IMG/VR virus record: IMGVR_UViG_3300012642_000011
Span: 288,001 to 352,000 of that record
Direction: 5' to 3' (one strand)
Source: a virus
Length of the DNA stretch: 64,000 bases
The notes beneath the pieces were generated by a model that saw nothing but the letters and a program-made list of their open reading frames with translations, was not told the DNA's origin and did not search any database. How positions within the stretch are numbered: position 1 is the stretch's first letter; each line of letters opens with the position of its first letter. Position numbers and translations under genes: made by a program. This document shows positions 1 through 64,000 of the stretch, piece after piece.

Positions 1-94
1 AGTGATCTTCGGCGGTTAAGGATCTGGCAGTGATGAGTGCTTGTGGGCGTAGATTGTCTACGCCCACAAGCACGTTCTGGACAGAAGCACACAG

Positions 95-108
95 GGGACA
101 CAGAATGT
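95..108 (+). repeat. motif A instance (GGGGACACAGAAT family)
   Basis: aggggacacagaatg. This is the first of about 40 intergenic, same-strand copies. Others lie near 978, 1957, 2292, 3308, 5535, 5925, 8770, 9880, 10720, 11235, 12020, 12600, 13090, 14680, 15170, 15905, 16400, 16860, 18120, 18995, 20025, 23025, 24260, 25195, 25750, 26575, 27375, 28190, 29095, 29940, 31600, 32685, 33405, 33810, 36160 and 38275. Confidence 0.6.
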
Positions 109-207
109 GTTTCATTTTAAATCCGGCATGATTGATTTTCTCGTATTGACGATCATTGCTCAATGGTGTACTGTAGAAGACAAAGGCAACTTCCAACCGA
201 GGAGAGC

Positions 208-924
208 ATGATGACCAAGGACATGTCGCAGATCACCATCGATCTCATGACGGCTACCCCTTCCGAGTTCGACACCGCTTACAGCAAGGCCATTGAGGAA
301 GCCTTGCGTGTGGGTCAGCGTGCTGAGAGTGACCGTGAGAGCATCTGTAGGAGTTTCTACCCGTCGTATCAGTACCCTGACATGACGGATGCGGAGAAGA
401 TGGATGCTGCTCGTGTCTCAGAGGATTATTTCATCAAGCGGTTCTACGATAGCTTCGTTGATCACAAGTCGCAGTATTATGCCCTTCAGGACGCTCTGAA
501 GCGGTACGAGAAGGCGTTTGATGATCGTGGTGGGTGGTCACGATTCTTCATTGTTCGTGCTTCCAACGGGCACATTCATTCCTCCATGGGGTGCTCTACT
601 TGCAACAAGAATGGTAAGCCTACTAACTTTGGCTGGCTGCCTGATCTGTCTGGTCTGAATGAGAAGGATGCTGTGGATGCTCATGGGGCCATCCTGTGTA
701 CTGTGTGCTTCCCTTCCGCGCCTGTGGAGTGGACGAACCACTATGAGGAGCAGGAGAAGAAGAAGGCTGCTGAGAAGTGCTCTGGGTCGGGCAAGAGTTA
801 CGATCCCTCGCTTCCAAACCGAACTGGCTACTACTCGGGCAACTGGGCTACCTGCCCTGAGTGCAGCAAGAAGGTCACCCTGACTTCCACCATGAAGTTG
901 CGTTCTCACAAGCCTGAGAAGTGA
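208..924 (+). CDS. hypothetical protein with paired CxxC zinc-ribbon motifs
   Basis: ORF 163..924. An RBS GGAGAG sits 3-8 nt before the ATG at 208/211. Pairs CSTC...CTVC and CPEC suggest a Zn ribbon. Motif A lies about 100 bp upstream. Confidence 0.5.
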   Translation: MMTKDMSQITIDLMTATPSEFDTAYSKAIEEALRVGQRAESDRESICRSFYPSYQYPDMTDAEKMDAARVSEDYFIKRFYDSFVDHKSQYYALQDALKRYEKAFDDRGGWSRFFIVRASNGHIHSSMGCSTCNKNGKPTNFGWLPDLSGLNEKDAVDAHGAILCTVCFPSAPVEWTNHYEEQEKKKAAEKCSGSGKSYDPSLPNRTGYYSGNWATCPECSKKVTLTSTMKLRSHKPEK

Positions 925-1074
925 CCTGAGTCCATTCCATATAGTGATCATGTGGCATCACTATATGGAATGGACTGTAAGGGGACACAGGATCGACATG
1001 ATGGCCTAGTCAGAGATCATGTGTTTCGGTTGCTATCATACGTGTGATGGAACGCGCAATACTTAGGAGCACTC

Positions 1075-1398
1075 ATGAGCAACCAGATTCGATTCAGCAA
1101 GGGCGAGGGAACACGCATTCTCGCGGAAATTGACATTGACCTGCAGCAACATGACGTGATCATGGACGTAGAGGATGCTGTAGAATGCGTGTCTGATAGA
1201 TCTGACATAGGGTACTCGCTGATGGATGGGTATCTCGCTGTGGGGGACGTGACATGCTCCGATGTGGTCTTTGCCCACCATGAGTTCAGAGAATCTTTAG
1301 TGCAAGCCGTAGAGGACGTGTACGAGGAACGTATACTGCAGATTCAAGCCATACTGGATGAGTTGATGAACAATCCGCCAGAGCATCACCACGGCTGA
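1075..1398 (+). CDS. hypothetical acidic protein
   Basis: 107-aa ORF with RBS AGGAG upstream and motif A about 95 bp upstream. Confidence 0.45.
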   Translation: MSNQIRFSKGEGTRILAEIDIDLQQHDVIMDVEDAVECVSDRSDIGYSLMDGYLAVGDVTCSDVVFAHHEFRESLVQAVEDVYEERILQIQAILDELMNNPPEHHHG

Positions 1399-1530
1399 GA
1401 AATCTGTTGTAGAGTGGAGGGCATGGAAGACGCTCAGCGTCTTGAGAACTCGAATCTTCCGTGAGAGTTGACAATCTGCTTGCTTTGTGAAATGATGCTG
1501 AGAGGATTCATATAACCGAGGAGAATATTT

Positions 1531-1887
1531 ATGTTTGGCAATCTTTCCTTCTATCAGAACGCTGATGATCTGTCTACAGTGTTCTTCTATGTCGAGCGTG
1601 ATGGCGAGGAGTACGAAACTGAGGTCACCCTTACTGACGCTATCGAGTACGCTGTGCATAAGCCTACCCTGTACTTCCATCCGTACAGTAGGGGTATGAA
1701 TAGCCGTCCTGGTAGTGCTTACATCTTTGATGTTGAGTATGAAATGCCTGATGGTTTTGACACCATCGCTGTGCCGTCCAGTCAATACGCAAATACGCTT
1801 CCTGAATTCGTGGATCGTGCGCGTCGAGAGTACATTGATCATTTGCGTGGTGTGGCTGATCATCTGGAAAAGATTCGTGTGATCTGA
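1531..1887 (+). CDS. hypothetical protein
   Basis: 118-aa ORF with RBS GAGGAGAA upstream, followed by a 10-bp-stem terminator hairpin. Confidence 0.5.
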   Translation: MFGNLSFYQNADDLSTVFFYVERDGEEYETEVTLTDAIEYAVHKPTLYFHPYSRGMNSRPGSAYIFDVEYEMPDGFDTIAVPSSQYANTLPEFVDRARREYIDHLRGVADHLEKIRVI

Positions 1888-2077
1888 TGTTGAGACAGAC
1901 GTTCTGATAGTCCCGTATAGTGAGAAATCAAGTTCTACTATACGGGATTTTCCATGTTGCCCGAAGGGACACAGTTTTTAATAAATCCTTCCTGTGAATC
2001 GCCTGTTGAGTTGCCAGAGTGGTCGCCAGAGCATCCCTGATGGGGTACAATAGAGGTATCCGGCAAGGGGAGGGAAT

Positions 2078-2255
2078 CATGAAGACCATGGTACGAGAGC
2101 ACGAGGTGAGGGTGACCTTCGTTGGTCGCAACACGGCGTTCCACTCTGGGATCATGCTGGAATCTGTGGCCGTGGAGTTCGCAGAGAGCGAGCGCATGAA
2201 TCCCGAGACCACGGAGATCATCATTGAGTGTGACCCGTACTGCTGGTGCCAGTGA
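2078..2255 (+). CDS. small hypothetical protein
   Basis: Inner ATG of ORF 2019..2255, preceded by GGGGAGGG. Confidence 0.3.
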
Positions 2256-2333
2256 GTTTACAGTATTCTCACAGTTATCGTACATGAATGCAGGGGACAC
2301 AGAAATAATCTTCAACGAATATTGCTTGTCGTG

Positions 2334-2362
2334 TTGACAAGCCGTTTCTCATCTGATAATAT
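2334..2362 (+). promoter_or_regulatory. sigma70-type promoter TTGACA-N17-TAATAT
   Basis: A perfect -35 and a near-perfect -10 lie about 45 bp upstream of the CDS at 2404 and about 40 bp downstream of motif A. Confidence 0.55.
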
Positions 2363-2403
2363 TCATCGTAGATAAGAATTCAACGACGCAGACGAGGTAC
2401 ACA

Positions 2404-3222
2404 ATGTCGAAGACGTTCAAGACTGATCCCACAGACGTGCAGATTCGCCGCCAGATGAAGGTTGATCCGTACCGTTCCACGGAGAAGAACGGGGTTCACT
2501 CCCGTAGGGTGTACAAGAACAAGCACTACTTCCAGTACGACGTGATCTTCCGCGCCAACGAGGTGTCGCAGATGGAGGCGTTCTTGTCCATGCTGGACAA
2601 CAACAAGGACACCACCAAGATTCAGCACTCCACCCGTAGTCGTAGCCTCATCACGTACACGGTCAAGGGCATGAACGGTTACCTTCAGACCGGCTCCGCC
2701 TACACCTACGGCTCTTACGGATCGGTCTACGGTCGCAAGATCCGCGTGAGGACTAAGTTCGATCACATGAAGGGGTACAGCCAGAGCGATTTCGATGACA
2801 TCGTGGCCCGTGTCGCTGTTCACAAGAACAACAACTCCAAGACTCGCGGCGCGACCTACGACGTGTTCAACGTGATCACCGTGAACGAGGAAGTCACCTT
2901 GAACAACCCCAAGGACGACGAGAAGTACGAGTACGCGATGGGCCACGAGTTCGACAAGATGTTCCCTCGCTACCGTGACGCTTGGGAGTCCAACGAGATG
3001 GCAGCAAAGAGGCGATCCCTCAGGTCCTACCGTGAGGACGACCTTGACATGGGGGATCACCAGAGCGACCCTGCTATGGCGAAGTACGAGGACAATCTTA
3101 CCATGTTGGATTACAACTACCAGATTCCCTTGTTGCTGGACGACTACGACTTTGACGAGGCGTTGTGCCCGCAGACCGCAGACGGGCACTCCACTCTGGT
3201 TTACACCACGGAGTCCCAGTGA
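2404..3222 (+). CDS. hypothetical protein (272 aa)
   Basis: Long ORF with a strong consensus promoter about 45 bp upstream (TTGACA-17-TAATAT at about 2334-2362), followed by a hairpin plus T-tract terminator at about 3236-3285. Confidence 0.55.
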   Translation: MSKTFKTDPTDVQIRRQMKVDPYRSTEKNGVHSRRVYKNKHYFQYDVIFRANEVSQMEAFLSMLDNNKDTTKIQHSTRSRSLITYTVKGMNGYLQTGSAYTYGSYGSVYGRKIRVRTKFDHMKGYSQSDFDDIVARVAVHKNNNSKTRGATYDVFNVITVNEEVTLNNPKDDEKYEYAMGHEFDKMFPRYRDAWESNEMAAKRRSLRSYREDDLDMGDHQSDPAMAKYEDNLTMLDYNYQIPLLLDDYDFDEALCPQTADGHSTLVYTTESQ

Positions 3223-3327
3223 TCAGATGAAAGAAGGGGTACGGGAATTAAGTTTCCCGTGCCCCTTCTTTGTTTTTAATTTCAATGGAAGATGACAATG
3301 ATTAGGGGACACAGATAACTGTGTCAC

Positions 3328-3648
3328 TCAATCCTTGCTCACCTGTGTAGCACGATCCGCCTGCGCCATAAGAGATGCAACACGAAGCGGTGTCTCCCTA
3401 GCGTGAAAGTCATCCCAGATTTCTTGGAGGACGCTGTTGCTCGTGGGACGCTCTGCCGCTACGAACTCTTCTAGCCGGTTTTCCTTCACAGGGGCGATCT
3501 CGCGTGCTGCCTCGGCGATCTGATCTGCGTCTCCCACGTAGTCAAGAGCAATTAATTCTTCCGTCTCTTTGACAAGACGTGCTTTTGATTCAGGCATCTG
3601 CCCTCCACCTGTGTTCAAGGCATCTGATCCTGTGCTTGCTTTGTCCAT
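3328..3648 (-). CDS. hypothetical protein
   Basis: 106-aa ORF in a minus-strand gene array. Confidence 0.45.
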   Translation of the reverse strand: MDKASTGSDALNTGGGQMPESKARLVKETEELIALDYVGDADQIAEAAREIAPVKENRLEEFVAAERPTSNSVLQEIWDDFHARETPLRVASLMAQADRATQVSKD

Positions 3649-3726
3649 GTGTACTCCTTGATTGATGTCTTTTTACCATTGTAACAAATGGGATTATAGG
3701 TCGTTTCAATCATGAAGACAGAGCGC

Positions 3727-3760
3727 ACTAAAAAGCGGGGAGGGGGATTGTTCTCCCCTC
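3727..3760 (-). terminator. intrinsic terminator
   Basis: GCGGGGAGGGGG-attgttc-TCCCCTCCCCGC is followed by a T-tract on the minus strand. Confidence 0.55.
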
Positions 3761-3770
3761 CCCGCTCATG

Positions 3771-4037
3771 TCACGGGTAGCGTTCGCCGTGAGCCTTCTT
3801 CCAGCCCTCTGGCTCCGTGTCATCAGAGCCATCCCAGAGCATTGCTGCGTGCAGTGCAACGCCGCCCTTGTCGTAGCACCAGTAGCGGTCATAGGTGCTG
3901 GGGAGGGACTTGGGTGTGGTCACCACGCGGTCATTGTAGAGCATGCTGAGCACGTCGATGTAGTGCGTGGGCGTCTCCTTGATGCGCCAGCCGCCGTCGA
4001 TCTTCTGGAACTGGTCGGGGTGAGGGAACTGTGTCAT
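3771..4037 (-). CDS. hypothetical protein
   Basis: 88-aa ORF. A terminator hairpin at 3727-3760 lies just past its 3' end. Confidence 0.45.
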   Translation of the reverse strand: MTQFPHPDQFQKIDGGWRIKETPTHYIDVLSMLYNDRVVTTPKSLPSTYDRYWCYDKGGVALHAAMLWDGSDDTEPEGWKKAHGERYP

Positions 4038-4183
4038 GGTCTCTCCTTGCGTAGAGGTGCGTTTCTGTTCTCAGTGTAGCCAATGCGCGTGTAGATTACA
4101 AGACGGGAAATGAGTACCTCTGGGGGACACGATTTCGACATATTTAAAACACGCTGTACGTCTTGTTTATAGGCAATAAAAAT

Positions 4184-4218
4184 CCGGCCCTGTGGTATGG
4201 TCCACAGGGCCGGATCGT
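4184..4218 (-). terminator. intrinsic terminator after the RNA ligase gene
   Basis: atccggccctgtgg-tatggt-ccacagggccggat is followed by ttttatt on the minus strand. Confidence 0.55.
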
Positions 4219-4224
4219 TACTGA

Positions 4225-5229
4225 TCACTCACCATGCTTGGCAAGGAACTTGTTGTTGATGGCCTTGAAGTTGGCACGGTCGCCGGTCTCAGCGAACTCC
4301 TTGCCCTCACGGTTCCACCACACCACGCCCTCAGCCTGCACCTTGGGGTTGATCGTGGAGGTCATGCCGTTCACCTGCTCCACGGCCTGCTCTACAGTCT
4401 CAGGGAGAACAAGGTCGAGGTGCGGGACGGAATGCTTCTCCACGAAGGCGTCGAATGCCTCATCGGCAACAGGGGAAGACGCGGAGAACACCAGAAGACG
4501 GTTACCCTGAATCTTCAGCTTGTTGCCCTGAATTCCCTCGCCCACAATCTCGCCCTGAATGATAGCACCCTCGGGCATGATCTCTGCAAGACCAAGACGC
4601 TCCGCCATCTTCGCCTGCATAGACTCCGTGGGGTGAAGCGTCCAGTTGCGCCCTGCCACCACGATCTCGCCCTCACGCTTGAGGAACGTGGAGGACGTAC
4701 CATCCACCTTCTCCGTAGCAAACCACTCGTTGCGGTCAAGGGAGGCAAGGAACTCATCGGAGAGGTTCTGCACGCGCTCAGAATCGGTCTTACGAACACC
4801 ATGAGGGAACGGGTCCACCATCTGACCACCCATGGGAATCGGAGGCTCGAACTTGAACACGCCCAGACGCTCCGCCACAGCATCCACTTCGGACTGTGTG
4901 GAGTCAGCGTTCAGACCGAATCCCAGCGGGAGGATAAGACCCTGAGAGAACACGCCGCGCAGCTTCATGGTGCGGAGGACATGCCCACGAACGGTCTGCC
5001 CGTTGGGGGACGTGGCATCCTTGGAGGACTTCGCAGACAGGAAGGAGAACTCCGGCACGTCAGCGGGAAGGAAGGCGTCGATCTCGAAATAGAGAACAGG
5101 CTGACCAGCCTTGAACTCACCCTTCTTCACGACAGACTTCCAGCCGCCGATGGTGGCGACCTCGATAGCGTCAGCGTTCTCGATGGGATCGATTCCATCG
5201 ATCTTCTTGATGCTCATCATCTTGCGCAT
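4225..5229 (-). CDS. ATP-dependent RNA ligase (KxDG nucleotidyltransferase; DraRnl or Rnl2-like with an N-terminal extension)
   Basis: Motif I EKVDGTS carries the lysine of the KxDG adenylylation motif. Downstream EGVVWW and FKAI resemble motifs IV and V. A terminator hairpin sits at about 4184-4218. Confidence 0.65.
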   Translation of the reverse strand: MRKMMSIKKIDGIDPIENADAIEVATIGGWKSVVKKGEFKAGQPVLYFEIDAFLPADVPEFSFLSAKSSKDATSPNGQTVRGHVLRTMKLRGVFSQGLILPLGFGLNADSTQSEVDAVAERLGVFKFEPPIPMGGQMVDPFPHGVRKTDSERVQNLSDEFLASLDRNEWFATEKVDGTSSTFLKREGEIVVAGRNWTLHPTESMQAKMAERLGLAEIMPEGAIIQGEIVGEGIQGNKLKIQGNRLLVFSASSPVADEAFDAFVEKHSVPHLDLVLPETVEQAVEQVNGMTSTINPKVQAEGVVWWNREGKEFAETGDRANFKAINNKFLAKHGE

Positions 5230-5346
5230 ATTCCACTCTCCTTGTGGTTGTTGTGCTCTTTCTCAAATAATCGTACTACACATGAGTGCCCCCTGTCAAC
5301 ATGGGATCACGTTAACAGGGGGACGCTCCACTTTGATCAATCATGG

Positions 5347-5504
5347 TCAGGGAGTGTTAAGCATCTGCTCCGTGTGGGTGTACTGCTCCTTGAGCATGGC
5401 GGTAATCTCCTCATCCGTCATAGAACTGAATCATCCGTCATAGAACTGAAGGCGGTATTCAGAGCAGATTCCAGAGCAGCGTTTTCAGCAGTGGTCAGTT
5501 TCAT
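5347..5504 (-). pseudogene. small paralog of the 5590..5751 gene, disrupted by an exact 20-bp tandem duplication that shifts the frame
   Basis: The minus-strand reading MKLTTAENAALESALNTAFSSMTD runs into the duplicated tcatccgtcatagaactgaa (5411-5430 and 5431-5450) and stops early. With one copy removed the ORF continues ...EEITAMLKEQYTHTEQMLNTP, parallel to the neighbour ...AEITSMLKEQNADVKKMLNDP. Confidence 0.45.
5411..5450. repeat. exact 20-bp tandem duplication
   Basis: tcatccgtcatagaactgaa occurs twice back to back. Confidence 0.7.
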
Positions 5505-5589
5505 TGTATTCTCCTTTGTATCAACAGTGTAGGGACACAGTTTATTAACGTGTGGTGTAGCCGTTGTTGACTATCACCATGTGATCATG

Positions 5590-5751
5590 TCAATCCTGAG
5601 CGTACACCTGTGATGCATAATCAGGATCGTTGAGCATCTTCTTTACGTCAGCGTTCTGCTCCTTGAGCATGCTGGTGATTTCAGCATCCGTCATGGCGCT
5701 GAAAGCCTCTTTGACGGCAGACTTCAGTGCATTGTATTCGTTCGGTGTCAT
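5590..5751 (-). CDS. small hypothetical protein (54 aa), paralog of the disrupted ORF at 5347..5504
   Basis: Internal ATG of ORF 5590..5799 with RBS AAGGAGA immediately upstream. Confidence 0.45.
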   Translation of the reverse strand: MTPNEYNALKSAVKEAFSAMTDAEITSMLKEQNADVKKMLNDPDYASQVYAQD

Positions 5752-5937
5752 TGTTTTTCTCCTTGTGCGTAAAGGCATTCTATGGGGTGAGCATATCACA
5801 GGGAATACTCATATGTCAATGAGAAAGGGGCTGTGGTAGCAATAACCACCACAGCCCCAAACGAGATCACGTTAACTGTACAGCATGTACGCAACGCGGT
5901 CAACAACAGAACCATGGGGGACACAGGTAGTCTGAGA

Positions 5938-6423
5938 TCACCACCACATGTGCGGATAGACCTCTGCCCATATGCGCCACATCAGATGAGCGGCATCATC
6001 ACGCTCGCGCTCCTTGAGCACTTCCTTGTCATACATGTGGTCTCGATTGGACTCCCACTCTTCAAGATCCTTCTCGTCCACATCAGGTTCAGGTGTGAGG
6101 TAGAAAGCGCCCAGCGAGATCATGCGGTCTACGGCTTCCTTTACGGTGTACGTCACACCATCAACCTCGACCTTGTAGACCTCCATATCAATCACAGAGG
6201 AAGCCTTCTCTCTGTACATGCAGAGGCGTTCGTACAGGATCTCCGCCATGGTGTATTCCATGTTCCATGTCTGGGAAGCGTTGAATCCGTAGATAGCCTC
6301 TTCCTTCTTGAATTGACGCTTGTGCCTCTTGTTGATCTCTGCCTTTTCTTTGATCCTGCTCTTGACCTGCTTCTTATCCATCAGGTCGTAGATGTACTTG
6401 CGGCCCATGCGCTTCTTTACCAT
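5938..6423 (-). CDS. hypothetical basic protein
   Basis: 161-aa ORF. Confidence 0.45.
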   Translation of the reverse strand: MVKKRMGRKYIYDLMDKKQVKSRIKEKAEINKRHKRQFKKEEAIYGFNASQTWNMEYTMAEILYERLCMYREKASSVIDMEVYKVEVDGVTYTVKEAVDRMISLGAFYLTPEPDVDEKDLEEWESNRDHMYDKEVLKERERDDAAHLMWRIWAEVYPHMWW

Positions 6424-6573
6424 GAATGGTCTCCCTTACGCCCTATAAGACTTACTTCTAGTGTAATCTATGATAGCAGAAAAATCAACGTTCAGATATA
6501 GGGGACACATAATTCGGCAGCATAAGGAAAGGGGAGGGATCGTGTTATTGATCCCTCCCCTTCTGAAATCAGA

Positions 6574-7416
6574 TCACCACGCGGGAGCACCCACGGGGAG
6601 GTTGGTGATGCCACACGTGCTCACAGCATCCGACAGAGCGGCCCGCTCAGCGTTGGTCACAGCGAGATCGTACTTGGACTTCACAGCGATCTGATGGGCG
6701 GCGATCAGGCAGCTACCGGAAGCGGAAGGAGCCTGCCACTCATCGAAAGAGTCATCGGACTTATCCTGATTCACCTTGGACGCCGTGGGAGCAAGGTTCA
6801 GAGGATCGTTGGCGATCTGGTAGCGCATGTCAGGGGAAGCCCATGCGTGAGCGCCGGAGTCCCACGCGTTGGAGAGAGCAACAATGTGGTCGATCTGAAT
6901 GCTCTTGGACACCTCATCTGCCGTGGTGGCAGAGATAGTCTTTCCCGTGTAGGGGTCAACCATCGTGCCGGAGAGCACACGGCACTTCGCGTTCACCTCA
7001 GCATCCGGCATGGCGGCGATCAGGGTCTCATCACGGGTATCACAGCCGTCCTTGTCGAAATCCATCCACGATCCGAACAGAGCCTCACGCTCGCCAGAGT
7101 AACCAGCGGCCTTGGCACCGTCGTAAGTGTCCAGAGCGTTCAGGGCCTCCATGGCATCCATCCCCGTGTAGGAGGAACCATCGAAGGAGGCATCAGAAGA
7201 GGACTCTCCACCAACCGCCTCAGACAGAGCATCCTTGCCCTTGTCCAGCATGGAGTCGATCTTCGCCTTGCCCTCGTCAAGCAGGGCGTCCGTGGCAGAG
7301 GAAGCAGCCTCAGTGGCCGTGCTCTCCACGGTGCTCTGAATGGTCTGGCAACCAGTGGCCGTCATGGCGGCGAGGGTGAGGGTGATGCCAGCGGTGATCT
7401 TCTTGAGCGTCTTCAT
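6574..7416 (-). CDS. putative lipoprotein or secreted protein with a C-terminal DUF1524 (HNH-like, GmrSD C-terminal family) nuclease domain
   Basis: Signal peptide MKTLKKITAGITLTLAAMTATGC. The C-terminal block DGCDTRDE...IDHIVALSNAWDSGA...NDPLNL...VNQDKSD matches the secreted DUF1524 family. RBS AGGAGA precedes the start. Confidence 0.55.
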   Translation of the reverse strand: MKTLKKITAGITLTLAAMTATGCQTIQSTVESTATEAASSATDALLDEGKAKIDSMLDKGKDALSEAVGGESSSDASFDGSSYTGMDAMEALNALDTYDGAKAAGYSGEREALFGSWMDFDKDGCDTRDETLIAAMPDAEVNAKCRVLSGTMVDPYTGKTISATTADEVSKSIQIDHIVALSNAWDSGAHAWASPDMRYQIANDPLNLAPTASKVNQDKSDDSFDEWQAPSASGSCLIAAHQIAVKSKYDLAVTNAERAALSDAVSTCGITNLPVGAPAW

Positions 7417-7632
7417 GGTCTCTCCTGAGTTGGGGAAGTGCTTCTTGTTGACCCCAGTATAGGCACATGGAGGCTTGGATTGCAAATCAACAGGACGCTC
7501 CATACTTCATGATGTCGTGGTGCTCTGCGTTTTCAGGGAGAAAAGAGCGACACCAGACGCGAGGGGACACTGTTTGATCGAAAACGCACAACAGGGGAGG
7601 AACAGGTTTCCCCGTCCCTCCCCTGCCGATCA

Positions 7633-8226
7633 TCAGTTGGACAAATCATCCAGCAGAGAAAGCGTCCTCATGAGTTCACCCACGCTCATTTCCAGACGGA
7701 AACGACGCGCCGTGCCATCAGAGTACGCCACCACACCAGTCACTCCTTCATGGCGGCTATTCTCCACGAAAGTCCCCTCGAACTCGCTCCACGTGTCATC
7801 CTTGACGTTCAGGACAGCCACCGCGCTACCGCGCTTGTTCCTAGTGAAGTCGTAGTCCTTCCAACCGTATTCAGAAACCAGCACATCTTCTGCCGTACCC
7901 TTCTTCGCCAGAACCTCTGCAAGAAGAGCCTTGAAACGGTCAGCGGAATGCAGTTCGTTGTCAGGACGCTCCGCCACCGCATCGACGGACACGTAGTGCT
8001 TCCAGAACTCATGCACAGCACGCTTGCCCATGTGGCCGGGATCGTAGTGCTCTTCCTCATAGAGATCTGCCACTTCCACGGCAGTCAGAGAAGAGTCAGC
8101 GTTCTTCATGACCTCATAGACGTTATCCGCCAAGTCATCGGTGAGGTAACATCCATACCCGTACAACAGGTTTTCTTCTTCCTCACACATGCTCATCAGG
8201 CGATCCTTGAATTCCTGCTTGTCCAT
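7633..8226 (-). CDS. hypothetical protein
   Basis: 197-aa ORF, with a terminator hairpin at about 7590-7630. Confidence 0.45.
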   Translation of the reverse strand: MDKQEFKDRLMSMCEEEENLLYGYGCYLTDDLADNVYEVMKNADSSLTAVEVADLYEEEHYDPGHMGKRAVHEFWKHYVSVDAVAERPDNELHSADRFKALLAEVLAKKGTAEDVLVSEYGWKDYDFTRNKRGSAVAVLNVKDDTWSEFEGTFVENSRHEGVTGVVAYSDGTARRFRLEMSVGELMRTLSLLDDLSN

Positions 8227-8337
8227 GATGGTTCCTACTTTCGTTTAAAAGGGGATCTTGATTTCAGAAGTAATGCTACAGCCTGATGCAGCGTATGTCA
8301 ACTCGTGGTGTCATCTCTAAGGGGACGCTCCATATGA

Positions 8338-8724
8338 TCACAGCACAGCAAACGCTCCCTGTACCTCGACCAGCATCATGGGGGCAAGATCAACCTGTTC
8401 AGTTGCGCGTGCCACGTCCTCATGCATGTGTGCAGGGATGGTGTCATGCTCTCCCATGCGATCAGCCATGAGAGCGTAACCTGCCCGCATGAAGTCCTGT
8501 GCGCCGTTCTGAGAGACGGTCAGCGCAAGCATGTCGATCTGTGCCGGATGATCCTCTACGACGCTCTGAAAGGCGTTGGTGGCCGTCTGGAAGTTGCTCA
8601 CGTCAACGTCATGGAGAACATCTGCGTCCTCGCTCATTGCGTAACCCATCAGGCTCATGAGGGCACCCATGCTCATCTCATCCACGATCTGCTCGGCGTT
8701 CATGGTCTTCTCTGCGAAAGTCAT
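8338..8724 (-). CDS. hypothetical protein
   Basis: 128-aa ORF. Confidence 0.4.
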   Translation of the reverse strand: MTFAEKTMNAEQIVDEMSMGALMSLMGYAMSEDADVLHDVDVSNFQTATNAFQSVVEDHPAQIDMLALTVSQNGAQDFMRAGYALMADRMGEHDTIPAHMHEDVARATEQVDLAPMMLVEVQGAFAVL

Positions 8725-8861
8725 GGTGGAAGGATACCCTAGTGTCTGTCTGTTGTCAACATGTTACGGTCATGGGGACACAGGAATGGTTGTGCTGAAA
8801 GATCAAATCGAGGAGGGAGAGCGTCGATACTCTCCCTCCCCGATTCTTGACTTACACCTTG

Positions 8862-9401
8862 TCAGAAACTGTCTGTGATGCGATCTACGATCTTCTTGCA
8901 GGCAAGATCAAGCTGACGCTGCATGTTCTCGGAAAACGTTCCCACAGACTCGTCCTCATAGTCGTAATCGGGATTCACCAGAGCAATGTACTCATTGATC
9001 TCGTCATCAGTGATTCCGTTCACGATCCACTCACAGACCTCAGGAGAAAAATCCTCATCATTCATTTTCTCAGACGCGAACTTCCTGAAAAGCGAAGGGG
9101 TGATCGACTGAGCGAGGGTAGTCGGCTCACGAATAGCATCAGTCATAGCGTTCAGAGCACCACTGAAGTGAACAGCCATGATGTCGTCCACATACTCAAG
9201 GTACTCGGCGTCATCGCGGTAGGAAGAGAGGAACATGTGTACGCCCACGTTCTCGTCAAATCCCATGCTCTGTGTTGCACGGATGCGCTTCTTGGCGGAG
9301 GTCACCACAGCATGATCACGATCGTCATCGTACTTCTGGCTGTACTCGTCGAGAGCGTCGATCAATCGGTCGTACTTGTTCTTCGTCATCATGTTCTCCA
9401 T
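8862..9401 (-). CDS. hypothetical protein
   Basis: 179-aa ORF, with a terminator hairpin at about 8805-8850. Confidence 0.45.
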   Translation of the reverse strand: MENMMTKNKYDRLIDALDEYSQKYDDDRDHAVVTSAKKRIRATQSMGFDENVGVHMFLSSYRDDAEYLEYVDDIMAVHFSGALNAMTDAIREPTTLAQSITPSLFRKFASEKMNDEDFSPEVCEWIVNGITDDEINEYIALVNPDYDYEDESVGTFSENMQRQLDLACKKIVDRITDSF

Positions 9402-9465
9402 TTCAATTCTGTGCAGTGGGAATCAATCTATTGCCAGAGTAGCCCATATGCGTTCTGATTGCAAG

Positions 9466-9747
9466 TCACTTCTGGATCAGGTGTCCGAAACGATTGTTCG
9501 CTTCAGCCAAAGCACGTTCGATCAGGTCAAGATCGTAGAACTCGCTCGCGTCCTCCCCGTTGACGATGCGATCCACATGAGAACGGAAAGCGGCATAGCC
9601 CTCATCGATGGGAGCACCCTTCATCATGTGGCGATCCACAAGGTCAGCCAAGTACTCAGCAGTGGAATTGGCGATCATGGAAGCATGATCATGTGCCTCC
9701 ACCTGAAGACCATACAGCCACTGGAAGTAATCGTAGGGGCGTGACAT
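9466..9747 (-). CDS. hypothetical protein
   Basis: 93-aa ORF. Confidence 0.4.
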   Translation of the reverse strand: MSRPYDYFQWLYGLQVEAHDHASMIANSTAEYLADLVDRHMMKGAPIDEGYAAFRSHVDRIVNGEDASEFYDLDLIERALAEANNRFGHLIQK

Positions 9748-9950
9748 CGTGAGATCCTGTCTGTTGGAAAGATGGTTGCAAAGAAAGTCAGTATCGAAGT
9801 AGTCCTGATGTGATCATAGCAGATGAGCAGCATGGATCACAACACCCTTCTTTCGTAATCTTTCTCTGCCCGAAGGGACACAATTTTATTCCTCATTGCG
9901 ACTATTTTGATATCATAGAATATGACCATTAATACAGAGGGGAATAGAAG

Positions 9951-10139
9951 ATGTCAGGTCTTTCAATGTTGAGCGCTATCATGCATATCATTGCCATTGT
10001 TGTCTTCGTGCTCTCTACCTTCAGTGTGATTCCTATGAACACAGGCAACCTTATTGGGATGTGTTTCTTCCTCGCAGGTGTTACTTTCTTTGTGATGAGT
10101 AGAGAGAAAAAGAACACAGGTCAGGTGTTGTCTGATTGA
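9951..10139 (+). CDS. small membrane protein (2 TM)
   Basis: Hydrophobic 62-aa ORF with RBS GAGGGGAA upstream. A bidirectional terminator hairpin lies at about 10153-10190. Confidence 0.4.
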   Translation: MSGLSMLSAIMHIIAIVVFVLSTFSVIPMNTGNLIGMCFFLAGVTFFVMSREKKNTGQVLSD

Positions 10140-10187
10140 CCACGAAAAACAAAGGGCCGCTGATTGATTTCAGCGGCCCTTTGTGCA

Positions 10188-10628
10188 TCACTTCAATCGC
10201 ACTACAGCATCATTGATGGGCATTTCCGTCTTACTGAAGTGAGCGTATTCCTTTACTCCATGGTCCGCGCCATAAACGCCCATCATTTTATACATGCCGG
10301 GACGCTCAAGAATGCTGATTGCCATGATTTCCCACATGAGATCAATCTCTGCATCATGTGCATTGTCTGCCTGCAAGAACAACACGTTCTCGTTACGAGT
10401 GACCATGCTCCACTCGGAATGCTCTGTGTGGGACGCTCCATCAATGTAGACAAGACCAGAAGAGTCCATAGTGACCACAGGGCCAGAAGGAATCATCATG
10501 TCAGAAGGGTCAAGGATGGCTTCACGCTCGCCGTTCTCATACACCACGAACAACTGGTTGTAGTGCAGGTTCTCCAAGTCCTCCACCATAGAAGGTACAT
10601 GCTTCAAACGTTCGTCTACAGCGATCAC
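10188..10628 (-). CDS. hypothetical protein
   Basis: 146-aa ORF. Confidence 0.45.
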   Translation of the reverse strand: MIAVDERLKHVPSMVEDLENLHYNQLFVVYENGEREAILDPSDMMIPSGPVVTMDSSGLVYIDGASHTEHSEWSMVTRNENVLFLQADNAHDAEIDLMWEIMAISILERPGMYKMMGVYGADHGVKEYAHFSKTEMPINDAVVRLK

Positions 10629-10804
10629 TGGTCACTCCTTTCTGCATCTGTGCTCATTACTCATCCCATCCTCTCACATGGTGGAGGAAACGTCAAGCAC
10701 GGAACGAAGAATTAAAAGGGGACACAGAAGACTGACGACAAAGAGTACGATCACGTACCCTTTGCCTACGAAAGCATCATGCTACCATGTGCCGATAGGG
10801 ATCA

Positions 10805-11128
10805 TCAGCGGTTGTTGAGATAAGCACCCATCTGGGCCATCGTGGGCAGAGCCTTGCTCATGATCGTATTGCGAACGTGCTCGGGAGCGTCATCGACAGT
10901 CATCCCGAACTGCTTCAGGACACCATCGAGGATCTCATCCTGCAGCGACTGAGATGGCATCTGCATGCACACCTCATTCACGTTCATGCTCATCTCAAGA
11001 GTACGATAAGCAACCTTAGGGTCGCCTCCGAACTGGGGGAGCGACCAGCGCTCAGCCTGATTGCGCATCAGTGCCTCAGACGTGGCAGCAATGATGGCGT
11101 TGAACTCATCCATCGTGACCTTCTTCAT
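10805..11128 (-). CDS. hypothetical protein
   Basis: 107-aa ORF. Confidence 0.4.
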   Translation of the reverse strand: MKKVTMDEFNAIIAATSEALMRNQAERWSLPQFGGDPKVAYRTLEMSMNVNEVCMQMPSQSLQDEILDGVLKQFGMTVDDAPEHVRNTIMSKALPTMAQMGAYLNNR

Positions 11129-11425
11129 GATGACTCTCCTTCATGGAGTTTATTGGCTGTGGGCTTCTCCCGTTGCCGTTTCATATTGAATGCTACTGGA
11201 CGATCAAGTGTATGTCAACCAGAGTTTTTGTTGAGTACAGGGGACACAATAATTATCACTCCGTGCTTGTTCGACACGCCCGAGCGCGTTGCTTACAAGA
11301 TCCGCTTGATATCAACGGTTTTGGAAGCGACACGCCGATGGTGTTGACATACTTTCCAACGTCTGCAATGATAGTCATATCAAGTCAGCAACCGGCTACT
11401 TGAGAAACTTCTGAAAGGAAGCACC

Positions 11426-11953
11426 ATGACTGAGACCACGAACACCATTGAGTCCACGTTCACCCTGACCAACGCCTGCCAATGCGCGTACTGCACGGAT
11501 TGCGAGCAGGGTATGGTCGTTGAGTACGGTGAGCCGTGCGTGGAGTGTGAGTCCAAGGATCACATGAACTACGACATCGAGTGCTACGGGTCGTGCGTGG
11601 ATAACATGGACTTCCTCAAGGACGACATCAAGGCGTGGCAGCGCATGCATCGCAACAAGTACGTGCTGGCGACGTGCAATGATACGCACCCGTTTCTCGG
11701 TCACCCTCGCACGGGGTACAAGGTCATGAAGATGAACTCCGATTTCTCGGACATGATCGCGCCGCACACTACGGATTGGTCGCAGCATTGGACCGTGGAG
11801 ATCAAGCGTGGCGGGACGCTCAAGTGTGTTCAGTCTCACCACGATCACCCGACCGGACAGTTCATCACGTTCGAGCCGCTGAAGCCCCACGAGCGCAAGA
11901 TGCTGGATGAGCAGGGTTACATCGAGCGCGACGACATGGAAATCTTCCTCTGA
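11426..11953 (+). CDS. hypothetical Cys-rich (zinc-binding) protein
   Basis: The N-terminus carries multiple CxxC pairs. RBS GAAAGGAAG precedes the start, and a perfect 20-bp-stem terminator lies at about 11955-12003. Confidence 0.5.
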   Translation: MTETTNTIESTFTLTNACQCAYCTDCEQGMVVEYGEPCVECESKDHMNYDIECYGSCVDNMDFLKDDIKAWQRMHRNKYVLATCNDTHPFLGHPRTGYKVMKMNSDFSDMIAPHTTDWSQHWTVEIKRGGTLKCVQSHHDHPTGQFITFEPLKPHERKMLDEQGYIERDDMEIFL

Positions 11954-11954
11954 C

Positions 11955-12003
11955 AGACAAAGAATAGCGTCCGCACAGAATGTGAGTGTTCTGTGCGGAC
12001 GCT
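11955..12003 (+). terminator. stem-loop terminator (20-bp perfect stem)
   Basis: agaatagcgtccgcacagaa-tgtgagtg-ttctgtgcggacgctattct lies immediately after the CDS at 11426..11953. Confidence 0.5.
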
Positions 12004-12164
12004 ATTCTATTGTTGGTAAGGGGACACAGAATGTGATATACAGCCACTCATACTTCCGAAGAAATAACCCCTAGACCAACTTGACTTCCCAATTCGCTCA
12101 TGCAATGATGGTGCTAATAGGTCAGGGCAACGGGCGCTGACCACTACTATACAAGGAGAGCATC

Positions 12165-12557
12165 ATGATCACTCTCACCGCTGATAACGACTACCGCTTC
12201 CATGACGGACTCATCACTTCTGACAACGTTCCCGGCCCTGTTGCCGTTGCCCTCCATGATGACACCCGCGTTGACTGCGGAGGCATCTCCTACGCCGGTC
12301 TTGGAGACTGCGTTTCCGATGATCGCCATGCTGACGCTGGTCACATCGGCCCGAACGCTCATCACCTGATCCGTAACCTGAACGCCGTACCGGCTCTTCG
12401 TCCCACTGGCCGTCGCTACTACCTGATCCAGTATCGCTACAATGGGAACCTGTACGTTCTGCGTTGCCATGATCGTGCGCACTGCCGCTACGCGCTCTCC
12501 CACCTCGGTCACCTGTATGACAATGGCGTGCTTGACGACATTCTGATCATTAACTGA
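12165..12557 (+). CDS. hypothetical protein
   Basis: 130-aa ORF with RBS AAGGAGAG, followed by a terminator hairpin at about 12557-12598. Confidence 0.45.
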   Translation: MITLTADNDYRFHDGLITSDNVPGPVAVALHDDTRVDCGGISYAGLGDCVSDDRHADAGHIGPNAHHLIRNLNAVPALRPTGRRYYLIQYRYNGNLYVLRCHDRAHCRYALSHLGHLYDNGVLDDILIIN

Positions 12558-12630
12558 CTGAATGGAGGGGAAGGGATTTTATTCCCCTCCATTCACTCGT
12601 GTTAACAAGGGGACACAAGATTCGTGTTAA

Positions 12631-13029
12631 TCAGAACAACGTAGGATGCTCGTAGAACTCGTGGACGATCACAGGAACCTTCTTGCTCAATGCAATCTTC
12701 ATGCAGTTGCGAGTACCATAGGAGTCGCCATAAGGGAAGGCAACGCACAAGTCAACGCCGGTATCAACCATCTTGGCATTCCTGATGTAGCCTGCTGACT
12801 TGCCATACTCATCCCACTGTGCAGGATGAGCCTCAACAACCCAACCACGCTCGACAGCCCACTGCGCACCTATCGCATCTGCGCCACGCGCGTTGCCATG
12901 CACGAACACGTTCTCCTTGTCCTCGCCGTGCTGTAACACCCACTTGTCGTAAGCGTCATCAAGCGCTTCATATACCTCTGCAGCATGGTCATCCGTGAGA
13001 TTACGGCTTCCTGTGATCAGCATTCTCAT
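12631..13029 (-). CDS. SLOG-superfamily (DprA, LOG or DUF2493-like Rossmann) protein
   Basis: Signature ITGSR...VHGNARGADAIGAQWA...G. The start was adjusted to an internal ATG preceded by AGGAGG. Confidence 0.5.
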   Translation of the reverse strand: MRMLITGSRNLTDDHAAEVYEALDDAYDKWVLQHGEDKENVFVHGNARGADAIGAQWAVERGWVVEAHPAQWDEYGKSAGYIRNAKMVDTGVDLCVAFPYGDSYGTRNCMKIALSKKVPVIVHEFYEHPTLF

Positions 13030-13141
13030 AATGATTCCTCCTTGTTGTTCTCTGAGAATCATTCTATCAAGATAGAGAAACACGAGCAGAAGGGACACAA
13101 GAAGAAGCCCCAACAGGGGAACACCCTGTCAGGACTCGACC

Positions 13142-13537
13142 TCACATGCGGGACTTGATCATCTCAATGATCCCGTGTCGCTCAGCGTGAGCAATAGCGT
13201 CATCCATGGCATCATTCCACTCATGATCCAAACCAAACGAGTCAAGATCGTGGTCACGCTCACTATAGTTGAAATCCCCATGAGCACCGTTGTACTCGCT
13301 CAGAAGGTGGCGTCCTGTACTGTCGTACATGTAGGTGTCATCGTGGGCCGCGTAGTGACGCTCACTCCATCCGAACTCTCCCCAATCCTCCTCATACGAC
13401 TCGCCGTAGACGATGAGAGACAGGTGGGGGTACGTCTTGATCAATGCAGCAGCGTAAAAATCACACTCACCTTGCTGCCACCGCTCCCATTCGTCAATGA
13501 TGTAGCCTTGCTTATTCAAATCAGAAAGAGTTTTCAT
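13142..13537 (-). CDS. hypothetical acidic protein
   Basis: ORF 13142..13585, with an internal start at MKTLSDL. Confidence 0.4.
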   Translation of the reverse strand: MKTLSDLNKQGYIIDEWERWQQGECDFYAAALIKTYPHLSLIVYGESYEEDWGEFGWSERHYAAHDDTYMYDSTGRHLLSEYNGAHGDFNYSERDHDLDSFGLDHEWNDAMDDAIAHAERHGIIEMIKSRM

Positions 13538-13761
13538 GTCGCCTTCGATTGTTCGGTGATGTGTACTTGGTGAACAGCCTACCATGTGTACTCCTCGCTA
13601 TCAAACAGATTGAAAGGTGATCGTGATGGTGGCAGGAGGTGAGAATGTGCCTAAAGGGGGACGTGACACACTTGCTTGGCAAATAATCTTCTGTTGGTTT
13701 GACACCTGTGGTCTTATCGTGTAAAGTCATCTCTGTCATCACCAAGCAATGAGAAGGAGGA

Positions 13762-14595
13762 ATGATGATGCAGGCTGAGATCTTCAAGACCGTGGAGACC
13801 ACGAAGAAGGTTGCTATCTCTGGCGATTGGCACGGTGATACCACGTGGGCGCTGGATATGATCAGGGCTGTCCATGATCGTGGCATCAAGGTCATCCTCC
13901 ACGTTGGTGACTTCGGGATCTGGCCGGGCAAGTCGGGTGCATCGTATCTGCGCAAGGTGAACAATGCTCTTGCTGATCGTGGTATGATCCTTCTGCTGAC
14001 TGCTGGCAACCATGAGGACTACACTCAGATCGGCAAGGCTGAGCAGGTGGAGGGCATGCCCGATGGGTTCAAGGCGCGTGCTCATGCTCCCCATGTGATC
14101 ATCCTTGATCGTCCGACTCGTTGGATGATGGGGGGACGCTCTTTCATCTCCGTGGGCGGTGCGAACAGCATTGACTTTCAGGGTGGCACCTTAGGCAAGG
14201 ATTACTGGCTGGACGAGCAGATCACGGATGAGCAGGTGGATCTTGCCCGTGAGGGTGGTCACGCTGAAATCATGATCTCTCATGATACTGCTACAGGCGT
14301 CATGGACGGCATCGTGGATTCTGCCTCCGAGTGGACGGAAGAGGGCTTTAAGTACGCTCAGAAGTCCTCTGACCAGTTGAAGCGCATCACGGACGATGTT
14401 CGCCCCGTGGTGAACTTCTTCGGGCACTACCACAGGTTCATTAACCGCACTGTGACGCTGCGCGTTCCGTTCATGGGCGATTACGCTATGCGTGCTGTGT
14501 GCTTGGACATGCAGAGGCGTGCTGGCAACACTGTCATCTTCGACATTGAGGCCATGCGCATTGATGAGGTCTCCATCTGGGGGCTGCGAGTGTGA
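13762..14595 (+). CDS. calcineurin-like metallophosphoesterase (Ser/Thr phosphatase or phosphodiesterase family)
   Basis: Classical motifs GDWHGD, GDFG, GNHE and GHYH are present. RBS GGAGGA precedes the start, and a terminator hairpin lies at about 14600-14640. Confidence 0.7.
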   Translation: MMMQAEIFKTVETTKKVAISGDWHGDTTWALDMIRAVHDRGIKVILHVGDFGIWPGKSGASYLRKVNNALADRGMILLLTAGNHEDYTQIGKAEQVEGMPDGFKARAHAPHVIILDRPTRWMMGGRSFISVGGANSIDFQGGTLGKDYWLDEQITDEQVDLAREGGHAEIMISHDTATGVMDGIVDSASEWTEEGFKYAQKSSDQLKRITDDVRPVVNFFGHYHRFINRTVTLRVPFMGDYAMRAVCLDMQRRAGNTVIFDIEAMRIDEVSIWGLRV

Positions 14596-14760
14596 TGCTG
14601 TGGGGTGTGGTTGGTTACTGCTGATCACACCCCACAGTGTTACTTTAATCTTGAAGTTGTTGTTCTGCATTGTGACTGTAGGGACACAGAATACTCTTCC
14701 CCCAGAAAGCAAGAAGGGAGAGAGGGTAATTCCTCTCTCCCGTATGTGTTCTTGCTGTAG

Positions 14761-15006
14761 TCAGGAGACCACAGTGAAGGTAGCGACATGAGGGCCGAAC
14801 GTCTCGGTGACCTCCTTCATGCCCATCACCTCGATCTTGGTGCGCACATCTTCCATGCCGTTAGCAGTCAGCAGGGGCAGCGCCTCAGACATGGGGCCGG
14901 TGCTACGCTCGATCTCGTGGCCGTTGGAGTCACGAACCACAACCAGCAGGGTATCCTCCTTGATGGTGAGTCCGTCCTTGGTGGCCTTGATCTTGGTGTC
15001 CATCAT
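14761..15006 (-). CDS. hypothetical protein
   Basis: 81-aa ORF. The promoter containing motif B lies about 70 bp upstream. Confidence 0.4.
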   Translation of the reverse strand: MMDTKIKATKDGLTIKEDTLLVVVRDSNGHEIERSTGPMSEALPLLTANGMEDVRTKIEVMGMKEVTETFGPHVATFTVVS

Positions 15007-15065
15007 GGTCTCTCTCCTTGAGAGTCAGTAGGAATCGCTCTGTGTTGCTCTTCCTGTTGATGACT

Positions 15066-15100
15066 CAACTCTAACATGCAGGGACGCTCCATGTCAACAC
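15066..15100 (-). promoter_or_regulatory. leftward sigma70-type promoter whose -35/-10 spacer is the reverse complement of motif B
   Basis: The minus-strand reading is TTGACA-TGGAGCGTCCCTGCATG-TTAGAGT, about 60 bp upstream of the start at 15006. Leftward promoters near 15830, 17830, 21120, 21705, 22420, 23420, 30525, 32250, 33345 and 33775 share this architecture. Confidence 0.5.
15078..15098 (+). repeat. motif B instance (GGGACGCTCCATGTCAAC family)
   Basis: gggacgctccatgtcaac. There are about 25 intergenic, same-strand copies. Others lie near 5318, 8325, 17825, 18740, 19415, 21115, 21700, 22415, 23415, 27830, 28715, 30520, 31225, 31310, 31395, 32240, 33345, 33765, 34360, 34780 and 37005, with a degenerate copy at 15825. 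Confidence 0.6.
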
Positions 15101-15242
15101 GGAAGAATAATTTCTTAGTCCATAGGTACGATGAGCATGCTGTTATGTGATGGTACATAGATCATGGATGAGGGGACACAGTATTGATCGCATAGAAATA
15201 GCGAGAGGGAATGGTGATAATCCATCCCCTCTCGCTATTGAA

Positions 15243-15755
15243 TCAGTTCATGTGGTAGGTGGACTTGTAGCCGTCCTCGTTGTTCTTTCCACCCTCGATC
15301 AGATCCTTGACCTTGACCTGCTCCCAATGAACTTCACCATCAACCCAACCGAACAGGATGTGCTCAGGGTCTCGCTGATCAATGATCACGGAGAGCCCAT
15401 CGGAAGTGTGATAGCCCTCGATCAGAGCCATGTAACCACCGGCCTTCTCTGCCTGAAAAGCCGTGTATCGGGACCGGAGATCGTCCGTCTTTGGCACACC
15501 ACGGGTAACGTAGAGTCCATATCCCATATGATCATTGTCATCACCCGCGTAGTTCTTTGCCTCCATATCCAACGAACTGATGTGGTCGTAGGAGGTAGTG
15601 ACCTTCTTGAAGATACGGGAGAGAGCCTTCTCAGGTGCCTTGTGGTCCTTGAGGGCGAGGGACAGGTTCTGATCGATCATGGTAGACCACTGGACAGACA
15701 CCATGTTCAGAGTGCCCTGCAGATCGATATGTGCGAAAGTAGCGCGCATTCCCAT
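15243..15755 (-). CDS. hypothetical protein
   Basis: 170-aa ORF. Confidence 0.45.
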   Translation of the reverse strand: MGMRATFAHIDLQGTLNMVSVQWSTMIDQNLSLALKDHKAPEKALSRIFKKVTTSYDHISSLDMEAKNYAGDDNDHMGYGLYVTRGVPKTDDLRSRYTAFQAEKAGGYMALIEGYHTSDGLSVIIDQRDPEHILFGWVDGEVHWEQVKVKDLIEGGKNNEDGYKSTYHMN

Positions 15756-15958
15756 GTGATTGTCTCCTAATCAAGAGTGATGGTCTTAGGCTGTTCCTTC
15801 GACCTTGTGAGAACAATCTATCATGCAGGGAAGATCCATGTCAACACGTTAGCCAGAAACATCTATAAAGCGTTTCTGCTACTTTGAATCGTTCTCGTTA
15901 CATAGGGGACACAAAATATTCATAAGCAACTTACGGGTTCAGTAAGCGCATCAGAGGA

Positions 15959-16348
15959 TCAGGATTCTACCTCGAAATTGCTCACATAGGCATCAGGGTA
16001 GACGTTCTTGACGGCGTTGTTGGCCCACTGCACCCATTCATCAAGTCCGAGAACAAGAGGGAACGGTGCAGCGGGATCGTACTGGCGAGCAGTGTAGTCC
16101 ACTACGTGAGAGCAGTCGCTGTTGGCATAATGCACAGTGCCGTTGCTGAAATCGACGCGGACCATCGGGACTTCCGTGAACATGTAGAGTTCGCTTGACA
16201 CAGCATGGCAGTTGTTGTAGGCAACATCAGGATCAGAGCATGCATGAATCTGGATGAAGTCATCACTCACATGTGGACTGTGGTTGTACACTTCAACGTC
16301 AACGTACTCATTGAGCACATCAGTGATGCAGTCTGATCCCTTTGCCAT
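15959..16348 (-). CDS. hypothetical protein
   Basis: 129-aa ORF. Confidence 0.4.
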   Translation of the reverse strand: MAKGSDCITDVLNEYVDVEVYNHSPHVSDDFIQIHACSDPDVAYNNCHAVSSELYMFTEVPMVRVDFSNGTVHYANSDCSHVVDYTARQYDPAAPFPLVLGLDEWVQWANNAVKNVYPDAYVSNFEVES

Positions 16349-16477
16349 GTGCTCATCCTACAGGAAGATGATCTTGATGTCCAGAGTGAGAATCACGGGC
16401 AAGGGGACACGAAGCATGAGGGAACAGGAAGGGAGAGCACAACGCCCTGTGACCTCCCTTGCTCCCCTGCTAGTAGG

Positions 16478-16750
16478 TCACTGATCGTCTTCGGCAACCT
16501 CGATGTTGAAATCTCCACGGATAGCCATGTTCACCAGATCAGTGAAGAGGAAAACGGTGTTGCTCCCAGCAGCACGAACTTCCTCCACAGTCGCGTACTC
16601 ATGCGTCACCAGAGCAACATCTGCCTCGGTGAACTTGTCATCACCGTACTCGGGGTTCTTGGCCTCAACCTGTGCGTTGACGTGCTCCACGATGGGCGCA
16701 AGGTCAACAACGTCACCAGCGACCAGTTCAGCAATCGTCTTGATGGTCAT
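16478..16750 (-). CDS. hypothetical protein (90 aa)
   Basis: Internal start MTIKTIAEL with RBS GAGGAGA. The longer track ORF looks like an upstream extension. Confidence 0.4.
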   Translation of the reverse strand: MTIKTIAELVAGDVVDLAPIVEHVNAQVEAKNPEYGDDKFTEADVALVTHEYATVEEVRAAGSNTVFLFTDLVNMAIRGDFNIEVAEDDQ

Positions 16751-16925
16751 AATGGTCTCCTCAGTATGAGTTCTTGAGTTGAACGGGTTTGTATCTTTCA
16801 GGTTCCAGACTACACTATGGGTGTCCTTTGTGCAAGTAGGTCTGTCTGCGTATAGTGTAGGGGACACAAGATAACTAAACCGCAGAGAGGGAGAGTACAG
16901 CATCTTGTACTCTCCCTCTCTCGTA

Positions 16926-17762
16926 TCAACTTGCTTCCAGCCATCCGATCTCTCGAAGAGCCTCGTTATCATTGTTCTGACGGAGGAGGAAGTTGCTGGC
17001 GATGGGCTTGACCTGAATGTTGTTCACCTGCTCCCACTCCATCAGGGCGTTCCATGCAGTGCAGACCTCACGGCGATTGGTCTTCTTGCTGGCGAAGTTC
17101 ATGTTCATGAAGGGGGACGTGACAGGGGCGAGAGTGTTGAACAGAGTGCGTCCAGATGAATGCCGAGCAATCGCCCACAACTCAAATCCATCAGGCTCAA
17201 AGCCGTTGTTGGAGACCTCCTTGATGAAATTACGCTGACCAATCACGCTGAACGTCTTCTTTGCCATCGACTTCCGCCCCTCCCACGTCGGGTAATCAGG
17301 AATGGGCGTAGGCATGAGCGTGAGGGAATCGGACTCAATGTAAGCATGGATCAGACGACGGCATGCTGCATTGGGCGGATAGCCCTTGACCTTGTTTCGA
17401 GGGGCGCGATCAAAGATCAGTGCGTTCTCCCACGCATCAAGCGTGTTGACCTGCAGAATGAACAGGTTGTCATCCTCACCGTTCACAATGCGGACATCAT
17501 CAGGAAGCATAGCAGAGTACTTCTCCACAGCCTTGACGACAGTCTTACGAGCGTTGGACTTGCGCTTGTTCTCCTTCGCGCGATCAATGATTCGCTGCGT
17601 GCTCTTCTTGCTCTGGTACACGTCCTTGTGCTTCTTGCTGGTGATCTGACGCTTCGTAGACGGCATCAGATCTTTCACAAAAGCAAAACAGCAGTAAGCG
17701 AGAGGAATGATAAGAGGGATGAGTACCGCTACGATCACGATGGTGAGGAATGACGGTTCCAT
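16926..17762 (-). CDS. N-terminally membrane-anchored hypothetical protein
   Basis: An N-terminal TM helix is followed by a basic region across a 278-aa ORF. A promoter containing motif B lies upstream. Confidence 0.45.
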   Translation of the reverse strand: MEPSFLTIVIVAVLIPLIIPLAYCCFAFVKDLMPSTKRQITSKKHKDVYQSKKSTQRIIDRAKENKRKSNARKTVVKAVEKYSAMLPDDVRIVNGEDDNLFILQVNTLDAWENALIFDRAPRNKVKGYPPNAACRRLIHAYIESDSLTLMPTPIPDYPTWEGRKSMAKKTFSVIGQRNFIKEVSNNGFEPDGFELWAIARHSSGRTLFNTLAPVTSPFMNMNFASKKTNRREVCTAWNALMEWEQVNNIQVKPIASNFLLRQNNDNEALREIGWLEAS

Positions 17763-17946
17763 GATGTTCTCCTAAGAGTTATTGCCTTGGTCTGTTCTAT
17801 AGACCTGATACCTCTACTCTACCACAAGGGACGCTCCAGTATCAAGCGATACCCCCTGTTGCTGATCTCTGATCTTCATGCTATAGTAGACGAGTAGCCT
17901 TCAGTTGGTGGCTATGAACATCACACGAAAAAGGGAGTAGTGACCA

Positions 17947-18080
17947 TGGATCGCATCGATTTTCTCATCGCAGCAGGTTTGGATCAGATGGAGCGTGACC
18001 AGATCAAGCGAGATGCTGTGAACTTCATGAACGCCACGGGGATTGGCTTGGGAGCGTCGGAAGACTCAGACGACAAGTGA
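17947..18080 (+). CDS. small hypothetical protein (44 aa)
   Basis: ATG preceded by AAAGGGAG. Confidence 0.3.
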
Positions 18081-18197
18081 GCAGGGTGGGCAGGTGCTTT
18101 ATGCACCTGTTCATCACTTGAGGGGACACAAGTTACTATCCATAAAAAGTAGGGAGAGCATGATGATCATGCTCTCCCTACTTCGTTCTCAGGAAGG

Positions 18198-18635
18198 TCA
18201 CGGGAGCACGATTCCCACGCCCTTGAACCCCACCTGATCCTTGATCTCATCAATGGCACCAATGACATCGAGAGCAAACTGGACATACAGATCAGACTCA
18301 TGATTCATGTACGTACCACGCCCCAAGAGGGTGACGAAGACGTAATCGGAATCACCGATCACGTACTCGGTGCTGTGAGAACTACCAGTACCGTAAGTAT
18401 CCACAAGTGCATACAGAATGGCATCCACAGTCTTATGCACAATGGAAGGGAAGTGAGCGTCGAAGTCAATGGGATTGTAATCACCACCGATGTTCTCCAT
18501 GCGATCCTTGATGAAGGACTCATCGAAAACAGCCTTCACAGTGTCCTTGTGCTTGATCAGGATCGAGGTGAAGTCGATCTTCTCGGTCTCGTAGAACCCG
18601 ATGGCCTTGCTGGTGTCAATAGTGTATCCGTACAT
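18198..18635 (-). CDS. hypothetical protein
   Basis: 145-aa ORF. Confidence 0.45.
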   Translation of the reverse strand: MYGYTIDTSKAIGFYETEKIDFTSILIKHKDTVKAVFDESFIKDRMENIGGDYNPIDFDAHFPSIVHKTVDAILYALVDTYGTGSSHSTEYVIGDSDYVFVTLLGRGTYMNHESDLYVQFALDVIGAIDEIKDQVGFKGVGIVLP

Positions 18636-18779
18636 GTTTTCTCCTTGAGAAATGTGCCTGATGGATTTTTGCTTCTACGAACACACTACAGGAGACAAGT
18701 GATCATGTCAACCTGTCTCCTGTAGTGCGTTACAGATCAGGGACGCTCCACCAACGTTTACAGGTGTTTTAATTCTGTG

Positions 18780-19000
18780 GATAACCCTGTGGATAAAATT
18801 GTGGATACTCAAGTACCCCCGAAGTGTCCATAAGTAAACCCTGTGGATACGCTTGTACGCAAGCGTTTTATCGAGCAGTTATCCACAGGTAGTGATCAGC
18901 ATGTGAGCAATAGTTATCCACAGCCTGTTGAGAACTGAAGAACACCTCGCAAACTCCTTGCATATCGCTGTGGATAACATACTTGTGGCGAGGATCGGGG
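18780..19000. promoter_or_regulatory. DnaA-box cluster (oriC-like or DnaA-titrating element)
   Basis: In about 215 bp of non-coding DNA, TGTGGATAA occurs three times and TTATCCACA twice as perfect matches to the 9-mer consensus. Three to four copies with one mismatch (TGTGGATAC twice, TGTCCATAA) occur in both orientations. A 10-bp-stem hairpin with an AT-rich loop follows at about 19030-19075. Confidence 0.6.
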
Positions 19001-19079
19001 ACACAAAATGATGTCATGCAAAAGTCGAGGGCAAGCACTCATATAAAAATCAATGGTGCTTGCCCTCGAACTCTCTTGA

Positions 19080-19253
19080 TCAGCGCGTCTCGATCAGCAG
19101 TGGGACGCTCCACTCCTGCTTGACATGGACAGGGGCGGGATCAGATGCTTCCACGTCTTCCATTCGCCCCCGAAGGATGCGCTGCGAATCTGCGCTCAGG
19201 GCCATCTTGTTGGGGTCGATCTTGACCAGACGGACGTTCTTGATGTTCTCCAT
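19080..19253 (-). CDS. small hypothetical protein
   Basis: Internal ATG with RBS GAGGAGA. Confidence 0.35.
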   Translation of the reverse strand: MENIKNVRLVKIDPNKMALSADSQRILRGRMEDVEASDPAPVHVKQEWSVPLLIETR

Positions 19254-19509
19254 GATGGAATCACTTCTCCTCATTGTTCACTGTTAGCAACGTGTTCATG
19301 TTACAGACCTTGCGTATCGTCGTCAACTTGGTGTAGAGAAGATGACCGGCAAGCATGCTCAACACGGATTGTCTCACACCTATCATAGATGACGATCTAC
19401 CGTTTGCATCATGGGACGCTCCATGTGTGTGAATCGGATTGACAACGCAGTGACCATGCTCTACTGTTTCTCATGTCGGCAAAAATCCTCAATCGAAGAA
19501 GGAACCATC

Positions 19510-19974
19510 ATGATCGATTACATCAACAAGACTCGCCCGCGTCTCACGCTTTCCGAGGAGACAACCAAGATCATCTCTCGTTGCATGGGTTTCGAGTACA
19601 ATGATGACTCTATGACCCCTGCCGCCGAACTGATGGATTACTACGAGGAGATGGATGGTGTTCACGTTCTGAACCACTACCGTCATACGCATACGGAGAG
19701 CATCAATTTCCGTCACATCGTGATCGATGGTGATATGGATGAGGCCACGTGGAATAGTATTGCTTACGGCAGCCTCTTCCGACTGTTCGCCAGTGGCATG
19801 GTGAAGTTCTCCGATGATCCTCGTGGCGGTGGTGTCATCCTGAAGGAATTTGACAAGACGATTTACTCGGTCCGTCTGACTGGTCACATCGCGGTTGACT
19901 TGGCGATTGCTAAGAACCCTGAGATGAGTTACGTGATCGCTGGTGCATTCGAGGCTGGCATGATGAGCGCCTGA
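19510..19974 (+). CDS. hypothetical protein
   Basis: Internal ATG with RBS GAAGGAA. A sigma70-like promoter TTGACA-17-TACTGT lies upstream, and a terminator hairpin at about 19985-20015. Confidence 0.45.
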   Translation: MIDYINKTRPRLTLSEETTKIISRCMGFEYNDDSMTPAAELMDYYEEMDGVHVLNHYRHTHTESINFRHIVIDGDMDEATWNSIAYGSLFRLFASGMVKFSDDPRGGGVILKEFDKTIYSVRLTGHIAVDLAIAKNPEMSYVIAGAFEAGMMSA

Positions 19975-20135
19975 TAGCAGAGGGGGATGTTTGATTACGT
20001 CCCCCTCTGTCTTGCTGTTCTAAGGGGACACAGATTTAAATAACACTCTGCGAGCATGATCCAAGTTGACGTGTGTACTGATTGTGTGATACTCTTGATA
20101 CAGCACTACTGACAGACAGAGAAGGGAGAGGATGC

Positions 20136-20720
20136 ATGAAGCCGTTATTGTACATGGACATTGATGGCGTCCTCAACCCCTTGCGTTCTCGATCCAAAGG
20201 ACGCCCTGAAGGGTGGAACGCAGCGTATATGGACAATTCTGGCGATGAACCCATTGTCTTCCCATCAAAGAGGTTCTACAGGTACAAGAATCATGGGCAC
20301 ATCATCGTCTGGTACCCTGTGGACGCGCGTGAGTGGTTCGACGCTCTCAAGGATGTCTACGATGTCTGCTGGGCAAGCAAGTGGGGACGCTCCGCAAGCA
20401 CTGTCTACGCTGGACTTTTCGGTATGGAAGGCGAGATCCCGTTCCTCGACATTCCTAACATTCCAGAGGCGCAATGCCCCCTCTCGCGTTACACTGGCCG
20501 TCATGCCAAGGATTGCGACTGCCTGCACTCCAAGACGCTATTGCTGACCGATCACGCCGATGGTCGTCCGTTCGTGTGGGTGGATGATGAGGCGACCAAG
20601 AGGGACGTGACATGGTTGACCCAGAACGATCCACGTGGCCGTGCTTACATCGTGGACGGGTATCACGGATTGCGCCGTGGTGATGTCAACTCGTTGGTGG
20701 GCATGGCACAGGATCTCTAA
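20136..20720 (+). CDS. HAD-superfamily phosphatase (DxDGV motif)
   Basis: MDIDGVLN is motif I of HAD hydrolases. RBS GGGAGAGGA precedes the start, and a promoter TTGACG-N17-TACTCT lies upstream. Confidence 0.55.
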   Translation: MKPLLYMDIDGVLNPLRSRSKGRPEGWNAAYMDNSGDEPIVFPSKRFYRYKNHGHIIVWYPVDAREWFDALKDVYDVCWASKWGRSASTVYAGLFGMEGEIPFLDIPNIPEAQCPLSRYTGRHAKDCDCLHSKTLLLTDHADGRPFVWVDDEATKRDVTWLTQNDPRGRAYIVDGYHGLRRGDVNSLVGMAQDL

Positions 20721-20777
20721 AACAAGAACGGCGGCTACTCTGATTGATTACAGAGTAGCCGCCGTTCTTATGATTCA

Positions 20778-21050
20778 TCAGACGATGGCCTGCTGGTTCA
20801 AGGTGTCCGTGTTGATCAGCCCGCTCTCCACGGACGCCTTGAACGCCTCTGAGAGCGGGAAGACCCCGTTCTGGGCCATCCTCAGGCCGGAGACGTAATC
20901 GCTGATCTCGTTGGAGTGACGGACGATCACGGTCGGGGAGGTGATGTTCTTCTCGCAGAAGTACATGTCGGACTGGACGCCGTTCACGGCCACGTTGCCG
21001 ACGAAGATGCAGTTGTGGCAGTCGTGCTGGAAGCGGGGGTGGATGCTCAT
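20778..21050 (-). CDS. hypothetical protein
   Basis: 90-aa ORF with a bidirectional terminator at about 20735-20770. Confidence 0.4.
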   Translation of the reverse strand: MSIHPRFQHDCHNCIFVGNVAVNGVQSDMYFCEKNITSPTVIVRHSNEISDYVSGLRMAQNGVFPLSEAFKASVESGLINTDTLNQQAIV

Positions 21051-21195
21051 GTTCTCTCCTTGAGAGTGGTGGTCTTGGGCGGTTCCCTTGACCTGATGCT
21101 CTTACTCTACCACGGGGGACGCTCTACGCGCAAGTGAAAGATTGTGGCCCGCTGATCTCTGAGTCAGCGGGCCACAATCTTTCGTGCTCTTGGGA

Positions 21196-21642
21196 TCAAT
21201 CTGAGTAATACCAAGAGATATCTTCTTCGATCTCGATACGGTAAGCGCCCTCAGAAATGATCAGATTAAGGCCGTGTTCCTTGAGAAAACTCTTCGGAAT
21301 GCCAATCACCTCTTCGAGCGCATCAAGCGCAATGTCAGTGAGGAGATCAGTGATGTGAATCACAACTGCCTTGTGAAGACGGTTACGATTGGTCACCTTG
21401 GTTACGCTGTCATCGTACTGGTAACCAACGCTATCTGAGACAGACTCCACGTAATCCTTGAACTTGTCTTTGTTGGATTTAAGAGCCATCTGAGTGAAGT
21501 GGTACTGGAAAGTTTTACCATTATCGATGCGATCCCAGATATCGTGAGGGTCATCGAACAGATCAGGGAACTGTTCATTCACCTTCTTCTCAAAGATGCC
21601 GTAGGCAGCATCGGACTCATTCTGGTTAATGATGATCTTCAT
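21196..21642 (-). CDS. hypothetical protein
   Basis: 148-aa ORF with a terminator hairpin at about 21140-21185. Confidence 0.45.
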   Translation of the reverse strand: MKIIINQNESDAAYGIFEKKVNEQFPDLFDDPHDIWDRIDNGKTFQYHFTQMALKSNKDKFKDYVESVSDSVGYQYDDSVTKVTNRNRLHKAVVIHITDLLTDIALDALEEVIGIPKSFLKEHGLNLIISEGAYRIEIEEDISWYYSD

Positions 21643-21863
21643 GATGTTTCTCCCTGAAAGTAAGTGATTCGCTTGAACCTTTACATGACCTTACTACAGT
21701 GGACGCTCCATTGTCAACTCGATTCTCCATATGGATGATGAATCCGTTGTCGTACCCCCTGTACCGTATGTCCCAGTTCTCATTCTTAAGCAAGGGACAC
21801 GGATTATCGTGCAAGCAGATGGGGGACTGACAGGCGCTACCCATCAATCCCCCGTCTTTTCCA

Positions 21864-22361
21864 TTAATCGCGGCAATTACAACCGCAGTAGTGGATGTCA
21901 CGCTCAGCAGTACGCGCCGCGTACTCGATGTCATCGATGTAACTCGGAGCATTCACAAAATCGTTTCCAGAGAACGCGCTTGCCGGAACATCATCACGAC
22001 CCATCGCCTCGAAGAAGGACTCAACAACCATCGTGTCAATCGTCTCATGCATGTGATGCATGTACGCCTTTTTCAGACGGATCGTGCGGCTACGCTTGGA
22101 CTCGCCCGCCTCCTCGATGAAGCCGATCATCTTGGCGCTGGACTCCATCATCTCCTTGAAAGCAGCCTTGTTGGTATCCATGGTGGACATGATGATGTTC
22201 AAGATGTTATTGCGCAAGTCGCAGTCGCAAAAGTACACCATGAAGGACACGCTATCCCTGATCTCATCGAGGTTCCACAGCGCGCCACGCAGGGACTCCA
22301 TCTTCTTCTCGAAGATGTCCATTGCCTTCTTGGTCTCATCGGTGGTAACGAGGATCTTCAT
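21864..22361 (-). CDS. hypothetical protein
   Basis: 165-aa ORF. Confidence 0.45.
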   Translation of the reverse strand: MKILVTTDETKKAMDIFEKKMESLRGALWNLDEIRDSVSFMVYFCDCDLRNNILNIIMSTMDTNKAAFKEMMESSAKMIGFIEEAGESKRSRTIRLKKAYMHHMHETIDTMVVESFFEAMGRDDVPASAFSGNDFVNAPSYIDDIEYAARTAERDIHYCGCNCRD

Positions 22362-22447
22362 GGTCTCTCCTTGGGAGTTATGCTCTCAATTGCTCTGATG
22401 CTCCGATTCTACCATGGGGGACGCTCCATGTGCAAACCATTCCTTCA

Positions 22448-22762
22448 TCACTTTTTGAAGCTCACACTGGTTCCACGTCGGGGGAAGACCACGTAGAAGC
22501 CGTCATGGACAGTATTCTGCCCATTCTCGATCACCTTGATCCTCTCCCCATCAAGCGTCTGAATGTAGATGGTGTTCCCCTCATCTTCGATCACAACCGA
22601 TGCATCCACCATGCCATCCCCTGCCTTGATCTCTACAGGCTCACCGTGATAACGCTTCAGGAAGTCCTGTAGAGATCTTTCGCTTTCGTCCACTTCTGTT
22701 CTCACAGGATTCAACTTCAGAAATCGGGTAGATGGATCGGATGTAATAGTGATTTTTCCCAT
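22448..22762 (-). CDS. hypothetical protein
   Basis: 104-aa ORF. Confidence 0.4.
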   Translation of the reverse strand: MGKITITSDPSTRFLKLNPVRTEVDESERSLQDFLKRYHGEPVEIKAGDGMVDASVVIEDEGNTIYIQTLDGERIKVIENGQNTVHDGFYVVFPRRGTSVSFKK

Positions 22763-22798
22763 GAGTTCTTTCTCTTAATCGGTAGTGAACATGAATGA

Positions 22799-22943
22799 TT
22801 TATCGCACGTCGTAATCTTCGTCGTCGTCTACGGGTATGATCACGTCATCCCCATAAGCACGCTCTTCTTCCTCGTACTGCAGGTAGAATGGATCATCCA
22901 CAATGTGCTCGTTAACGTCAAAGTTCTCAGAATTGATTGCCAT
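22799..22943 (-). CDS. small acidic hypothetical protein (about 47 aa)
   Basis: A short ORF, MAINSENFDVNEHIV..., not in the track and read by hand. Confidence 0.25.
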
Positions 22944-23102
22944 TTCTTACTCCTTGCCTTGGAAGATGGAATAGTTACACGGCTATTATGCCATATGAGG
23001 CCACAATATTCAACAATAGTATTGGGGACACAAAAATACACTACAGAAAAAGTATAGCAGGGAGACAGGATCACCCGTCTCCCCGCTATGCGATCCCTTA
23101 GA

Positions 23103-23357
23103 TCACCAGCCCAGTTCCTCACGCGCGGCGGAGGAAAGGTACTCGTCACCGCCCATTCCCTCCTCAGCGATGTACACCGCGCCCTCAGCCAGCGCCATGT
23201 CACCAATGGCGTGCTGAATGGGGTAGGAAGGCTGCACAGCAAGGCGAACAGGGGCCTCATACGCCGCGTCCTCGCCGTGCTCTTCCTCGATCTGATCCTT
23301 CAGGGACTGCAGAGTTTCGATCATCTCACCAAGGGTCATTGCCATGTTCTTCTCCAT
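23103..23357 (-). CDS. hypothetical protein
   Basis: 84-aa ORF. Confidence 0.4.
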   Translation of the reverse strand: MEKNMAMTLGEMIETLQSLKDQIEEEHGEDAAYEAPVRLAVQPSYPIQHAIGDMALAEGAVYIAEEGMGGDEYLSSAAREELGW

Positions 23358-23437
23358 TCAAAGTGATGGGGTCAAGTTCTTCTCAACCCCTGTTGATGGT
23401 CCTACTCTACCACGGGGGACGCTCCATCTACAAGAGA

Positions 23438-24160
23438 TCAGTTCGACTTTCTATTATTCTCCTTAGCCTCCATGATCTCATTGAAGACCACAGCCACCCA
23501 CACAGCATCCATAGCATCCACCTCATCTGCATTCTGGCGAGTGATCACGACCTCGTTGCCTGCAAAGTACCCGTAGTTACGGTCAACGTCCCACTCAACG
23601 TCCCCGTTACCATCCTTGAGACTGATCTTGCCAGCATCAAAAAGGGCGATCTGCTGCTCAGCCTTGCCCACGCTTTCCCCGTCCTTGATGACCTTCAAAG
23701 TCATGAGGAACGGGTTGAACTCCTGATCAATGAATCCGTTCTTGTTCCCCTCGTGATCAAACGTGCTCAACGAACGGGTGACGAATGGGATGGACTCTTC
23801 CTCAGCACCCATCACGTTGCCGTCCAGATCACGCATCACGTAAGTATCAGTGATCATTCTGAAGTACTCACCCTTGATGTGTGCAACCTCCACACCGTCA
23901 ACGGTGATATCCCACTGGTCATAGAACGTGAACGGACGCTTGTGAGCCACGATTCGATCAGCGTCTTCCAAGACCTGAATGGACTTCAGCGCCTGAGTAG
24001 AATCGCCCATTTCATTTTCCTGAGTGGAGACGGAAGAGAAGGAGGGCAGGGGTGCTCCGGTCACCAGAGCGCCACCGACACCCACGGTGGAGACAGCGAG
24101 GACGCTTGCGATTCCGAGCGCAGCCGTCTTCTTGGGCGTCATCATCTTGAACATGTTCAT
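23438..24160 (-). CDS. secreted hypothetical protein (signal peptide)
   Basis: The N-terminal MNMFKMMTPKKTAALGIASVLAVSTVGVGGALVTGAP looks like a signal peptide. Confidence 0.5.
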   Translation of the reverse strand: MNMFKMMTPKKTAALGIASVLAVSTVGVGGALVTGAPLPSFSSVSTQENEMGDSTQALKSIQVLEDADRIVAHKRPFTFYDQWDITVDGVEVAHIKGEYFRMITDTYVMRDLDGNVMGAEEESIPFVTRSLSTFDHEGNKNGFIDQEFNPFLMTLKVIKDGESVGKAEQQIALFDAGKISLKDGNGDVEWDVDRNYGYFAGNEVVITRQNADEVDAMDAVWVAVVFNEIMEAKENNRKSN

Positions 24161-24300
24161 GAACTTCCTTCAGTGGAATGGTCTTCTTTGGCTCCATAGT
24201 AAGCATACATCTCTTGTGTTGTCAACGATCACTCATGCTTGACATGCGAACCACAGAAAGGGGACACAGAAATAATCTGATCATCCTCTTGCTATCCGTG

Positions 24301-24329
24301 TTGACCTCTCGTGAAAGATCGTGTAGAGT
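24301..24329 (+). promoter_or_regulatory. sigma70-type promoter TTGACC-N17-TAGAGT
   Basis: About 40 bp upstream of the CDS at 24371 and downstream of motif A at about 24262. Confidence 0.5.
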
Positions 24330-24370
24330 CGTTCTTGTCAGCAAGACAGAATCACATCTCAAGGAGAATC

Positions 24371-25138
24371 ATGAGCATTTACGAGTGGGAGAGCGGGAAG
24401 ATCGTGCTTCCGACCAAGGACGTTGCGCCCCTGAAGAAGATTCTTCGGGATCAGGTGAACACGTTCCATTCGGATGTTCGCGCCAAGGCTGTGGAGATGC
24501 ACAAGTCTGCAAAGACCACTTCCACTAAGAAGTATGGCGAATTCTTCGGTTTCGACAAGCACTACTATGACGACTCCAAGAACACGATGGTAGAGAACGT
24601 CGCCCGTGACATTCTGAAGGGCATGTGGGAGAACGCGAACGCTGGGCGAGGGACGCTCCATGTTCCCACTGTGGCTGACGTTTCGCGTCATGCTCCCAAG
24701 ATGACGACCAAGGACAATCATTTCCGTGTTCTTGACAATCAGGGTTTTGATGCGGCTCTGATTCACTTCAATGGCCGCATTGTGGAGTGGGCTGTGGAGG
24801 AGAACAACCATGCTGTCGATCATGCGTACAGCGCTCCTCTTGCGCGGTCGCTCTTCAAGTACCTGCATCAGATCGAGTGGACGCGCGGCACTGGTGGTCA
24901 TGGTGTGGGCAACAACGAGATGAATACGGATAGCGATTACGTGGGCGGCGGGGCTAACTACGTTGCCTTCAGTTACGGCCCGCTTGGTGTCGAGGTGCTT
25001 GCACAGGGCGCGCAGATGAGCAAGAAGAAGTACCTCAGCACTCATCTGGACATTGACGAGAAGAAGCACGCTGACAACTCAGGCTACGAGCGCAGTCTGC
25101 CCCTTAACACTCGTCGTCCCTACAACTTCATCTGGTAA
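24371..25138 (+). CDS. hypothetical protein
   Basis: Internal ATG with RBS AAGGAGA. A promoter TTGACC-17-TAGAGT lies at about 24301-24329, and a terminator hairpin at about 25145-25185. Confidence 0.5.
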   Translation: MSIYEWESGKIVLPTKDVAPLKKILRDQVNTFHSDVRAKAVEMHKSAKTTSTKKYGEFFGFDKHYYDDSKNTMVENVARDILKGMWENANAGRGTLHVPTVADVSRHAPKMTTKDNHFRVLDNQGFDAALIHFNGRIVEWAVEENNHAVDHAYSAPLARSLFKYLHQIEWTRGTGGHGVGNNEMNTDSDYVGGGANYVAFSYGPLGVEVLAQGAQMSKKKYLSTHLDIDEKKHADNSGYERSLPLNTRRPYNFIW

Positions 25139-25211
25139 TGTCGCAGTAAGAAGGGAGGGGGAGGAAATAATCCTCCCCCTCCCTTCTGGTATTGCTTAGG
25201 GACACAGAATG

Positions 25212-25688
25212 TCATATAGGTTTGAGAACACCTGTTACCATTGCCATGAGGGAGAAATCCGCATCCTCTTGGTCCTGCTTCATTAAATCTTGCACTGCAA
25301 GGTCGTATTTCTCAATGGCGGCTGAAGTGAGCATGTGATCAATGAAGACGCACTGAGCGTCAAATATCTCATCTCTGTCCGTGAAGAATGCTTTACTCTC
25401 CAAGGCATGCCTCATCAGGTTTTCATCAACCATGTCCAAGTGATTGTGATGTGCAAGGTCAGCCACAAGGTCTGGACGCTCTGTGAGCAGACGGTAGGTT
25501 GCTGGGGGTAGAGTGATCGCGTGAGCAGCTACGTCCGCCCCTAGTCTCTCCACTACGTGATTCAGGTCAGACGGGATTCTGAAAGCAAGTGTGGTCAAGT
25601 CGATGACGTACTTAGGGTCTTCCTGCATAACGAGATGAACTCGCCTGTGAAAATGCTGAGAGTGAGAAGAAGTATATGATTGACTCAC
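25212..25688 (-). CDS. hypothetical protein (probable GTG start)
   Basis: A GTG start is preceded by AAGGGAGG inside track ORF 25212..25712. Confidence 0.4.
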   Translation of the reverse strand: MSQSYTSSHSQHFHRRVHLVMQEDPKYVIDLTTLAFRIPSDLNHVVERLGADVAAHAITLPPATYRLLTERPDLVADLAHHNHLDMVDENLMRHALESKAFFTDRDEIFDAQCVFIDHMLTSAAIEKYDLAVQDLMKQDQEDADFSLMAMVTGVLKPI

Positions 25689-25818
25689 TGCGCCTCCCTT
25701 CCGTGCTAACATGTCGGCAGGTTAAATATCCGCAGAGCATGAAAAGGGACACAGTATGAGTGCATTCTTAGTACTGCAGATGGGAGTGCCTCCTCCATAG
25801 AGACACTCCCATCAATGA

Positions 25819-25959
25819 TCAACGACGGCGGCGGCGACGCTTCTGGTAAACAGAGGTGGTGCGGCGATCCTTGAAGAATGAGATGACTGCGAAAAACAGC
25901 GCCAGCGTCAAGACTGCAGCAACTGCCAGCATAACGAAAAGCATCTGTCCAAGCATAAT
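25819..25959 (-). CDS. small membrane protein with a poly-Arg C-terminus
   Basis: The internal start MLGQMLFVMLAVAAV... is a TM helix and the protein ends RRRRRR. Confidence 0.35.
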   Translation of the reverse strand: MMLGQMLFVMLAVAAVLTLALFFAVISFFKDRRTTSVYQKRRRRRR

Positions 25960-26093
25960 ATTTCCTTTTGTATTCGGGATGGGTTCTGAAGATAAAAAGT
26001 TGTAGGGGGTGAGCGATGACACACCACTCACCCCCATTGCTTCACACGCGAGATGCTCTCAGCCTACAGCATCTGGGTGCAGTGGTCAATCCA

Positions 26094-26261
26094 TCATCGG
26101 ATCACGATATCGAACTTCTTCCCATACTCGGTCATGATCTCAGAGCTCTCATACTCAATGAGATCATCCAAGGTCTCGCCGTCAAGGTCGTTGGACTCGA
26201 TGACCAGACACTCATTAAGATCGACAATGGTACCAGTGCCGGGGTGAACGATGAGCTTCAT
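26094..26261 (-). CDS. small hypothetical protein
   Basis: Internal start MKLIVHPG with RBS AAGGAG. Confidence 0.35.
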   Translation of the reverse strand: MKLIVHPGTGTIVDLNECLVIESNDLDGETLDDLIEYESSEIMTEYGKKFDIVIR

Positions 26262-26710
26262 GTTGTACTCCTTCTGCTGATTGTTGAAAGTGTTCTGTGC
26301 TCTCGTGTTCAAGTGTACTCTACGTTGTCCTTCTTGTCAAAGCGAGATCTGGGAGATCTTCTCCTGAAGCGAAGCAACCATGGCAAGCGTCCGCTCCGCA
26401 GAATCCTCCATGTCAGTGATGACCTGATCAACAACAGCGGTCATGATGCTCCTTCTTGACGGATTGATCTTGTTGACACCATCATCTCACATGATCAGCA
26501 GCATGTCAACAGTGAAGATTTATTTCACGACACAAGCAGGTCATGAGGCCAATGCGTGCTGTAGGCACTCATTGGGGACACAAGATTTGAAAGAGGAGAT
26601 TCAACCTCAACCTCAACGATGATGCGGGGTACTGTTGTACGATCTGCACATCTGATACTTCAGGGGCCGTGACATTTGAAATCCGTCCCCCTTTCTGCTA
26701 TTCTGACCAC

Positions 26711-27325
26711 ATGAAGAAGACGATCATGCTCGTAGACATTGATGGCACGCTTGCCATCAACAATACGGCAGAGAGCAAGCCTCTCAACGGATTCAATAGC
26801 GAATGGGCAGAGATGACCATTTCCCGACTGGATCACCCTGAGATGTTCACAGGCGCAGTAGAGCAGTTGGCAAGCATCAATCGCGTCCTTGCCGACGATG
26901 CCAAGATCGAGGTGGCTGTGGACCTGACCATGCTCTCTGCCTTCTCGCAGATCGCTTCCCGCCCCCATGTGGAGTGTAAGTGGCTGACCATGTGGGAAGA
27001 CAAGGCTGTGGACTTGTTCGCTCCGTTCACGGGACTTGGTGAGGAATGGGACGTGCTGAAGAAGGGGGACGCTCCAAGAGATTGGAAACTGAGCGTTCTG
27101 GATCAGGTGGCTGGTAAGAACCCCGATACTCAGATCATCTTCCTTGACGATGACGTAGCCGTGCTCCCCTCTCATTTCGCCGCTTTGGAGGAGATCGTGG
27201 AGTCCCGTGAGAACGTGTTCGTGGTGGTTCCTACTCCTCACGTGGGCTTGACGGCTGTAGAGGTAGGATGGATTGGTTCTGTCGTGGACAATCCGAATAT
27301 GGTGAATGCACTGCTGTGTGAATGA
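26711..27325 (+). CDS. HAD-superfamily hydrolase (second copy)
   Basis: VDIDGTLA is motif I and FLDDD is motif IV-like. A -10 element TATTCT sits only about 9 nt before the ATG, which suggests a leaderless transcript. Confidence 0.5.
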   Translation: MKKTIMLVDIDGTLAINNTAESKPLNGFNSEWAEMTISRLDHPEMFTGAVEQLASINRVLADDAKIEVAVDLTMLSAFSQIASRPHVECKWLTMWEDKAVDLFAPFTGLGEEWDVLKKGDAPRDWKLSVLDQVAGKNPDTQIIFLDDDVAVLPSHFAALEEIVESRENVFVVVPTPHVGLTAVEVGWIGSVVDNPNMVNALLCE

Positions 27326-27445
27326 TGCTGGTGAGGTGGGACCAGATCTAAAAGGTCATACCTATCGTGAATGAGGGACACAAGTTTTCATGTAAACAGA
27401 AAGCGGGAGTGAGCGTTGTTCTCACTCCCGCTTTCTAAACCACTG

Positions 27446-27757
27446 TCAGGATGCCTTCAGGGCCTTTGCCTCAGCATGAGCGACGTTGATGCCTGCCACG
27501 TAACCGTTGATGGCGGCGTTCAGGATGGTATCCACCTGCTCGTAGTTGCTTTCAGTACGAGGCGTGGGGCACTCCACGAAGAACTCACCACGCCATTCGA
27601 GGTAGACGTTGTAGCCAGAGCCGTTCTCCACGGACTCTGCCCAGCCTTCGACATCGGAAGCGAAGGCTCCTGAGTAGATGCCGAGGTTATCCGTGTTCTT
27701 GCCGTTGTTTCGGGCTTCCTCGTTCGCGTAGTAATCCGTGGCAATCGCGTAGCGCAT
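27446..27757 (-). CDS. hypothetical protein
   Basis: Internal start MRYAIATDYY with RBS GGGAGAG. Confidence 0.4.
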   Translation of the reverse strand: MRYAIATDYYANEEARNNGKNTDNLGIYSGAFASDVEGWAESVENGSGYNVYLEWRGEFFVECPTPRTESNYEQVDTILNAAINGYVAGINVAHAEAKALKAS

Positions 27758-27845
27758 TTTTCTCTCCCTTGAAAGATGTGGTGTTGCTTTCAGTAGTAAG
27801 CATACCTCATGCAAGGGTGCTTTGCAAGCAGAGGGGACGCTCCAT

Positions 27846-28106
27846 TCACTTCAGGAAGACGATGACCTCTTCCTTCTTCGTGATTGCCTTGTCTGGTTCG
27901 AGGGTCACGAGGCTTTCAGATGCCTTCTTCACCATCTTGAATGCAAGGGCAATCCCTCCGAGTACCATGATGACCAAGGAGATCAGCAGCCCTGCCTGAA
28001 GAGAGTCAGGCCAGCAAATCGCGTTCACGGCACAAGTGAGGAAGAGGGCTACAGTGGTGATGATGTATGCTTCAGGGGCGTAGCGGAGCATGGAGGTGCC
28101 TTTCAA
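27846..28106 (-). CDS. small membrane protein (2 TM)
   Basis: Hydrophobic 86-aa ORF. Confidence 0.4.
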   Translation of the reverse strand: MKGTSMLRYAPEAYIITTVALFLTCAVNAICWPDSLQAGLLISLVIMVLGGIALAFKMVKKASESLVTLEPDKAITKKEEVIVFLK

Positions 28107-28280
28107 TGAGGAGTCTCTTCTATCGTTATCAGTCTATGCTACCATAACGGCCAAGCATCTTTGCGAGAACGCGGCATGGGGAATAGGGGGACACAGGATT
28201 GATCAGTGTTTCATGTCTGGGATGCTGAAGGGGGCAGGAGAGGTGTTCTACTCTCCTGCCCCTTCGCCGCAGACGACTAC

Positions 28281-28637
28281 TCAGAGTTCGGTGGAAAGAG
28301 CGCGGGCTACTCCCTTGCTGATATCCTCCATGAGATCACCATGGCGAGTGTACAGATCGTCCCAGATACGATCGTTCAGCGCACCGAAAGAACTCTGAAG
28401 AGATGTGAGATGATTGATCTGGGCACCACTCATATCGTTCAAGATATAATGAGCAGCCCTACAATCCTCATCATCAGGGTAGACCTGATCGATGGCATCG
28501 TGGACATCATCAGCACTCAGAGGCGTGAAACCCTCTTCAGAGCCGATCTTATATGCAGAAATCAGGGCCGATTCGGCATCGGGGTTCTCCCTGATCAGCG
28601 CGTCAAGGCCAGGGTGTCCAGTGGGCTTACTCGTCAT
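28281..28637 (-). CDS. hypothetical protein
   Basis: Internal start MTSKPTG with RBS AGGAGAG. The upstream part of the track ORF is probably not coding. Confidence 0.4.
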   Translation of the reverse strand: MTSKPTGHPGLDALIRENPDAESALISAYKIGSEEGFTPLSADDVHDAIDQVYPDDEDCRAAHYILNDMSGAQINHLTSLQSSFGALNDRIWDDLYTRHGDLMEDISKGVARALSTEL

Positions 28638-28817
28638 TTTCTCTCCTGTGGGAATCGGATCTTTACTAACAGGATCTACTATACACCAGATCACTGCACT
28701 TAACAACCTATAGGGACGCTCCGCATGAAGACGAATCACTATCGTCATGATGGTTGACAATATGGAGCCTATGTGAGATATTGAAAGTGTCCTGACAACG
28801 AAAGCAAAGGGAAGACC

Positions 28818-29024
28818 ATGAAGATCAACGATGCCTCTGTCGAGGAGTTCCGTAACAAGTTCTGGCATGCCAACCACATCAATCCTCGCTCGTGGGAGGT
28901 GCTGACTGAGGATGACCATGATCTGTGGCGTGATCGCTACCAGAAGTTCATCAACGGGGAGTCCTTCACGATGCCCAACGGATTCAAGACGAAGGGGATC
29001 ACCCTCACCAGCGTGAGCAACTGA
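28818..29024 (+). CDS. small hypothetical protein
   Basis: 68-aa ORF with a terminator hairpin at about 29040-29080. Confidence 0.4.
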   Translation: MKINDASVEEFRNKFWHANHINPRSWEVLTEDDHDLWRDRYQKFINGESFTMPNGFKTKGITLTSVSN

Positions 29025-29170
29025 CCACACCTGAACTCACAAGCGGGATACGATGGAGTGTTTCATCGTATCCCGCTTTCTTTCCTACTCATAGGGGACA
29101 CAATATTCAGAACTAAAGCAAAAAGGAGAGGGAGACCATGATGCTATGGTCTCCCTCTCGCGTTTAGCGA

Positions 29171-29872
29171 TCACACAGCGGTCAGAAGGGACTGCACAAC
29201 GTCAGCGTTCGTGATCACGGGGGCAGGGGTGACAGGGAAGGGCTTCACCTTAGTCTTGGTGTGTGCCGACTGGTAGGCGAGGATCACCTGATTACGCAGC
29301 CGCCCAGTGTCAGCCACGGTGTACCCGTTGTCCTTGGCCCATGCGCGAATCTTGGCGGCGTTACGGTTCTTCCCCTTCTTGCTGGGCGACTTGATGAAGC
29401 GATCATCCTTGAAACCGTAAGCCTGAGCGTAGGCGATCAAGAGATCATTGGACAGGCGACCACGATCAGCGGTGGTGTAACCGTTCTCCTTGCCCCATTC
29501 ACGAATCAGAACGGAGTCAGGGACATGCTTGGTCTTGGTGGTCTTGACCTTCTCTTCCTTGGTGTTCAGGACATGGATGCGACCACCAGTGATGCTCTCG
29601 TCAACGGGGCAACCGTGAGCGACGTAGGACTCGACCACGGAGCGGTGCAGACGGCCACGGGTGCCGGTCTGGATACCCTGAGACTTGGCCCATGCCCGCA
29701 CCTGAACGGCGTTGTACGCGACGCCCTCCTTGTCTGCATACGTGGTGATCTGGGAGATCAGGTTGTGGAACTTGGCATCCACCTTCTCATCGGAAATGGA
29801 GTAGGTGGTGTTGTTGATGGTGATGTTCACGATGATCCTTTGTTCGTGTGCTCTGTTGTGTACTGATCCCAT
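29171..29872 (-). CDS. protein with three tandem Lsr2-type C-terminal DNA-binding domains
   Basis: Three repeats carry the RGR motif: VRAWAKSQGIQTGTRGRLHRSVVESYVA, IREWGKENGYTTADRGRLSNDLLIAYAQA and IRAWAKDNGYTVADTGRLRNQVILAYQSA. An alternative GTG start lies at about 29829. Confidence 0.6.
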   Translation of the reverse strand: MGSVHNRAHEQRIIVNITINNTTYSISDEKVDAKFHNLISQITTYADKEGVAYNAVQVRAWAKSQGIQTGTRGRLHRSVVESYVAHGCPVDESITGGRIHVLNTKEEKVKTTKTKHVPDSVLIREWGKENGYTTADRGRLSNDLLIAYAQAYGFKDDRFIKSPSKKGKNRNAAKIRAWAKDNGYTVADTGRLRNQVILAYQSAHTKTKVKPFPVTPAPVITNADVVQSLLTAV

Positions 29873-29995
29873 CCTATAACACCGGAGAAGTCAATGCAAC
29901 ATGTGATTCCATTGGTGCGTCATCTGTCGTCATATTTAATGGGGACACAGAATGAGAGCATGCGAGCACTTGGTGAGAGTGCTTGCTCATGGTGG

Positions 29996-30157
29996 TTACG
30001 TGTTGGCAACTACCATCATGCGCCCCACAAGGAATGCCCCGATGATAGCGGAGACAATAAGCATCATGGGGTTGAAGGCATTCAGATAGAAAAATGCGGC
30101 CACACCGATGGCGTTCAAGGTGACGAAGAGAATGTAAAGGAGGGAAATAAATCGCAT
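29996..30157 (-). CDS. small membrane protein
   Basis: Hydrophobic ORF. The start is uncertain because the TTG at 30226 lies inside a terminator hairpin. Confidence 0.3.
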   Translation of the reverse strand: MRFISLLYILFVTLNAIGVAAFFYLNAFNPMMLIVSAIIGAFLVGRMMVVANT

Positions 30158-30248
30158 GATGATCTTTCTTACAAGCAATGGAAGTGTACTTCCACAGTAT
30201 AGCACAAAACTCCCCTCCGTGTACAAACGGAGGGGAGTTTTTAGCGGG

Positions 30249-30476
30249 TCAGTGATCTGCGATCTGCATTACCACGGCCCAATGGTCGCCAGCATCCTGT
30301 GCTGACCACGACTGGACGTACTGGTTGAGCTTTCGCTTGGGGAGGTTGGGGATCTGGTTGTTGGTGAACATGTCAGTGGCAATCTTTGCTGCCTCATGCT
30401 TGTTCGCCACGTCCATGGGCGAACCGTTCTTTCGAATGGTCTTGCCCACGTTGTGCTTGATGATGATGTTCGTCAT
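30249..30476 (-). CDS. hypothetical protein
   Basis: 75-aa ORF with RBS AAGGAGGA. Confidence 0.4.
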   Translation of the reverse strand: MTNIIIKHNVGKTIRKNGSPMDVANKHEAAKIATDMFTNNQIPNLPKRKLNQYVQSWSAQDAGDHWAVVMQIADH

Positions 30477-30622
30477 GATGTCCTCCTTTGACTTCTATAT
30501 TATACCATGTGGACGCTCCATACACAAGTGCCGACTCCACATGTATAATCTTGCAATGGTGTACATATAACGAGAAAGAGTGATCCCCCTACACCATTCA
30601 GGCGAGGGGGATCACTCAGGAC

Positions 30623-30970
30623 TCACTTGTTGTGAGCGGCGCGGTAACGCTTCACGGTGTCACGGGACAGACGGCCACGCTTGCCCTTCTCGATCAGGCC
30701 CTTCTCCTCAGCCCACGCGCGGATCTCGGCGGCGGAGTCGGAGACCACAACGGTATCCTTATCGGTGAACTGGTACTTCTTGCGGATCTTGTTCTTCAGG
30801 ATCTTCTCGGCGTTCTCAGCCACGAACTTGGGGTCCTGGACCTTGGTGGCGGACTTGGCGTTCAGCGGGACGATGTAGATACCCTTGTTCGGGATCAGCA
30901 CCTCCACGGGCTTGGCACCCATCTGCTTGGTGATCGCGTCCTGCAGGAACTTCTTCTGGGTCTTGGTCAT
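30623..30970 (-). CDS. Lsr2-like DNA-binding protein (single C-terminal domain)
   Basis: The C-terminus reads IRAWAEEKGLIEKGKRGRLSRDTVKRYRAAH. Internal start MTKTQKK with RBS GAAAGGAAG. A terminator hairpin lies at about 30583-30618. Confidence 0.55.
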   Translation of the reverse strand: MTKTQKKFLQDAITKQMGAKPVEVLIPNKGIYIVPLNAKSATKVQDPKFVAENAEKILKNKIRKKYQFTDKDTVVVSDSAAEIRAWAEEKGLIEKGKRGRLSRDTVKRYRAAHNK

Positions 30971-31683
30971 GATGCTTCCTTTCAAAGTGATCATTGTGAT
31001 CAGGATGTGTGTTCTTCTGTCTTGCTGGTATCCATGTTGCCACATTATTTCTTCCGTGTCAACTATGGATCTGCATTTTTCTCAAGGTTCCTTCTGCTTC
31101 TCTGTCGGCTTCCGTTGCCTTGATGAGTACATCATGGCACACCTTTAATCCCCGTGTCAACACTTTTGCCAAAATTTTCTCAAAAATCCTCTGACATGGG
31201 TGTTTACAAGAGAATCAGGGGGCTGAACAAAGGGACGCTCCACGAACTCACACCTGCTGCCTGTTGTAATAATTCTTATATAAGCCTTATATAAGCAAAA
31301 AGAAAGCATACAGGGACGCTCCACATACATAGCCTACAGGTCTGCAATCCTTCCTCTGCGACAAGAGAAGAGCGTTCAGAACACCTCTGCATGGGGACGC
31401 TCCACACATGCGGGATGAGGAGGTCACATCAGTGTGCTTGCTGGACACGCTGTACGCCGTTCTGAGGGCATGAAGGAGTGGCAAGCCATCAATGTTCGTA
31501 CCAGACCTAGAAACGCCCCACAGGGGCACACAGCCTCTCGTGGAAGGGCGTACAGCCGCCTAAGGTGACTTGTGAATCACTCCACGGTCATGGTTTCCCT
31601 GTAGGGACACAGAATGACGAAACATAGACAAAGCACCCTGTGTTCTCCCCGTCAAGAGAGCACAGGGTGCTTCAATGTGTCTA

Positions 31684-32187
31684 TCAGAAATCAGCCTGAT
31701 TCAGAACAGCCTTGACGTTGGCCCGATCCTTCTCAAAAGTGAGAGTACGATCAGCGTTATCGATCAGGGACTGGATCACGTCCTGCTTGGTTTCGTACCC
31801 GTCCTCGATCTCATCCTCGTCCACGTCGTCAAAGAACGTCCACGCATAACCGTTCTTGGTGCTCAGGATAGCATAGCGGCCCATGCCGTCGAAATCGTGC
31901 TCCCACAGAAGAGTGCCCTCAATCTGCTCCCACTTGTGCTTGCGCAGAGTATCCATGACAGGCGTGTAGAGCGCGGTGAAGGCATCCCCGTCAATGACCT
32001 CATCACCGATCTTCTGGGCCAGGTCATTCAGAGCATCCTCGTAGGAGACATGCACATCGTCGCTGAAGTGCTCCTGATCGTCCTCGAACACATCTCGATA
32101 CCCCGTCTTGTACTCCCCGTTGGAGATCTTGGCGACGTAGTAGGTCAGGGCCTTGTTCCCCGTGGAGAACTCGTTGATGATCTTCAT
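31684..32187 (-). CDS. hypothetical acidic protein
   Basis: 167-aa ORF with a terminator hairpin at about 31638-31678. Confidence 0.45.
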   Translation of the reverse strand: MKIINEFSTGNKALTYYVAKISNGEYKTGYRDVFEDDQEHFSDDVHVSYEDALNDLAQKIGDEVIDGDAFTALYTPVMDTLRKHKWEQIEGTLLWEHDFDGMGRYAILSTKNGYAWTFFDDVDEDEIEDGYETKQDVIQSLIDNADRTLTFEKDRANVKAVLNQADF

Positions 32188-32293
32188 GATCTTCCTTTTC
32201 TGTGAAGGCGGTGTTTAACTCTTGCTCTCATCATAAGCACAGGGACGCTCCAATGTCAACCACGGATCATCACGTCTTCTCTGCTCCCTGTTG

Positions 32294-32605
32294 TCAACCA
32301 CGGATCACAGGTGCAGGCGGGTGACCACTACCGCCGCCCTTACAATAGGACTCATGCCAAATGGGCAATGAGCAGTCATCTGCATGCAATCCGAACGTCT
32401 CTCCCCATGGTCTCATTCTATACGAAATGCCGAAACACAGATGGCACTGTGAAAGATCCTCATTGGGGCCTTCTGGTCCACGGTGTAACCCACGGGGACA
32501 CGGAATCTCACCGCGCCTGATCTTTTCCTGCAACTCCTGATACTCCTGCAACGCTCCGTTAGCGATGCGCTCACGTGCTGCTTTCCTGAATGCATTCTCG
32601 CTCAT
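32294..32605 (-). CDS. hypothetical protein
   Basis: 103-aa ORF. Confidence 0.4.
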   Translation of the reverse strand: MSENAFRKAARERIANGALQEYQELQEKIRRGEIPCPRGLHRGPEGPNEDLSQCHLCFGISYRMRPWGETFGLHADDCSLPIWHESYCKGGGSGHPPAPVIRG

Positions 32606-32750
32606 GGCATTCTCCTTCGATAGTAGTGCTTTATTTTACCAAGATAGATGCTATGTTGACCATTTGTTACAGCAGGGGGCAAGGGGACACAGAGTGATCT
32701 ACTAAGGATAGGCGGTAACACCCAATGTGTTACCGCCTATCTGTTGTGTT

Positions 32751-33287
32751 TCAGAGGGAGTCGTCAGCCACAGCCGAGAGGACGTAATTCTTGGACTCGG
32801 GATCAAGAAGCGTGCTCATCACGCCGAGGGTCTTCTTGGTCTTCTCGTACACCTCGCCCACGGTCACGTTGGTGTCCAGACCATTCACGTCCACGGCCAC
32901 TGCGAACGGGTTATCACTGCGCCAAACCTCCTCTTCGGTCGTGTGGCGATACACCTCCATGCCGGACAGTTCGGACAGGACAGCAACAGCCTTCTAGCCA
33001 ATCTCATCCTTGACAGTGATCTGGTTCTCATCACCGTCAAGGATCTCGATGACAGCATCCTTCACGCCGTCTGTCTCCAGACGCTCCACGTGACCCCCGT
33101 AGTCGAGGCACTCAACCCAGATCAGGGTAACCGACACGGCTCCCTCGTACTCGGAGTGAGAGAGAGCCAACTGCATGGGCGAAGTGATCCCCTGAAGGAA
33201 GAAAATGGGGAGGTTGTTGTCCTGTGTGCTCATCCACTCGGGGAGTTCAAGCATCGGGGTGTTCAGATCAAACAGATTGGTCATCAT
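32751..33287 (-). pseudogene. single reading frame split by one in-frame TAG (ORFs 32994..33287 and 32751..32960)
   Basis: The minus-strand translation ...KDEIG-TAG-KAVAVLSELSGMEVYRHTTEEE... runs straight through the stop. There is no RBS before the downstream ATG. Confidence 0.4.
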
Positions 33288-33479
33288 GTCCTTCTTTCAA
33301 AGTAATCGGTCTTGCTCTGTCATGGATGAATCTACCACAGGGGACGCTCCATGCGCAACCTGATACTCACATTATTTTTTTGCAGATAGTTCTCAACAAG
33401 ACAGAGGGGACACAGATAACACTACGGGGTGAGCATGGCATCTACCCGAACACCATGCTCACCCCGTGAAATCAGCAGT

Positions 33480-33710
33480 TCACTTGGCAAAATCCTCTGT
33501 CGCGTCAAGCGAAATGTCATCCGTGACAGGAACCTCTCCATCGATCTCCTCCCACGGGCAAGGACGTGGACGACGCACGATCCGCCACGCGCCCTCACGT
33601 GCGCCATCCTCTTCGAACTCACGCATGATTGCACTGACGGCATTGAGACCCATTCCCTCATACAAAATCTCGCCCGTTCGCGTTCGCTTGATCGCGTACT
33701 CATACGACAT
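33480..33710 (-). CDS. hypothetical protein
   Basis: 76-aa ORF with RBS AAGGAGAA. Confidence 0.45.
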   Translation of the reverse strand: MSYEYAIKRTRTGEILYEGMGLNAVSAIMREFEEDGAREGAWRIVRRPRPCPWEEIDGEVPVTDDISLDATEDFAK

Positions 33711-33827
33711 GATGATTCTCCTTCAAACACTGATTTCATTGTCTCTTGTCAGGATACACAGAAGGACGCTCCATTGTCAAGAATACATCAGGTCACGTTT
33801 TCCAGACATGGGGACACAGTGTTGCCA

Positions 33828-34271
33828 TCAAGCACCCAAGCCTACACCTGATTCTTTGGACAACTGTGTGATGAACCTCGTGATCTTCTTTGTTTCCAAG
33901 ATAGCAAGGCTCTGATCATTCACCACACCAAAAGTCTCCCCCACATCGTTGTAGTCCATGCTGTGCCAGACGCCCAAGGGGACGCTCGAAGAAGCAAACT
34001 CCTTGCCGACAACAAGAGAACCATCTCTTTCTGAAACCTTGTAGAGACCAAAAGGAGCGTGCAAATGATCCTCAGGGGAATCGTAGAACTCGAAGACGAA
34101 CTTGCGTGGCTTGCGGGAGAGTTTATCCAGTTCAGCCATGATGGCCTCAGCAACGCTCAGCAAGGAAAGCGTCCTCTGTACTCGATTGTACGCGTTGATT
34201 ACATCTGCATGAGAATTCTGAATTCCTAAACGCAGTTTTCTCACACCTGATGCAGTCACTTTTGTCGCCAT
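33828..34271 (-). CDS. hypothetical protein
   Basis: 147-aa ORF. Confidence 0.45.
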   Translation of the reverse strand: MATKVTASGVRKLRLGIQNSHADVINAYNRVQRTLSLLSVAEAIMAELDKLSRKPRKFVFEFYDSPEDHLHAPFGLYKVSERDGSLVVGKEFASSSVPLGVWHSMDYNDVGETFGVVNDQSLAILETKKITRFITQLSKESGVGLGA

Positions 34272-34453
34272 GATCTCTCTTCTCTCAGTCAGCAGATTGC
34301 TATATTCATCTTTGCAGATTGTATCAAAACATCCCCACGTCTAAGATTTAAAGATCATAAGAGGACGCTCCATTATTGAAGGTGTTGCACTCTATGCAGG
34401 TTCATGATACTGTGGAAGCAAGTTGATAACTCACACACCACAAGGAGACCGTC

Positions 34454-34768
34454 ATGAAGAAGATGACCGCAGAGCAGATGCAGGACTACCGAGAGAACTT
34501 CGGTGATGTCCCCAATAGCAGAATGGCATACGCCAATGAGTACGAGCGAGGGAAGTTCCTCAAGAAGCATGGGTTCAACGCTGATGCCAACGACGACATC
34601 TTCTCTGATACCAAGTACGTGTACTGTGTCTCTCACATTCGTCCTCACACTGTGGGCTGGTGTACTGTAGGCGCAGCTAACCAGTACCCTCTTGTTGCAC
34701 AGGATGATGTGTCTGCGCTTCAGGAAACGCGCAATCTCAACTTCCCCATCATGGGCGATAAGGACTGA
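34454..34768 (+). CDS. hypothetical protein, first copy of a tandem paralog pair
   Basis: MKKMTAEQMQDYRENFG...TKYVYCVSHIRPHTVGWCTV is paralogous to the next gene. RBS AAGGAGA. Confidence 0.5.
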   Translation: MKKMTAEQMQDYRENFGDVPNSRMAYANEYERGKFLKKHGFNADANDDIFSDTKYVYCVSHIRPHTVGWCTVGAANQYPLVAQDDVSALQETRNLNFPIMGDKD

Positions 34769-34863
34769 GCACCCTTCACAGGACGCTCCATACTCTTGCA
34801 CGCTGAGCGCTCATGTGATAGGCTAGAAGCACCACTTGAGAAGTAAACCACAAGGAGACCATC

Positions 34864-35199
34864 ATGGATCAGATGACCGTAGAGCAGATGCAGGACTACC
34901 GAGATAACTTCGGTCCTGTCTCCCTCAGCAGCAACGAGGGTGAACACCATCGCTTTAAGTACTTCAAGTCGCGCGATATGGACGTGTCCGCACCTGATAC
35001 GATCTTCCCTGACACCAAGTACGTGTACTGTGTCTCTCACATGAATCCTCACACCGTGGGTTGGTGTACTGTGCGTGTTGCCAATAAGTACCCCCTGCTC
35101 TCCACTGATCGTGAGAAGGCTATCGAGGAATGCCGCGACCTTGACTTCCCGCTGTTCGAGGACGTGGAGAAGATGCGTCGTCTGGCCCAGAAGCCCTGA
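34864..35199 (+). CDS. hypothetical protein, second copy of a tandem paralog pair
   Basis: MDQMTVEQMQDYRDNFG...TKYVYCVSHMNPHTVGWCTV. It has its own promoter TTGCAC-17-TAGGCT and RBS. Confidence 0.5.
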   Translation: MDQMTVEQMQDYRDNFGPVSLSSNEGEHHRFKYFKSRDMDVSAPDTIFPDTKYVYCVSHMNPHTVGWCTVRVANKYPLLSTDREKAIEECRDLDFPLFEDVEKMRRLAQKP

Positions 35200-35354
35200 T
35201 AATCAAGCCTGTGATGGCTACACAGCAAGGTCATATCATCCACCGATTCGATGGATTTTAAAAACTGATCACAGTGAGAGTTGCAATGCTTGCAGATGTG
35301 TAGTACACTTTAAATCGTAAGCACGAACCACTCATTGAAATCAAGGAGAATGCC

Positions 35355-35657
35355 ATGAAGATGAACACGAACACCAAGACCGTCAAGCAGACCACGCTCA
35401 TTTTCGAGATTGAGAGCGAGGATGACGTTGCGACCTTCAACGATGAGATCGAGAAGGCGCTTGAGCAGGCGTGGGATGATGATGCAGAGCAGAGCATCTA
35501 TGATGACGAGGTTATTGCGCCTAAGATCGAGCTTAGCCCCAACTGGAACGGAAACGCCGTCATTGGCTACAAGGGGGGCGTTATCGCCACCTTCGATCAC
35601 CTTCCCGTGACCATCGAGGTTCCGGCTCACAACACGTCGGCAACCAACGTCATGTGA
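35355..35657 (+). CDS. hypothetical protein, first copy of a second tandem paralog pair
   Basis: ...HTTLIFEIESEDD...PVTIEVPAHNTSATNVM, followed by a terminator at about 35662-35705. Confidence 0.5.
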   Translation: MKMNTNTKTVKQTTLIFEIESEDDVATFNDEIEKALEQAWDDDAEQSIYDDEVIAPKIELSPNWNGNAVIGYKGGVIATFDHLPVTIEVPAHNTSATNVM

Positions 35658-35661
35658 CCTG

Positions 35662-35705
35662 AAGAAGAGCAGGGGAGAGACCACGAGGCATCATTCGTGG
35701 TCTCT
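35662..35705 (+). terminator. intrinsic terminator
   Basis: aggggagagaccacga...cgtggtctctcccct followed by ttttttg. A paralogous copy follows the next gene at about 36083-36122. Confidence 0.6.
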
Positions 35706-35757
35706 CCCCTTTTTTGCTATAATAATCGTAAATCACACGTACAAGAAGGGAGATAAA

Positions 35758-36069
35758 ATGGAGATCACAGCAAGCAATGAGAACGTCAAGCACACTACTC
35801 TCACCTTCGTCCTCAACAGCGAGGAAGAGGTTGTCGTCTTCAACGATGTCGTGGAAGAGCATTTGATCGAGGCATGGGAAAACGGAGCGTTCAAGAGCGA
35901 AAACGAGGACGAGAGGCACGTTCCTCAGATCGAGAAGGAAGAGACAGATGATCTCAATGAATACAGTCTCCTGTACCACATTGACGTGCTGGACACCTTC
36001 ACTGGCGAGGACTTCCCGGTGACCATTCAGATTCCGGCTCACAACACGTCAGCAGTCAGCATCCTGTGA
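35758..36069 (+). CDS. hypothetical protein, second copy of a second tandem paralog pair
   Basis: ...HTTLTFVLNSEEE...PVTIQIPAHNTSAVSIL, followed by a near-identical terminator at about 36083-36122. Confidence 0.5.
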   Translation: MEITASNENVKHTTLTFVLNSEEEVVVFNDVVEEHLIEAWENGAFKSENEDERHVPQIEKEETDDLNEYSLLYHIDVLDTFTGEDFPVTIQIPAHNTSAVSIL

Positions 36070-36236
36070 CTTGAACAAGAAAAGGGGAGACCACGAGGTT
36101 AGCGTGCGTGGTCCCCCTTTCTATTTGCCTAGATCACGCAGAAAACGCACGAATAAATGAGGGGACACAAATCTTGTATCCTTTACCTTTTGATAGAATT
36201 ACATTATAGACGTTCCACTTTCTCAAAGGAGTATTC

Positions 36237-37001
36237 ATGGCGACAAAGACTGTCACCCTCTCAAGCAACCCCCTCAGGCATCCAAAAATGCCCAGCATGA
36301 TCCTTGGACCTGTAGCCTCCCGAGGTGGTCAGGCATGCTACGCGCCTGTAGCGTTCCTGCTCAAAGATGGGACGCTCTACACGTCTCTCAAGACAGGTAA
36401 AATCGATGAATGGAGTGATACTGAATGCTCATCATTCCGCTTCCTCAAGTACACTTACACCGATGATTTCACCCGCGAGGGGGATCAGTGGTACATGAAC
36501 GGCGAGCCGCTCTACGACGAAGAGGAATACCCTGTCATCCCCCATAGGGAGGGGCAGACCATTGCAGAGGTCACAGCCTTCATAGACACGCCTCTGACGG
36601 CAGATGAGGACGCTCCTACCACCAGCGCTATTGAAGCCATCTCTACGCCTACAGGAAGCGACGAAGGAGAGCAAGAGGTTGCTCAAGCGTCTCTGGACAC
36701 TACCGATTCCATGAACACAGGAGAGCACTATTTCAAGAACCTTGTGCGTTTACCAGATGGGGCTTGGTTTGGACTGTCCGAAACGTCAGGACGCTTGATG
36801 TGGGTCAGTGATGAGCAGTTGAAATCATTCTCCATTAATAGGGCTGCTAACGATGTCGTCTCCTATGTTAAAGATGGCGGCAAGTGGATACAAAGAGGCA
36901 AAGGCCCCATTGGAAAGCCATTCCCATGGGTTACCGCGCTCATTGTCCTCATGGTGGTAGCAGCGGCAGCATTCGGTTATTGGTGGTTCGTCATGAAGTG
37001 A
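36237..37001 (+). CDS. C-terminally membrane-anchored hypothetical protein
   Basis: The C-terminal TM reads WVTALIVLMVVAAAAFGYWWFV. RBS AAAGGAG. Confidence 0.5.
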   Translation: MATKTVTLSSNPLRHPKMPSMILGPVASRGGQACYAPVAFLLKDGTLYTSLKTGKIDEWSDTECSSFRFLKYTYTDDFTREGDQWYMNGEPLYDEEEYPVIPHREGQTIAEVTAFIDTPLTADEDAPTTSAIEAISTPTGSDEGEQEVAQASLDTTDSMNTGEHYFKNLVRLPDGAWFGLSETSGRLMWVSDEQLKSFSINRAANDVVSYVKDGGKWIQRGKGPIGKPFPWVTALIVLMVVAAAAFGYWWFVMK

Positions 37002-37082
37002 TAGGGACGCTCCATATCTTAATACCATCATCATCTCATATGCAATTGTTAGAGAAAACAGCATCATAGCGAGGTGGTGCAA

Positions 37083-38276
37083 ATGGGAATAGTGATCACA
37101 AAGACGGCCTACGGGAAGTCAAAAACGGATGGCACATGGGAGAGATGCCGCGCAAAGCCTGAGAACAGGGGTAAGGGGCGATGTCCGCACGGAGAGCATC
37201 AAGACCTCACCAAAGACGAGGAGCAAATCATCCATGTGCTCAACGATGAGATACTCATCAAGAAGTACGGCAGTACAGCAAGGTTGTCCAAGAAGGGGGA
37301 CGCTCCTTCCTCAACAGGCAAGAGGACGCAGCAATCAGGGCAAGCATCGTCCAAGCCTAGAAGGAAGCGCAGAGGACAAGGCAGCAGGAGAAACAAGATC
37401 GCCAAGGTGGGAAATAACTCCTTTGCTACCCATGAAGGGGGACGCTCCCTTACAAGAAAAGAATTCGATACATCAAGCCAGAAGGTGGCAGAATCTTTCC
37501 CCCAAGAGGATTGGAAAGCCATCAATAGTTTTTATTCAAAGTTCTCTGAAGTATCTGAAAAGGATGAAGCGAAGAAGAACTTTGATTCTGCGGTGAAGTC
37601 CGTTAAGGAATACATGAAGAGTGATGACCCTGATGCTGTGAAGATGAGGGAATTCTTTGGTGATGATGTGAACGTGGATGACGTGGCAGAGATACTGGTC
37701 TACCAAGTCAACGCTATGCGTTCTCCTATCACGTGGGAAACCAAGAGGCCGGGCACTATCAAGCGTTCTATAGCCACCACGGTGAACAACGACATGAACA
37801 AGGAGAGATACGTTGCCAGCGTCATGTTCTTTGGTGGAAGGTGCTGCTACTGCAATCAGCCCATGTCCAAACGAGAAGGTGACTCCAAGGCTACAGGCGA
37901 GCACATTACACCCGTGAACCCTTCTGGTAACGGAGTGATGGGAGGGACACGCTATGGCAACATGGCTCTTGCTTGTTCAGGGTGCAACAACGAGAGAGGC
38001 AACAAGGAGTTGAATGAGTGGATCAGCGAGACCTCAAGGCTTTCAGAGGAGAATAAGAAGGCTTCTATGGATCGTATTGACCAGTTCAGGAAGTTTGCTC
38101 TCTACAAGGAGTACACGCCGGAGCAGTCGAATGCCATCAGGGCGGCTATCAAGGAGACAGAGAAGTTCATGTATGAGAGAAGGAATCCTAATGGTTCGTA
38201 TGTGGACAATGGGATCAAGGAGATCAGGGATCACTTGAAGATCACGATTCATGATCTGAATGAGATGCTGAGGTGA
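37083..38276 (+). CDS. HNH endonuclease with a long basic N-terminal region
   Basis: CCYCNQ...GEHITPVNP...NMALACSGCNNERGNK is an HNH or His-Me finger. The ATG at 37083 is preceded by GAGGTGG. Its TGA stop overlaps the last copy of motif A. Confidence 0.6.
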   Translation: MGIVITKTAYGKSKTDGTWERCRAKPENRGKGRCPHGEHQDLTKDEEQIIHVLNDEILIKKYGSTARLSKKGDAPSSTGKRTQQSGQASSKPRRKRRGQGSRRNKIAKVGNNSFATHEGGRSLTRKEFDTSSQKVAESFPQEDWKAINSFYSKFSEVSEKDEAKKNFDSAVKSVKEYMKSDDPDAVKMREFFGDDVNVDDVAEILVYQVNAMRSPITWETKRPGTIKRSIATTVNNDMNKERYVASVMFFGGRCCYCNQPMSKREGDSKATGEHITPVNPSGNGVMGGTRYGNMALACSGCNNERGNKELNEWISETSRLSEENKKASMDRIDQFRKFALYKEYTPEQSNAIRAAIKETEKFMYERRNPNGSYVDNGIKEIRDHLKITIHDLNEMLR

Positions 38277-38409
38277 GGGGACACAGTTCTTAGTCGCCTA
38301 GAAGCAAGAAACCCTGTAAGCATTGCTTACAGGGTTTCTGTATTGATTAACTCGTGGTGGTGCTCACAAGGCTTAAAGAGATGGATGCTGGCGAGGATTT
38401 AGCACCCAC

Positions 38410-38489
38410 GTACCCCTAACGGGATTCGAACCCGTATGCCGAAGCGAGAGATTTTAAGTCTCCTGTGTATACCAATTCCACCATAGGGG
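38410..38489 (-). tRNA. tRNA-Leu (anticodon UAA) with an unusually short variable arm
   Basis: Minus-strand reading GCCCCTA-TGGTGGAATTGGTATACAC-AGGAGACTTAAAATCTCT-CGCTTCGGCATA-CGGGTTCGAATCCCGT-TAGGGGT-A. The D-arm is Leu-like (GGAATTGGTA). The anticodon loop CUUAAAA gives UAA. No CCA is encoded. Confidence 0.55.
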
Positions 38490-38757
38490 CAAAAGTGGGA
38501 TGTTGATCCTGCCTTGTACTTCGGCAGAACCAACAGCCCTTGCGGGTTGAGGGTAATGACTCCCCGTACCGCGATGAGCAAGATGGCCCATCAGCAACCT
38601 CCCGACCTTTCTCGGTAGTCCGCACTGTACATTGCTTTGAAAGAGCATGCACGGTCAGTGCCAACCGCCTCCCTGACGTGTGAGGAAACGCCTGCAAGGT
38701 CATTACTCCTTACAGGACATTGGTGAATCGTCATTATCGATTCCAACCAATGCTTTG

Positions 38758-38830
38758 TACTCCCAACGGGATTCGAACCCGTGTCGTCGCCGTGAAAGGG
38801 CGATGTCCTAGGCCACTAGACGATGGGAGC
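38758..38830 (-). tRNA. tRNA-Glu (anticodon UUC)
   Basis: Minus-strand GCTCCCATCGTCTAGTGGCCTAGGACATCGCCCTTTCACGGCGACGACACGGGTTCGAATCCCGTTGGGAGTA closely resembles bacterial tRNA-Glu. Confidence 0.7.
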
Positions 38831-39056
38831 GTGGCCCCTGACTGCACTATGAACCCCATGTGTTCTCACGGAATCCACCATGCATTCAGGAATACTATCA
38901 GGCAAGTCCCTACCTACCACATCGTCCTGATGACCTTTTTCAAGTCATAGCGGACAGGGAACTCTTTACCAAGTTGATGTTCGGCCCAAAATTCTTTTCA
39001 TTATTCTGTTGTTCTGATTCTAGTGTATCACACTCGGATCAGTTATGCAAGTCCAT

Positions 39057-39112
39057 TATAGTGTTGGTTGCCAGACGGCGGAACCCTTTGCCATCTGGCA
39101 ACCAACACTATA
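39057..39112. repeat. perfect 19-bp inverted repeat (hairpin) with an 18-nt loop
   Basis: tatagtgttggttgccaga - cggcggaaccctttgcca - tctggcaaccaacactata. Confidence 0.6.
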
Positions 39113-39178
39113 CCAGAAGGTTTGACTACCAGAGGGCAGTGCTTTGCTCAAAGCCCGTCTGGTGTCCTACCCTCCCAA

Positions 39179-39231
39179 GGTTTGATTACCATGCTGTACC
39201 CTGAGAATAATACCGCATGGTAATCAAAACT
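39179..39231. repeat. perfect 15-bp inverted repeat (hairpin) with a 20-nt loop, preceded by a direct repeat aaggtttgaYtacc
   Basis: gtttgattaccatgc - tgtaccctgagaataatacc - gcatggtaatcaaac. A direct repeat lies at about 39116-39130 and 39176-39190. Confidence 0.55.
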
Positions 39232-39232
39232 C

Positions 39233-39305
39233 GCTCCCCCACCTGGATTCGAACCAGGAACCTACGCATTAACAGTGCGGCGCTCTGCCGTTGAGCTATA
39301 GGGGA
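39233..39305 (-). tRNA. tRNA-Asn (anticodon GUU)
   Basis: Minus-strand TCCCCTATAGCTCAACGGCAGAGCGCCGCACTGTTAATGCGTAGGTTCCTGGTTCGAATCCAGGTGGGGGAG. The anticodon loop CUGUUAA is as in bacterial tRNA-Asn. Confidence 0.7.
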
Positions 39306-39309
39306 ATGT

Positions 39310-39460
39310 CTGGCTTATACAGTCATTTAACTCACTTGCCCCCGAGTGAGCACCAGAAAATCTCTGTTCAGTTACCAATCTCCAACTTCTTATATGAACT
39401 ACGGCGATGCTAAAGACAACGCCGTTTCTGGCTTCACAGGAATATGCTTAATCAGACCTT
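39310..39460 (-). ncRNA. putative TnpB guide (omega or right-end RNA) region
   Basis: By analogy with characterised TnpB systems, the guide RNA is transcribed from the 3' end of tnpB into the right end. This region holds two hairpins. No direct sequence evidence of expression exists. Confidence 0.25.
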
Positions 39461-40753
39461 ATACAGATCATTCTTAAGTCTAACAATCCCTCCACCAGCA
39501 CAACCCTCCGTTCCAGAGGTGACCAAACTCAAGTACCTTTCACCAAGAATAACCATATTCCTCGCAGCATGAGAATCACGATCCTCACTAAAACCACAAG
39601 AAGAACACAAGAAAACACTCATATTAACATCATGCTTCGTCAAGACACCACAAGGAGAACACCACGCAGTAGTAGCCACCCACTTAGGCAGCATTACCGC
39701 ATTCTCATGATTTTTCAAGCGCGCTTTAACACGACCAAGCACACCATGATGGATCTTCTTAGAACCACGTGCTTTCGAATTCTTGTTCTTCCACGATACT
39801 AACATTTCATCTTGGAAGAACACTACACTATCCTTAGTTAACCTGCTTACTAATTGATTAGCAAACTCATTCTTCAAATGATCAGTATTCTGATACTCTC
39901 TCTTGATCTTAGCCAAAGTCTTGCGATAACTGTTGGAGTTCTTTACCTGACGAGACAGTTTTCTCTGCAATCTCGCCATCCTCTCCTGTTTGCCAGTAAT
40001 AATCGCGTTAACAACCTCACCATTATCAAGAGTTAAAGCATTCTTTACACCCATGTCCACACCGATTTTATTCGTAGGTGCAACCTTAACTGCTCGTGGC
40101 TGATAAGTGGTCACTACTAAATGATAACCATCAGCACGATACACTAATTTAGCATTCGCAAACTCAAGACTATCAGCACACAATTGCTCATAACCGCGAA
40201 CACGTAATCTGCCGGGAATGTTCTGAACACGGATTTTAGTCATCATCCCTTTTGAATTAGGAATCAGATCATAAGTCACGCCATATTGTTTGAGATTGAT
40301 AGAATCGACATTGCGAACAAACTTTAGTTTTCCAATCTTGCGACCATTCTTCTTCAATGCAGATAATGATTTGCGATCATTGCTCAATTGAGTTATCACG
40401 CTTTGCTGCATTTGGCTTCCAAGATGTTTGATTGCTCTTTTCTCAGTATCTCCGTTGGGGACTTTTACCTCAACTTCACCTTTGAGTTCTTTGATGTAGT
40501 CAAGATCAAAACGTTCTGCTGCAAGGGCAGCATTGCGAATCCATTTAGCCTCATGGAAAATACTTTTAATAGCCTCTTTTTGCTGTTTATTCATGGAAGA
40601 TTGTACGATTTTTAGGTCATACACTTTGACAATCATGGTTTTTCTGCGTTCACGAGTTGCTTTTCCTGCTTCTTTGATTCTCTTGTTTTTGGCAAGTCTG
40701 GCTTCTTCTGTGAGGGTTTTTGGTGCGCTTGTGCGTTGTGCCATGATTGTCAC
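39452..40753 (-). CDS. tnpB: TnpB (OrfB), RuvC-like RNA-guided endonuclease of the IS200/IS605 family
   Basis: A 433-aa protein. RuvC-I reads IGVDMGVKN. The C-terminal zinc finger is CSPCG...CSSCG, followed by an RuvC-III-like DRDSHAARNM. Confidence 0.8.
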   Translation of the reverse strand: MTIMAQRTSAPKTLTEEARLAKNKRIKEAGKATRERRKTMIVKVYDLKIVQSSMNKQQKEAIKSIFHEAKWIRNAALAAERFDLDYIKELKGEVEVKVPNGDTEKRAIKHLGSQMQQSVITQLSNDRKSLSALKKNGRKIGKLKFVRNVDSINLKQYGVTYDLIPNSKGMMTKIRVQNIPGRLRVRGYEQLCADSLEFANAKLVYRADGYHLVVTTYQPRAVKVAPTNKIGVDMGVKNALTLDNGEVVNAIITGKQERMARLQRKLSRQVKNSNSYRKTLAKIKREYQNTDHLKNEFANQLVSRLTKDSVVFFQDEMLVSWKNKNSKARGSKKIHHGVLGRVKARLKNHENAVMLPKWVATTAWCSPCGVLTKHDVNMSVFLCSSCGFSEDRDSHAARNMVILGERYLSLVTSGTEGCAGGGIVRLKNDLYKV

Positions 40754-40805
40754 CTCCTTGATATAATAGGCTATCTTATCTTATTATATCAAAAGGTTGG
40801 TTGTG

Positions 40806-41198
40806 ATGGGTGCTGTTCAGAATTTGCGTTATCATTTTGTTTTTGCTACGAAGTTTCGTAGGGGGTGTTTTAGTGGTATTGAGGGTGATGTGGTGAGGGC
40901 GATTGAGTATGCTGTGTCGAAGTCTTCATGCAAGTTAGAGCGTGTTGCTGTTGAAGATGGGGATCATGTTCATTTGGTAGTGAGGATGTCTGGGACTTAT
41001 TCTGTTTCTGGTTTAGTGAACCGTTTGAAGTCTTTGAGTTCTCATCATTTGTGGGAGATGCAGGGGGATCATTTGAGAAGATTTTATTGGGGTGGTCGTC
41101 ATTATTTGTGGAGTGGTGGTTATTATGCTGCTACTATTGGCGATGTGAGTGCTGATCATGTTGATAAGTACCTGAAAAAGCAAGGCCACTGGAAATAA
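40806..41198 (+). CDS. tnpA: TnpA, HuH Y1 transposase (IS200-like)
   Basis: LRYHFVFATKFRR (HuH and the YH..V motif) and GDHVHLVV (HxH) are present, with the C-terminal Y in GGYYAATIGDVS. It is divergent from tnpB. The track ORF starts at a TTG at 40797. Confidence 0.8.
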   Translation: MGAVQNLRYHFVFATKFRRGCFSGIEGDVVRAIEYAVSKSSCKLERVAVEDGDHVHLVVRMSGTYSVSGLVNRLKSLSSHHLWEMQGDHLRRFYWGGRHYLWSGGYYAATIGDVSADHVDKYLKKQGHWK

Positions 41199-41305
41199 TA
41201 CACTTGCGCTTACATCAGCGAGGCTGAAGACCTCGCCGCTTTACGCGCTTTCGTGTAACGGTATCAATGAAAACATCAAGCGTTTTTGGAATTAACGATC
41301 TCATA

Positions 41306-42085
41306 TTAAGAGATCTCTTCGAGATGGATCAATGGTCTTGAATATCCCTCTACCTTGTGATCCATATCAACACTGATAACCCTGAACTTTGTTCCTCTGG
41401 CAAGGGTAACCTCTTCCTCATAAGATCCATCCTCATTCCACTTCGCTGATTGAGTAGTATCAATCTTCATCAGAACACCAGAGATATAATCAGGAGCATT
41501 CATACCAGAGAACTCATGAGATATGTCTTCAGATGTAGAAGTAGACACGAACTCATTGAAGACAACCTCGTTACCAGCCTCCCCGATATGCTTCTTCACC
41601 CATTCTACAGGATTCATGTCAGTCTTGCGAGGAAGATCGGAATTTGCTGTCTTCACCCCACGAAAAAGAGTATGATTTGATTTTCTACGAGGGCACCTCG
41701 CCAACGCTTTATCCATGTTATCAATCACTTTTCTTTGATCATCAGATAAACTGCCCACATCATCACGTCTCAAAGCATCATTGATCTCACCATGCTCAAA
41801 GGAACCATACGATTCCCAAGCATCCCTCTCATCATCAGAAAGAGAATTTCTCCATGTTGATACAAGAGAAGAATGATTTGTAGAAGACAAGGACGACACA
41901 GAAGAGAATGATCTCTCCAAAACTTCCTCAGAAAAAGAATGTGCCTCCTTCATGTTCTCAAAATGCTGTACTGAACCCAAGGGGCATTCAATCTTATCTG
42001 CCCTGCATCTGTTCATCTCGCCAGTTTTGCTGCTCACGTGATACTTGACCATTATCCCTCCCCATGTTTTCAGATGAACACACAT
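41306..42085 (-). CDS. mono-ADP-ribosyltransferase of the R-S-E class (C3, Alt or Mod-like toxin fold)
   Basis: Arg motif HTLFRGV, STS motif VSTSTS and ExE motif EEEVTLARG appear in the canonical order and spacing. Confidence 0.55.
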   Translation of the reverse strand: MCVHLKTWGGIMVKYHVSSKTGEMNRCRADKIECPLGSVQHFENMKEAHSFSEEVLERSFSSVSSLSSTNHSSLVSTWRNSLSDDERDAWESYGSFEHGEINDALRRDDVGSLSDDQRKVIDNMDKALARCPRRKSNHTLFRGVKTANSDLPRKTDMNPVEWVKKHIGEAGNEVVFNEFVSTSTSEDISHEFSGMNAPDYISGVLMKIDTTQSAKWNEDGSYEEEVTLARGTKFRVISVDMDHKVEGYSRPLIHLEEIS

Positions 42086-42195
42086 GATGATTCTCTAATC
42101 TCACACACGATCTAAACTATTGATGCCAATCAACCCCGATCCAGCATGGACTAGGAAATCATTTCTGCAAAAGAAGCGAAGTTGTGTATACGCAA

Positions 42196-42232
42196 AAGAG
42201 GGTGAGAATTAGATTCTCACCCTCTTTCACCT
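42196..42232 (-). terminator. intrinsic terminator after nrdE
   Basis: aaagagggtgagaat-tag-attctcaccctcttt, with a T-tract on the minus strand. Confidence 0.5.
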
Positions 42233-42278
42233 TATTATTCAATTGTCATCAAGTTTACATCTATCTATTTAAAATAGA

Positions 42279-45200
42279 TCAGACCTGACATGACTCACAG
42301 TAAGAGTTTGCATCCTCAACCTCTGTTCCTGCAAGTGTGGAAGGACGTACACGGACGTAGTAAATCGTCTTGATACCCTTCCTCCATGCATAAATGTATG
42401 CCTTATTGAGATCTCTGGTTGTGGCCTCATCAGTCACAAAGAGAGTCAAAGAAGCACCCTGATCAATGTGAGGTGTAGCAGCAGCATACACATCAATGAT
42501 GGCTTCAGTTCCTACCTTGTATGCATCAGCGTAGTAAGGCAGAGTTTCCTCACTCAAGTATGGCTGTGGGTAGAAGACTCTACCAATCTTTCCTTCCTTC
42601 CTTGCCTCAATGTTCTGAGCAACAGGATGGATAGAAGAAGTAGAATAAGAAATGTAACTGATGCTTCCTGTTGGCGCAACAGCGATCAGGTACGCATTAT
42701 ATAGACCATCTCTCATCACATCTTCCTTCAACTGCTTCCAGTCTTCAGCAGTAGGCACATGCATACTTGTCTTCTTCAGAAGTTCTTTGACCTTCTCAGT
42801 CTTGACTTCTGAGTACTGACCGTTTGTGTACATGTCGAAGAACTCACCTGTAGCATACTTTGACTTCTCAAACTCGAAGAATGTCTTTCCCTTCTCCTTT
42901 GCCATCTTGTTGGATGCCTTCATAGCGTAGTAACGTACTGACATGAAGTACAAGTTGGTGAAGTCTACTGCTTCCTCAGATGCGTAATAGATGTGCTCAC
43001 GTGCAAAGAATCCGTGAAGGTTCATTGCACCCAGACCAATAGCATGACTCAACTGGTTTCCACGCTCAATGGATGGAGCAGATGAGATGTTGGACAGTTC
43101 TGACACTACTGTGAGCGCACGTACTGCTGTTTCCACTGACTGACCAAAATCAGGTGAATCAAACATGTTGGCAACATTGAGAGAGGCGAGGTTACAGGAG
43201 ATGTCTCTTCCAACGTGGTCATAGTTTCCATCTTCATTAAATGTTGACGGAGTTGAGACCTGAAGAATTTCAGAACAGTTTCCTGTGACAATGCCATTGA
43301 AGATAATGGAGTGACCATCTTCTACAGTGACATCATATACATCCTCTACACCGTCAGGAACAATGTCTCTGACAACAGCCTTGTAGCGGTGTGTGCTGTA
43401 TGGTGTTCTGTTCTTATCCCATACCAATGACTTTTCCTGCCATGCTTTCTGCTGCCTGTCTGTCCAGTTCAGAAGTTCATAGAGAGCAACGACTTCAGCC
43501 TGTGCAGATGCCTTCAGATTCCACACTTCTGCTACATCATACTCCTTCTCTCCGCCCTTGCTATCAGGAAGGGTATCCTTACCTGCCTTGCGGGAGAGGT
43601 ACAGCCTAGTGAACACGTTCATGTTCAATAGCATCCTCTGAACTTCAAGGAGAAGTTCCCTATTTGTGGAAGTCAGTTCAATGGTTGCAGACTTTGATGT
43701 TCCTGTAATGCAACCATCTGCCTGATAGAGACCCGAAAGGTAGCCAACCTGTGTTGACCTGTCTCCTCTGAGTACGAAGTCAGGGACAATCTCCTTATTA
43801 TCCTTAGTGAAATCATTGTTTTTAAGGATTTCCGCAAGGATTGTAGAAGAAAGCGTCCATTTATTGTACTTCTCGCTTTCAGTGAAAGTAGGAATACGTG
43901 TGGACTCATCAACGAGACCAATGGCATCATCACTGTAGAAGATGTTCTCCACGATCTTATTGATCTTGCTGATCTCTGACTTATTCTTTGGCTTGATTGT
44001 CAGTCTTGCAGATGGTGAGTACTTAGAGTCCTTGTCCTCTACAAGAGAACCCTCACCTGCAATGAATCCTGCAATGAATGCAAGATCAGGCTTGTGAACG
44101 TGTCCGTATGCACCCTCTGATGGTTGAATGAGAACTTTGTCACCTGGCTTGACCTCACCCAAGGGGATCTTCACAAGGATAGGATCATCATTCTCGTCCT
44201 TACGCTCCACGTAGATCTTATGGTACTCTGTTGCTCTTAACTCATACCCCTCAATAGTGGACATTTTGAACACAGGAGTATTCTCTGCTGTCTTGAACAT
44301 CTTGGTTGATGTAACACTGGCTACTCCGTCTGCATCAAGATCCATAGTACGTGCTCTCTCATCAACGATGACGTTGAAGGAATTTTGTGATTCAAAGAGG
44401 TCTCCTGCACGGACGTTTCCTGAATCTGTAAGCAACTGTGTCTCTGCTGTGACGCAGAGGTTGGAATGTGTAACCTTTCCATCCAACTGTGACTGCGCGT
44501 TTACGTTGTCCTCAAACATGAGGTAGGGGTATCCTGACTCAAACTGTAGCTCAGCAATGGTCTGGAAGAGTGAACGTGCTTTAATCTTTTGCTTACGGAT
44601 CTTGGGGTTATCTACCATATCGTAGTACTCTTCCGTGATATCGATGTCACTGAAAGGCTTACCGTAGAATTTCTCAACATCATAAGGTGAGAACAGATAC
44701 ATGTCATCATTGCGCTTAGCAAGTTCAAAAGTGATGTCAGGAATGACAATACCAATGGAAAGTGTCTTAATCCTGATCTTCTCATCTGCGTTCTCACGCT
44801 TAGTGTCAAGGAATCTCATGATGTCAGGGTGGTGTGCGTTCAAGTACACTGCACCTGCTCCCTGACGTGCTCCCAACTGGTTAGCATAGGAGAATGAATC
44901 CTCAAGAAGTTTCATGACAGGAATGATTCCAGAGGACTGTCCCTCAATGTTCTTAATAGGAGCACCCTGCTCACGAACGTTGGTGAGGTTCAAAGCAACA
45001 CCGCCACCACGCTTAGACAACTGCAAAGCGTTGGTAATGTTTCTTGCAATGGATTCAAGGTTGTCTTCTGTTCTCAAGAGGAAGCAGTTGTGAGCAATGT
45101 ACCCTCTTGCTACATAGGTATGATTGTTCTCTACTTCAAGATTGTAAACAGTAGTAGTTTTTTCTTCGAATGAAGATGCCTTTACTTTATACATTACGTA

Positions 45201-46859
45201 TCCATCAATGATCCTTGCAAATCTAAACTGATCAGAGGCAAGTACACCATCAAATCTATCTGCATTTTTATCAATGTATTTAATGAAGTCAACATTGTTT
45301 TCGCTGATAGCAGGAATCTTCAAGGTGGATGTAGGTGACCCTGAAGCACTGAAGAAGGTTCTCTCATACGGAAGAAGTCCAATCCTCAAAGCAGCAGTTC
45401 TTAATTGAGAAATAATCTCAGGGTTGGACAAAGAGACTTCTGCGCTTCTGTCAAGGACTGTTCCATCCCCTCTGAAGCATCCTACAAGCATACCTTTGAG
45501 GAATTCATCAGAAGCATCAAGTAGAAGAGTGTTCAACCTCTTCTTATTAAATCCAGTTCCGATAAGGGAAACAAAGAATTCTCCCATAATTTGAGACCAA
45601 GCAGCCACATTCGTTGAGCCATCTACGTTTTCTCTCACAGTAGGCGTAAAGCCGAAGATTCTTTCAATCAGATTGACGGTATCCTTGATAAAGATATCTT
45701 CTTTTGATCCGAAAGTGAATCGAATTCCCTTATTTACCCCATTCGTGTAATGAGCATATCCCTCAGAAATGTAGTATCCTACAAGTCGTCCGAAATCTTC
45801 GTTCACAGAGATGGTGTTTTTCAAAGAATATGAGTTCTTTAAAACATTAGACCCCTTCTTTTTATTGTTTTTCTTGTCGATTGATCCAATGTAAACAAGA
45901 TCGTTTTCTACATCAACATCAAGAGTCCTACCCCATGTAGATGGCGTTTTAACGTAATCTGAAATCTTCAGTTCTGAAACAGATTCGGAACTTCTTCTTG
46001 GAACAGACAGAGCAATGAAATCACCAGGAAGAACTTCTCCCGCTGCAATCCACTTTACATTCTCAGTACTTCCATCACCATCAATTAAGGTGTCTTGAGA
46101 TGAGTTTTTTCTGTAAACAAGGACAGGGTGCTCTTTAGTAGAAGAGAACTTTTCTTTTTGTCCAATAACAGTAAGAGAAACTATTCCGTCACTTTCCTCA
46201 CGAGACATAACTCCTGTTACCTTTTGCACGCTGCCATCGTGTGTGTAAACTGAATCCCCCTCAACAATGTTGGAGATTGTAATTTCACCATGGGGTGTAG
46301 AAATTGGTGTATCGCCTTCGAAACACGACACCATCTCACCACGCTGCTTCTTTCCTGCATTCAAGAAGGTTGGAGTGGCAGGCTGGAAACGTCCGCCCAT
46401 CATCTCATCAAGCAAGTGCTCTGCAGCATCCTCGTCACCATCAGCAAGGTAAAGAGCAACAACGACAACCCTATCCTCATAGCGTTCAAGATATCTCTTG
46501 CCGTCGAATGTCTTCAGAGTATAGGATGTGTAGTACTTGAATGCTCCCATGAAGGATGGGAAACGGAACTTGTAAGCGTATGCCTTCTTGTAAAGTGACT
46601 TCACGAAATCGAAGTCATACTTGTCGAAGAGTTCCTTCTCGTAGTAGTCATTCTTGAAGAGGTAATCCAGTTTCTCTTCAAGATCGTGGAAGAACACTGT
46701 GTTCTCATTGACATGGTGGAGGAAGAATGCTCTGGCTGCCTCTTTGTCCTTATGCAACTGAAGTTTTCCATCTTCACCCATCAGTTTCACCTGGGCGTTC
46801 AACTCATGGTAATCCACGTTCTCTTCTTTGTCGTGGGTTGTTCCATTGAATTCAGACAT
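42279..46859 (-). CDS. nrdE: class Ib ribonucleotide reductase large subunit NrdE, interrupted by two inteins (1526-aa precursor, about 720-aa extein)
   Basis: The extein carries RNR blocks (TPTFLNAG...RGEMVS|CFLL, ...HSNL|CSEILQV and a C-terminal YCESCQV). The N-terminus is NrdE-like, without an ATP cone. Confidence 0.85.
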   Translation of the reverse strand: MSEFNGTTHDKEENVDYHELNAQVKLMGEDGKLQLHKDKEAARAFFLHHVNENTVFFHDLEEKLDYLFKNDYYEKELFDKYDFDFVKSLYKKAYAYKFRFPSFMGAFKYYTSYTLKTFDGKRYLERYEDRVVVVALYLADGDEDAAEHLLDEMMGGRFQPATPTFLNAGKKQRGEMVSCFEGDTPISTPHGEITISNIVEGDSVYTHDGSVQKVTGVMSREESDGIVSLTVIGQKEKFSSTKEHPVLVYRKNSSQDTLIDGDGSTENVKWIAAGEVLPGDFIALSVPRRSSESVSELKISDYVKTPSTWGRTLDVDVENDLVYIGSIDKKNNKKKGSNVLKNSYSLKNTISVNEDFGRLVGYYISEGYAHYTNGVNKGIRFTFGSKEDIFIKDTVNLIERIFGFTPTVRENVDGSTNVAAWSQIMGEFFVSLIGTGFNKKRLNTLLLDASDEFLKGMLVGCFRGDGTVLDRSAEVSLSNPEIISQLRTAALRIGLLPYERTFFSASGSPTSTLKIPAISENNVDFIKYIDKNADRFDGVLASDQFRFARIIDGYVMYKVKASSFEEKTTTVYNLEVENNHTYVARGYIAHNCFLLRTEDNLESIARNITNALQLSKRGGGVALNLTNVREQGAPIKNIEGQSSGIIPVMKLLEDSFSYANQLGARQGAGAVYLNAHHPDIMRFLDTKRENADEKIRIKTLSIGIVIPDITFELAKRNDDMYLFSPYDVEKFYGKPFSDIDITEEYYDMVDNPKIRKQKIKARSLFQTIAELQFESGYPYLMFEDNVNAQSQLDGKVTHSNLCVTAETQLLTDSGNVRAGDLFESQNSFNVIVDERARTMDLDADGVASVTSTKMFKTAENTPVFKMSTIEGYELRATEYHKIYVERKDENDDPILVKIPLGEVKPGDKVLIQPSEGAYGHVHKPDLAFIAGFIAGEGSLVEDKDSKYSPSARLTIKPKNKSEISKINKIVENIFYSDDAIGLVDESTRIPTFTESEKYNKWTLSSTILAEILKNNDFTKDNKEIVPDFVLRGDRSTQVGYLSGLYQADGCITGTSKSATIELTSTNRELLLEVQRMLLNMNVFTRLYLSRKAGKDTLPDSKGGEKEYDVAEVWNLKASAQAEVVALYELLNWTDRQQKAWQEKSLVWDKNRTPYSTHRYKAVVRDIVPDGVEDVYDVTVEDGHSIIFNGIVTGNCSEILQVSTPSTFNEDGNYDHVGRDISCNLASLNVANMFDSPDFGQSVETAVRALTVVSELSNISSAPSIERGNQLSHAIGLGAMNLHGFFAREHIYYASEEAVDFTNLYFMSVRYYAMKASNKMAKEKGKTFFEFEKSKYATGEFFDMYTNGQYSEVKTEKVKELLKKTSMHVPTAEDWKQLKEDVMRDGLYNAYLIAVAPTGSISYISYSTSSIHPVAQNIEARKEGKIGRVFYPQPYLSEETLPYYADAYKVGTEAIIDVYAAATPHIDQGASLTLFVTDEATTRDLNKAYIYAWRKGIKTIYYVRVRPSTLAGTEVEDANSYCESCQV
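43278..44456 (-). mobile_element. intein 2 in NrdE (about 393 aa, LAGLIDADG type)
   Basis: Inserted between THSNL and CSEILQ. It starts CVTAETQLL and ends IVTGN, with the unusual penultimate Gly. The blocks are LAFIAGFIAGEGSL and VGYLSGLYQADGC. Confidence 0.55.
45087..46325 (-). mobile_element. intein 1 in NrdE (about 413 aa, LAGLIDADG homing-endonuclease type)
   Basis: Inserted between RGEMVS and CFLL. It starts CFEGDTPIS and ends YIAHN. The LAGLIDADG-like blocks are GRLVGYYISEGYA and LKGMLVGCFRGDG. Confidence 0.6.
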
Positions 46860-47169
46860 ACTTGTCCTCCTTGTGTCGTGTTTTAAAGTCTATGGGCATT
46901 GGTAATCAATGCTTGGGGTAAAAAATGACCCACGAAAACAGCACTTACGTAGGTCACACATGAGCATCATCGACATGATGCCGTACTTTTTCTTTTTATT
47001 TTGTTGTCGGAGTATATTCTAACAAGAGTAGTTTAAAAATATTCCTCTCATAACTTCCTATATCACCATTACCTGTTAAGCAACCATTGATTTCATGCTG
47101 TTCTTCCATCATGGATAATTTCGATGTGAGATAATACACATGAATTTTCTCTCAACGAACAATTAAAAT

Positions 47170-48903
47170 TCAGGGTCTGTCTTGATGAAAAGGAAACGTA
47201 AAACGTATCTTACCACAATCATAAACTCTCTGAATCCCATTGATATGAGCCAACTGTGATTCAGTTAAAGATTCATCATAAAAAAGCGAAGGATCATTCT
47301 TAAACCTCTTCTTCCTGAAACCGAACTTATGCTTCCTCTCATTCCTGAAGATGTAGTAATAATCAGGAGGCAATATCTTATCCTGAATCCATCCTGTTTT
47401 CTCATACAAACCACCATCAGAAAAAGATAAATCAGCAAACGTCGTTAGCATAGAATTCGGATGCTCTTTCATGAATGCTTTGACTATTTTAGAATGACCA
47501 CCAATGACATGTTCAGACGTAGAATACCTCTCCAATATGTAACCATTCTTTGCCTTCTTGAAGGATGCAATTGCTACAAGAACGCCTGATCCCTTGTCTT
47601 TCAGACCCCAATGTTCAGAAGCACTCACTGATCCTTGAATGTGATTACTCTCATGGAATGCTGATGCTTCCCACCTGTCCACTATGCTGACATTCGTATT
47701 CCTTGCATAAATTCTTCTCTGATTATTAATTCCCATCACATGCTGAACATGCTTCTTGACAATCTCTTTCTTATTATTCCAATCATCCTCCCACACAGTT
47801 AACAATCTGATCCCTTGATCATGGCATGCCCAATATTTTTCAGAGTGCTTTTTCTTCCCCGAGAATTTTTCCTGATGCCAATAAATACCATTAAATTCAA
47901 TGGCTACATTGATCTCTGGAAGATAGATGTCAAGTTCCTTTCCGTTGAGAACTTTCCTATCATTAGTGATGATTCTGCCATCATAGACATCCATAATGAA
48001 TTCAATGAATTCCTTCTCCCGCTTAGATGTCCCTGCTTCATCACATTTACGACACCCTTCCTTGCCAGCAAAGTGAGCATCAAAGGACTGATAGAATGTG
48101 CCATGATCATCTATTGTGCAGATGATAGGAGAAGATGTTTTAACATTGAAGGAACTCAAGTCAACCTTGGAGTAATCATACCTGCCAGATCCATGAGATT
48201 GTATCTTGTTGTCAAACTTGGCAGTATCATATGGGGCATATTTATTACATTTTCTACAGCCGTTGTTTCCTCTTAAGTGAGAGTTGGCTTCAATCCTATA
48301 GGATTCACGGTGCTCATTACAGATGACAGTGATTTTCTCATGAAGGTTCTTGAATTGCATCACTTTGGAGTAATCAAATCGATCTCCATGTTTCTCTTTT
48401 GCTCTTGTGACATATTCTTGTACAGAGATCACACTTTGCCCATTGCATTCAGAGCAACCGTTCATTCCTCGTAAATGATTTTGAGCATTCTGGGTGAACT
48501 CGCCATGTTCTCTGCAAAGAACAGTGATCTGGTCAGCCATTTTGGTAAATCTCGTCTGGGAGTAATCAAATTTATCCCCATGGATTTCTTTTGCCTTTTG
48601 AATATACTCTTCAGGAGACATTCTTCTTGTTGCCATAGCGCATTCTTTGCACCCTGTACCACCTTTGCTTCCCAAATGTGTGTTAGGGTAAGTAGAGAAT
48701 TCACCATGATCAGGACAGATGATGATCACTTTTTCTTTGAGTTTAGTGTACTGCGTTGGAGAGTAGTCAAACCTGTCCCCATGAATACTTTTTGCTCTTT
48801 GAATGAAGTCCTCTGTATTCCTGATTCTCATTCTATAATGTCTCCTTGAGCAAAAGTAAGATCCTGTGAACATGAGTTGACCATGTTCACAGGATCTTAC
48901 CAA
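47170..48903 (-). CDS. freestanding homing-endonuclease-like protein with N-terminal tandem zinc-ribbon repeats and a C-terminal Vsr or DUF559-like PD-(D/E)XK nuclease domain
   Basis: At least four repeats of about 60 aa have the form IHGDRFDYS...C.EHGEF...HL.G..GC..C. The C-terminus ELDIYLPEINVAIEFNGIYWH resembles Vsr or DUF559. The gene sits between nrdF and nrdE. Confidence 0.5.
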   Translation of the reverse strand: MVRSCEHGQLMFTGSYFCSRRHYRMRIRNTEDFIQRAKSIHGDRFDYSPTQYTKLKEKVIIICPDHGEFSTYPNTHLGSKGGTGCKECAMATRRMSPEEYIQKAKEIHGDKFDYSQTRFTKMADQITVLCREHGEFTQNAQNHLRGMNGCSECNGQSVISVQEYVTRAKEKHGDRFDYSKVMQFKNLHEKITVICNEHRESYRIEANSHLRGNNGCRKCNKYAPYDTAKFDNKIQSHGSGRYDYSKVDLSSFNVKTSSPIICTIDDHGTFYQSFDAHFAGKEGCRKCDEAGTSKREKEFIEFIMDVYDGRIITNDRKVLNGKELDIYLPEINVAIEFNGIYWHQEKFSGKKKHSEKYWACHDQGIRLLTVWEDDWNNKKEIVKKHVQHVMGINNQRRIYARNTNVSIVDRWEASAFHESNHIQGSVSASEHWGLKDKGSGVLVAIASFKKAKNGYILERYSTSEHVIGGHSKIVKAFMKEHPNSMLTTFADLSFSDGGLYEKTGWIQDKILPPDYYYIFRNERKHKFGFRKKRFKNDPSLFYDESLTESQLAHINGIQRVYDCGKIRFTFPFHQDRP

Positions 48904-48913
48904 TTTCTATCAA

Positions 48914-49888
<975 letters not shown>

Positions 49889-50029
49889 CTATCTCCTGTT
49901 ATGCTCAATTTAAAATAAACTCGTATGTTTGCATACATGATTACAATACATACCCTCTCTACTCTCAACGGATTGAAGTATGTATATTATTTCTTTTTCG
50001 TATCTCTAAGAAACAGTTTTATTATCTTA

Positions 50030-50398
50030 TCAAACTGATAGTTTTTTCCTTGTCCTATATGCTGCCACGTACTTCACGATATCGATTGCTGATTCGCTCA
50101 TTGTGATGTTGTCAGGATATCGTCTATTGTTGGAGTGAATGAAAACAAAGTCTTCTTTGTCAAATCCTGATTTTCCATTCTTTAAACAGATCTTTCCTTT
50201 AATGTGTGTATTCCCGTTTGCTTCAATATGAATGCACAAGTATACTGATGTCATCATTGCTAACATTGTTTCTTCTTTGCTTACAGGGATGATCTTGAGG
50301 CATCCTTCTGGTTCTTCAATGTTTTCTGGGTAACAGCATTCGCATAACGTGTCCCCGCACCTTGTATCGGTAGGCATTGATATATCTCTCTTTCTCAA
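50030..50398 (-). CDS. hypothetical Cys-rich protein
   Basis: 122-aa ORF upstream of nrdF on the same strand. It does not look like NrdI or NrdH. Confidence 0.4.
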   Translation of the reverse strand: MRKRDISMPTDTRCGDTLCECCYPENIEEPEGCLKIIPVSKEETMLAMMTSVYLCIHIEANGNTHIKGKICLKNGKSGFDKEDFVFIHSNNRRYPDNITMSESAIDIVKYVAAYRTRKKLSV

Positions 50399-50787
50399 AA
50401 AGCAACGAGTTTCTTGATCTCTTCGTTGACTTTGGTCGCTTCTTTGTGGGTGAACCTACATTCACTTGGATCATAGTAAGTGAAATTATTATCTTCATCT
50501 GCTACAGTTTCATTACTAAAGCCTGTATAAATCCTATATTCAATCGTGTTGTTTGCTCTGTCTAAGATTTCTGTATGTACTTCATGTGCGTTAGTAATAG
50601 AACTCTTGGTCACCCATGATGATTCAACTTCTTGGGTTTCAGCCAAGTCGAATAATTGCTTCGGGTCAATAGAGGACAGATCATGTCCTCTGCTGGCATT
50701 GATTAGGTGTTCAAAAGTTTCGGTTGTCTCTGCCACAGATGTTGGAAGGATATTGCCGAATGCGTTGATGAGGGATGTTCTTTTCAC
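50395..50787 (-). CDS. hypothetical protein
   Basis: 130-aa ORF that overlaps the next ORF by 4 nt, which suggests an operon. Confidence 0.4.
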   Translation of the reverse strand: MKRTSLINAFGNILPTSVAETTETFEHLINASRGHDLSSIDPKQLFDLAETQEVESSWVTKSSITNAHEVHTEILDRANNTIEYRIYTGFSNETVADEDNNFTYYDPSECRFTHKEATKVNEEIKKLVAF

Positions 50788-51215
50788 GAGGATTCTCCTT
50801 GTTTTCTTTCTTTCGGATGTAGAAAAGCACCACAGGAGATATTTTCTTCTTATCTCTGTGATGCTTTTCTATTTTGTTTTTTGTATTTAATTTTGTTCTT
50901 GTTTTGGCCCATGTTCCCCATGTATTGCTATGCGTGGCTACAATTGTCTTACCAATTTTTTCCAAGCATGGCAATGAGCATGGCATGATGCCAGAATCAA
51001 GGCTTCTAGAAGAGAGCGTCGTCAATGAGAGCAATGTGCTGTTCACTCTTATAAGCATTGCAGACATGACACCCACCTCTTTTCATACACTCATATCGTT
51101 GATGTAATACTTCGTTATTGTATCACGGTAGGATGGGGTTGTCAAATACTATGGTGTTGAGGTTTTCGCCCGATAGGAACAGTTAAAATAGGCATTTGGT
51201 AAAATAGGGAAAATC

Positions 51216-52238
51216 ATGATCATCAGAAAGTCCATAGCCATGGAAACATTGTCAAACTATGTACCATTATTAGCAATTTTAACAGGCAGTTCATTAATAT
51301 GGTTAACATGCATCATACTTCTTGTTATTTGGCTTTTAATGATTTTGAATTTGGTCCTCAAAGGAAAAGTAGCATCTGCTATGCTTTACTTAGTATTATC
51401 CTCGTTTTTAATTTTACCTATTTTCTTTTTTGTACGAAACCTTGAAGATAAACAATCTGCTAACCCTGCTGGGGGCGTCATTGAAACAGACACACAAGAA
51501 CCAGCCACGGCAGTAGAGACAACACCGCCACCAGCAGAATCTATACCTGATCCTGTAGATTGGTCATTCCTTCCATGGTTTGTTGGCATTGCTATTGTAT
51601 TGATTGCAGTTGTTGCTGCCTTCTTTGTGATGGCTCATTATCTTCCTAAGATGATGTCTGCAAGAGACCAGAGGAAACAGATGGAGATCAATCAGAGAAA
51701 TCATAGAAATGATCTCATCGACAGGAGGAATAGAGCAATTGCTTCTATTGAGTCTACCGTCACAGAAAGAGGACGAATTGAACTTGACCCAGTATGGACT
51801 TTTGATTACCCCGAGTTTACTAACATGTCTTCTCCTGTGATCATTGAACTCTCTAGAAAACAAAAGATTGCTGTTTCTAAAGCCGATTTCATCAAAAATG
51901 TCCCAGATGATTCTTTGACTACAGATGACATCAAGGAAGTAGAACATGCTTCCAGCGAGTTCGCTGCACAGTTGGAGACGGCTAAAGAGTACGCGGAGCA
52001 AGTCAAGTGGGGAGTTCTCTCTAGGGAAGAGAAGAAACTTTTGAAAACAGCAAAGCAATTGTTGAACATGGTGTCAGATGAGTCAGCATCTGAAAATGAA
52101 AGGCACGGAGCACTGAAATCATTGGCTAATGTAGTTGACAAGTTGAGGAATGACTATGGGCGTATGTCCTTTAACGTGACAAAGTTCTATACAGCCATTG
52201 AATCCACATCTAAAATGAAGATGTTGACTGCAGTATGA
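51216..52238 (+). CDS. membrane protein (N-terminal TM helices, C-terminal coiled-coil-like region)
   Basis: Four hydrophobic segments lie in the first 150 aa. An AT-rich divergent promoter region sits upstream. Confidence 0.5.
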   Translation: MIIRKSIAMETLSNYVPLLAILTGSSLIWLTCIILLVIWLLMILNLVLKGKVASAMLYLVLSSFLILPIFFFVRNLEDKQSANPAGGVIETDTQEPATAVETTPPPAESIPDPVDWSFLPWFVGIAIVLIAVVAAFFVMAHYLPKMMSARDQRKQMEINQRNHRNDLIDRRNRAIASIESTVTERGRIELDPVWTFDYPEFTNMSSPVIIELSRKQKIAVSKADFIKNVPDDSLTTDDIKEVEHASSEFAAQLETAKEYAEQVKWGVLSREEKKLLKTAKQLLNMVSDESASENERHGALKSLANVVDKLRNDYGRMSFNVTKFYTAIESTSKMKMLTAV

Positions 52239-52345
52239 TGCTGAATTGACAATTGATTGAAACAGAGAAGGTGGGATAGAAATCAAATCTATCCCACCTT
52301 CTTCGTGTTATCTATGAAGTTGTAGTTTTGAACATAGGACAATGA

Positions 52346-52909
52346 TCACTGGTTGTATTCAGTGATGAAGATATCAACTTCACCAGATTTTGAGGTGTAT
52401 CCTCTGATGATATCCTTGTCATCTTTGTACATTGTTCCTGTTGATCCTTGTCCATGTGAGTCAATGTAGTATTCTTTGACCTTGACATCATGGATAGTCT
52501 TCTCTCCAATGTACTCTACGTCAACGTCATCTTTCTTGATGAAGTCTTCTACGCTGTCAAGCGTGGCAAGGGCGAAATCATAATCTCCCTCTTCTTTAGT
52601 CTCATAACTATTGGGGAAGACCAGTTGCTCACCGCTGAGAGCAACCCTACTGCCATCAGATGTAAGATGAACTTGTTCTTTATCCAATGCTGTCTTGACA
52701 AATACTTCCTTGGGAGAGTTCTTAATGTAGGATGCCTCTGTGAACTTATCATGCATGCTCTTAAAGCCTACAGTTCCGCTTGTGGTAGAAGCGTCATTGT
52801 TGTCTATCTCATTCATCAGAGCGTAGGCAGAGGTAGTAGATGCTGCAACGACCATTGCAATACTTGCTCCAAAGACCAATGGCTTGGTGTATTTCTTCAT
52901 GTGTTTCAA
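52346..52909 (-). CDS. secreted hypothetical protein
   Basis: Signal peptide MKHMKKYTKPLVFGASIAMVVAASTTSAYA. Confidence 0.5.
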   Translation of the reverse strand: MKHMKKYTKPLVFGASIAMVVAASTTSAYALMNEIDNNDASTTSGTVGFKSMHDKFTEASYIKNSPKEVFVKTALDKEQVHLTSDGSRVALSGEQLVFPNSYETKEEGDYDFALATLDSVEDFIKKDDVDVEYIGEKTIHDVKVKEYYIDSHGQGSTGTMYKDDKDIIRGYTSKSGEVDIFITEYNQ

Positions 52910-53028
52910 CCTTGTCCAATCATGTTGATGTCTATGTTCACCTCTTATGATAGCAAACGATCATATTTTGGTATGAAACAATAAAGCACACAGGTTTTTA
53001 GTTGACCTGTGTGCTTTATTGTTTTTAA

Positions 53029-53646
53029 TTATCGTTTCTTGTTTTTCCTTCTTGTTCCTCTGTCAGAAAGAGAACTTCTCATTTCATATGTTTTTCTCTT
53101 GTTCTCAATGTCTCGTGGGTCAGGTATTCCATACTTCCTCAAATCCGCTTCTTTGCTTGTCATTCTGATGAATGCTAGGAGGGAAAGGAAGAGGGATGCA
53201 TATAGTGCAGATCTCGCCGTGTAGGCTGCGTCAAACTCGCCACCATAGATCAAGACGATAAGGAACACAGCAGCCACGATTGCAATACGTACACGCCATG
53301 CATAGGACAATCTGAACCTAAAGGGAATCCATTGTGGGTCTCTTGCTTTCATGACATTGCTTAAGAAGATGCTGACATTATAAAACAGACTGAAGAAGAG
53401 AAGAGAACCGGGAATGAGCATGAGGGATCTCAATACCATGAACAATTGCGTAAAGGGAGTAAAGATATCAATGAGTGCAGCGATGACAATGAAGACGACT
53501 AAAGAGATTCCTGTTACGGTGAAGAACTGCTTGAAATTCGTGTTGTACTGTTTTCTTAGCATGACAAGATAAGATATGAAAGGTTTATCTTTGTCAAGCC
53601 AAGCAAACTTGTTTCTCTTTGTTGTTTGTTCTGCTGCTGTGCTCAC
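53029..53646 (-). CDS. membrane protein (multi-TM)
   Basis: Hydrophobic 205-aa ORF that overlaps the upstream helicase gene by 4 nt. Confidence 0.5.
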   Translation of the reverse strand: MSTAAEQTTKRNKFAWLDKDKPFISYLVMLRKQYNTNFKQFFTVTGISLVVFIVIAALIDIFTPFTQLFMVLRSLMLIPGSLLFFSLFYNVSIFLSNVMKARDPQWIPFRFRLSYAWRVRIAIVAAVFLIVLIYGGEFDAAYTARSALYASLFLSLLAFIRMTSKEADLRKYGIPDPRDIENKRKTYEMRSSLSDRGTRRKNKKR

Positions 53647-56411
53647 AGTAGTCTCCCCTTTGAAATGAATAGTTGAGATGCATCTTTAAGTGCTTGTTCT
53701 CTGTTCTCTGAATTCAATATCCTCTTTGCAGATTCCACTGTTTCATCAATCAAGTGTTTATGTGTCAGAAGGTCAGCAAAGAGCATTTCGCTGTTTCCTG
53801 ATTGCTCTGTTCCGAAGACAGTTCCTGTTCCACGGTTTTCCATGTCTGCCTGAGCAACATCGAATCCATCTGCGTGATCCACAATGTTCTGTAGTCTCTT
53901 TTGGCTATTCTTAGTGTTTCCAATGGAGACGAGATAGCATTTGGATGGCTTTTGGTTTCTTCCTACACGACCTCTAATTTGGTGCAATGAGGCTGATCCC
54001 AATCTGTCTGCAGAGAGTACAATGACCCTAGTGGCATCAGGGATGTCTACACCAACTTCAACAACAGTGGATGCGACAAGGACATCATATTCCTTGTTGC
54101 GGAACTTGGTCATTGCTTCCATTTGATCATCTGGTTTCATTTTTCCATGGACGTATCCTACATTAATAGAGGACAGCACTCCATTGTTAATGGATTCATA
54201 TGCTTTTTCCACTGATGCTGCATCGATCTTATCTGATTCCTTCACCATTGGGGCAATGATGAAGGTCTGGTTCCCTGTTTTTGCTTCATCTATGATGTCC
54301 TGCCACATGGGGTGATCCTTCTCATTGATAATTTGAGTAGGAGATTCTTGTATCCATTCAGTGACAATGGGGATTCTGCCAGGTGGCTTCTCATCAAGAA
54401 TAATCATATCTACATCGCCAAAGAAACTCTGAGCAATAGAGCGTGGAATAGGCGTTGCTGTCTGCTGGATGAGATCTGGAACACGCTCATCTTCTCTGCT
54501 GGAAAGAAGTCTGCTTCGATCTTCTGCGGAGAATTTCTGTTGTTCGTCAATCACAATCAATCCGAGATTATTGTATTTCATTTTTGTTTTGACGAGTGAC
54601 AGTGTTCCTACCACAATGTCGATCTCTCCATCCGCCACCTTCTTGTAAATAGCATTCTTCTCTTTTACTTTCATGCTTCCTGTGATCAGAGCAATGCTAA
54701 CATCGTCTCCAAGGGGCGCAACAGCCCTCTCAAGACCTGCATACAACTGTCGGGCAAGAACATCTGTTGGGCCAACAATAGCAGACTGGTAGCCCGATTC
54801 TGCTGCTCTCAGGCATGACAGGAAAGCAATGATAGACTTTCCTGAACCTACGTCAGCGTTGACGAGGGTTGATGATGGTTCACTTCCTGCTAGAGAATGA
54901 TTAATTTTCTCTAGTGCTTGAGACTGAGCATTGGTCAACGTAAATGGAAGAGACTCAATTGCTTTCTGTTGTAATGCTGAATCGGATTCTTCCATCTTGA
55001 TTCCTTGATGAGAAACCTGATTCCTTCTTGATTCTTGAAGGACGAGTTGCATATAGACCATCTCATAGAAGGCAAGTGTGTCCATGCATGCTTCATGGTG
55101 CTCTGGGGAAGATGGGAAGTGCAGTTCATTGAACGCTTCTCCTGTAGGCATCTTATTATCTGGTTCAAAGTATTCAGGCATGGAGATATCAGCACCGCTT
55201 CTTGCTATCAACTCTCTGATAGCAGAAAGAATCAGTTTGGTAGTGATTCCCTTGGAGGGTTGCTGTTTGTACACAGGGACAACAGGAAGAAGTTCAGCAT
55301 CTTCCATGTGATCAATGGAGATTCCACTGATTTGGGGCTTTAAATTGAAGTAACCGAATTTTCCTGTAACAATGACTTCATCACCCGTCTTGAAACGTGT
55401 AAGCAACCATCTTTGATTGAAGAAACTGACTCGGAGGTTGTTACCACCTTCAGTTTTGATCATGAAATAGATTCCTGATGCTCTTGTTCTTGGGTTGCCG
55501 AATTCTCCTGAGGAATCAATCTTTCCAACGATTGTCGCTGTTTCTCCTTCTTCAAGGTCTTTTAAGTCCTGTGATTCATTCTTGAAAATATACTTTCGTG
55601 GAATAGTCATAATAAGGTCATGCAGGGTGGCATATCCTGATTCCCTCATCTTCTCAGCGAGAGTTTTCTCTGATTTCCTCAACTGGTCATTGCTTTGTTT
55701 GTTTGCTCTGATGACATTGAGTTCTTCAATGTCAACGAACCTCAATGAATCCAGTGTGCCATCAAATCCTTCAATTGGGTCATTGACTAGTCCGTACACG
55801 TCATCATCTACACGGAATGGGGGAAACCTTTCATCCATGTTCTCACAAAGAGATTGGAAATCAAGAAGTTTTCCTATTTGAAGGGAATAAATGCCTGTTC
55901 TTCTGTAGTAGGCACTAAGTTTTCTCAACACATCAGTATACACCCATACTTGTGGAGCAGAGATTTCAATAGTGGTCTTATCATCACTAATTCTCACATG
56001 CGGATCAACAGCGTTGTCAGCAAGTGTAGCCAATGCTTTCACGTCTTCTTTGGAGGACAATCCACCATGAATAGACTTGATAATATGGCGAAGAATAAAT
56101 GCATTGACAGATGACCTGTTAGCTTCCCAGATGTTTTTGGAAGTTTTGGAGAAACCCTCTAGTTTATTAAGATCTTCATCTGTAGAAAGATCTTCAATGG
56201 AATAGAATTTGATCTTGTTGTTGTCAACATGAATGATGACTCTTTTATAAGTTTTAGTGTATGCCCATTCTGGCTTATTGTCTTCACTAAATAGATTAAA
56301 CTTCTCTTCTTCTAAAGTCTCATTATCTTCTGAAAGTTCATCAACGCCCTCAGGAGGGAGAAGAGGTACAATCTCCTCTCCCTCCCACAAGTCAACTTCA
56401 ACTATTCTCAT
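53643..56411 (-). CDS. RecG-like SF2 DNA helicase with an N-terminal extension
   Basis: The OB wedge reads LRVSFFNQRWLLTRFKTGDEVIVTGK. Motif I is DVGSGKS, motif II is VIDEQQKF, motif III is TATPIPRS, and motifs V and VI read LVASTVVEVGVDIPDA...HQIRGRVGRN. Confidence 0.75.
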   Translation of the reverse strand: MRIVEVDLWEGEEIVPLLPPEGVDELSEDNETLEEEKFNLFSEDNKPEWAYTKTYKRVIIHVDNNKIKFYSIEDLSTDEDLNKLEGFSKTSKNIWEANRSSVNAFILRHIIKSIHGGLSSKEDVKALATLADNAVDPHVRISDDKTTIEISAPQVWVYTDVLRKLSAYYRRTGIYSLQIGKLLDFQSLCENMDERFPPFRVDDDVYGLVNDPIEGFDGTLDSLRFVDIEELNVIRANKQSNDQLRKSEKTLAEKMRESGYATLHDLIMTIPRKYIFKNESQDLKDLEEGETATIVGKIDSSGEFGNPRTRASGIYFMIKTEGGNNLRVSFFNQRWLLTRFKTGDEVIVTGKFGYFNLKPQISGISIDHMEDAELLPVVPVYKQQPSKGITTKLILSAIRELIARSGADISMPEYFEPDNKMPTGEAFNELHFPSSPEHHEACMDTLAFYEMVYMQLVLQESRRNQVSHQGIKMEESDSALQQKAIESLPFTLTNAQSQALEKINHSLAGSEPSSTLVNADVGSGKSIIAFLSCLRAAESGYQSAIVGPTDVLARQLYAGLERAVAPLGDDVSIALITGSMKVKEKNAIYKKVADGEIDIVVGTLSLVKTKMKYNNLGLIVIDEQQKFSAEDRSRLLSSREDERVPDLIQQTATPIPRSIAQSFFGDVDMIILDEKPPGRIPIVTEWIQESPTQIINEKDHPMWQDIIDEAKTGNQTFIIAPMVKESDKIDAASVEKAYESINNGVLSSINVGYVHGKMKPDDQMEAMTKFRNKEYDVLVASTVVEVGVDIPDATRVIVLSADRLGSASLHQIRGRVGRNQKPSKCYLVSIGNTKNSQKRLQNIVDHADGFDVAQADMENRGTGTVFGTEQSGNSEMLFADLLTHKHLIDETVESAKRILNSENREQALKDASQLFISKGRLL

Positions 56412-56475
56412 CTTCTACTCTCCATTCGAATCTATTTCAGAGAGGAAGATCGTTGTTACTACTTAGTTGACTGCT

Positions 56476-57792
56476 TCACTTCTGGATACGATCTAAAGAA
56501 TCCTGATCCAACTCTCCGATTGCATAAACTATTCGTCTTGCATACTTTATTTTATCAAAAGGGTCTCCAAGATCAATGTTGGAATACTCTTCAACTTTAG
56601 CGCCAAGGAGCATGAGATTATCATTATCGTAATCGAGTACAGTGAATGCTCTATCCAGTGGGTCTTCAATATTGATGACTGATCGAAGAAGATTCAATCC
56701 TTCATCTTCTTCAGTGATCTTTCCTGTCATCATGTGGTAGACGATGTTTGCATAATTCAATTCGCCTTCTACCTGCTCATGAATCCTCTTCTTCTCATCG
56801 TCTGACATCTTAGAATATTCATTGTAGGTAGCAAAAACATTCTCAACGTCACTAAGAGTAATCTCATATGTTGAATGCTCTTCAGGTGGTGTCACCATCT
56901 GAACAGGTGTGCTATTTGCAACAGGTGTGCTATCTGAAACGTGATGATCACTAACAGAAGACTGATGATCTTCCGTTGTCTCATCTGTAGATGAAACAGT
57001 ATCTTCTTGTGCATCTGTGACTACAGATGTCACATCATCGTTGACATGCTCAACATTTTGTGTTTTATTATCTGTGTTTGCAACAGTTGACTCTTCAGCA
57101 TTGTTTTCATTGAGAGCAATGTTATCGTATCCGAAGGAGTAAGTGATCTCTTCAACCCTGGGTTCAAAGACACTTGAATCAAAGGGCTTTTCAGTATCGC
57201 TTTCATTGGTATTAGTAGAGGGTTCCTCTTCATTGTAGTATGAAGAATAATCCTCTGTTGGTGAGACTGTTTCTGTTTCTCCTTCTTTAGTGTCTTCATA
57301 CTCAATGGTGGTAGAAGATTCCTGAGTGTTATCTTCTGGTGCAGAAGTATATTCAGACGCAACTGGTGAAGAATAATCATCCTGTGTTTCATTCTCAGAA
57401 TAATCCGTGCTGAACATCTCTTCTTGACTCTGGTTAACCATGTCGTTTTGTGGCTCAGGTTCTGCTTTCTTACTGTTTCCGAAAATGCTGATCTTCTTCA
57501 CGTCTTCCTCGTTGTTTGTCTGAGAATAAGATGGAGTTGTAGGTGATTCATCTTCTTCATCGTTGAAGAAGTCATTACCTTCGTCTTCATCATCTGTTAA
57601 GCCACTGCTCCCAAAATAATCAGCACTGCTTGAGAAAGCAGGCTCTCTCGTGAAAATACTTGGGTCGTAGGGGATATCGCCTTCATCAGATTCCTCTGAC
57701 ATGGCTTCAGTAATGAAGTCGTACTCTGACTCTTTGCCCGTATTGAAATCGGACTCTTCTGAATGATAAGATGAACTCATATTTACTCTCAC
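56476..57792 (-). CDS. highly acidic, low-complexity protein (438 aa)
   Basis: The sequence is D, E, S and T-rich throughout and overlaps the upstream gene by 4 nt. Confidence 0.5.
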   Translation of the reverse strand: MRVNMSSSYHSEESDFNTGKESEYDFITEAMSEESDEGDIPYDPSIFTREPAFSSSADYFGSSGLTDDEDEGNDFFNDEEDESPTTPSYSQTNNEEDVKKISIFGNSKKAEPEPQNDMVNQSQEEMFSTDYSENETQDDYSSPVASEYTSAPEDNTQESSTTIEYEDTKEGETETVSPTEDYSSYYNEEEPSTNTNESDTEKPFDSSVFEPRVEEITYSFGYDNIALNENNAEESTVANTDNKTQNVEHVNDDVTSVVTDAQEDTVSSTDETTEDHQSSVSDHHVSDSTPVANSTPVQMVTPPEEHSTYEITLSDVENVFATYNEYSKMSDDEKKRIHEQVEGELNYANIVYHMMTGKITEEDEGLNLLRSVINIEDPLDRAFTVLDYDNDNLMLLGAKVEEYSNIDLGDPFDKIKYARRIVYAIGELDQDSLDRIQK

Positions 57793-59873
57793 TTTGTTTG
57801 AATTGATTCAGTAATTACAATATCCTTATTTTCGTTTACAGAGATGACAATTCCGTGCGAAGAATTATTATCTCTTGTCTCAAGGTATTCAGCAAGAGCA
57901 TGGGAGATGACTTTAGATGTCTCTCGCTTGATTTCTCTTGCGCCATACTTATTGATCTGAGATTTCTCAATGATGATGTCAAGAATGCTGTGATCAAAGT
58001 CCTCAATGTGAACATCAGAATTCCTTTTCATTCTTTCTGACAGAGTATTGATTTCCTTCTGAGCAATAAGGTAACCCGTTTTTTCATCAAGATTATTGAA
58101 GATGATCATTCCGTCAAGTCTGTTGAGGAACTCAGGTTTGAAGTTTTTCTCCATCTCTTTTCTGAAAGCATCCTTGGATTCTTTTTCAGCATTGTCCATG
58201 AAGTTTGACGGCTGGAACCCGGAGATCTTCTTAGCATTCGCAGAAGACTCAACTCCTGTATTGGTTGTGAGGACAATAATAGACTTGGAAAAGTCAACAA
58301 CGTCACCAGAGGATGATGTTGCCTTTCCCTCATCAAGAACGCTCATGAACGCCATCCAAATGTCCTCGTGCGCCTTTTCTACCTCATCAAGAAGGATCAC
58401 TGTACGCGGATTGTCCTTGACAAACTTTGTCAAAATGCCGCCACCGTTCTCATCGAAGCCAGCATAGCCAGGAGGAGCACCGAAGAGTGATGATACCTTG
58501 TGCTTTTCAGTGTATTCAGACATGTTGATGAAAAGGAAACTCATCTTCTCGTCAGCAATGTTCTCAGCAATCTGCTTTGCCGCTTCTGTCTTTCCTGTTC
58601 CTGTAGGTCCAGCGAAGAGGAATGATCTCAAAGGCTTCTGGTCATCAGTGAGGCCATTGGTAGCAATCTTAAGGCTATCGACAATCTGTTTGAGTGCTTC
58701 ATCCTGACCTATAATCTTGTCTGAAAGAATTTTGTACAAGTCAGATGACTTCTTGTAAGAGATGGGGTTCAACTTAACAATGTCACTGACAATCTTTCCA
58801 TCAGCAAAGTGATCTGCTACTTTGACAAGTGAAGGCTTTCCTTCATCGTCGTAAAGATCTTCATTCTGTGCAAGAACATAGTTACCCGCAATTTTCTGTG
58901 TAATGATGATCCAGATGGAAGGCGAGAGCACTGAGAAACCATCATGATATGCAGCACTCTTTCCGACCTTTTCCTCTACAGCATTGATAGCAATCCTGAT
59001 GTCTTCCTTAGTGAAGTCAATCTTGAACTTTTCATTGATGTACTTATTGGTATTGTGGTACAAATAGTCCTCAATGAAGTTCTTCTCAAGCGGGATATCT
59101 GCATCGCTTACTTCCCAATTGTCATCTTCGCTAACGCCCTCATTCAAGAACTCTACAAGGTGTTCTTTCTCACCATAGATGATGATCTTCGCATCGCTCT
59201 TGAGCAATGAGACAGCCTGTGCAACAGTTGGGGAATCTGTCACTACGCAGATAGAGGAATCCTCAATGGCATGGTCATCTGTTACTTTCTCAAAGATGAA
59301 GTTAAAAAGATCGCTCGCATCGATGTCTACACTGTCTTCATCGACAGTGTTAATGTTGAAGTAATCCGAAGGGAACTCATCTTCATCATTCTCTTTGACA
59401 TCATTCTTTTTGAATCGAGAAATAAGTCCCTTAATATGCTTTGCAGCCTTGGAGTATGATTCTTCCTCGTGTGTGAGATTTTCCTCTCTCACATCATCGT
59501 CATCATTGGAATCCTCATCTGTGGATTCATCATTGTTTACAGAGGAAGCAAAGGCGCGAGAGAAAATCTGCAAGTTCTCATCGTCAATATGAACAAATCT
59601 CATATCTGAATCTTCATCGATCCTCGTGGAATAGCGAGAGAAGTCAGAAACGAACTGATGGGTAAGGAAACGGGAAGATAGTTTATCATCTGCAAGTACA
59701 CAGATTCTGCCGGATTCATAGAATCCGACAGCCATCTCGTCTATTTCTTCTTTATAATTTTTAGGAAGTTGCGAGATCTCCATAGGTGAAAATCCATTAT
59801 CTTTCATCGTGACATCCAGTGTTACTACGGAAGTGTTTTCTGTTGTTTCATTGGCGAAGTTTGTCACTCGCAA
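57789..59873 (-). CDS. AAA+ ATPase with a single ClpA/ClpB D2-type (AAA-2) module and an acidic N-terminal domain of about 390 aa
   Basis: IIGQDEALKQ...FLFAGPTGTGKTE (Walker A) ...VILLDEVEKAH (Walker B) ...FKPEFLNRLDGMIIF (sensor-2 region). This is near-canonical Clp D2. Confidence 0.75.
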   Translation of the reverse strand: MRVTNFANETTENTSVVTLDVTMKDNGFSPMEISQLPKNYKEEIDEMAVGFYESGRICVLADDKLSSRFLTHQFVSDFSRYSTRIDEDSDMRFVHIDDENLQIFSRAFASSVNNDESTDEDSNDDDDVREENLTHEEESYSKAAKHIKGLISRFKKNDVKENDEDEFPSDYFNINTVDEDSVDIDASDLFNFIFEKVTDDHAIEDSSICVVTDSPTVAQAVSLLKSDAKIIIYGEKEHLVEFLNEGVSEDDNWEVSDADIPLEKNFIEDYLYHNTNKYINEKFKIDFTKEDIRIAINAVEEKVGKSAAYHDGFSVLSPSIWIIITQKIAGNYVLAQNEDLYDDEGKPSLVKVADHFADGKIVSDIVKLNPISYKKSSDLYKILSDKIIGQDEALKQIVDSLKIATNGLTDDQKPLRSFLFAGPTGTGKTEAAKQIAENIADEKMSFLFINMSEYTEKHKVSSLFGAPPGYAGFDENGGGILTKFVKDNPRTVILLDEVEKAHEDIWMAFMSVLDEGKATSSSGDVVDFSKSIIVLTTNTGVESSANAKKISGFQPSNFMDNAEKESKDAFRKEMEKNFKPEFLNRLDGMIIFNNLDEKTGYLIAQKEINTLSERMKRNSDVHIEDFDHSILDIIIEKSQINKYGAREIKRETSKVISHALAEYLETRDNNSSHGIVISVNENKDIVITESIQTK

Positions 59874-59930
59874 CCTCTTTCTTCTGTCTTATGTGCTTAT
59901 GTTCAGCATTGTATCAAAAACAGTAGAAGA

Positions 59931-60872
59931 TCACTCACTCTCCCTGTACTTTCTCTCTTCAAGGAGAGTAGCAAGCCTGTTGACGTACTCCTGAAGGCTA
60001 GTGATCTGATCGTACATCTGGTCAAGTGAAGAGCCAGGAACAGCGTCAACAATCACTTCAGGATCAGGGAAGGTCTCGGAGGAGATAGCCATGTTGGAGA
60101 GGTTGCTCAGCACATACATTACTTCTGGTGAAACTCCACCTTCGCCCTTGATTTGAACATCAATGAACTCACCATCTGCAGATGAAGTGATGTTGTCAGG
60201 AGCGTCTGGTGTGAACCCTTCACTGTCCTTATTGGTTTCCTTTCCATCATGCTCTTCAAGGAAAGCATCTGCAGCCATTTCAAGGCCCTTACTGATGCCG
60301 TCAGCCTCCGCTTCAGCCAATGACTTCTCCTTGGCCTCAATAGCCTTCTTGTCTTCTTTCTGCTGCTCTTTCTTTTTCTTCATCATCTCTTCAAGGAAGT
60401 CTTCTGCCTCTTCTGCAGTCTTACCTTCTGTGGCTTCTCTCACCTCATCAGTGATGCGAGGAAGTTCCTTCTTGATAGCGATAGCCTGAGCTTGTGTCAA
60501 CTTTACCTTTGTTCCTTCAGGTGTTGCTTGCTCAAGTTCACGGATGACTCTTGACATGTCAAGAAGTCTATAACTGGTTTGTGGAGAGATTTCGAACTCT
60601 GTCTGCACATACTCTTTCCACGTATTGTAGCCAAGAATTCTGTATGCCTTGCCATCGTGTGCTCTAGCAAGAAGAATATAAAGAGCATCTGAAGTTGATC
60701 TGATTGCTGTAGTGAGGTCTTCTGCTTCCTCACGACTCATGGTTGCAGAACTTTCAATGATGTCATTGACATCTGAGATCATTGAATCATCTACTTCAAT
60801 TACTTCACCGGAAAAGTCCTCTTCTTGATCTTCAAGTTCAAGGTCTTCAATACTGTCGAGAATGTCATCCAT
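59931..60872 (-). CDS. acidic hypothetical protein (313 aa)
   Basis: The ORF is E and D-rich, with a KKKEQQKEDKK coiled segment. Confidence 0.5.
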   Translation of the reverse strand: MDDILDSIEDLELEDQEEDFSGEVIEVDDSMISDVNDIIESSATMSREEAEDLTTAIRSTSDALYILLARAHDGKAYRILGYNTWKEYVQTEFEISPQTSYRLLDMSRVIRELEQATPEGTKVKLTQAQAIAIKKELPRITDEVREATEGKTAEEAEDFLEEMMKKKKEQQKEDKKAIEAKEKSLAEAEADGISKGLEMAADAFLEEHDGKETNKDSEGFTPDAPDNITSSADGEFIDVQIKGEGGVSPEVMYVLSNLSNMAISSETFPDPEVIVDAVPGSSLDQMYDQITSLQEYVNRLATLLEERKYRESE

Positions 60873-60905
60873 GGGTTTTCTCCTTTGTCATAAAACTTTC
60901 CCCTA

Positions 60906-61571
60906 TCATAGCAAAACTGTTTTTAATACTATGATCAATGCAGGCCAGATAAAAATGGGCACCATGGGGAATGAAATTTTAGTAGTCAATATCTTTACCT
61001 CTTTATTCCTGATTTTAAAAATCAATGTATAACCAATGAGGAAAAAGAGGAATAAGTAGAGGTAGTAATTCAAACCTTGCACACCTGCAATGGGAACAAT
61101 GGAAGCACAGACAAGGATCATTGCTCTGGTATCAGACATTCCAATACCTTTGAAGAGGATTCCCAGTCCTACAATAATAAGAACAAGCAGGTAGAACATG
61201 AATGAGGACATCATATCGTTTGCCGCGTAATCCCATAAGGCGCAAGCAATCACAGAAACATAACCCATGATAAGTGTCCATCTGTATGCTCTTCTCACCT
61301 TGAAGTCAGTGACTGTTTGTACTGATGTGTACACAAGAGAAGAGGTTACAGCAGCAAGCAAAGCACTCAATGATGTAGAATTATTAATGTGATCTGCTAT
61401 AAAAAAGGACAAGCCAAAATTTGCAAGTAATGTGACACTAAGTGCAACAAGGTTGAGTTTCTTCCAATCAAATGGGTGCATTTTTTCACTCTTCATCCAT
61501 TTTTCTTGAGTCTTAAAACTGATGAAGAAAAGGAGAAGAGAAAAAATAACTGATAAACTAAGAAACAACAT
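60906..61571 (-). CDS. polytopic membrane protein, possibly an A24-family (prepilin or preflagellin-type) aspartic peptidase
   Basis: About 6 TM helices. Two candidate catalytic Asp blocks, TDFKVRRAY and GIGMSDTRAM, resemble the D..R and GxGD.K motifs. The match is weak. Confidence 0.35.
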   Translation of the reverse strand: MLFLSLSVIFSLLLFFISFKTQEKWMKSEKMHPFDWKKLNLVALSVTLLANFGLSFFIADHINNSTSLSALLAAVTSSLVYTSVQTVTDFKVRRAYRWTLIMGYVSVIACALWDYAANDMMSSFMFYLLVLIIVGLGILFKGIGMSDTRAMILVCASIVPIAGVQGLNYYLYLFLFFLIGYTLIFKIRNKEVKILTTKISFPMVPIFIWPALIIVLKTVLL

Positions 61572-61674
61572 GTGTCCGCCTTTAAATAACTATGGTATCG
61601 AATAAAAATATCAGATGTTTACAGCAAAATAGCACTGAGAAGAAAATCTCAGTGCTATTTTGATCAATGATCAA

Positions 61675-62838
61675 TCAGAGCGCGACAATACACACAGTGA
61701 AGATCTCTTCAATGTCATTTCCATCATTGTCTACACAGACAACCTGCATGACCTTTGATTGCTCCACCCACTTGATTTTCATGTTGGCGGTAGTGACAGG
61801 CAACATAGCCTTTCTCACAGCATCTCTGAGAACAGTGATCTCAATGTCTTCTTCAATCTCTGAATCAATGAGGTCAATATTAATGCTGTTATTGTCATCA
61901 ATGTCACTCATGCTCATCTTAGAATTCTTGATGACAACCTTTAGATTCTTGGTGTTAGAATCCAAAGAAAGGTTGGAAATAGCGTTCAATGCTTTCTCAA
62001 AATCCTTCTTGCTGAATGTAGCAGACTGATTCGTTTTTTCAGCAGCCGCCTTCATCTGTTCGGAAGGCTTCATCATAACTTCATCAGAGTTGGTTGAGAA
62101 AAGGACGATTCTACCGTCACCGAAGGAATAACCGAATCCCATATTGGTAGATGTAATCAATGCAACAGGAGACCCTACTGTCTTAGTGGAGTTGGCGATA
62201 GTAGCCTTGGAAGCAGGAAGAGCATATGTCAACTGCTGTTTTTTCTTTCCACCTGCTGTCTTTGCTGGCACGAAGGGAACTCTGACTTCACTGAATGCGA
62301 ACTTGTCTGTCGCAATAGCAATAACCTGTTCAGATCCTGTTTTCTCCATATCGAAAACAAACCCAACAGAGTTGACAAGTGTCAGCGTACTGGATGGATC
62401 GGAAATCTTGGACACTCTTGAAATGATTTCAAAGAACTCTGCTTCATCAACTTCACCAATAGTGATAATCTCTGGCTCTGATGGTGAGACTTGATCCAGA
62501 AGAGGAATATGGAACTTGTTTCCCCCTTGCGTTTTCACAAGAAGTTGGCTCTTCTGCTCTTCGATCTGCATTTCACCAGGAAAATCCTTGATGACTTTGG
62601 CAAGGTTCTTCACAAACTTGGCGTCCATGAGAATTTTTGTTTCCTCAAAATCACCATTGAAGTTGCTGATGTCAAGATTATCCTTTGCATATTGTGTACC
62701 ATCAAAGAAGTACACATGCGCTGAATCCTCTGAATCCAATGCCAAAATGACGGGATGTGTTTCCTTTAACGCTGCTCCCTGTGTAACCCAAGAAATTGCA
62801 TTGGAAAAATCTTCGGAATTTATTTTAAACTTCATCAA
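61675..62838 (-). CDS. dnaN: DnaN-like DNA polymerase III beta sliding clamp
   Basis: The N-terminus MKFKINSEDFSNAISWVTQGAALKETHPVILALDSED is diagnostic of beta clamps, and the length of 387 aa fits. Confidence 0.65.
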   Translation of the reverse strand: MMKFKINSEDFSNAISWVTQGAALKETHPVILALDSEDSAHVYFFDGTQYAKDNLDISNFNGDFEETKILMDAKFVKNLAKVIKDFPGEMQIEEQKSQLLVKTQGGNKFHIPLLDQVSPSEPEIITIGEVDEAEFFEIISRVSKISDPSSTLTLVNSVGFVFDMEKTGSEQVIAIATDKFAFSEVRVPFVPAKTAGGKKKQQLTYALPASKATIANSTKTVGSPVALITSTNMGFGYSFGDGRIVLFSTNSDEVMMKPSEQMKAAAEKTNQSATFSKKDFEKALNAISNLSLDSNTKNLKVVIKNSKMSMSDIDDNNSINIDLIDSEIEEDIEITVLRDAVRKAMLPVTTANMKIKWVEQSKVMQVVCVDNDGNDIEEIFTVCIVAL

Positions 62839-62931
62839 TGATACACTCCCTTTAAAATGGTCTAAACTTTACTTTATTATAGCGAAAGAGCAAGCCAATG
62901 AATGACTTGCTCTTTCGTTTTTTCAAAATTG

Positions 62932-64000
62932 TCAATTGACCATCTTGAGAACAATCTCCTTCTGCGTTCCCACAGCAAGTTTCTCCCCAGCAGGAATTGA
63001 CTGTTCACCGATCACACCGGATGGGAGACCATTCTGAGAAGCAATCTTCTCCTTGCTTACATTGGACTTGACGCCAGTTGACCTCAACGTATCCAATGCC
63101 TGCTCAGGAGACATACCCACTACGGAAGGAACTGTAAAGAAATCCTTTCGCTCAACAGGGACATTGACACGATCAGTGCTGGTGTTGTTGAAGTCAAGAG
63201 GAACAGGTGTAGTTCCCTTGAGTACATCCTTCATCACAGATGATCCAGCAATCACAGCAGTGCTTGTACCTGCACGGCCACCACGGAACCAGAAGTTTCC
63301 ATTCACACCACGAGTCATCTTATCCATGTCAGTGATGTTGATGAAGAGAGAATAATTCTTGGAAACCTGACCCCATGTGTAGTTGTAGTTCTGGTTAGTA
63401 CCAGACTTTCCTACAGCATCATAACCGGGAACGTTACCCATCAAACCGAAGGCATTGTCAACATGACCAGGTACAGTGTTTGCTCGCATAGCACGAAGAA
63501 CAGTGGACGCTGTTCTAGGACTCATAGCCGCACGGCAACTAGTGTCTTCAGGGTTATAACTCTCAGGAACAACGGGTGAAGTTCCATCAGAGTATTCATA
63601 ACTCTTCACTGATGTAGGAGGACAGTACACACCTTCATTAGCGAAGGCGGCATAGGCAGCAGCCATATCAATAGTAGAGTTTCCTGTAGCACCAAGGACA
63701 TAGGACATTGACCTGTTAGTGACGTTCTCAGGAGTATGCAGACCGAGTGAATCTGTCATTTTAAAGACAGGCTCAAGACCAACAAACTCTCCATTGGGAT
63801 AAGCAATCTTCTCAGCAAGGGCAGTGAACCATGTGTTTGATGAGTAAGCAGTAGCCTGCTCAAAGTTCAAATTCTGTGACTGAAGTTTGCTACAACCAAG
63901 GCTGTTACTGAATCCGCCACTAGGCTCATCGAAGTCACTGAAATAAAGAGGACATGGTGTGGAGAATTCCAACTGCTGTGGAGACATGCCATTTTCAAGA
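62932..64000 (-). CDS. class A penicillin-binding protein, C-terminal transpeptidase domain plus PASTA domain (N-terminus lies beyond the window)
   Basis: LGATGNSTIDMAAAYAAFANEGVY is a class A PBP block. The KTG motif appears as KSGT. The C-terminal FTVPSVVGMSPEQALDTLRSTGVKSNV is PASTA. The ORF is open at the window edge. Confidence 0.65.
   Translation of the reverse strand, partial: LENGMSPQQLEFSTPCPLYFSDFDEPSGGFSNSLGCSKLQSQNLNFEQATAYSSNTWFTALAEKIAYPNGEFVGLEPVFKMTDSLGLHTPENVTNRSMSYVLGATGNSTIDMAAAYAAFANEGVYCPPTSVKSYEYSDGTSPVVPESYNPEDTSCRAAMSPRTASTVLRAMRANTVPGHVDNAFGLMGNVPGYDAVGKSGTNQNYNYTWGQVSKNYSLFINITDMDKMTRGVNGNFWFRGGRAGTSTAVIAGSSVMKDVLKGTTPVPLDFNNTSTDRVNVPVERKDFFTVPSVVGMSPEQALDTLRSTGVKSNVSKEKIASQNGLPSGVIGEQSIPAGEKLAVGTQKEIVLKMVN

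Follow-up and report, generated by a model that had tools for sequence, protein, structure and literature searches.

Two related asymmetric DNA sites with the common core GGGAC-R-C, here called motif A and motif B, recur through 58 kb or more of a jumbo phage genome (contigs of 332-437 kb), and their polarity is fixed to the genome and not to the genes. The best reading is that they are recognised by a phage enzyme that acts on one strand only, and mark programmed nicks as in T5 and tf, a tentative proposal that we regard as possible rather than probable.

For counting, the minimal asymmetric cores GGGACAC (motif A) and GGACGCTC (motif B) were enumerated on both strands of the window, i.e. the whole stretch of 64,000 nt that was analysed. 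Between positions 1 and 38,290 all 43 occurrences of the A core and all 40 of the B core were on the + strand, with none on the - strand, so that the strand bias described in the initial annotation is even stronger than claimed there. The chance expectation for a 7-mer is about 2 copies per strand. With up to one mismatch, GGGGACACAGRAT (motif A) gave 22 matches and GGGACGCTCCA (motif B) 34, all on the + strand, at 0.13 and 0.89 expected. The two cores also head the ranking of all 7- and 8-mers by strand asymmetry, and the 5-mer GGGAC, common to both, is distributed 95:16 (+:-). The opposite strand has somewhat fewer near-copies of A than expected (2 vs. 8.2 with up to one mismatch, 66 vs. 99 with up to two), which was counted for programmed nicks; B-like words on that strand showed no depletion, which was counted against them.

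1-38290, + strand, motif field, window part; ~52% GC, 83 core copies on +, 0 on -

The field runs at least 19.5 kb beyond the left edge of the window, where A is found 24:0 and B 13:0 in the extension taken from L007/L108. Over the resulting 57,955 bp (window part and left extension) the counts are 67:0 for A and 53:0 for B, together 120:0, a mean of ~480 bp per site, and in four diverged relatives the motifs keep to this strand. At the right edge, the last A copy (38277-38289) lies directly 3' of the TGA of the HNH ORF 37074-38276 and the GC content steps from ~0.50-0.53 to ~0.41; in the low-GC half (38,301-64,000) neither core occurred on either strand with up to one mismatch. Of the extent of 38 kb first assigned to the field, the right edge at the composition change is thus retained and the left edge is not.

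The field is an array of small genes on both strands, each with its own promoter and terminator. Codon-usage gene calls, which are consistent with homology-supported ORFs and with the pipeline annotation of this phage's public contigs, gave 20 + and 45 - genes in the window part; left of the window there are 18 + and 19 - genes (pipeline calls), and about 38 + and 64 - genes in the whole block of at least 58 kb. The earlier statement that most genes point leftward and that the motif strand is independent of their direction is therefore correct. Since the motifs stand 120:0 on one strand whatever the gene direction, recognition takes place at the DNA level, and they do not represent ordinary promoters. 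Stoperators take their polarity from the direction of transcription (PMC9283540), and the contrast drawn earlier with them likewise stands, the polarity of A and B being genome-fixed. A role in replication polarity, also suggested at that stage, is disfavoured because the motifs keep their strand across the DnaA-box cluster at 18776-18977; a function in packaging or entry polarity may be an alternative. The presence of Lsr2-domain genes and of matches to actinobacteriophage proteins fits the initial guess of an actinophage.

Motif A lies almost only between genes, as had been noticed: 39 of the 43 copies in the window are outside ORFs at a coding fraction of 0.75 (P=2e-19). The copies, with the strands of the flanking genes, are:

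94-106, +, motif A GGGGACACAGAAT, intergenic, flanks edge/+
981-993, +, motif A GGGGACACAGGAT, intergenic, +/+
1965-1977, +, motif A AGGGACACAGTTT, intergenic, +/+
2293-2305, +, motif A GGGGACACAGAAA, intergenic, +/+
3305-3317, +, motif A GGGGACACAGATA, intergenic, +/-
4123-4135, +, motif A GGGGACACGATTT, intergenic, -/-
5531-5543, +, motif A AGGGACACAGTTT, intergenic, -/-
5917-5929, +, motif A GGGGACACAGGTA, intergenic, -/-
6501-6513, +, motif A GGGGACACATAAT, intergenic, -/-
7563-7575, +, motif A GGGGACACTGTTT, intergenic, -/-
8774-8786, +, motif A GGGGACACAGGAA, intergenic, -/-
9874-9886, +, motif A AGGGACACAATTT, intergenic, -/-
10718-10730, +, motif A GGGGACACAGAAG, intergenic, -/-
11240-11252, +, motif A GGGGACACAATAA, intergenic, -/+
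12020-12032, +, motif A GGGGACACAGAAT, intergenic, +/+
12609-12621, +, motif A GGGGACACAAGAT, intergenic, +/-
13091-13103, +, motif A AGGGACACAAGAA, within called - ORF 12631-13113, close to a possibly miscalled start
14680-14692, +, motif A AGGGACACAGAAT, intergenic, +/-
15172-15184, +, motif A GGGGACACAGTAT, intergenic, -/-
15905-15917, +, motif A GGGGACACAAAAT, intergenic, -/-
16403-16415, +, motif A GGGGACACGAAGC, intergenic, -/-
16860-16872, +, motif A GGGGACACAAGAT, within called - ORF 16478-16972, close to a possibly miscalled start
18122-18134, +, motif A GGGGACACAAGTT, intergenic, +/-
18997-19009, +, motif A GGGGACACAAAAT, intergenic, -/-
20024-20036, +, motif A GGGGACACAGATT, intergenic, +/+
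21793-21805, +, motif A AGGGACACGGATT, intergenic, -/-
23024-23036, +, motif A GGGGACACAAAAA, intergenic, -/-
24260-24272, +, motif A GGGGACACAGAAA, intergenic, -/+
25198-25210, +, motif A AGGGACACAGAAT, intergenic, +/-
25745-25757, +, motif A AGGGACACAGTAT, intergenic, -/-
26574-26586, +, motif A GGGGACACAAGAT, intergenic, -/+
27374-27386, +, motif A AGGGACACAAGTT, intergenic, +/-
28187-28199, +, motif A GGGGACACAGGAT, intergenic, -/-
29094-29106, +, motif A GGGGACACAATAT, intergenic, +/-
29941-29953, +, motif A GGGGACACAGAAT, intergenic, -/-
31603-31615, +, motif A AGGGACACAGAAT, intergenic, -/-
32494-32506, +, motif A GGGGACACGGAAT, in weakly supported - ORF 32294-32605
32683-32695, +, motif A GGGGACACAGAGT, intergenic, -/-
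33406-33418, +, motif A GGGGACACAGATA, intergenic, -/-
33810-33822, +, motif A GGGGACACAGTGT, intergenic, -/-
36161-36173, +, motif A GGGGACACAAATC, intergenic, +/+
37943-37955, +, only the motif A core, perhaps a 7-mer by chance, AGGGACACGCTAT, in + HNH ORF 37074-38276
38277-38289, +, motif A GGGGACACAGTTC, last of field, abuts HNH ORF TGA at the GC step

Each transcription unit has about one motif A, and the spacing is regular (CV 0.55 vs. 0.98 in the null). The motif is placed immediately behind a terminator, in the junction that is not transcribed, in either orientation of the terminated gene: of 15 ++ gaps, 13 have the hairpin to the left of A (window 6/7, L108 7/8), and of 29 -- gaps, 23 have it to the right (window 15/21, L108 8/8), and the reverse arrangement was never found in either type (in the window alone, Fisher P=1.8e-5). 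This avoidance of transcribed DNA was counted for nicking, as in such a short stretch RNA polymerase would never have to cross A. In the window, A is carried by 7/8 of the +- gaps, 21/35 of the -- gaps and 6/11 of the ++ gaps. It is as frequent in gaps without a + strand gene downstream (+- and --) as in ++ gaps and its polarity ignores gene direction, for which reasons a transcription-oriented operator was rejected. An ordinary promoter was rejected too, because polarity is genome-fixed, A does not keep a constant distance to any -35/-10, and it lacks an upstream element; the distance to the -35 in ++ gaps is 28-48 nt and not the constant 40-45 described before. The earlier view that a genome-fixed polarity is foreign to ordinary promoters and operators is borne out by this variable spacing and by the frame independence of B (see below). 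Rightward promoters of a phage polymerase may be a further reading of A and B.

In relatives, the A cores were unchanged at all of 91 + 105 positions, vs. changes of 10.7% and 6.4% in the surrounding intergenic DNA; they are invariant in four diverged relatives, and the positions flanking the core vary. Judged from these comparisons the A cores are under purifying selection, which was counted for nicks. The B cores are less strictly kept (2 of 96 intergenic positions changed), and this was counted against.

Contrary to the earlier claim, the restriction to intergenic spacers does not extend to motif B, since 19 of its 40 copies in the window are inside ORFs, where about 0.5 would be expected for an 8-mer:

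488-498, +, motif B AGGACGCTCTG, in + ORF 163-924
3445-3455, +, motif B GGGACGCTCTG, in - ORF 3328-3648
5320-5330, +, motif B GGGACGCTCCA, intergenic, -/-
7492-7502, +, motif B AGGACGCTCCA, in - ORF 6574-7503
7963-7973, +, motif B AGGACGCTCCG, in - ORF 7633-8226
8322-8332, +, motif B GGGACGCTCCA, intergenic, -/-
10299-10309, +, motif B GGGACGCTCAA, in - ORF 10188-10628
10430-10440, +, motif B GGGACGCTCCA, in - ORF 10188-10628
11813-11823, +, motif B GGGACGCTCAA, in + ORF 11426-11953
14133-14143, +, motif B GGGACGCTCTT, in + ORF 13762-14595
15081-15091, +, motif B GGGACGCTCCA, intergenic, -/-, leftward -35/-10 promoter spacer
17828-17838, +, motif B GGGACGCTCCA, intergenic, -/+, leftward -35/-10 promoter spacer
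18740-18750, +, motif B GGGACGCTCCA, intergenic, -/-
19102-19112, +, motif B GGGACGCTCCA, in - ORF 19080-19274
19413-19423, +, motif B GGGACGCTCCA, at start of called + ORF 19411-19974
20384-20394, +, motif B GGGACGCTCCG, in + ORF 20082-20720
21116-21126, +, motif B GGGACGCTCTA, intergenic, -/-, leftward promoter spacer, left junction of 584-bp cassette
21700-21710, +, motif B TGGACGCTCCA, intergenic, -/-, leftward promoter spacer, right junction of 584-bp cassette
22418-22428, +, motif B GGGACGCTCCA, intergenic, -/-, leftward -35/-10 promoter spacer
23416-23426, +, motif B GGGACGCTCCA, intergenic, -/-, leftward -35/-10 promoter spacer
24650-24660, +, motif B GGGACGCTCCA, in + ORF 24311-25138
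25473-25483, +, motif B TGGACGCTCTG, in - ORF 25212-25712
27066-27076, +, motif B GGGACGCTCCA, in + ORF 26669-27325
27834-27844, +, motif B GGGACGCTCCA, intergenic, -/-
28713-28723, +, motif B GGGACGCTCCG, intergenic, -/+
30510-30520, +, motif B TGGACGCTCCA, intergenic, -/-, leftward -35/-10 promoter spacer
31232-31242, +, motif B GGGACGCTCCA, first of three at 81-nt phasing, gene-free gap
31313-31323, +, motif B GGGACGCTCCA, second of three
31394-31404, +, motif B GGGACGCTCCA, third of three
32242-32252, +, motif B GGGACGCTCCA, intergenic, -/-, leftward -35/-10 promoter spacer
33341-33351, +, motif B GGGACGCTCCA, leftward promoter spacer, near end of L113/L115 synteny
33763-33773, +, motif B AGGACGCTCCA, intergenic, -/-, leftward -35/-10 promoter spacer
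33979-33989, +, motif B GGGACGCTCGA, in - ORF 33828-34271
34362-34372, +, motif B AGGACGCTCCA, intergenic, -/+
34780-34790, +, motif B AGGACGCTCCA, intergenic, +/+
36369-36379, +, motif B GGGACGCTCTA, in + ORF 36237-37001
36607-36617, +, motif B AGGACGCTCCT, in + ORF 36237-37001
37004-37014, +, motif B GGGACGCTCCA, intergenic, +/+
37297-37307, +, motif B GGGACGCTCCT, in + HNH ORF 37074-38276
37439-37449, +, motif B GGGACGCTCCC, in + HNH ORF 37074-38276

The in-gene copies occupy all three frames and both gene orientations, a DNA-level signal that was counted for nicking. A peptide repeat and an RNA element were rejected as readings of A and B. A gene-free gap holds three copies (31232, 31313, 31394) spaced exactly 81 nt apart. 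Of the 53 B copies in the 58-kb field, 15 are located in the spacer of one leftward sigma70-type -35/-10 promoter family conserved over ~44 bp, so part of what was called motif B is promoter sequence. The GTCAAC tail formerly included in B belongs to these leftward promoters, as their -35 box (read on the - strand as GTTGAC), and accompanies a minority of the copies. The 15 copies in promoter spacers are more operator-like than nick-site-like and were counted against nicks; polar protein binding at A and B may be an alternative.

Four of the six real breakpoints between relatives are within 12 nt of a motif, which was counted for nicking. A 584-bp cassette absent from L113 has B copies at its two junctions (21116-21126 and 21700-21710), and synteny with L113/L115 ends 9-11 nt right of the B copy at 33341-33351, the core of which reads GGATGCTC in these two relatives. 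Cassettes were gained, lost or replaced between related phages at motif-bearing junctions, and A and B may be recombination linkers. Ordinary homologous recombination within the B-type promoter family would explain motif-adjacent breakpoints without any nick; it suffices for three of the four, which fall in the ~44-bp conserved family. If the sites are nicked or tightly bound by protein, cassette junctions would be prone to recombination, which would fit these exchanges. In public assemblies, neither contig ends nor scaffold ends accumulated at the motifs, and this was counted against nicks.

Precedents for such programmed single-strand nicks exist in T5, in phiKMV-like phages and in tf. In tf, the top strand carries all 14 nick sites (TACT/RTGMC), whichever of the two convergent gene arms they lie in, and the other strand none; 11 of the 14 are in one genome half, and their positions are conserved in relatives (PMC3517423). 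The field thus resembles tf in its absolute one-strand polarity independent of gene direction, which as the defining property of verified nick sites was, by analogy, counted in favour. Only 2 of the 14 verified tf sites are outside annotated CDSs, with no intergenic preference (PMC3517423), so the strict placement of A is not a known nick-site property. With 14 sites in 46 kb in tf, the field is ~10x denser than any phage known to be nicked, a density that was counted against.

Under programmed nicking, a phage-encoded sequence- and strand-specific enzyme would interrupt or mark the + strand only and leave the other strand continuous; as all sites are on one strand, 120 close interruptions would never be opposed and the duplex would stay unbroken. 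Motif A would be the strict, regularly placed class, set once per transcription unit past the terminator. Motif B would be the looser class, scattered in genes and gaps; one leftward early promoter family may have recruited it to its spacer, or its copies may have spread together with that spacer. Two classes with a common core are reminiscent of the tolerated site variants in tf and of the major and minor nicks in T5. Two HNH-type nuclease genes in the field (6574-7503, - strand; 37074-38276, + strand), whose connection with the motifs is hypothetical, were also counted for this proposal.

When all k-mers of the high-GC part of the window were ranked by strand asymmetry, GGGACAC (43:0) and GGACGCTC (40:0) were the top words, representing the cores of motif A and motif B, respectively; the 5-mer GGGAC shared by both occurs in this part at a ratio of 95:16 (+:-). 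The claim of the initial annotation that the copies lie on the + strand only was upheld by mismatch searches, in which both consensus words were far above chance, and by this unbiased ranking, and chance or base composition was excluded as the source of the motifs by the same word searches and ranking. In a composite of 57,955 bp, comprising the motif-bearing block of the window (positions 1-38290) and 19.5 kb to its left from the public loci L007 and L108, 67 A cores and 53 B cores were counted together with 0 reverse complements, i.e. 120:0. Motifs A and B are absent from the low-GC part (26 kb, replication genes), and no comparable strand-asymmetric word was found there. The counts cover the 58-kb composite and the low-GC half of the window, a portion of a 332-437 kb genome, and the motif field has a length of at least 57,955 bp with its left edge beyond the recovered DNA. 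The GC step that had been taken as the right edge of the motifs was found to be exactly this, whereas the field is not bounded by the window on the left, where motifs of the same polarity continue for 19.5 kb.

A self-trained codon-usage caller placed about 20 genes on the + strand and 45 genes on the - strand of the window field; it assigned four homology-supported ORFs to the right strand and agreed with independent pipeline calls on public contigs. For the left 19.5 kb, the pipeline calls comprise 18 + and 19 - genes, including nine + genes in succession. The motifs keep the same strand in all four types of intergenic gaps (++, --, +- and -+, named by the direction of the left and right flanking genes) as well as within genes of both orientations, which bears out the earlier statement that motif strand is independent of gene direction. 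An ordinary promoter or a transcription-oriented operator was rejected on the grounds that A shows no -35/-10 pairing and that the strand is the same in all gap types. It is probable that motifs A and B are sites of genome-fixed polarity that are read at the level of the DNA, as opposed to transcription signals that follow the direction of the genes.

According to the GC profile the window consists of two compositional halves, with 49-55% GC from position 1 to about 38,300 and 39-44% GC from 38,300 to 64,000. Small genes, arranged as an array, make up the high-GC half, and most of them have no family assignment; those with an assignment encode an RNA ligase, a metallophosphoesterase, a GmrSD_C/HNH protein, an HNH protein, a HAD-type protein and proteins with Lsr2 DNA-binding domains. 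In the low-GC half, large genes point leftward and encode ribonucleotide reductase subunits, a homing-type HNH endonuclease, a helicase, a Lon-like ATPase and a sliding-clamp-like protein. A TnpB-like transposase gene and three tRNA genes are located at the junction of the halves. The following features were assigned by family or Rfam matches:

38410-39305, - strand, tRNA-Leu, tRNA-Glu and tRNA-Asn (Rfam, which returns only these three tRNAs)
39452-40753, - strand, TnpB/IS605-OrfB-like gene of 433 aa (family match)
6574-7503 and 37074-38276, HNH-type nuclease ORFs in the field (family matches; at most candidates for a nicking activity at the motifs)

The drop from about 52% to about 41% GC at 38290-40753 coincides with the tRNA-Leu, tRNA-Glu, tRNA-Asn and TnpB genes, and a second, different TnpB gene is present at a synteny breakpoint in L111 (1772-3016), a diverged relative of the phage. 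DNA identical to the window was found in contigs of 332,269 bp (ENA, ERZ27289831 k141_11150) and 142,564 bp (JGI), and its proteins also on a contig of 437,576 bp; samples with the phage include SRR1647107, SRR25400133 and the runs underlying ERZ27289831; in view of the 332,269-bp and 437,576-bp contigs the source is therefore a jumbo phage. Megablast searches with both window halves returned 0 close relatives among 50,697 annotated phage records, and matches to annotated phages at the protein level were distant only. Searches of IMG/VR with two proteins and motif probes yielded no relatives, all matches of AGGGGACACAGAAT being single chance copies, and a 20-nt probe for the B-type promoter, which matches the window four times, had no match in scans of JGI metagenomes and GTDB genomes. 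The phage is undescribed. Moreover, no report of either word in a phage context was found in the literature, and the motifs are not previously reported for phages. Lsr2 domains, a FemAB gene and matches to proteins of Mycobacterium, Microbacterium and Gordonia phages suggest an actinobacterial host. The Lsr2 domains are distributed over three phage proteins (window 29171-29872 and 30623-31045, both on the - strand, and L108 6551-6892), one of them with three tandem domains, which is unusual and points to such a host as well.

Motif A is a compact element of 13-14 nt, a-(G/A)GGGACAC-A-(G/A)-n-(A/T)-T, with an information content of roughly 18-20 bits and unconserved flanks on either side. The intergenic location described for it in the initial annotation was borne out, as 39 of the 43 window copies lie outside ORFs compared with a coding fraction of 0.75 (P = 2e-19). 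Motif A occurs about once per transcription unit, with a spacing CV of 0.55 versus 0.98 for random positions; none of 2,000 simulations was as regular. Gap-by-gap reading revealed a hairpin terminator followed by A and then a promoter in ++ gaps; in -- gaps this arrangement is mirrored. When 75 nt on each side of A were folded, a strong hairpin was located to the left of A in ++ gaps (6/7 in the window, 7/8 in L108 with pipeline gene calls) and to the right of A in -- gaps (15/21 in the window, 8/8 in L108), and never the reverse (Fisher P = 1.8e-5 for the window alone). Motif A is present in seven of the eight convergent (+-) gaps and in 6/11 ++ gaps of the window, and divergent (-+) gaps are often without it (3 of 8). 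It is found 5-26 nt past terminators, and the distance to the next -35 box amounts to 28-48 nt rightward and 13-74 nt leftward. The previously described spacer order of terminator, A and promoter was thus recovered, whereas the set distance of about 40-45 nt from A to the -35 box was not, the range being 28-48 nt. Motif A sits in the short untranscribed stretch past the end of a transcription unit, its placement being symmetric to transcription and its sequence polarity being genome-fixed. Both promoter-like sites (31 versus 16.9 in shuffles) and terminator-like sites (34 versus 12.2 in shuffles) are in excess.

Several candidate identities for motif A were rejected. The hairpin next to A varies in sequence among copies and swaps sides with gene direction, unlike in a mobile element of the REP or IS200/605-like kind; a known or consistent structured RNA was dismissed because Rfam finds three tRNAs only and because of the same change of side. 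No upstream element at a fixed position was found for A or B, and a two-part promoter was discarded on this basis; the T-rich words 5' of A are terminator tails.

It is quite improbable that the motifs are promoters at which a phage-specific RNA polymerase or sigma factor starts rightward transcription throughout the field, which would boost + genes, silence the - (early) genes by antisense RNA or drive T7-like transcription-coupled DNA entry. The information content of A is comparable to that of single-element phage promoters, its 3' half CA(G/A)nAT retains the A and T positions of a -10 hexamer, a promoter scanner flagged positions 78-106, and A lies upstream of + genes in ++ and -+ gaps; furthermore, a rightward polymerase bound to B in leftward spacers could occlude leftward promoters. 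However, downstream of two thirds of the A copies there is nothing but antisense sequence, A is found in +- gaps (7/8) no less often than in ++ gaps (6/11), and a strong hairpin follows within 13-26 nt of A in -- gaps. An upstream element and a fixed distance from A to start codons are both missing, and neither an RNA polymerase nor a sigma gene was found in the 64-kb window and the 20 kb to its left. In comparison with sigma70 promoter elements, whose -35 and -10 boxes are 16-18 nt apart and face a downstream gene, A has no upstream box and B lies between boxes in 15/53 copies only.

Replication-linked polar signals, i.e. lagging-strand priming sites or polar fork barriers, were considered highly improbable. 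In the priming variant, GTGTC/GCGTC on the - strand at the motifs would resemble T7 primase sites directing primers ACAC.../ACGC...; GTGTC, which is contained in the reverse complement of A, is a genuine recognition sequence of T7 primase. Uniform polarity would follow from a single fork travelling one way through the entire field, and the mean motif spacing of about 480 bp also speaks for this reading. Against this, known primases need 3-5 nt only compared with 8-13 nt here, the motifs are absent from the 26-kb half of the window with the replication genes, and the avoidance of transcribed DNA by A is left unexplained. No switch of the motif strand occurs across the DnaA-box cluster at 18776-18977, the sole origin-like feature seen, and cumulative GC skew is flat across the field; the motifs are therefore probably not a replication-direction signal. 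The cluster itself consists of seven DnaA boxes (TTATCCACA, at most 1 mismatch, both orientations) in a gene-free gap of 444 nt, while boxes elsewhere are scattered singles, and it represents an oriC-like element inside the accessory-gene field of the phage.

Motif B has the consensus (G/A)GGACGCTCC(A). In 15 of its 53 copies, B lies at a constant position between two leftward elements, a TTGnnn box and a -10 box of the TG-extended TAGAGT type, and the leftward promoters carrying B form a conserved family of about 44 bp; in the frame of rightward promoters, 0 copies were found in either orientation. The tail 'GTCAAC', which the initial annotation had included in motif B, arises from this leftward promoter family. 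Two paralogous leftward promoters, 15817-15848 and 15070-15101, are 91% identical with -35 and -10 boxes intact in both, and the latter holds a perfect B while the former holds a degenerate one (GGGAAGATCC). Since the promoter at 15817-15848 keeps its boxes with a degenerate B, B is separable from promoter function. Confinement of B to spacers, as had been proposed, did not hold either, because 19 of the 40 window copies lie within ORFs (11 in + genes, 8 in - genes, each of the three frames being represented), where about 0.5 chance copies of the 8-mer are expected. A peptide repeat was discarded as the cause of these in-gene copies in view of the frames 0, 1 and 2 on both strands. The spacing of B is Poisson-like (CV 0.96). 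Three perfect copies are nonetheless phased at exactly 81 nt (window 31232-31404) within a 638-nt gap without a called gene (31046-31683); the sequences between them are not repeats of each other, and one of the three copies has a core substitution in the relatives L114/L115. From its frames, orientations and scatter, B is thus a word that acts at the DNA level and is under selection on one strand at any place able to accommodate it.

Recognition by a phage DNA-binding protein that does not cut is a possible reading, though rather less than an even prospect, in which B would be an operator in early leftward promoters and A a boundary or insulator past terminators; the protein would act as a stoperator-like regulator or roadblock with a polarity set by a cause other than transcription, e.g. 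head-to-tail cooperative assembly. It is the best account of B in promoters and of A behind terminators, considering the fixed register of the 15 B copies between -35 and -10, the separability of B as an add-on to the promoter at 15817-15848, and the location of A at 5-26 nt past terminators, where a roadblock would halt read-through. The likely actinobacterial host belongs to the group in which stoperators are known, and the operators and stoperators of Cluster A mycobacteriophages (L5 gp71-type monomeric repressor) likewise comprise dozens of asymmetric sites of about 13 nt, some inside promoters and others in short intergenic spaces, a split that is mirrored here with regard to L5/TipsytheTRex (PMC9283540). 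However, the polarity of Cluster A stoperators follows transcription and is needed for function, so that reversal abolishes it (PMC9283540), whereas the polarity here is genome-fixed across genes of both strands and 120:0 is left unexplained. A polymerase that reads through would approach A head-on in a third of the gaps and tail-on in the other two thirds, and no rightward promoter carries B. Two site classes, with GGGAC-R-C in common, exist here versus one in Cluster A, and judged against the stoperator rule of intergenic placement, A is intergenic in 39/43 copies, while B is located in promoter spacers in 15/53 and within genes of both strands in 19/40 copies. Among about 30 field ORFs scanned, most of them ORFans, no HTH or repressor-like protein was matched.

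Contigs of the phage from other samples are 100% identical to the window, hence without microvariation, and conservation was therefore assessed in four diverged relatives from public contigs and scaffolds: L111 with about 91% identity over 10.9 kb, and L113-L115 with 92-98% identity. All A and B copies in these relatives are on the same strand. In L111, 13 of 13 syntenic A copies are kept, with 0 changes in 91 core positions versus 10.7% in the surrounding intergenic DNA; in L113-L115 the corresponding values are 0/105 versus 6.4% (P = 0.0017). The positions 3' of the A core vary freely. For B cores, 0 of 45 positions in L111 and 2 of 96 intergenic positions in L113-L115 were changed.

The same alignments allowed an analysis of cassette turnover. 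Runs of exactly 100 N in L113 and L114 (ENA SHEN23-1 scaffolds) align as false indels at window 25722-25849, 28206-28681 and 31152-31751; these three scaffold gaps were set aside, and four real differences in gene content were left. A 584-bp unit, consisting of the gene 21196-21642 and its promoter, is present in the window and missing from L113, with the junction within B-type promoters at 21116 and 21700. Past the B at 33341, synteny with L113/L115 extends for only 9-11 nt, to the -35 edge of this B-type promoter, and the replacing cassette brings an A and a terminator of its own. The alignment of L108 with L111 breaks off 3-4 nt from the A at L108 8102, the DNA on the other side being unrelated and containing a TnpB gene, and one intragenic deletion is located far from any motif. 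In this small sample, 4/6 breakpoints are within 12 nt of a motif, three of these four in long promoter homology; counted as events, 3/4 have a junction as close as this to a motif, and for two events it is in B-type promoters. The proximity of breakpoints to motifs in so few events is suggestive. Contig and scaffold ends in public assemblies do not cluster at motifs. Separately, four tandem paralogous + genes of about 100 aa at 34454-36069, with 79-86% nucleotide identity between neighbours, indicate a recent local duplication within the field.

It is unlikely that the motifs are recombination linkers or Chi-like orientation-dependent hotspots, i.e. portable crossover points for cassette swaps between co-infecting relatives, with uniform polarity either because only directly oriented crossovers keep the genome colinear or because a nuclease from one DNA end reads one orientation. 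Small ORFan genes, each furnished with a promoter and a terminator, form the hyperplastic array of the field, and there is one A per unit, at the unit boundary. The gain or loss of the 584-bp cassette, the end of synteny with L113/L115 and the L108/L111 breakpoint are all at motif-bearing junctions. In the hyperplastic regions of T4-type phages, exchanges occur at promoter-early stem-loop cassettes (PeSLs), in which a strong sigma70-like promoter and a stem-loop terminator lie between small non-essential ORFs (PMC2839356, PMC4122927). The small, mostly ORFan gene arrays are alike in both systems, the few indels and replacements between relatives suggest junctions at conserved cassettes here as well, and the B-type promoter family (15 copies) behaves like a PeSL. 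In contrast, the conserved element of a PeSL is the promoter or terminator itself and turns with the gene, whereas A is a third element, apart from promoter and terminator, at variable distance and not turning with the gene.

Arrays of integron attC sites also have one site per cassette boundary in a single orientation with ORFs either way; attC sites are imperfect palindromes of 57-141 nt with paired core sites (R''/L''-L'/R'), recombined by the adjacent integrase IntI, and their cassettes are usually promoterless. Motif A, however, has 13 nt and no conserved inverted partner or attC-type palindromic structure, and the cassettes here have their own promoters and terminators. An IntI-type or other recombinase was absent from the gene calls and Pfam annotation of the 58-kb field and the 26-kb flank, in which the sole transposase is the TnpB-like one at 39452-40753. 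Polar chromosomal words such as Chi and KOPS/SRS are over-represented, oriented oligomers of coding as well as non-coding DNA, recognised by translocating enzymes (RecBCD/AddAB, FtsK), and the Poisson-like scatter of B through genes and gaps agrees with such words; occurrence in both kinds of DNA applies to B and not to A, which is excluded from transcribed DNA. Chi and KOPS/SRS show a strong bias with exceptions, which in chromosomes reverses at the origin and the terminus, whereas here the bias is absolute, without a flip at the DnaA-box cluster, and the sites have 8-13 nt and are confined to one genome block. The recombination reading is further opposed by the small number of real events, of which one is motif-unrelated and only one touches A, by the homology of the promoter family of about 44 bp, which explains the B-junction events without the 8-11-nt core, and by the shared identity of 7-13 nt, a length insufficient for homologous recombination to be efficient. 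Selection for evolvability alone would hardly lead to purifying selection as strong as that on the cores.

Tentatively ranked first, as a possible rather than a probable explanation, is the recognition of A and B by a strand-specific phage enzyme with programmed nicks. This ranking was made because site-specific nicking is the known phenomenon with exactly this polarity rule. The features to be explained are the absolute polarity, the location of A outside transcription units and the scatter of B. Only one strand would be nicked, since opposed nicks would break the duplex, and nicks in the strict class A would be kept out of transcribed DNA; nicking of a single strand would thereby provide a reason both for the one-strand rule and for A outside transcribed DNA. 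Opposite-strand near-copies of A are mildly depleted and those of B are not, as judged by a first-order Markov null that is not codon-aware, and the mild avoidance of A-like words fits putative nicking. Nick sites of T5/BF23, phiKMV-like phages and Pseudomonas phage tf are alike in having a short asymmetric consensus of 7-19 nt on one strand whatever the gene direction. In phage tf, with the nick consensus TACT/RTGMC, 14 sites have been verified; in each of the two convergent gene arms they occupy the top strand only, the other strand being without the cognate word, and 11 of the 14 are in one genome half, at positions conserved in relatives (PMC3517423). Uneven genome distribution, conserved positions among relatives and tolerance of sequence variants, with major and minor classes in T5, are likewise shared with the present motifs (PMC3517423).

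The objections to programmed nicks are serious. The site density is ten times above that of any nicked phage (120 in 58 kb versus 14 in 46 kb in tf); the sites of tf are mostly within genes (12/14 in CDSs), unlike A, which is limited to untranscribed junctions; and the part of B located in promoter spacers resembles an operator. The sequences are unrelated to known nick sites, and the nicks are putative. A doubtful further reading is a genome-polar boundary element of an undescribed kind, in which a strand-fixed A at every untranscribed cassette junction, with scattered B alongside, would jointly mark programmed strand-specific nicking and recombination points, so that a giant phage would shuffle or repair its accessory early-gene array while the genome stays colinear. 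Such an element would mix features of nick sites, PeSLs and integron arrays and belong to none of them. Nick sites, stoperators, PeSLs, integron arrays and Chi-type words each have individual features in common with the system described here, which nevertheless departs from at least one defining feature of each family that is testable.

Almost without exception, short phage repeats are classed as promoters, operators or terminators. Here motif and gene direction are uncoupled at 120:0, and this uncoupling isolates a signal read from DNA with a genome-defined polarity. If the motifs are programmed nick sites, no known case would come near them in density and order, and they would be the first to follow a clear rule of placement, outside transcription units; they could then give a handle on the purpose of phage nicks, a question that for T5 dates back to the 1960s. 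If the motifs serve protein binding or recombination, they would represent a new way of partitioning or shuffling accessory cassettes in giant phages.

Additional observations were made on genes and terminators of the window. The ORF for the ribonucleotide reductase large subunit has 1526 aa with family matches in three stretches, which suggests the presence of one or more inteins, and a 577-aa HNH/homing-endonuclease ORF is located between the large- and small-subunit genes (window 42279-48903). For the RNA ligase gene at 4225-5229 (- strand), homologues with 55-69% identity were found in bacterial and unrelated phage contexts, one of them beside a type I-E CRISPR-Cas locus; the gene is therefore horizontally mobile and not a lineage marker, and the contexts of its homologues are motif-free. 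Terminator stems of unrelated genes reuse the arms GGGAGAG...CTCTCCC throughout 1-38300 (e.g. 14716-14741, 16885-16920 and 29126-29159), so that the field terminators themselves look like one sequence family.

Follow-up and report, generated by a model that had tools for sequence, protein, structure and literature searches.

What reads a short sequence that recurs between the -35 and -10 elements of promoters, and in many places besides? The question is raised by motif B, a sharply bounded 12-mer (ATGGAGCGTCCC as read on the minus strand), in the 64-kb stretch of viral DNA analyzed here as a whole (the window). Its 8-mer core, GGACGCTC in plus-strand spelling, occurs 40 times in the window and its reverse complement not once, all 40 core copies being read on the minus strand. 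A search for GGAGCGTCCC with at most one mismatch returned 38 minus-strand matches and none on the other strand, against 2.4 in shuffled sequence. Across all copies 8-10 core positions are invariant, and sequence logos of B and of its sister motif A (below) reach 2 bits over the core and fall to about zero in flanks that carry no information. The B core was not found in the low-GC part of the window.

Motif B within promoter spacers

An earlier annotation made by reading the sequence (hereafter the first-pass annotation) had placed B inside leftward -35/-10 promoters, and this was borne out at all 11 places cited, where the minus strand reads TTGnnn, 1-2 nt, B, 5-7 nt, TAnnnT. Ten intact copies and one degenerate copy (15828, GGATCTTCCC) share a constant register in predicted TTGnnn-N17/18-TAnnnT promoters, which we term class I:

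15068-15097, minus: TTGACA-18-TAGAGT; B 15081-15090 in spacer; gene 14761-15006 downstream
15815-15844, minus: class I-like, TTGACA-18-TAGATT; degenerate B 15828-15837; gene 15243-15680 downstream
17816-17845, minus: TTGATA-18-TAGAGT; B 17828-17837; gene 16926-17762 downstream
21104-21133, minus: TTGCGC-18-TAGAGT; B AGAGCGTCCC 21116-21125; gene 20778-21050; one end of a one-gene indel
21688-21717, minus: TTGACA-18-TAAGGT; B GGAGCGTCCA 21700-21709; gene 21196-21642; other end of the indel
22406-22435, minus: TTGCAC-18-TAGAAT; B 22418-22427; gene 21864-22361 downstream
23404-23433, minus: TTGTAG-18-TAGAGT; B 23416-23425; gene 23103-23345 downstream
30499-30527, minus: TTGTGT-17-TATAAT; B GGAGCGTCCA 30510-30519; gene 30249-30476 downstream
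32230-32259, minus: TTGACA-18-TATGAT; B 32242-32251; gene 31684-32187 downstream
33329-33358, minus: TTGCGC-18-TAGATT; B 33341-33350; gene 32751-33287 downstream
33751-33780, minus: TTGACA-18-TATCCT; B GGAGCGTCCT 33763-33772; gene 33480-33710 downstream

The ten intact copies in register compare with 0.04-0.08 expected by chance (Poisson P ~2e-18), and their promoters make up about a quarter of the 38 minus-strand TTGnnn-N17/18-TAnnnT sites. B lies in the spacer of 11 of 44 leftward promoters and of none of 21 rightward ones (Fisher P = 0.012). With neighboring DNA added, the class grows to 15 promoters, one of them upstream of a 19-tRNA array. The spacer is 18 nt long in 10 of the 11 and 17 nt at 30510, the -10 element is of the extended type (TGnTAnnnT), and B spans about -28 to -19.

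These promoters had been described as near-identical, which they are not: the B core is constant, whereas the -35 and -10 hexamers differ. The proposed TTGACA consensus is present in five of the 11 and absent from the other six (TTGATA, TTGCGC twice, TTGCAC, TTGTAG and TTGTGT). The distance to the start codon, given as 55-90 bp, was only roughly right; from B we measured 53-75 nt in nine promoters, 34 nt at 30510 and, by choice of start, 73 or 148 nt at 15828.

Motif B outside promoter spacers

To equate B with the spacer is to overlook most of its copies. The 12-mer is autonomous: 11 of the 40 window copies (~27%; 15 of 51 in a 52-kb union with neighboring DNA) sit in spacers and 29 elsewhere. 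Intergenic copies are confined to gaps that contain promoters (convergent 0/7, divergent 3/7, co-directional 17/48). Some stand upstream of a -35 hexamer, at 6 nt (three copies), 20 nt (two) or 28 nt (one), and others precede rightward promoters or form a regular triplet:

7456-7501, minus: B (7492-7501) 6 nt upstream of TTGCAA-18-TATACT; gene 6574-7416 downstream
27799-27843, minus: B (27834-27843) 6 nt upstream of TTGCAA-17-TATGCT; gene 27446-27757 downstream
28678-28722, minus: B (28713-28722) 6 nt upstream of TTGTTA-17-TATAGT, within doubtful ORF 28281-29030
5270-5329, minus: B (5320-5329) 20 nt upstream of TTGACA-18-TACGAT; RNA ligase gene 4225-5229 downstream
8273-8331, minus: B (8322-8331) 20 nt upstream of TTGACA-17-TAGCAT; gene 7633-8226 downstream
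18683-18749, minus: B (18740-18749) 28 nt upstream of TTGACA-17-TAGTGT, between a DnaA-box cluster and gene 18198-18635
19413-19422, minus: B in divergent gap, 19 nt upstream of rightward TTGACA-17-TACTGT (19439-19467, plus strand)
34362-34371, minus: B GGAGCGTCCT in divergent gap, upstream of rightward TTGCAC-17-TACTGT (34385-34413)
34780-34789, minus: B GGAGCGTCCT upstream of rightward TTGCAC-17-TAGGCT (34796-34824), its GACGC pentamer ending 9 nt before the -35
37004-37013, minus: B 78 nt upstream of rightward gene 37083-38276
31232-31403, minus: B triplet (31232-31241, 31313-31322, 31394-31403) at exact 81-nt spacing with unrelated spacers, in gene-free stretch 31046-31683

The 81-nt spacing is seen again in contig L016 (15472/15553). 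The copies at 19413, 34362, 34780 and 37004 substantiate the earlier remark that B also occurs upstream of rightward promoters and, as that remark concluded, place B outside sigma recognition.

Genes contain 18 of the copies, and ten of these run antisense to a rightward gene:

488-497, minus: weak B AGAGCGTCCT, antisense in rightward gene 208-924
3445-3454, minus: B variant in leftward gene 3328-3648
7963-7972, minus: B variant in leftward gene 7633-8226
10299-10308, minus: B variant in leftward gene 10188-10589
10430-10439, minus: full B in leftward gene 10188-10589
11813-11822, minus: B variant, antisense in rightward gene 11426-11953
14133-14142, minus: B variant, antisense in rightward gene 13762-14595
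19102-19111, minus: full B in leftward gene 19080-19253
20384-20393, minus: B, antisense in rightward gene 20136-20720
24650-24659, minus: full B, antisense in rightward gene 24371-25138
25473-25482, minus: weak B AGAGCGTCCA in leftward gene 25212-25688
27066-27075, minus: B, antisense in rightward gene 26726-27325
33979-33988, minus: B variant in leftward gene 33828-34271
36369-36378, minus: B variant, antisense in rightward gene 36237-37001
36607-36616, minus: B variant, antisense in rightward gene 36237-37001
37297-37306, minus: B, antisense in rightward gene 37083-38276
37439-37448, minus: B, antisense in rightward gene 37083-38276

These copies use all three reading frames and genes of both strands, as expected of a signal at the level of DNA.

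A sister motif

A second motif, A, shares with B the GGGAC core and its orientation:

94-38286, plus: motif A AGGGGACACAGAAT (GGGACAC), 43 copies, 40 of them intergenic; first G of each copy, all plus strand, at
95, 982, 1966, 2294, 3306, 4124, 5532, 5918, 6502, 7564, 8775
9875, 10719, 11241, 12021, 12610, 13092, 14681, 15173, 15906, 16404, 16861
18123, 18998, 20025, 21794, 23025, 24261, 25199, 25746, 26575, 27375, 28188
29095, 29942, 31604, 32495, 32684, 33407, 33811, 36162, 37944, 38278

In the window GGGACAC is strongly over-represented, with 43 plus-strand copies against none on the minus strand. A is found in almost all intergenic gaps, including six of the seven convergent gaps, which have no promoter, at a median of 64 nt past the stop codon of leftward genes and 58.5 nt past that of rightward ones. 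It lies 39-41 nt ahead of the -35 in six rightward promoters and 26-29 nt ahead of it in about eight leftward ones, and the DNA in between is non-homologous despite these preferred distances. The two motifs fit a common frame, AT-NNN-G-N-GTCCC (G.GTCCC: 74 on the minus strand, three on the plus), and form two discrete classes, with core pentamer GACAC in A and GACGC in B.

Genomic setting and variants

All A and B copies fall within one compositional domain and end with it, none lying beyond 39.5 kb:

1-39529, strandless: GC-rich accessory-gene domain (~52%), from the GC profile, containing every A and B copy

The domain holds about 65 small genes, called from matching metagenome contigs with support from ribosome-binding sites and from the GC content of the three codon positions. 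Most lack known relatives, those between motif copies are almost entirely unrelated to one another, and nearly all come with a sigmaA-like promoter and a hairpin terminator of their own. In other contigs the domain reaches at least 9.8 kb further leftward and 8.7 kb further rightward, and the motifs continue beyond the window. Their orientation is the same across 18.5 kb of this flanking DNA, the sole reversed copy being degenerate. The uniform series comprises about 115 copies and covers 61 kb or more, independent of gene direction (70% of genes point leftward). The only origin-like feature is a cluster of seven DnaA boxes at 18776-18977.

Lsr2 DNA-binding domains, -10 elements of the TAnnnT/TAGAGT type and cultured-phage homologues that all come from actinobacteriophages are consistent with an actinobacterial setting, and the source, an uncultured element of ~440 kb, is probably a giant phage of Actinobacteria. 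An ADP-ribosyltransferase is encoded at 41306-42085.

Among variants, motif positions varied in 4 of 234 and 3 of 165 cases, each time at the periphery of the motif. The background rate was 2.5% and the variants are only 1-3% divergent, so the lack of core changes is not significant. Neither motif was found in any more distant relative compared.

Candidate readers of the motifs

The first-pass annotation had argued that conservation beyond sigma contacts implies a factor. We agree: an invariant core beside variable hexamers and information-free flanks points to a trans-acting reader rather than to shared descent or sigma recognition. Its further proposal, that a whole set of leftward genes is regulated together, leaves the absolute co-orientation, and A at 40 intergenic positions, unaccounted for. 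Since most copies of both motifs lie outside spacers and all face one way, B most likely serves as the place where a one-sided DNA-binding regulator docks, with a role beyond that of a promoter spacer. We tentatively propose, with a probability of about 0.45, that a protein recognizes B as an asymmetric site, probably binding it as a monomer, and that A is a second type of site for this protein or for a paralogue of it. Bound to spacer copies, such a protein would cover part of the footprint of the host polymerase and control its initiation, probably by repression. From sites upstream of the -35 it could recruit or tune polymerase, and intragenic and boundary copies could serve as orientation-dependent barriers. 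The occurrence of A in promoterless convergent gaps counts against this model, and the absolute co-orientation implies a further polar constraint beyond it.

The core pentamers offer a lead, though not a test, as to the reader. Actinobacterial WhiA, a monomer with a sigma-region-4-like helix-turn-helix that activates jointly with WhiB, binds the consensus GACAC, and the variant GACGC was footprinted at treZ (PMC3781837), so the part of reader may fall to WhiA of the host, alone or with a WhiB-type partner, or to a phage protein that has a domain of this kind. WhiA also contacts its own promoter at -22 to -18, a spacer site from which it inhibits transcription (PMC3240954). The WhiA site is active on either strand and at variable spacing through the sigma4-like domain (PMC10243135), whereas the orientation of A and B is absolute. 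Both motifs exceed the WhiA pentamer in length, with only six of eight positions fitting the extended WhiA motifs GACACGCC and GAYACRCY, and nothing in WhiA sites corresponds to the invariant GG that precedes the pentamer. Searches of the window and flanks of the ~440-kb genome gave no candidate reader: nothing matched the WhiA, WhiB, sigma or repressor families. As a system, the closest analogue is the operator/stoperator network of mycobacteriophage L5, whose repressor has more than 20 asymmetric 13-mer sites, at promoters and elsewhere, and acts in an orientation-dependent manner (PMC9283540); L5 stoperators, however, are oriented with gene direction, and A and B are not.

That all of some 115 copies face the same way along 61 kb or more, irrespective of gene direction, would also be expected of polar signals for a machine that crosses the domain one way, such as primase starts on the lagging-strand template, fork-permissive barriers, Chi-like sites (AdnAB/RecBCD), packaging or ejection signals, or strand-specific nicks like those of T5 and phiKMV. 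Intragenic copies in all frames and A at unit boundaries, convergent gaps included, are in keeping with this, as is the GTC that follows GTG or GCG in both motifs on the minus strand, which we take to resemble T7-type primase sites (e.g., 5'-GTGTC); a minus-strand template would suit a fork moving along the 70% leftward gene bias. We consider this reading unlikely, as it gives no reason for a fixed B register in 10-15 spacers, for two preferred distances from A to the -35, for the lack of intergenic B in promoterless convergent gaps, or for restriction to one compositional domain rather than the whole genome. Orientation is moreover unchanged across the DnaA-box cluster, and the signals known for primase, Chi and KOPS have lengths of 3-8 nt and no tie to promoters. 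Somewhat less likely still is that B is a positive element rather than a repression operator, at which a phage activator, sigma-appropriating factor or alternative sigma docks to switch on one temporal class of leftward promoters, on the model of the T4 MotA box or the lambda Q-binding element. Six of the 11 class I -35 hexamers are poor and lean on an extended -10, as is often so in activator-dependent promoters; copies 6 or 20 nt upstream of the -35 and before rightward promoters are at typical activator positions; and with a terminator at each gene end, a termination-suppressing factor loaded at the promoter would be useful. The ADP-ribosyltransferase at 41306-42085 fits as well, T4 using this kind of enzyme to modify polymerase. 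Yet -28 to -19 lies under polymerase, an 18-nt spacer is already optimal, and most of the known proteins that bind spacers repress transcription; activators of the MerR type use long spacers and palindromic sites. A positive element explains intragenic copies and absolute orientation no better, and the window and flanks yielded no gene resembling sigma or MotA.

It is improbable that no dedicated reader exists and that A and B are the slowest-decaying parts of ancestral promoter/terminator cassettes spread by duplication and recombination, in parallel with the PeSL cassettes of T4-type phages. Against such spread stand the invariant cores in information-free flanks and the fixed spacings across non-homologous spacers; copies in unrelated genes and three frames cannot be remnants, and hardly any of the genes between copies are related to each other. 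In its favor, unequal crossing-over would maintain repeats that are all direct, and five class I promoters (family D1) are 63-80% identical over 46 nt reaching beyond the -10. Strains L007 and L009, in turn, lack 21128-21691, exactly one gene, and the junction falls inside a hybrid class I promoter, which identifies B-containing promoters as genuine recombination points.

The source element and its motif-bearing domain

The GC profile falls by 11 points at one border in the window, from about 52% over 1-39529 to about 41% over the remainder (39530-64000), and the GC-rich part, hereafter the domain, holds every copy of two short motifs, B on the minus strand and its sister A on the plus strand. 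Metagenome contigs, including a 332-kb ENA contig, match the window at 97-100% identity, and a 437,576-bp contig carries the window's proteins too. Megablast of both window halves against 50,697 GenBank phages returned no match, and the RecG-like helicase found a single bacterial match among GTDB genomes, at 33% identity, so we regard the element as uncultured and unbinned. Its RNA ligase found no relative in IMG/VR, and LR756500, an uncultured phage of 462 kb considered as a relative, has 25% GC and is unrelated.

The domain contains about 65 small genes, some 70% leftward and the rest rightward, and family searches revealed no known relatives for almost all of them. Two of the exceptions carry Lsr2 domains:

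29171-29872, minus strand: 233-aa protein that lacks an oligomerisation domain and has three Lsr2 DNA-binding domains in tandem
30623-31045, minus strand: 140-aa protein with one Lsr2 DNA-binding domain

Every cultured-phage homologue of the domain proteins comes from an actinobacteriophage, which together with the Lsr2 domains points to an actinobacterial host. We infer that the source, about 440 kb in size, is a phage (or an element resembling one) that is uncultured and infects an actinobacterium; the word phage is itself inferential, since no capsid or terminase gene was seen. Nearly every gene, on either strand, has its own predicted sigmaA-like promoter, many have a strong hairpin past the stop codon, and an Rfam search detected tRNAs only.

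Table. Genes with family matches in the two parts of the window
Domain (1-39529): RNA ligase; HAD "Swiss army knife" RNA-repair domain; metallophosphoesterase; GmrSD-type nuclease; HNH protein; two Lsr2-domain proteins
Low-GC part (39530-64000): intein-bearing NrdE/NrdF pair; RecG-like helicase; ClpB-like ATPase; clamp-like protein; ADP-ribosyltransferase

Motif B within and outside promoter spacers

B is a 12-mer, ATGGAGCGTCCC, without dyad symmetry, in which information content is 2 bits across the core and about 0 just outside it. Its 8-mer core is distributed 40:0 by strand, with zero copies in the 24.5-kb low-GC part, and the decamer GGAGCGTCCC gives 38 matches at up to one mismatch, always on the minus strand, vs 2.4 expected. 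The domain's 39.5 kb contain 40 copies; with flanking DNA of other contigs added (51.7 kb in all, the union hereafter), the count is 51.

The first-pass annotation had described B as the spacer of a family of near-identical leftward promoters. At all 11 places that it cited, the minus strand does read TTGnnn, 1-2 nt, B, 5-7 nt, TAnnnT (class I promoters hereafter), ten of the B copies being intact and the one at 15828 degenerate. This register is real: ten intact copies are found where 0.04-0.08 are expected (P about 2e-18), and they account for about one in four of the 38 TTGnnn-N17/18-TAnnnT sites on the minus strand. The spacer measures 18 nt in 10/11 and 17 nt in 1/11, and 8/11 have an extended -10 TG. 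A consensus -35 had also been claimed, but TTGACA is present in only 5/11, and the distance from B to the start codon, put at 55-90 bp, is mostly 53-75 nt. Between the end of the -10 and the ATG lie 22-61 nt (134 nt at 15844 if the short start is taken), and most downstream genes have AAGGAG-type ribosome-binding sites. With a -35-like hexamer, a 16-19-nt spacer, a TAnnnT -10 and a gene with a ribosome-binding site at a plausible leader length, these sites are putative promoters of the sigma70/sigmaA type. A bipartite alternative-sigma promoter is ruled out by the lack of a second conserved block, and a hairpin or N4-type promoter by a stem of only 3 bp.

As an account of B as a whole, a promoter spacer read by a repressor or activator holds in part and is too narrow, because only 11/40 copies in the window lie in spacers (15/51 in the union, one of these being a promoter of the tRNA array). 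Spacer placement is confined to leftward promoters (11/44 vs 0/21 rightward promoters, P = 0.012). Other copies lie upstream of a -35, by 6 nt in three cases, 20 nt in two and 28 nt in one, and four precede rightward promoters, as the first-pass annotation had observed for some. Between genes, B occurs in 0/7 convergent, 3/7 divergent and 17/48 co-directional gaps, i.e., only where promoters are. A further 18/40 (45%) are intragenic, ten antisense in rightward genes and eight sense in leftward genes; because all three frames are used, a peptide motif is excluded as the meaning of B. At 31232-31403, inside a gene-free stretch, three copies are spaced exactly 81 nt apart with unrelated sequences between them. 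The same spacing recurs at 15472-15562 of a matching contig (L016) and was seen three times overall, which suggests cooperative or phased binding.

A sister motif with a shared frame

Motif A, AGGGGACACAGAAT, has 43 copies between 94 and 38286, all on the plus strand, and 40/43 are intergenic, at about one per gap. On the minus strand both motifs fit a common frame, AT-NNN-G-N-GTCCC, and G.GTCCC occurs 74 times on that strand vs 3 times on the plus strand, in two discrete classes. A typically lies just beyond the terminator, at a median of 64 nt (leftward genes) or 58.5 nt (rightward genes) past the stop codon, and is found in 6/7 convergent gaps, which are promoterless. It also keeps distance to promoters: the first base of GGGACAC precedes the -35 by 39-41 nt in six rightward promoters and by 26-29 nt in about eight leftward ones, leaving 33 nt and 22 nt, respectively, between A and the -35. 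The two registers are about one helical turn apart, and the DNA between A and the -35 is non-homologous. Fixed distances without homology, here and in the 81-nt spacing of B, indicate a bound protein. The idea that A is a -10-like element (CAGAAT) was rejected, as B has no equivalent A at -11.

Searches for other elements with this arrangement returned little. An IMG/VR scan for GGGGACGCTCCATG gave 82 single chance matches and no contig with several copies, and a JGI metagenome scan with the class I pattern GAGCGTCCCNNNTGGTAGAGT gave 10 unrelated single matches. RNA-ligase homologues of related elements (L111, 69% identity; L110, 64%; L108, 61%) lie in DNA of 34-43% GC, without A and B. A literature search on the motif strings found only unrelated eukaryotic primer sequences. 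Among variants 97-99% identical to the window, SNPs spare the A/B cores, in numbers too small for significance.

Absolute co-orientation and single-gene recombination

Co-orientation is absolute for the approximately 115 A/B sites in the 61 kb examined. Other contigs extend it beyond the part of the domain seen in the window, by 9.8 kb on the left and 8.7 kb on the right, through a block of rightward genes as well, and the sole reversed B in these flanks is a degenerate intragenic match. Since orientation is neither mixed nor follows gene direction, a polar process crossing the whole domain is implied, for which replication, DNA entry or packaging, and long leftward transcription are candidates. 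At 18776-18977, seven DnaA boxes (five perfect TTATCCACA, two GTATCCACA), in both orientations, are clustered in 200 nt of an intergenic region 444 nt long, and the 64 kb contain no further perfect box. Nothing else origin-like was seen; the cluster may serve to start replication or, alternatively, as a sponge for DnaA. The motifs do not change orientation across this cluster, which weakens a replication-based explanation of the polarity.

Alternatively, co-orientation may be kept up by recombination among direct repeats. Variant strains (L007, L009) lack 21128-21691, exactly one gene with its promoter and terminator, and the junction falls inside a hybrid class I (B) promoter. Although this is a single event, it indicates that recombination at B promoters occurs. 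An integron attC-like site was rejected, there being no core-site sequences and the hairpins belonging to genes. The motifs as target or TAM of the adjoining IS200/IS605 element were likewise rejected, the junction sequences being unrelated.

Comparison with known systems

At the level of the whole system, the closest analogue is the repressor of L5 and other Cluster A phages (L5 gp71, TipsytheTRex). The L5 repressor binds as a monomer to over 20 asymmetric 13-mers, part of them at the early promoter and the remainder at other places, and blocks both initiation and elongation, in only one orientation of the site (PMC9283540). The A/B array is likewise in an actinobacteriophage setting and consists of tens of copies of an asymmetric site of about 12-13 bp in non-random orientation, some in or beside the -35 of promoters (early ones in Cluster A) and many elsewhere. 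Cluster A sites away from promoters lie in short intergenic spaces, a pattern that A fits and B, being so often intragenic, does not. Unlike in L5, where orientation tracks transcription in each genome arm, A and B point the same way around and inside genes of both strands, ten B copies being antisense within rightward genes and four lying upstream of rightward promoters. Sites are about ten times as dense, an A or B falling every 480 bp or so; there are two related site types, unrelated in sequence to GGTGGMTGTCAAG; and the element is about 440 kb in size, whereas L5 is a 50-kb temperate phage. The lack of any relation between orientation and gene direction places A/B outside the Cluster A family, although by analogy the two systems may work in a similar way. 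We view A/B as a new variant on the phage operator/stoperator theme, with genome-wide polarity.

The sequences themselves resemble sites of actinobacterial WhiA. This protein binds the asymmetric pentamer GACAC as a monomer and footprints two GACGC sites at treZ (PMC3781837), and it contacts -22 to -18 of its own promoter, where it inhibits transcription (PMC3240954). Its DNA-binding domain resembles sigma region 4, and it acts from either strand at variable distance, activating together with WhiB (PMC10243135). GACAC is present in 43/43 copies of A and GACGC in 40/40 copies of B, both motifs are asymmetric, as suits a monomeric binder, and the class I pentamer lies inside the spacer at about -25 to -21, close to the position in WhiA's own promoter. 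Like WhiA sites, A and B are found in promoter regions at variable spacing from the -35 (B in spacers and 6, 20 or 28 nt upstream), but A is also found in promoterless convergent gaps. WhiA sites can serve for activation or repression on either strand and, unlike A/B, have no fixed genomic orientation. The motifs here are also longer (12-14 nt): the pentamer is preceded by an invariant GG, and the 3' tails are conserved. Compared with the extended WhiA motifs GACACGCC of M. tuberculosis and GAYACRCY of Mollicutes, A (GACACAGA) and B (GACGCTCC) each agree at only 6/8 positions. The match to WhiA sites is a resemblance of sequence.

The gene organisation recalls a different phage system. PeSL (promoter-early stem-loop) cassettes occupy hyperplastic regions of T4-type phages as homologous modules of about 50-70 nt oriented with the genes. 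As there, small relative-less genes are arrayed here, each with a strong host-type promoter and a stem-loop, and the repeats serve as recombination points for gain or loss of single genes, as in the one event described. Unlike PeSL cassettes, A and B keep only short cores in unrelated flanks (about 0 bits), have an absolute orientation and occur inside genes too.

The lambda Q-binding element, the T4 MotA box and MerR operators have few copies, at promoters only; MerR operators are palindromic and lie in 19-20-nt spacers, and the MotA box takes the place of the -35. What they have in common with B is a specific site between or overlapping -35 and -10, through which host polymerase is altered at phage promoters; unlike A/B, none has a boundary-associated sister motif or genome-wide polarity.

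Chi, KOPS, Ter and the T5/phiKMV nick sites are strand-specific over tens of kilobases independently of gene direction, and in this strictness A and B are like them. Unlike A/B, these polar motifs have no promoter registers, are much sparser and are not confined to a single compositional domain. Chi and KOPS flip orientation at origin and terminus, whereas A and B show no switch across the DnaA-box cluster or within the 61 kb, and are absent from the low-GC 24.5 kb.

Proposed mechanism and its alternatives

Most simply read, B and A would serve as binding sites of a protein whose target is asymmetric and which interacts with the host polymerase. B in class I would cover about -28 to -19, under the polymerase footprint, so its occupancy should gate initiation. 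Repression seems the more likely sign of regulation at these promoters; copies of B or A upstream of a -35 could recruit or tune polymerase. If B were instead a positive control element, working through an activator or sigma appropriation, the model would differ in sign only, and we find this rather improbable.

Two other explanations do away with a transcriptional reader. Polar signals with no role in transcription (primase, Chi-like or nick sites, for instance) would account for the polarity, yet they leave unexplained why B and A keep promoter registers, why B is missing from promoterless gaps and why both are confined to one domain, and we judge this explanation unlikely. Conservation through shared descent of promoter cassettes, which accounts for the only extended homology seen, a five-member class I subfamily with 46 nt in common, does not explain invariant cores that sit in unrelated flanks and also inside genes; this explanation is very improbable.

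If a protein does bind A and B, its identity is a separate question. We saw no phage-encoded repressor of the gp71 type (helix-turn-helix plus stoperator domain) among about 110 genes of the window and flanks, which cover about 15% of the genome, and PHROG and Pfam comparisons of about 45 domain proteins found no DNA-binding regulator except the Lsr2-domain proteins. Lsr2 domains bind AT-rich DNA, which makes these proteins unlikely readers of A and B; they may interfere with silencing by host Lsr2. Host WhiA, or a phage protein of similar fold, is a candidate on grounds of site resemblance, though an unlikely one.

The protein-binding reading can be extended further, to a version that we hold to be quite doubtful, in which A and B would be two 'letters' of one polar code, a 13-mer with the minus-strand form AT-NNN-G-N-GTCCC. 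A monomeric protein like WhiA or sigma4 would read this code, which would organise more than 100 autonomous promoter-gene-terminator units in the domain. Spacer B would then be an on/off switch and A a boundary and upstream site. Each protein-DNA complex would form a one-way barrier, like Tus-Ter or the L5 stoperators, and the common orientation would keep these barriers permissive to a machine crossing the whole domain in one direction.

Implications

Regulation in giant-phage domains of small genes, few with known functions, is essentially undescribed, and here the wiring can be read from the sequence: almost every gene, with a host-type promoter and a terminator of its own, makes up a self-contained unit, and A/B sit co-oriented at defined positions in the units. 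If one factor reads A and B, it would be a master switch for more than 60 genes and the tRNA array, offering a handle on an early or accessory programme of an uncultured megaphage. Should host WhiA turn out to be the reader, whether alone or with WhiB, a phage regulon or sponge built around essential actinobacterial cell-division regulators would be seen here for the first time, and the roughly 115 sites would also titrate this essential division regulator of the host. An absolute polarity maintained regardless of gene direction is a feature of no phage regulatory system described so far, and points to an as yet undiscovered mechanism. Being compact and insulated, the units may also provide useful parts for engineering actinobacteria.

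The tRNA array and neighbouring features

Other contigs show the domain passing into an array of 19 tRNA genes (L016 11328-17473), part of which is present in the window. Features in and around this region are as follows:

38410-39305, minus strand: tRNA array, 3 genes in the window vs 19 in uninterrupted contigs, with tandem promoters, one of them with B in its spacer
4225-5229, 12631-13062, 13762-14595 and 20136-20720: RNA-repair-type set near the tRNA array (RNA ligase, YspA/SLOG protein, metallophosphoesterase, HAD_SAK_2 protein)
39452-41198: IS200/IS605 element, with TnpB at 39452-40753 (minus strand) and Y1 transposase at 40797-41198 (plus strand)
41306-42085 and 42279-49888: exoenzyme-type ADP-ribosyltransferase adjoining NrdE with intein and LAGLIDADG insertions
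Between nrdE and nrdF: 577-aa HNH/DUF723 endonuclease
32751-33287, minus strand: gene with an in-frame stop in the window copy
34454-35199 and 35355-36069, rightward: two tandem pairs of paralogous small genes

The RNA-repair set suggests a countermeasure against host tRNA-cleaving defences. The window and the other contigs diverge at 39529/39530: there the tRNA array continues in the other contigs, in which the low-GC segment lies about 220 kb away, inverted. This junction is either a rearrangement or an assembly join. The interrupted gene at 32751-33287 is called as 178 aa in a matching contig (L010), which differs by one base over 20 kb. The two tandem pairs of paralogues, 54% and 39% identical, are the only clear recent duplications in the domain.

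Follow-up and report, generated by a model that had tools for sequence, protein, structure and literature searches.

A 444-bp noncoding spacer within a 64-kb stretch of viral DNA (called here the window, by which we mean the whole stretch analyzed) carries five perfect and two near-perfect predicted DnaA boxes within 202 bp. The element around it looks like a giant phage of ~330 kb that is known only from metagenomes. DnaA is the universal bacterial initiator, and to our knowledge the ways in which virulent phages deal with it are largely unknown. Judged from its sequence, the locus is likely to be bound by host DnaA, when its possible roles in DnaA capture, in assisting an origin and in transcription control are taken together. 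We tentatively favor the first of these roles, in which the locus is a phage-borne, high-affinity platform for binding host DnaA and is not an origin. This reading is ahead of the others, even though we place it somewhat short of even, and a function as origin helper is a close rival. The locus is a new and unusually clean case of a loosely known kind, the phage-borne cluster of DnaA boxes.

Predicted DnaA boxes and their setting

Our standard for a high-affinity box is the E. coli R1/R4 type 9-mer TTATCCACA (TTWTNCACA), which may differ from that of the host. By this standard, the segment from 18776 to 18977 (202 bp) contains five boxes that are perfect (TTATCCACA/TGTGGATAA) and two of the form GTATCCACA. 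On the plus strand, the perfect boxes read TGTGGATAA at 18776, 18788 and 18969 and TTATCCACA at 18879 and 18914, exactly the three and two copies that were originally predicted. No further perfect box is present in the 64-kb window or in the 10 kb to its left. The three to four one-mismatch boxes of the same prediction are reduced to two, both of which read TGTGGATAC on the plus strand (18800 and 18842) and have T1>G as their sole change. Two additional sites with two mismatches (18825 and 18926) occur at chance density, and the spacer has no surplus of weak boxes as would be expected for ATP-dependent oligomerization.

Base composition predicts 0.44 perfect boxes per 64 kb, and the Poisson probability of five or more in a given 202 bp is ~1e-16. 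The probability that the cluster arose by chance is far below 1e-10. All seven sites fit KTATCCACA, with A and not G at position 3 in every case. In four of the seven, the match extends to the 11-mer GTTATCCACAG, which is also found at R1 and R4 of E. coli oriC (the oriC sequence used matched E. coli chromosomes at 100%). The fit of all sites to one consensus and the R1/R4 11-mer in four of them give good support to the prediction that these are DnaA boxes.

Gene calls on metagenomic contigs with the same proteins place the local genes on the minus strand, and the boxes are numbered here in the direction of transcription. Box 1 (18969 to 18977, minus strand, where it reads TTATCCACA) is perfect, carries the 11-mer and forms a 12-bp inverted repeat with box 2 (18914 to 18922, plus strand). 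Box 2 and box 3 (18879 to 18887, plus strand) are likewise perfect and include the 11-mer. Box 4 (18842 to 18850, minus strand) is a one-mismatch GTATCCACA site. Boxes 5, 6 and 7 (18800 to 18808, 18788 to 18796 and 18776 to 18784, all on the minus strand) constitute a head-to-tail tandem triple with a 12-bp period and 3-bp gaps; the first unit is the second GTATCCACA site, the other two are perfect, and the 11-mer is present in the third. The orientations in transcription order are therefore forward, reverse, reverse and then four times forward. DARS elements have closely apposed opposite boxes I and II plus a box III, whereas boxes of opposite orientation in this cluster lie 35 to 55 bp apart.

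The spacer is the longest in the surrounding 20 kb. It separates an upstream ORFan gene of 57 codons (19080 to 19253, minus strand), which is called in nine metagenomic contigs, from a downstream ORFan gene that encodes a 145-aa protein (18198 to 18635, minus strand) and is preceded by an AAGGAG ribosome-binding site. In the direction of transcription, the order of elements is hairpin, motif A, the seven boxes, motif B, a promoter within a palindrome, AAGGAG and the start codon. The hairpin (19019 to 19069, minus strand) has a 14-bp perfect stem with arms at 19025-19038 and 19056-19069, a 17-nt AT-rich loop and a trailing CTTTTG on the minus strand. It folds as RNA with -34.5 kcal/mol (z = -8.0) and is terminator-like, and it may serve as the terminator of the 57-aa gene. 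The AT-rich loop had been noted correctly, although the stem was then given as 10 bp. The hairpin had also been described as following the boxes, but because the genes are on the minus strand it precedes them, after the stop codon of the 57-aa gene.

Motif A (GGGGACAC), a strand-fixed intergenic motif, is found at 18997 to 19004 on the plus strand. Motif B (GGGACGCTCCA; TGGAGCGTCCC on the minus strand) is found at 18740 to 18750, also on the plus strand, with poor sequences at the corresponding -35 and -10 positions; another copy lies in the coding 3' end of the 57-aa gene (19102 to 19112). Beyond motif B is a palindrome (18680 to 18731) with 21-nt arms that are 90% complementary and a 10-nt center (-37.7 kcal/mol, z = -7.2). 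Within it, the minus strand carries promoter-like elements: TTGACA (18711-18706), a 17-nt spacer and TAGTGT (18688-18683). This -10 element matches at only three of six positions, so it was not listed by the promoter scan and is read from the sequence. The two palindromes (14 bp and 21 bp) flank the cluster one on each side, at distances of 45 to 48 bp. With a terminator upstream and a promoter and palindrome downstream, the ~290-bp stretch that holds the boxes should be largely free of transcription.

Neither the 57-aa nor the 145-aa protein has a Pfam or PHROG match or any remote homologue. For the 145-aa protein, the only homologues among 5.8 billion proteins are at least 90% identical, no remote homologue is found among 1.84 billion representatives, and tblastn gives no match in phages and none in IMG/VR. 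An AF2 model of this protein is unusable (pLDDT 52). As for the spacer itself, comparison with Rfam returned merely spurious microRNA-hairpin matches below threshold, and GATC sites of the SeqA type are not enriched (6 observed versus ~4.7 expected).

Carrier, repeated motifs and conservation

Contigs from several metagenomes, as long as 332 kb, match the window. Its left 39 kb, together with at least 10 kb further to the left, has 52% GC and is packed with small ORFan genes; this block also encodes an RNA ligase, a GmrSD/HNH protein, a HAD protein, a metallophosphatase and a protein that has three DNA-binding domains of the Lsr2 type. The right 25 kb (41% GC) encodes NrdE with inteins, a homing endonuclease, NrdF, a RecG-like helicase, a ClpB-like ATPase, an Alt-like ADP-ribosyltransferase and a processivity-factor homologue. 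DnaB, RecA and a class A penicillin-binding protein (PBP) with a PASTA domain are encoded just past the end of the window. This gene content fits a giant phage. No phage structural gene is seen in the 94 kb examined, and blastn of the locus against the 50,697 phage records of INPHARED, Tequintavirus included, finds no match. In these and the IMG/VR searches, neither a cultured phage nor an IMG/VR contig proved to be related.

The processivity factor is the product of the dnaN-like gene that had been reported ~43 kb from the cluster (61675 to 62835; PHROG match with E = 5.6e-11), and that report holds. For the DnaB-like gene, the distance exceeds 48 kb. Replication genes as a whole are at least 35 kb from the cluster in the window, and another assembly has them inverted at a distance of 216 kb. 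The absence of a dnaA gene next to the cluster is likewise borne out: the neighbors are ORFans, and tblastn with domain IV of E. coli and B. subtilis DnaA finds no homologue in 74 kb (the window and its flanks). Any DnaA that acts at the locus would thus be that of the host, or be encoded in the remaining ~250 kb of the phage.

NrdF is 68% identical to proteins of Gordonia, Mycobacterium and Arthrobacter phages. Together with the Lsr2 domains and the PBP with its PASTA domain, this similarity is a weak hint of an Actinomycetota lineage. RecA and DnaB give no lineage signal, and the triple Lsr2-domain protein has no phage match. Searches of GTDB, represented by one genome for each species, revealed no host: TnpB and the PBP of the phage returned either nothing or matches of 29%.

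Motifs A and B had been presented as flanking features of the cluster, at about 18995 and 18740. Both are real, but they are intergenic motifs of the genome at large and are not specific to this locus. There are 32 copies of motif A and 34 of motif B (at most one mismatch) between 5 and 38 kb, all on the plus strand. Throughout the 52% GC block, motif A is found between a terminator and a promoter. About 10 copies of motif B occupy the spacer of sigma70-like promoters on the minus strand, with the pattern TTGACA-N-TGGAGCGTCCC-N6-TAGAGT, which is absent from IMG/VR. Elsewhere in the block, the distance from motif A to the next promoter is usually 30 to 90 bp, whereas here ~250 bp separate motif A from motif B. 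The box cluster therefore looks like an insertion into a standard terminator-promoter cassette. Seventeen "box + motif B" matches in JGI metagenomes proved to be chance occurrences without similarity to the window.

Comparisons of the locus were confined to relatives of 92% to 99% identity, of which a single one, L010, is usefully diverged (92.7% identity across 8.2 kb). In the comparison with L010, the longest stretch without any difference measures 357 bp (19085 to 18729) and corresponds exactly to the terminator, the boxes and motif B. In the spacer, 442 of 444 positions are identical, as compared with 92% to 94% in the flanking genes and 75% to 94% in most other spacers. All boxes are intact in every variant fetched. 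Closer relatives have few substitutions, which either fall between boxes or keep the pairing of the terminator stem; for example, a C>T change in the stem of L011 keeps a G-U pair. This pattern points to purifying selection that acts on the entire element, although a recent recombination tract could be an alternative source of the 357-bp identity. Conservation between the boxes would fit a precisely built complex on this DNA, which could equally be an origin.

Origin hallmarks and competing explanations

The density of boxes had suggested a chromosomal oriC or a datA-like locus. As regards density, the likeness stands: the cluster equals or exceeds many oriCs, and it shares with oriC and its basal unwinding system (BUS) tandem consensus boxes with 3-bp gaps. 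In other respects the comparison with oriC fails, and the locus is unlikely to be a self-sufficient origin of the oriC type, because the hallmarks of one are absent. The spacer lacks the AT-rich unwinding element (DUE) that had been proposed as a check; AT content reaches a maximum of 67% in any 30 bp. By nearest-neighbor stability, the spacer has its minimum in the box array or in the 17-nt loop of the hairpin, and at least eight places elsewhere in the 39-kb block are less stable. The GC-skew switch that had also been proposed is not seen either, since there is no extremum at 18.9 kb in the window. Gene direction and the polarity of motifs A and B are the same on both sides of the cluster.

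A BUS contains at least three DnaA-trios (NAN) located 0 to 16 bp from a box on the correct side (PMC8287927). This permissive rule is satisfied at two of the seven boxes, versus 1.9 expected by chance, and the trios in question are not TAG-like. Iterons are lacking, as the sole repeat families longer than 12 nt in the spacer are the boxes themselves. No adjacent replication or rep gene is recognized, and neither neighbor is more than an ORFan, although one of them could conceivably encode a novel initiator. The spacer contains no match to the IHF consensus WATCAANNNNTTR. A different noncoding region, at 31046 to 31683, looks more origin-like than the box cluster: DNA stability is at its lowest there for the whole block, and the region has AT-rich direct repeats and three copies of motif B spaced 81 bp apart.

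We favor a capture platform because of the identity and density of the boxes, their transcriptional insulation, the constraint on the spacer, the lack of origin hallmarks and the existence of phage precedents. Under this model, ~7 molecules of DnaA would load soon after the early-type DNA enters the cell. Loading would be cooperative on the triple array and would yield a stable nucleoprotein complex. The complex might hold or pause the phage DNA at membrane-associated DnaA, or alternatively might sequester the initiator while phage copies accumulate; it would not be expected to melt DNA by itself. As a DnaA sink, a single infecting genome with seven sites is quantitatively weak until its DNA has been amplified if numbers from E. 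coli apply, because the chromosome of this species has several hundred DnaA boxes. Affinity could also be lower in an actinobacterial host with a preference for TTGTCCACA. Two further observations count against capture. Among the phage proteins are a DnaB-type helicase, a clamp and RecA but no recognized initiator in 74 kb, so the phage may need host DnaA for initiation. Moreover, one of the box clusters that we found in IMG/VR (L115) adjoins a gene for a VapE-like primase-helicase.

These same observations favor the close rival, a phage origin or origin helper, which we regard as possible but somewhat doubtful. DnaA on the boxes would recruit or load the phage DnaB-type helicase, and the DNA would open where the flanking palindromes are extruded (one has the 17-nt AT-rich loop), or through transcription that starts at the neighboring promoter, in place of a classical DUE. 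DnaA boxes assist a number of phage and plasmid origins, including P1 oriR, pSC101, F and RK2, and thus provide a precedent. Furthermore, the invariance relative to the 92.7% relative extends over 357 bp, including the DNA between boxes and both palindromes, and the 12-bp tandem array resembles the oriC box pairs of BUS (PMC8287927). The missing DUE, DnaA-trios at chance level, the lack of iterons and of an adjacent replication gene, unswitched skew, gene direction and polar motifs, and the more origin-like region at 31046-31683 all weigh against this role.

A less probable explanation, which we consider unlikely, is that the sites are not DnaA sites in vivo. KTATCCACAG would then be the target of a phage DNA-binding protein, or would be a poor fit to the DnaA of the host, and its likeness to the DnaA box would be convergent. 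Many Actinobacteria prefer TTGTCCACA as their DnaA box, and the NrdF, triple Lsr2 and PASTA PBP proteins allow for a host from this phylum. Other private repeated motifs are used by this element on a large scale. In addition, T7 itself has another short repeat at the terminal-repeat position where the related phage A7 has DnaA-type boxes. However, five of the seven sites are the exact universal 9-mer and four of the seven include the E. coli R1/R4 11-mer, and A is used in place of G at position 3 of all seven boxes despite the 52% GC of the region. The unit aGTTATCCACAgg also recurs in unrelated viral contigs with 33% to 66% GC, which fits one universal host protein better than many private ones.

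At least as unlikely is control or insulation of transcription by DnaA, which would activate or repress the promoter of the 145-aa gene, or form a roadblock that backs the upstream terminator, and would tie early genes to the DnaA status of the host. DnaA is a transcription factor at box clusters such as those of the dnaA promoter, B. subtilis sda and yydA, and lambda pR. Downstream of the end of the triple array, motif B follows after 26 bp and the TTGACA in the palindrome after ~65 bp, and the local motif-B copy, with its poor -35 and -10, could need an activator. However, seven boxes that span 202 bp and reach ~300 bp upstream go far beyond the needs of a promoter, the best promoter candidate lies within its own palindrome, which looks like a separate operator, and none of the ~30 other promoters in the block has a box.

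Box arrays in other phages and replicons

The closest analogy is with T5-like phages. These carry ~8 DnaA boxes, with pairs 3 bp apart, in inverted repeats of the untranslated injection-stop (iss) region of the first-step-transfer DNA (10.1101/866236). The author of that study judged that the boxes have no part in replication and suggested that DnaA bound to the membrane holds the DNA there as it enters (10.1101/866236). This holding model, on which our analogy leans, is thus itself a proposal. We confirmed the boxes in the T5 genome (NC_005859), where pairs are located at 9437/9449 and 9498/9510. Over 11 kb, T5 has three perfect and three one-mismatch boxes, which fall into two groups separated by 3 kb.

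Like iss, the present locus is a noncoding stretch among small genes of early type, as in a virulent phage, with about seven to eight boxes, 3-bp gaps and boxes that lie in or are flanked by inverted repeats or palindromes. Both loci are conserved while neighboring genes diverge, and both are situated away from replication genes. There is, however, no sequence homology between them, and the T5 boxes are mostly degenerate, in contrast to the five perfect and two near-perfect boxes found here in 202 bp. Also, iss sits in the terminal repeat, whereas the position of our locus is known from its early-type gene context alone.

On chromosomes, the nearest counterparts are datA of E. coli, the DBCs of B. 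subtilis and D78 of Streptomyces. Each is an intergenic cluster of high-affinity boxes away from the origin, and by analogy DnaA might be expected to bind the present cluster whatever its nucleotide state. The present cluster differs in being phage-borne, and so is not on the chromosome that it would regulate; unlike datA, its spacer is without an IHF consensus site. Origins of the Rep/iteron kind (P1 oriR, pSC101, F and RK2) are similar in that a mobile replicon carries boxes for host DnaA, which in P1 are tandem. The locus is distinguished from these origins by its lack of iterons and of an adjacent rep gene.

In IMG/VR, at least 120 contigs match a pattern of two boxes with a 3-bp gap, and at least 15 of these contigs have five to nine perfect boxes per 250 bp. 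Several bona fide phages are present among the matches listed. The arrays are found between portal or minor-capsid genes and scaffold genes, upstream of a terminase operon by GP88, or beside the gene for the VapE-like primase-helicase (L115). The exact triple box of our locus is absent from IMG/VR. Through one of these arrays we arrived at cultured T7-like phages, among them Shigella phage A7, a T7-like Berlinvirus. The terminal repeat of A7 contains four perfect and four one-mismatch boxes in aGTTATCCACAg units with 11- to 12-bp spacing. A7 and the IMG/VR arrays share with the present locus the aGTTATCCACAg unit, tandem spacing of 11 to 12 bp, a noncoding position and a residence in bona fide phages. 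They differ in that they are located at genome ends, upstream of terminase or in head-gene modules, and mostly have a single orientation. Arrays of DnaA boxes in phages are therefore recurrent, and they often lie in early DNA or else close to, or at, the ends of the genome.

These cases raise the tentative possibility that dense arrays of consensus DnaA boxes are a widespread class of phage cis-elements that capture the host initiator on incoming DNA rather than fire replication. If such a class exists, for which we see a modest chance at best, its sites might include the T5 terminal repeat, the terminal repeats of T7-like phages, positions upstream of terminase, head modules and the early block of a giant phage. 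Its job would, again speculatively, be to anchor or pause entering DNA, to protect ends or to shut off host initiation. The locus described here might then be the densest and cleanest example of the class, from a lineage without cultured relatives.

If phages routinely carry early pads for DnaA, this would offer a mechanistic handle on the 60-year-old puzzle of two-step DNA transfer in T5. It would also amount to a route of host takeover that is encoded in DNA and not in protein, and would be a warning against calling phage "origins" from counts of DnaA boxes alone, as in predictions of the Ori-Finder type. If, on the other hand, the locus serves as an origin, it would represent the first candidate for this uncultured giant-phage lineage, with DnaA-dependent initiation that proceeds without a classical DUE. 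The question is experimentally accessible in cultured phages of E. coli and Shigella that have such arrays, namely T5, the Berlinvirus A7 and P483.

Strand-fixed motifs and the spacer near 31 kb

Two short repeated motifs occur on a single strand of the window. Motif A (GGGGACAC, approximately aGGGGACACa[ga]a) is present in 32 copies between positions 94 and 38284, in every case on the + strand, and 11 further copies, + strand throughout, occur in the 10 kb to the left of the window (L153, 1-9800). Each copy invariably lies after a terminator hairpin and before the next promoter. Because this placement is the same in minus-strand and plus-strand gene blocks, the orientation of motif A is tied to the DNA strand, and not to transcription. 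Such a strand-fixed orientation suggests a connection with replication or packaging, with DNA entry, or with site-specific nicking.

Motif B (GGGACGCTCCA) is found in 34 copies with at most one mismatch between 5320 and 37449, all on the + strand, where 0.9 copies are expected. About 10 of these share a context of ~30 nt that corresponds, on the minus strand, to a sigma70-like promoter in which the spacer is conserved (TTGACA-N-TGGAGCGTCCC-N6-TAGAGT). Further copies are found inside coding sequences or ahead of promoters on the + strand.

A non-coding spacer of 638 bp (31046-31683) carries three motif B copies (31232, 31313 and 31394) separated by exactly 81 bp, together with a terminator, a near-match to motif A and two copies of the direct repeat cttatataag. 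Both the lowest stability and the highest AT content of the whole 39-kb block of 52% GC are found within this spacer. Judged by these sequence features, it would be a better-looking candidate for an origin or regulatory hub than is the 444-bp intergenic gap that contains the DnaA-box cluster.

DnaA-type boxes in T7-like phages and a contig end beside the cluster

The direct terminal repeat of the T7-like Shigella phage A7 (NC_048180.1; L155, 1-190, and L156, 1383-1559) consists largely of DnaA-type boxes, of which four are perfect and four have one mismatch, all in a single orientation. A similar array is present in E. coli phage P483. Our literature search produced no paper that mentions the DnaA-type box array in phage A7 or P483.

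One metagenomic contig, L004 (ENA ERZ1031066 NODE_15), terminates inside the palindrome with 21-bp arms that lies between the box cluster and the 145-aa ORFan gene. Its locus position 1 corresponds to window position ~18692, which is 57 bp upstream of that gene and just before the cluster would be reached. The contig end may reflect a break in the assembly caused by repeats, and it does not count as evidence of a genome end.

GC boundary and genome arrangement

GC content drops abruptly from 52% to 41% inside this single element, at window ~38400-40800. The boundary is marked by genes for tRNA-Leu, tRNA-Glu and tRNA-Asn (38410-39305) and by a TnpB/IS605 OrfB gene (39452-40753). In k141_11150, a 332-kb metagenomic contig that matches the window, a distance of 216 kb separates the two blocks, and their arrangement is inverted compared with that in the window. 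This implies that either an inversion or a difference in assembly has its breakpoint at this boundary. GATC occurs 368 times in the 52% GC block (window 1-39000), where 152 copies are expected, a 2.4-fold over-representation; in the 41% GC block the over-representation is 1.5-fold.

Cargo genes and an invaded ribonucleotide reductase operon

Two proteins are candidates for host-takeover factors: a minus-strand-encoded protein with three Lsr2 DNA-binding domains (29171-29872), which has no match among 50,697 phage records, and an Alt-like ADP-ribosyltransferase, also minus-strand (41306-42085). A class A penicillin-binding protein of 829 aa, with transglycosylase, transpeptidase and PASTA domains, is unusual phage cargo. 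Its gene (window 62932-64000; L132, 7415-9904) is directly upstream of the DnaN-like clamp homologue gene, and its closest bacterial matches share just 29% identity.

The class Ib ribonucleotide reductase operon (42279-49888) is heavily invaded. NrdE (1526 aa) carries two intein-like insertions, namely Hint_2 (residues 179-221) and an intein with LAGLIDADG (813-1193), and an HNH homing endonuclease of 577 aa is encoded between nrdE and nrdF.
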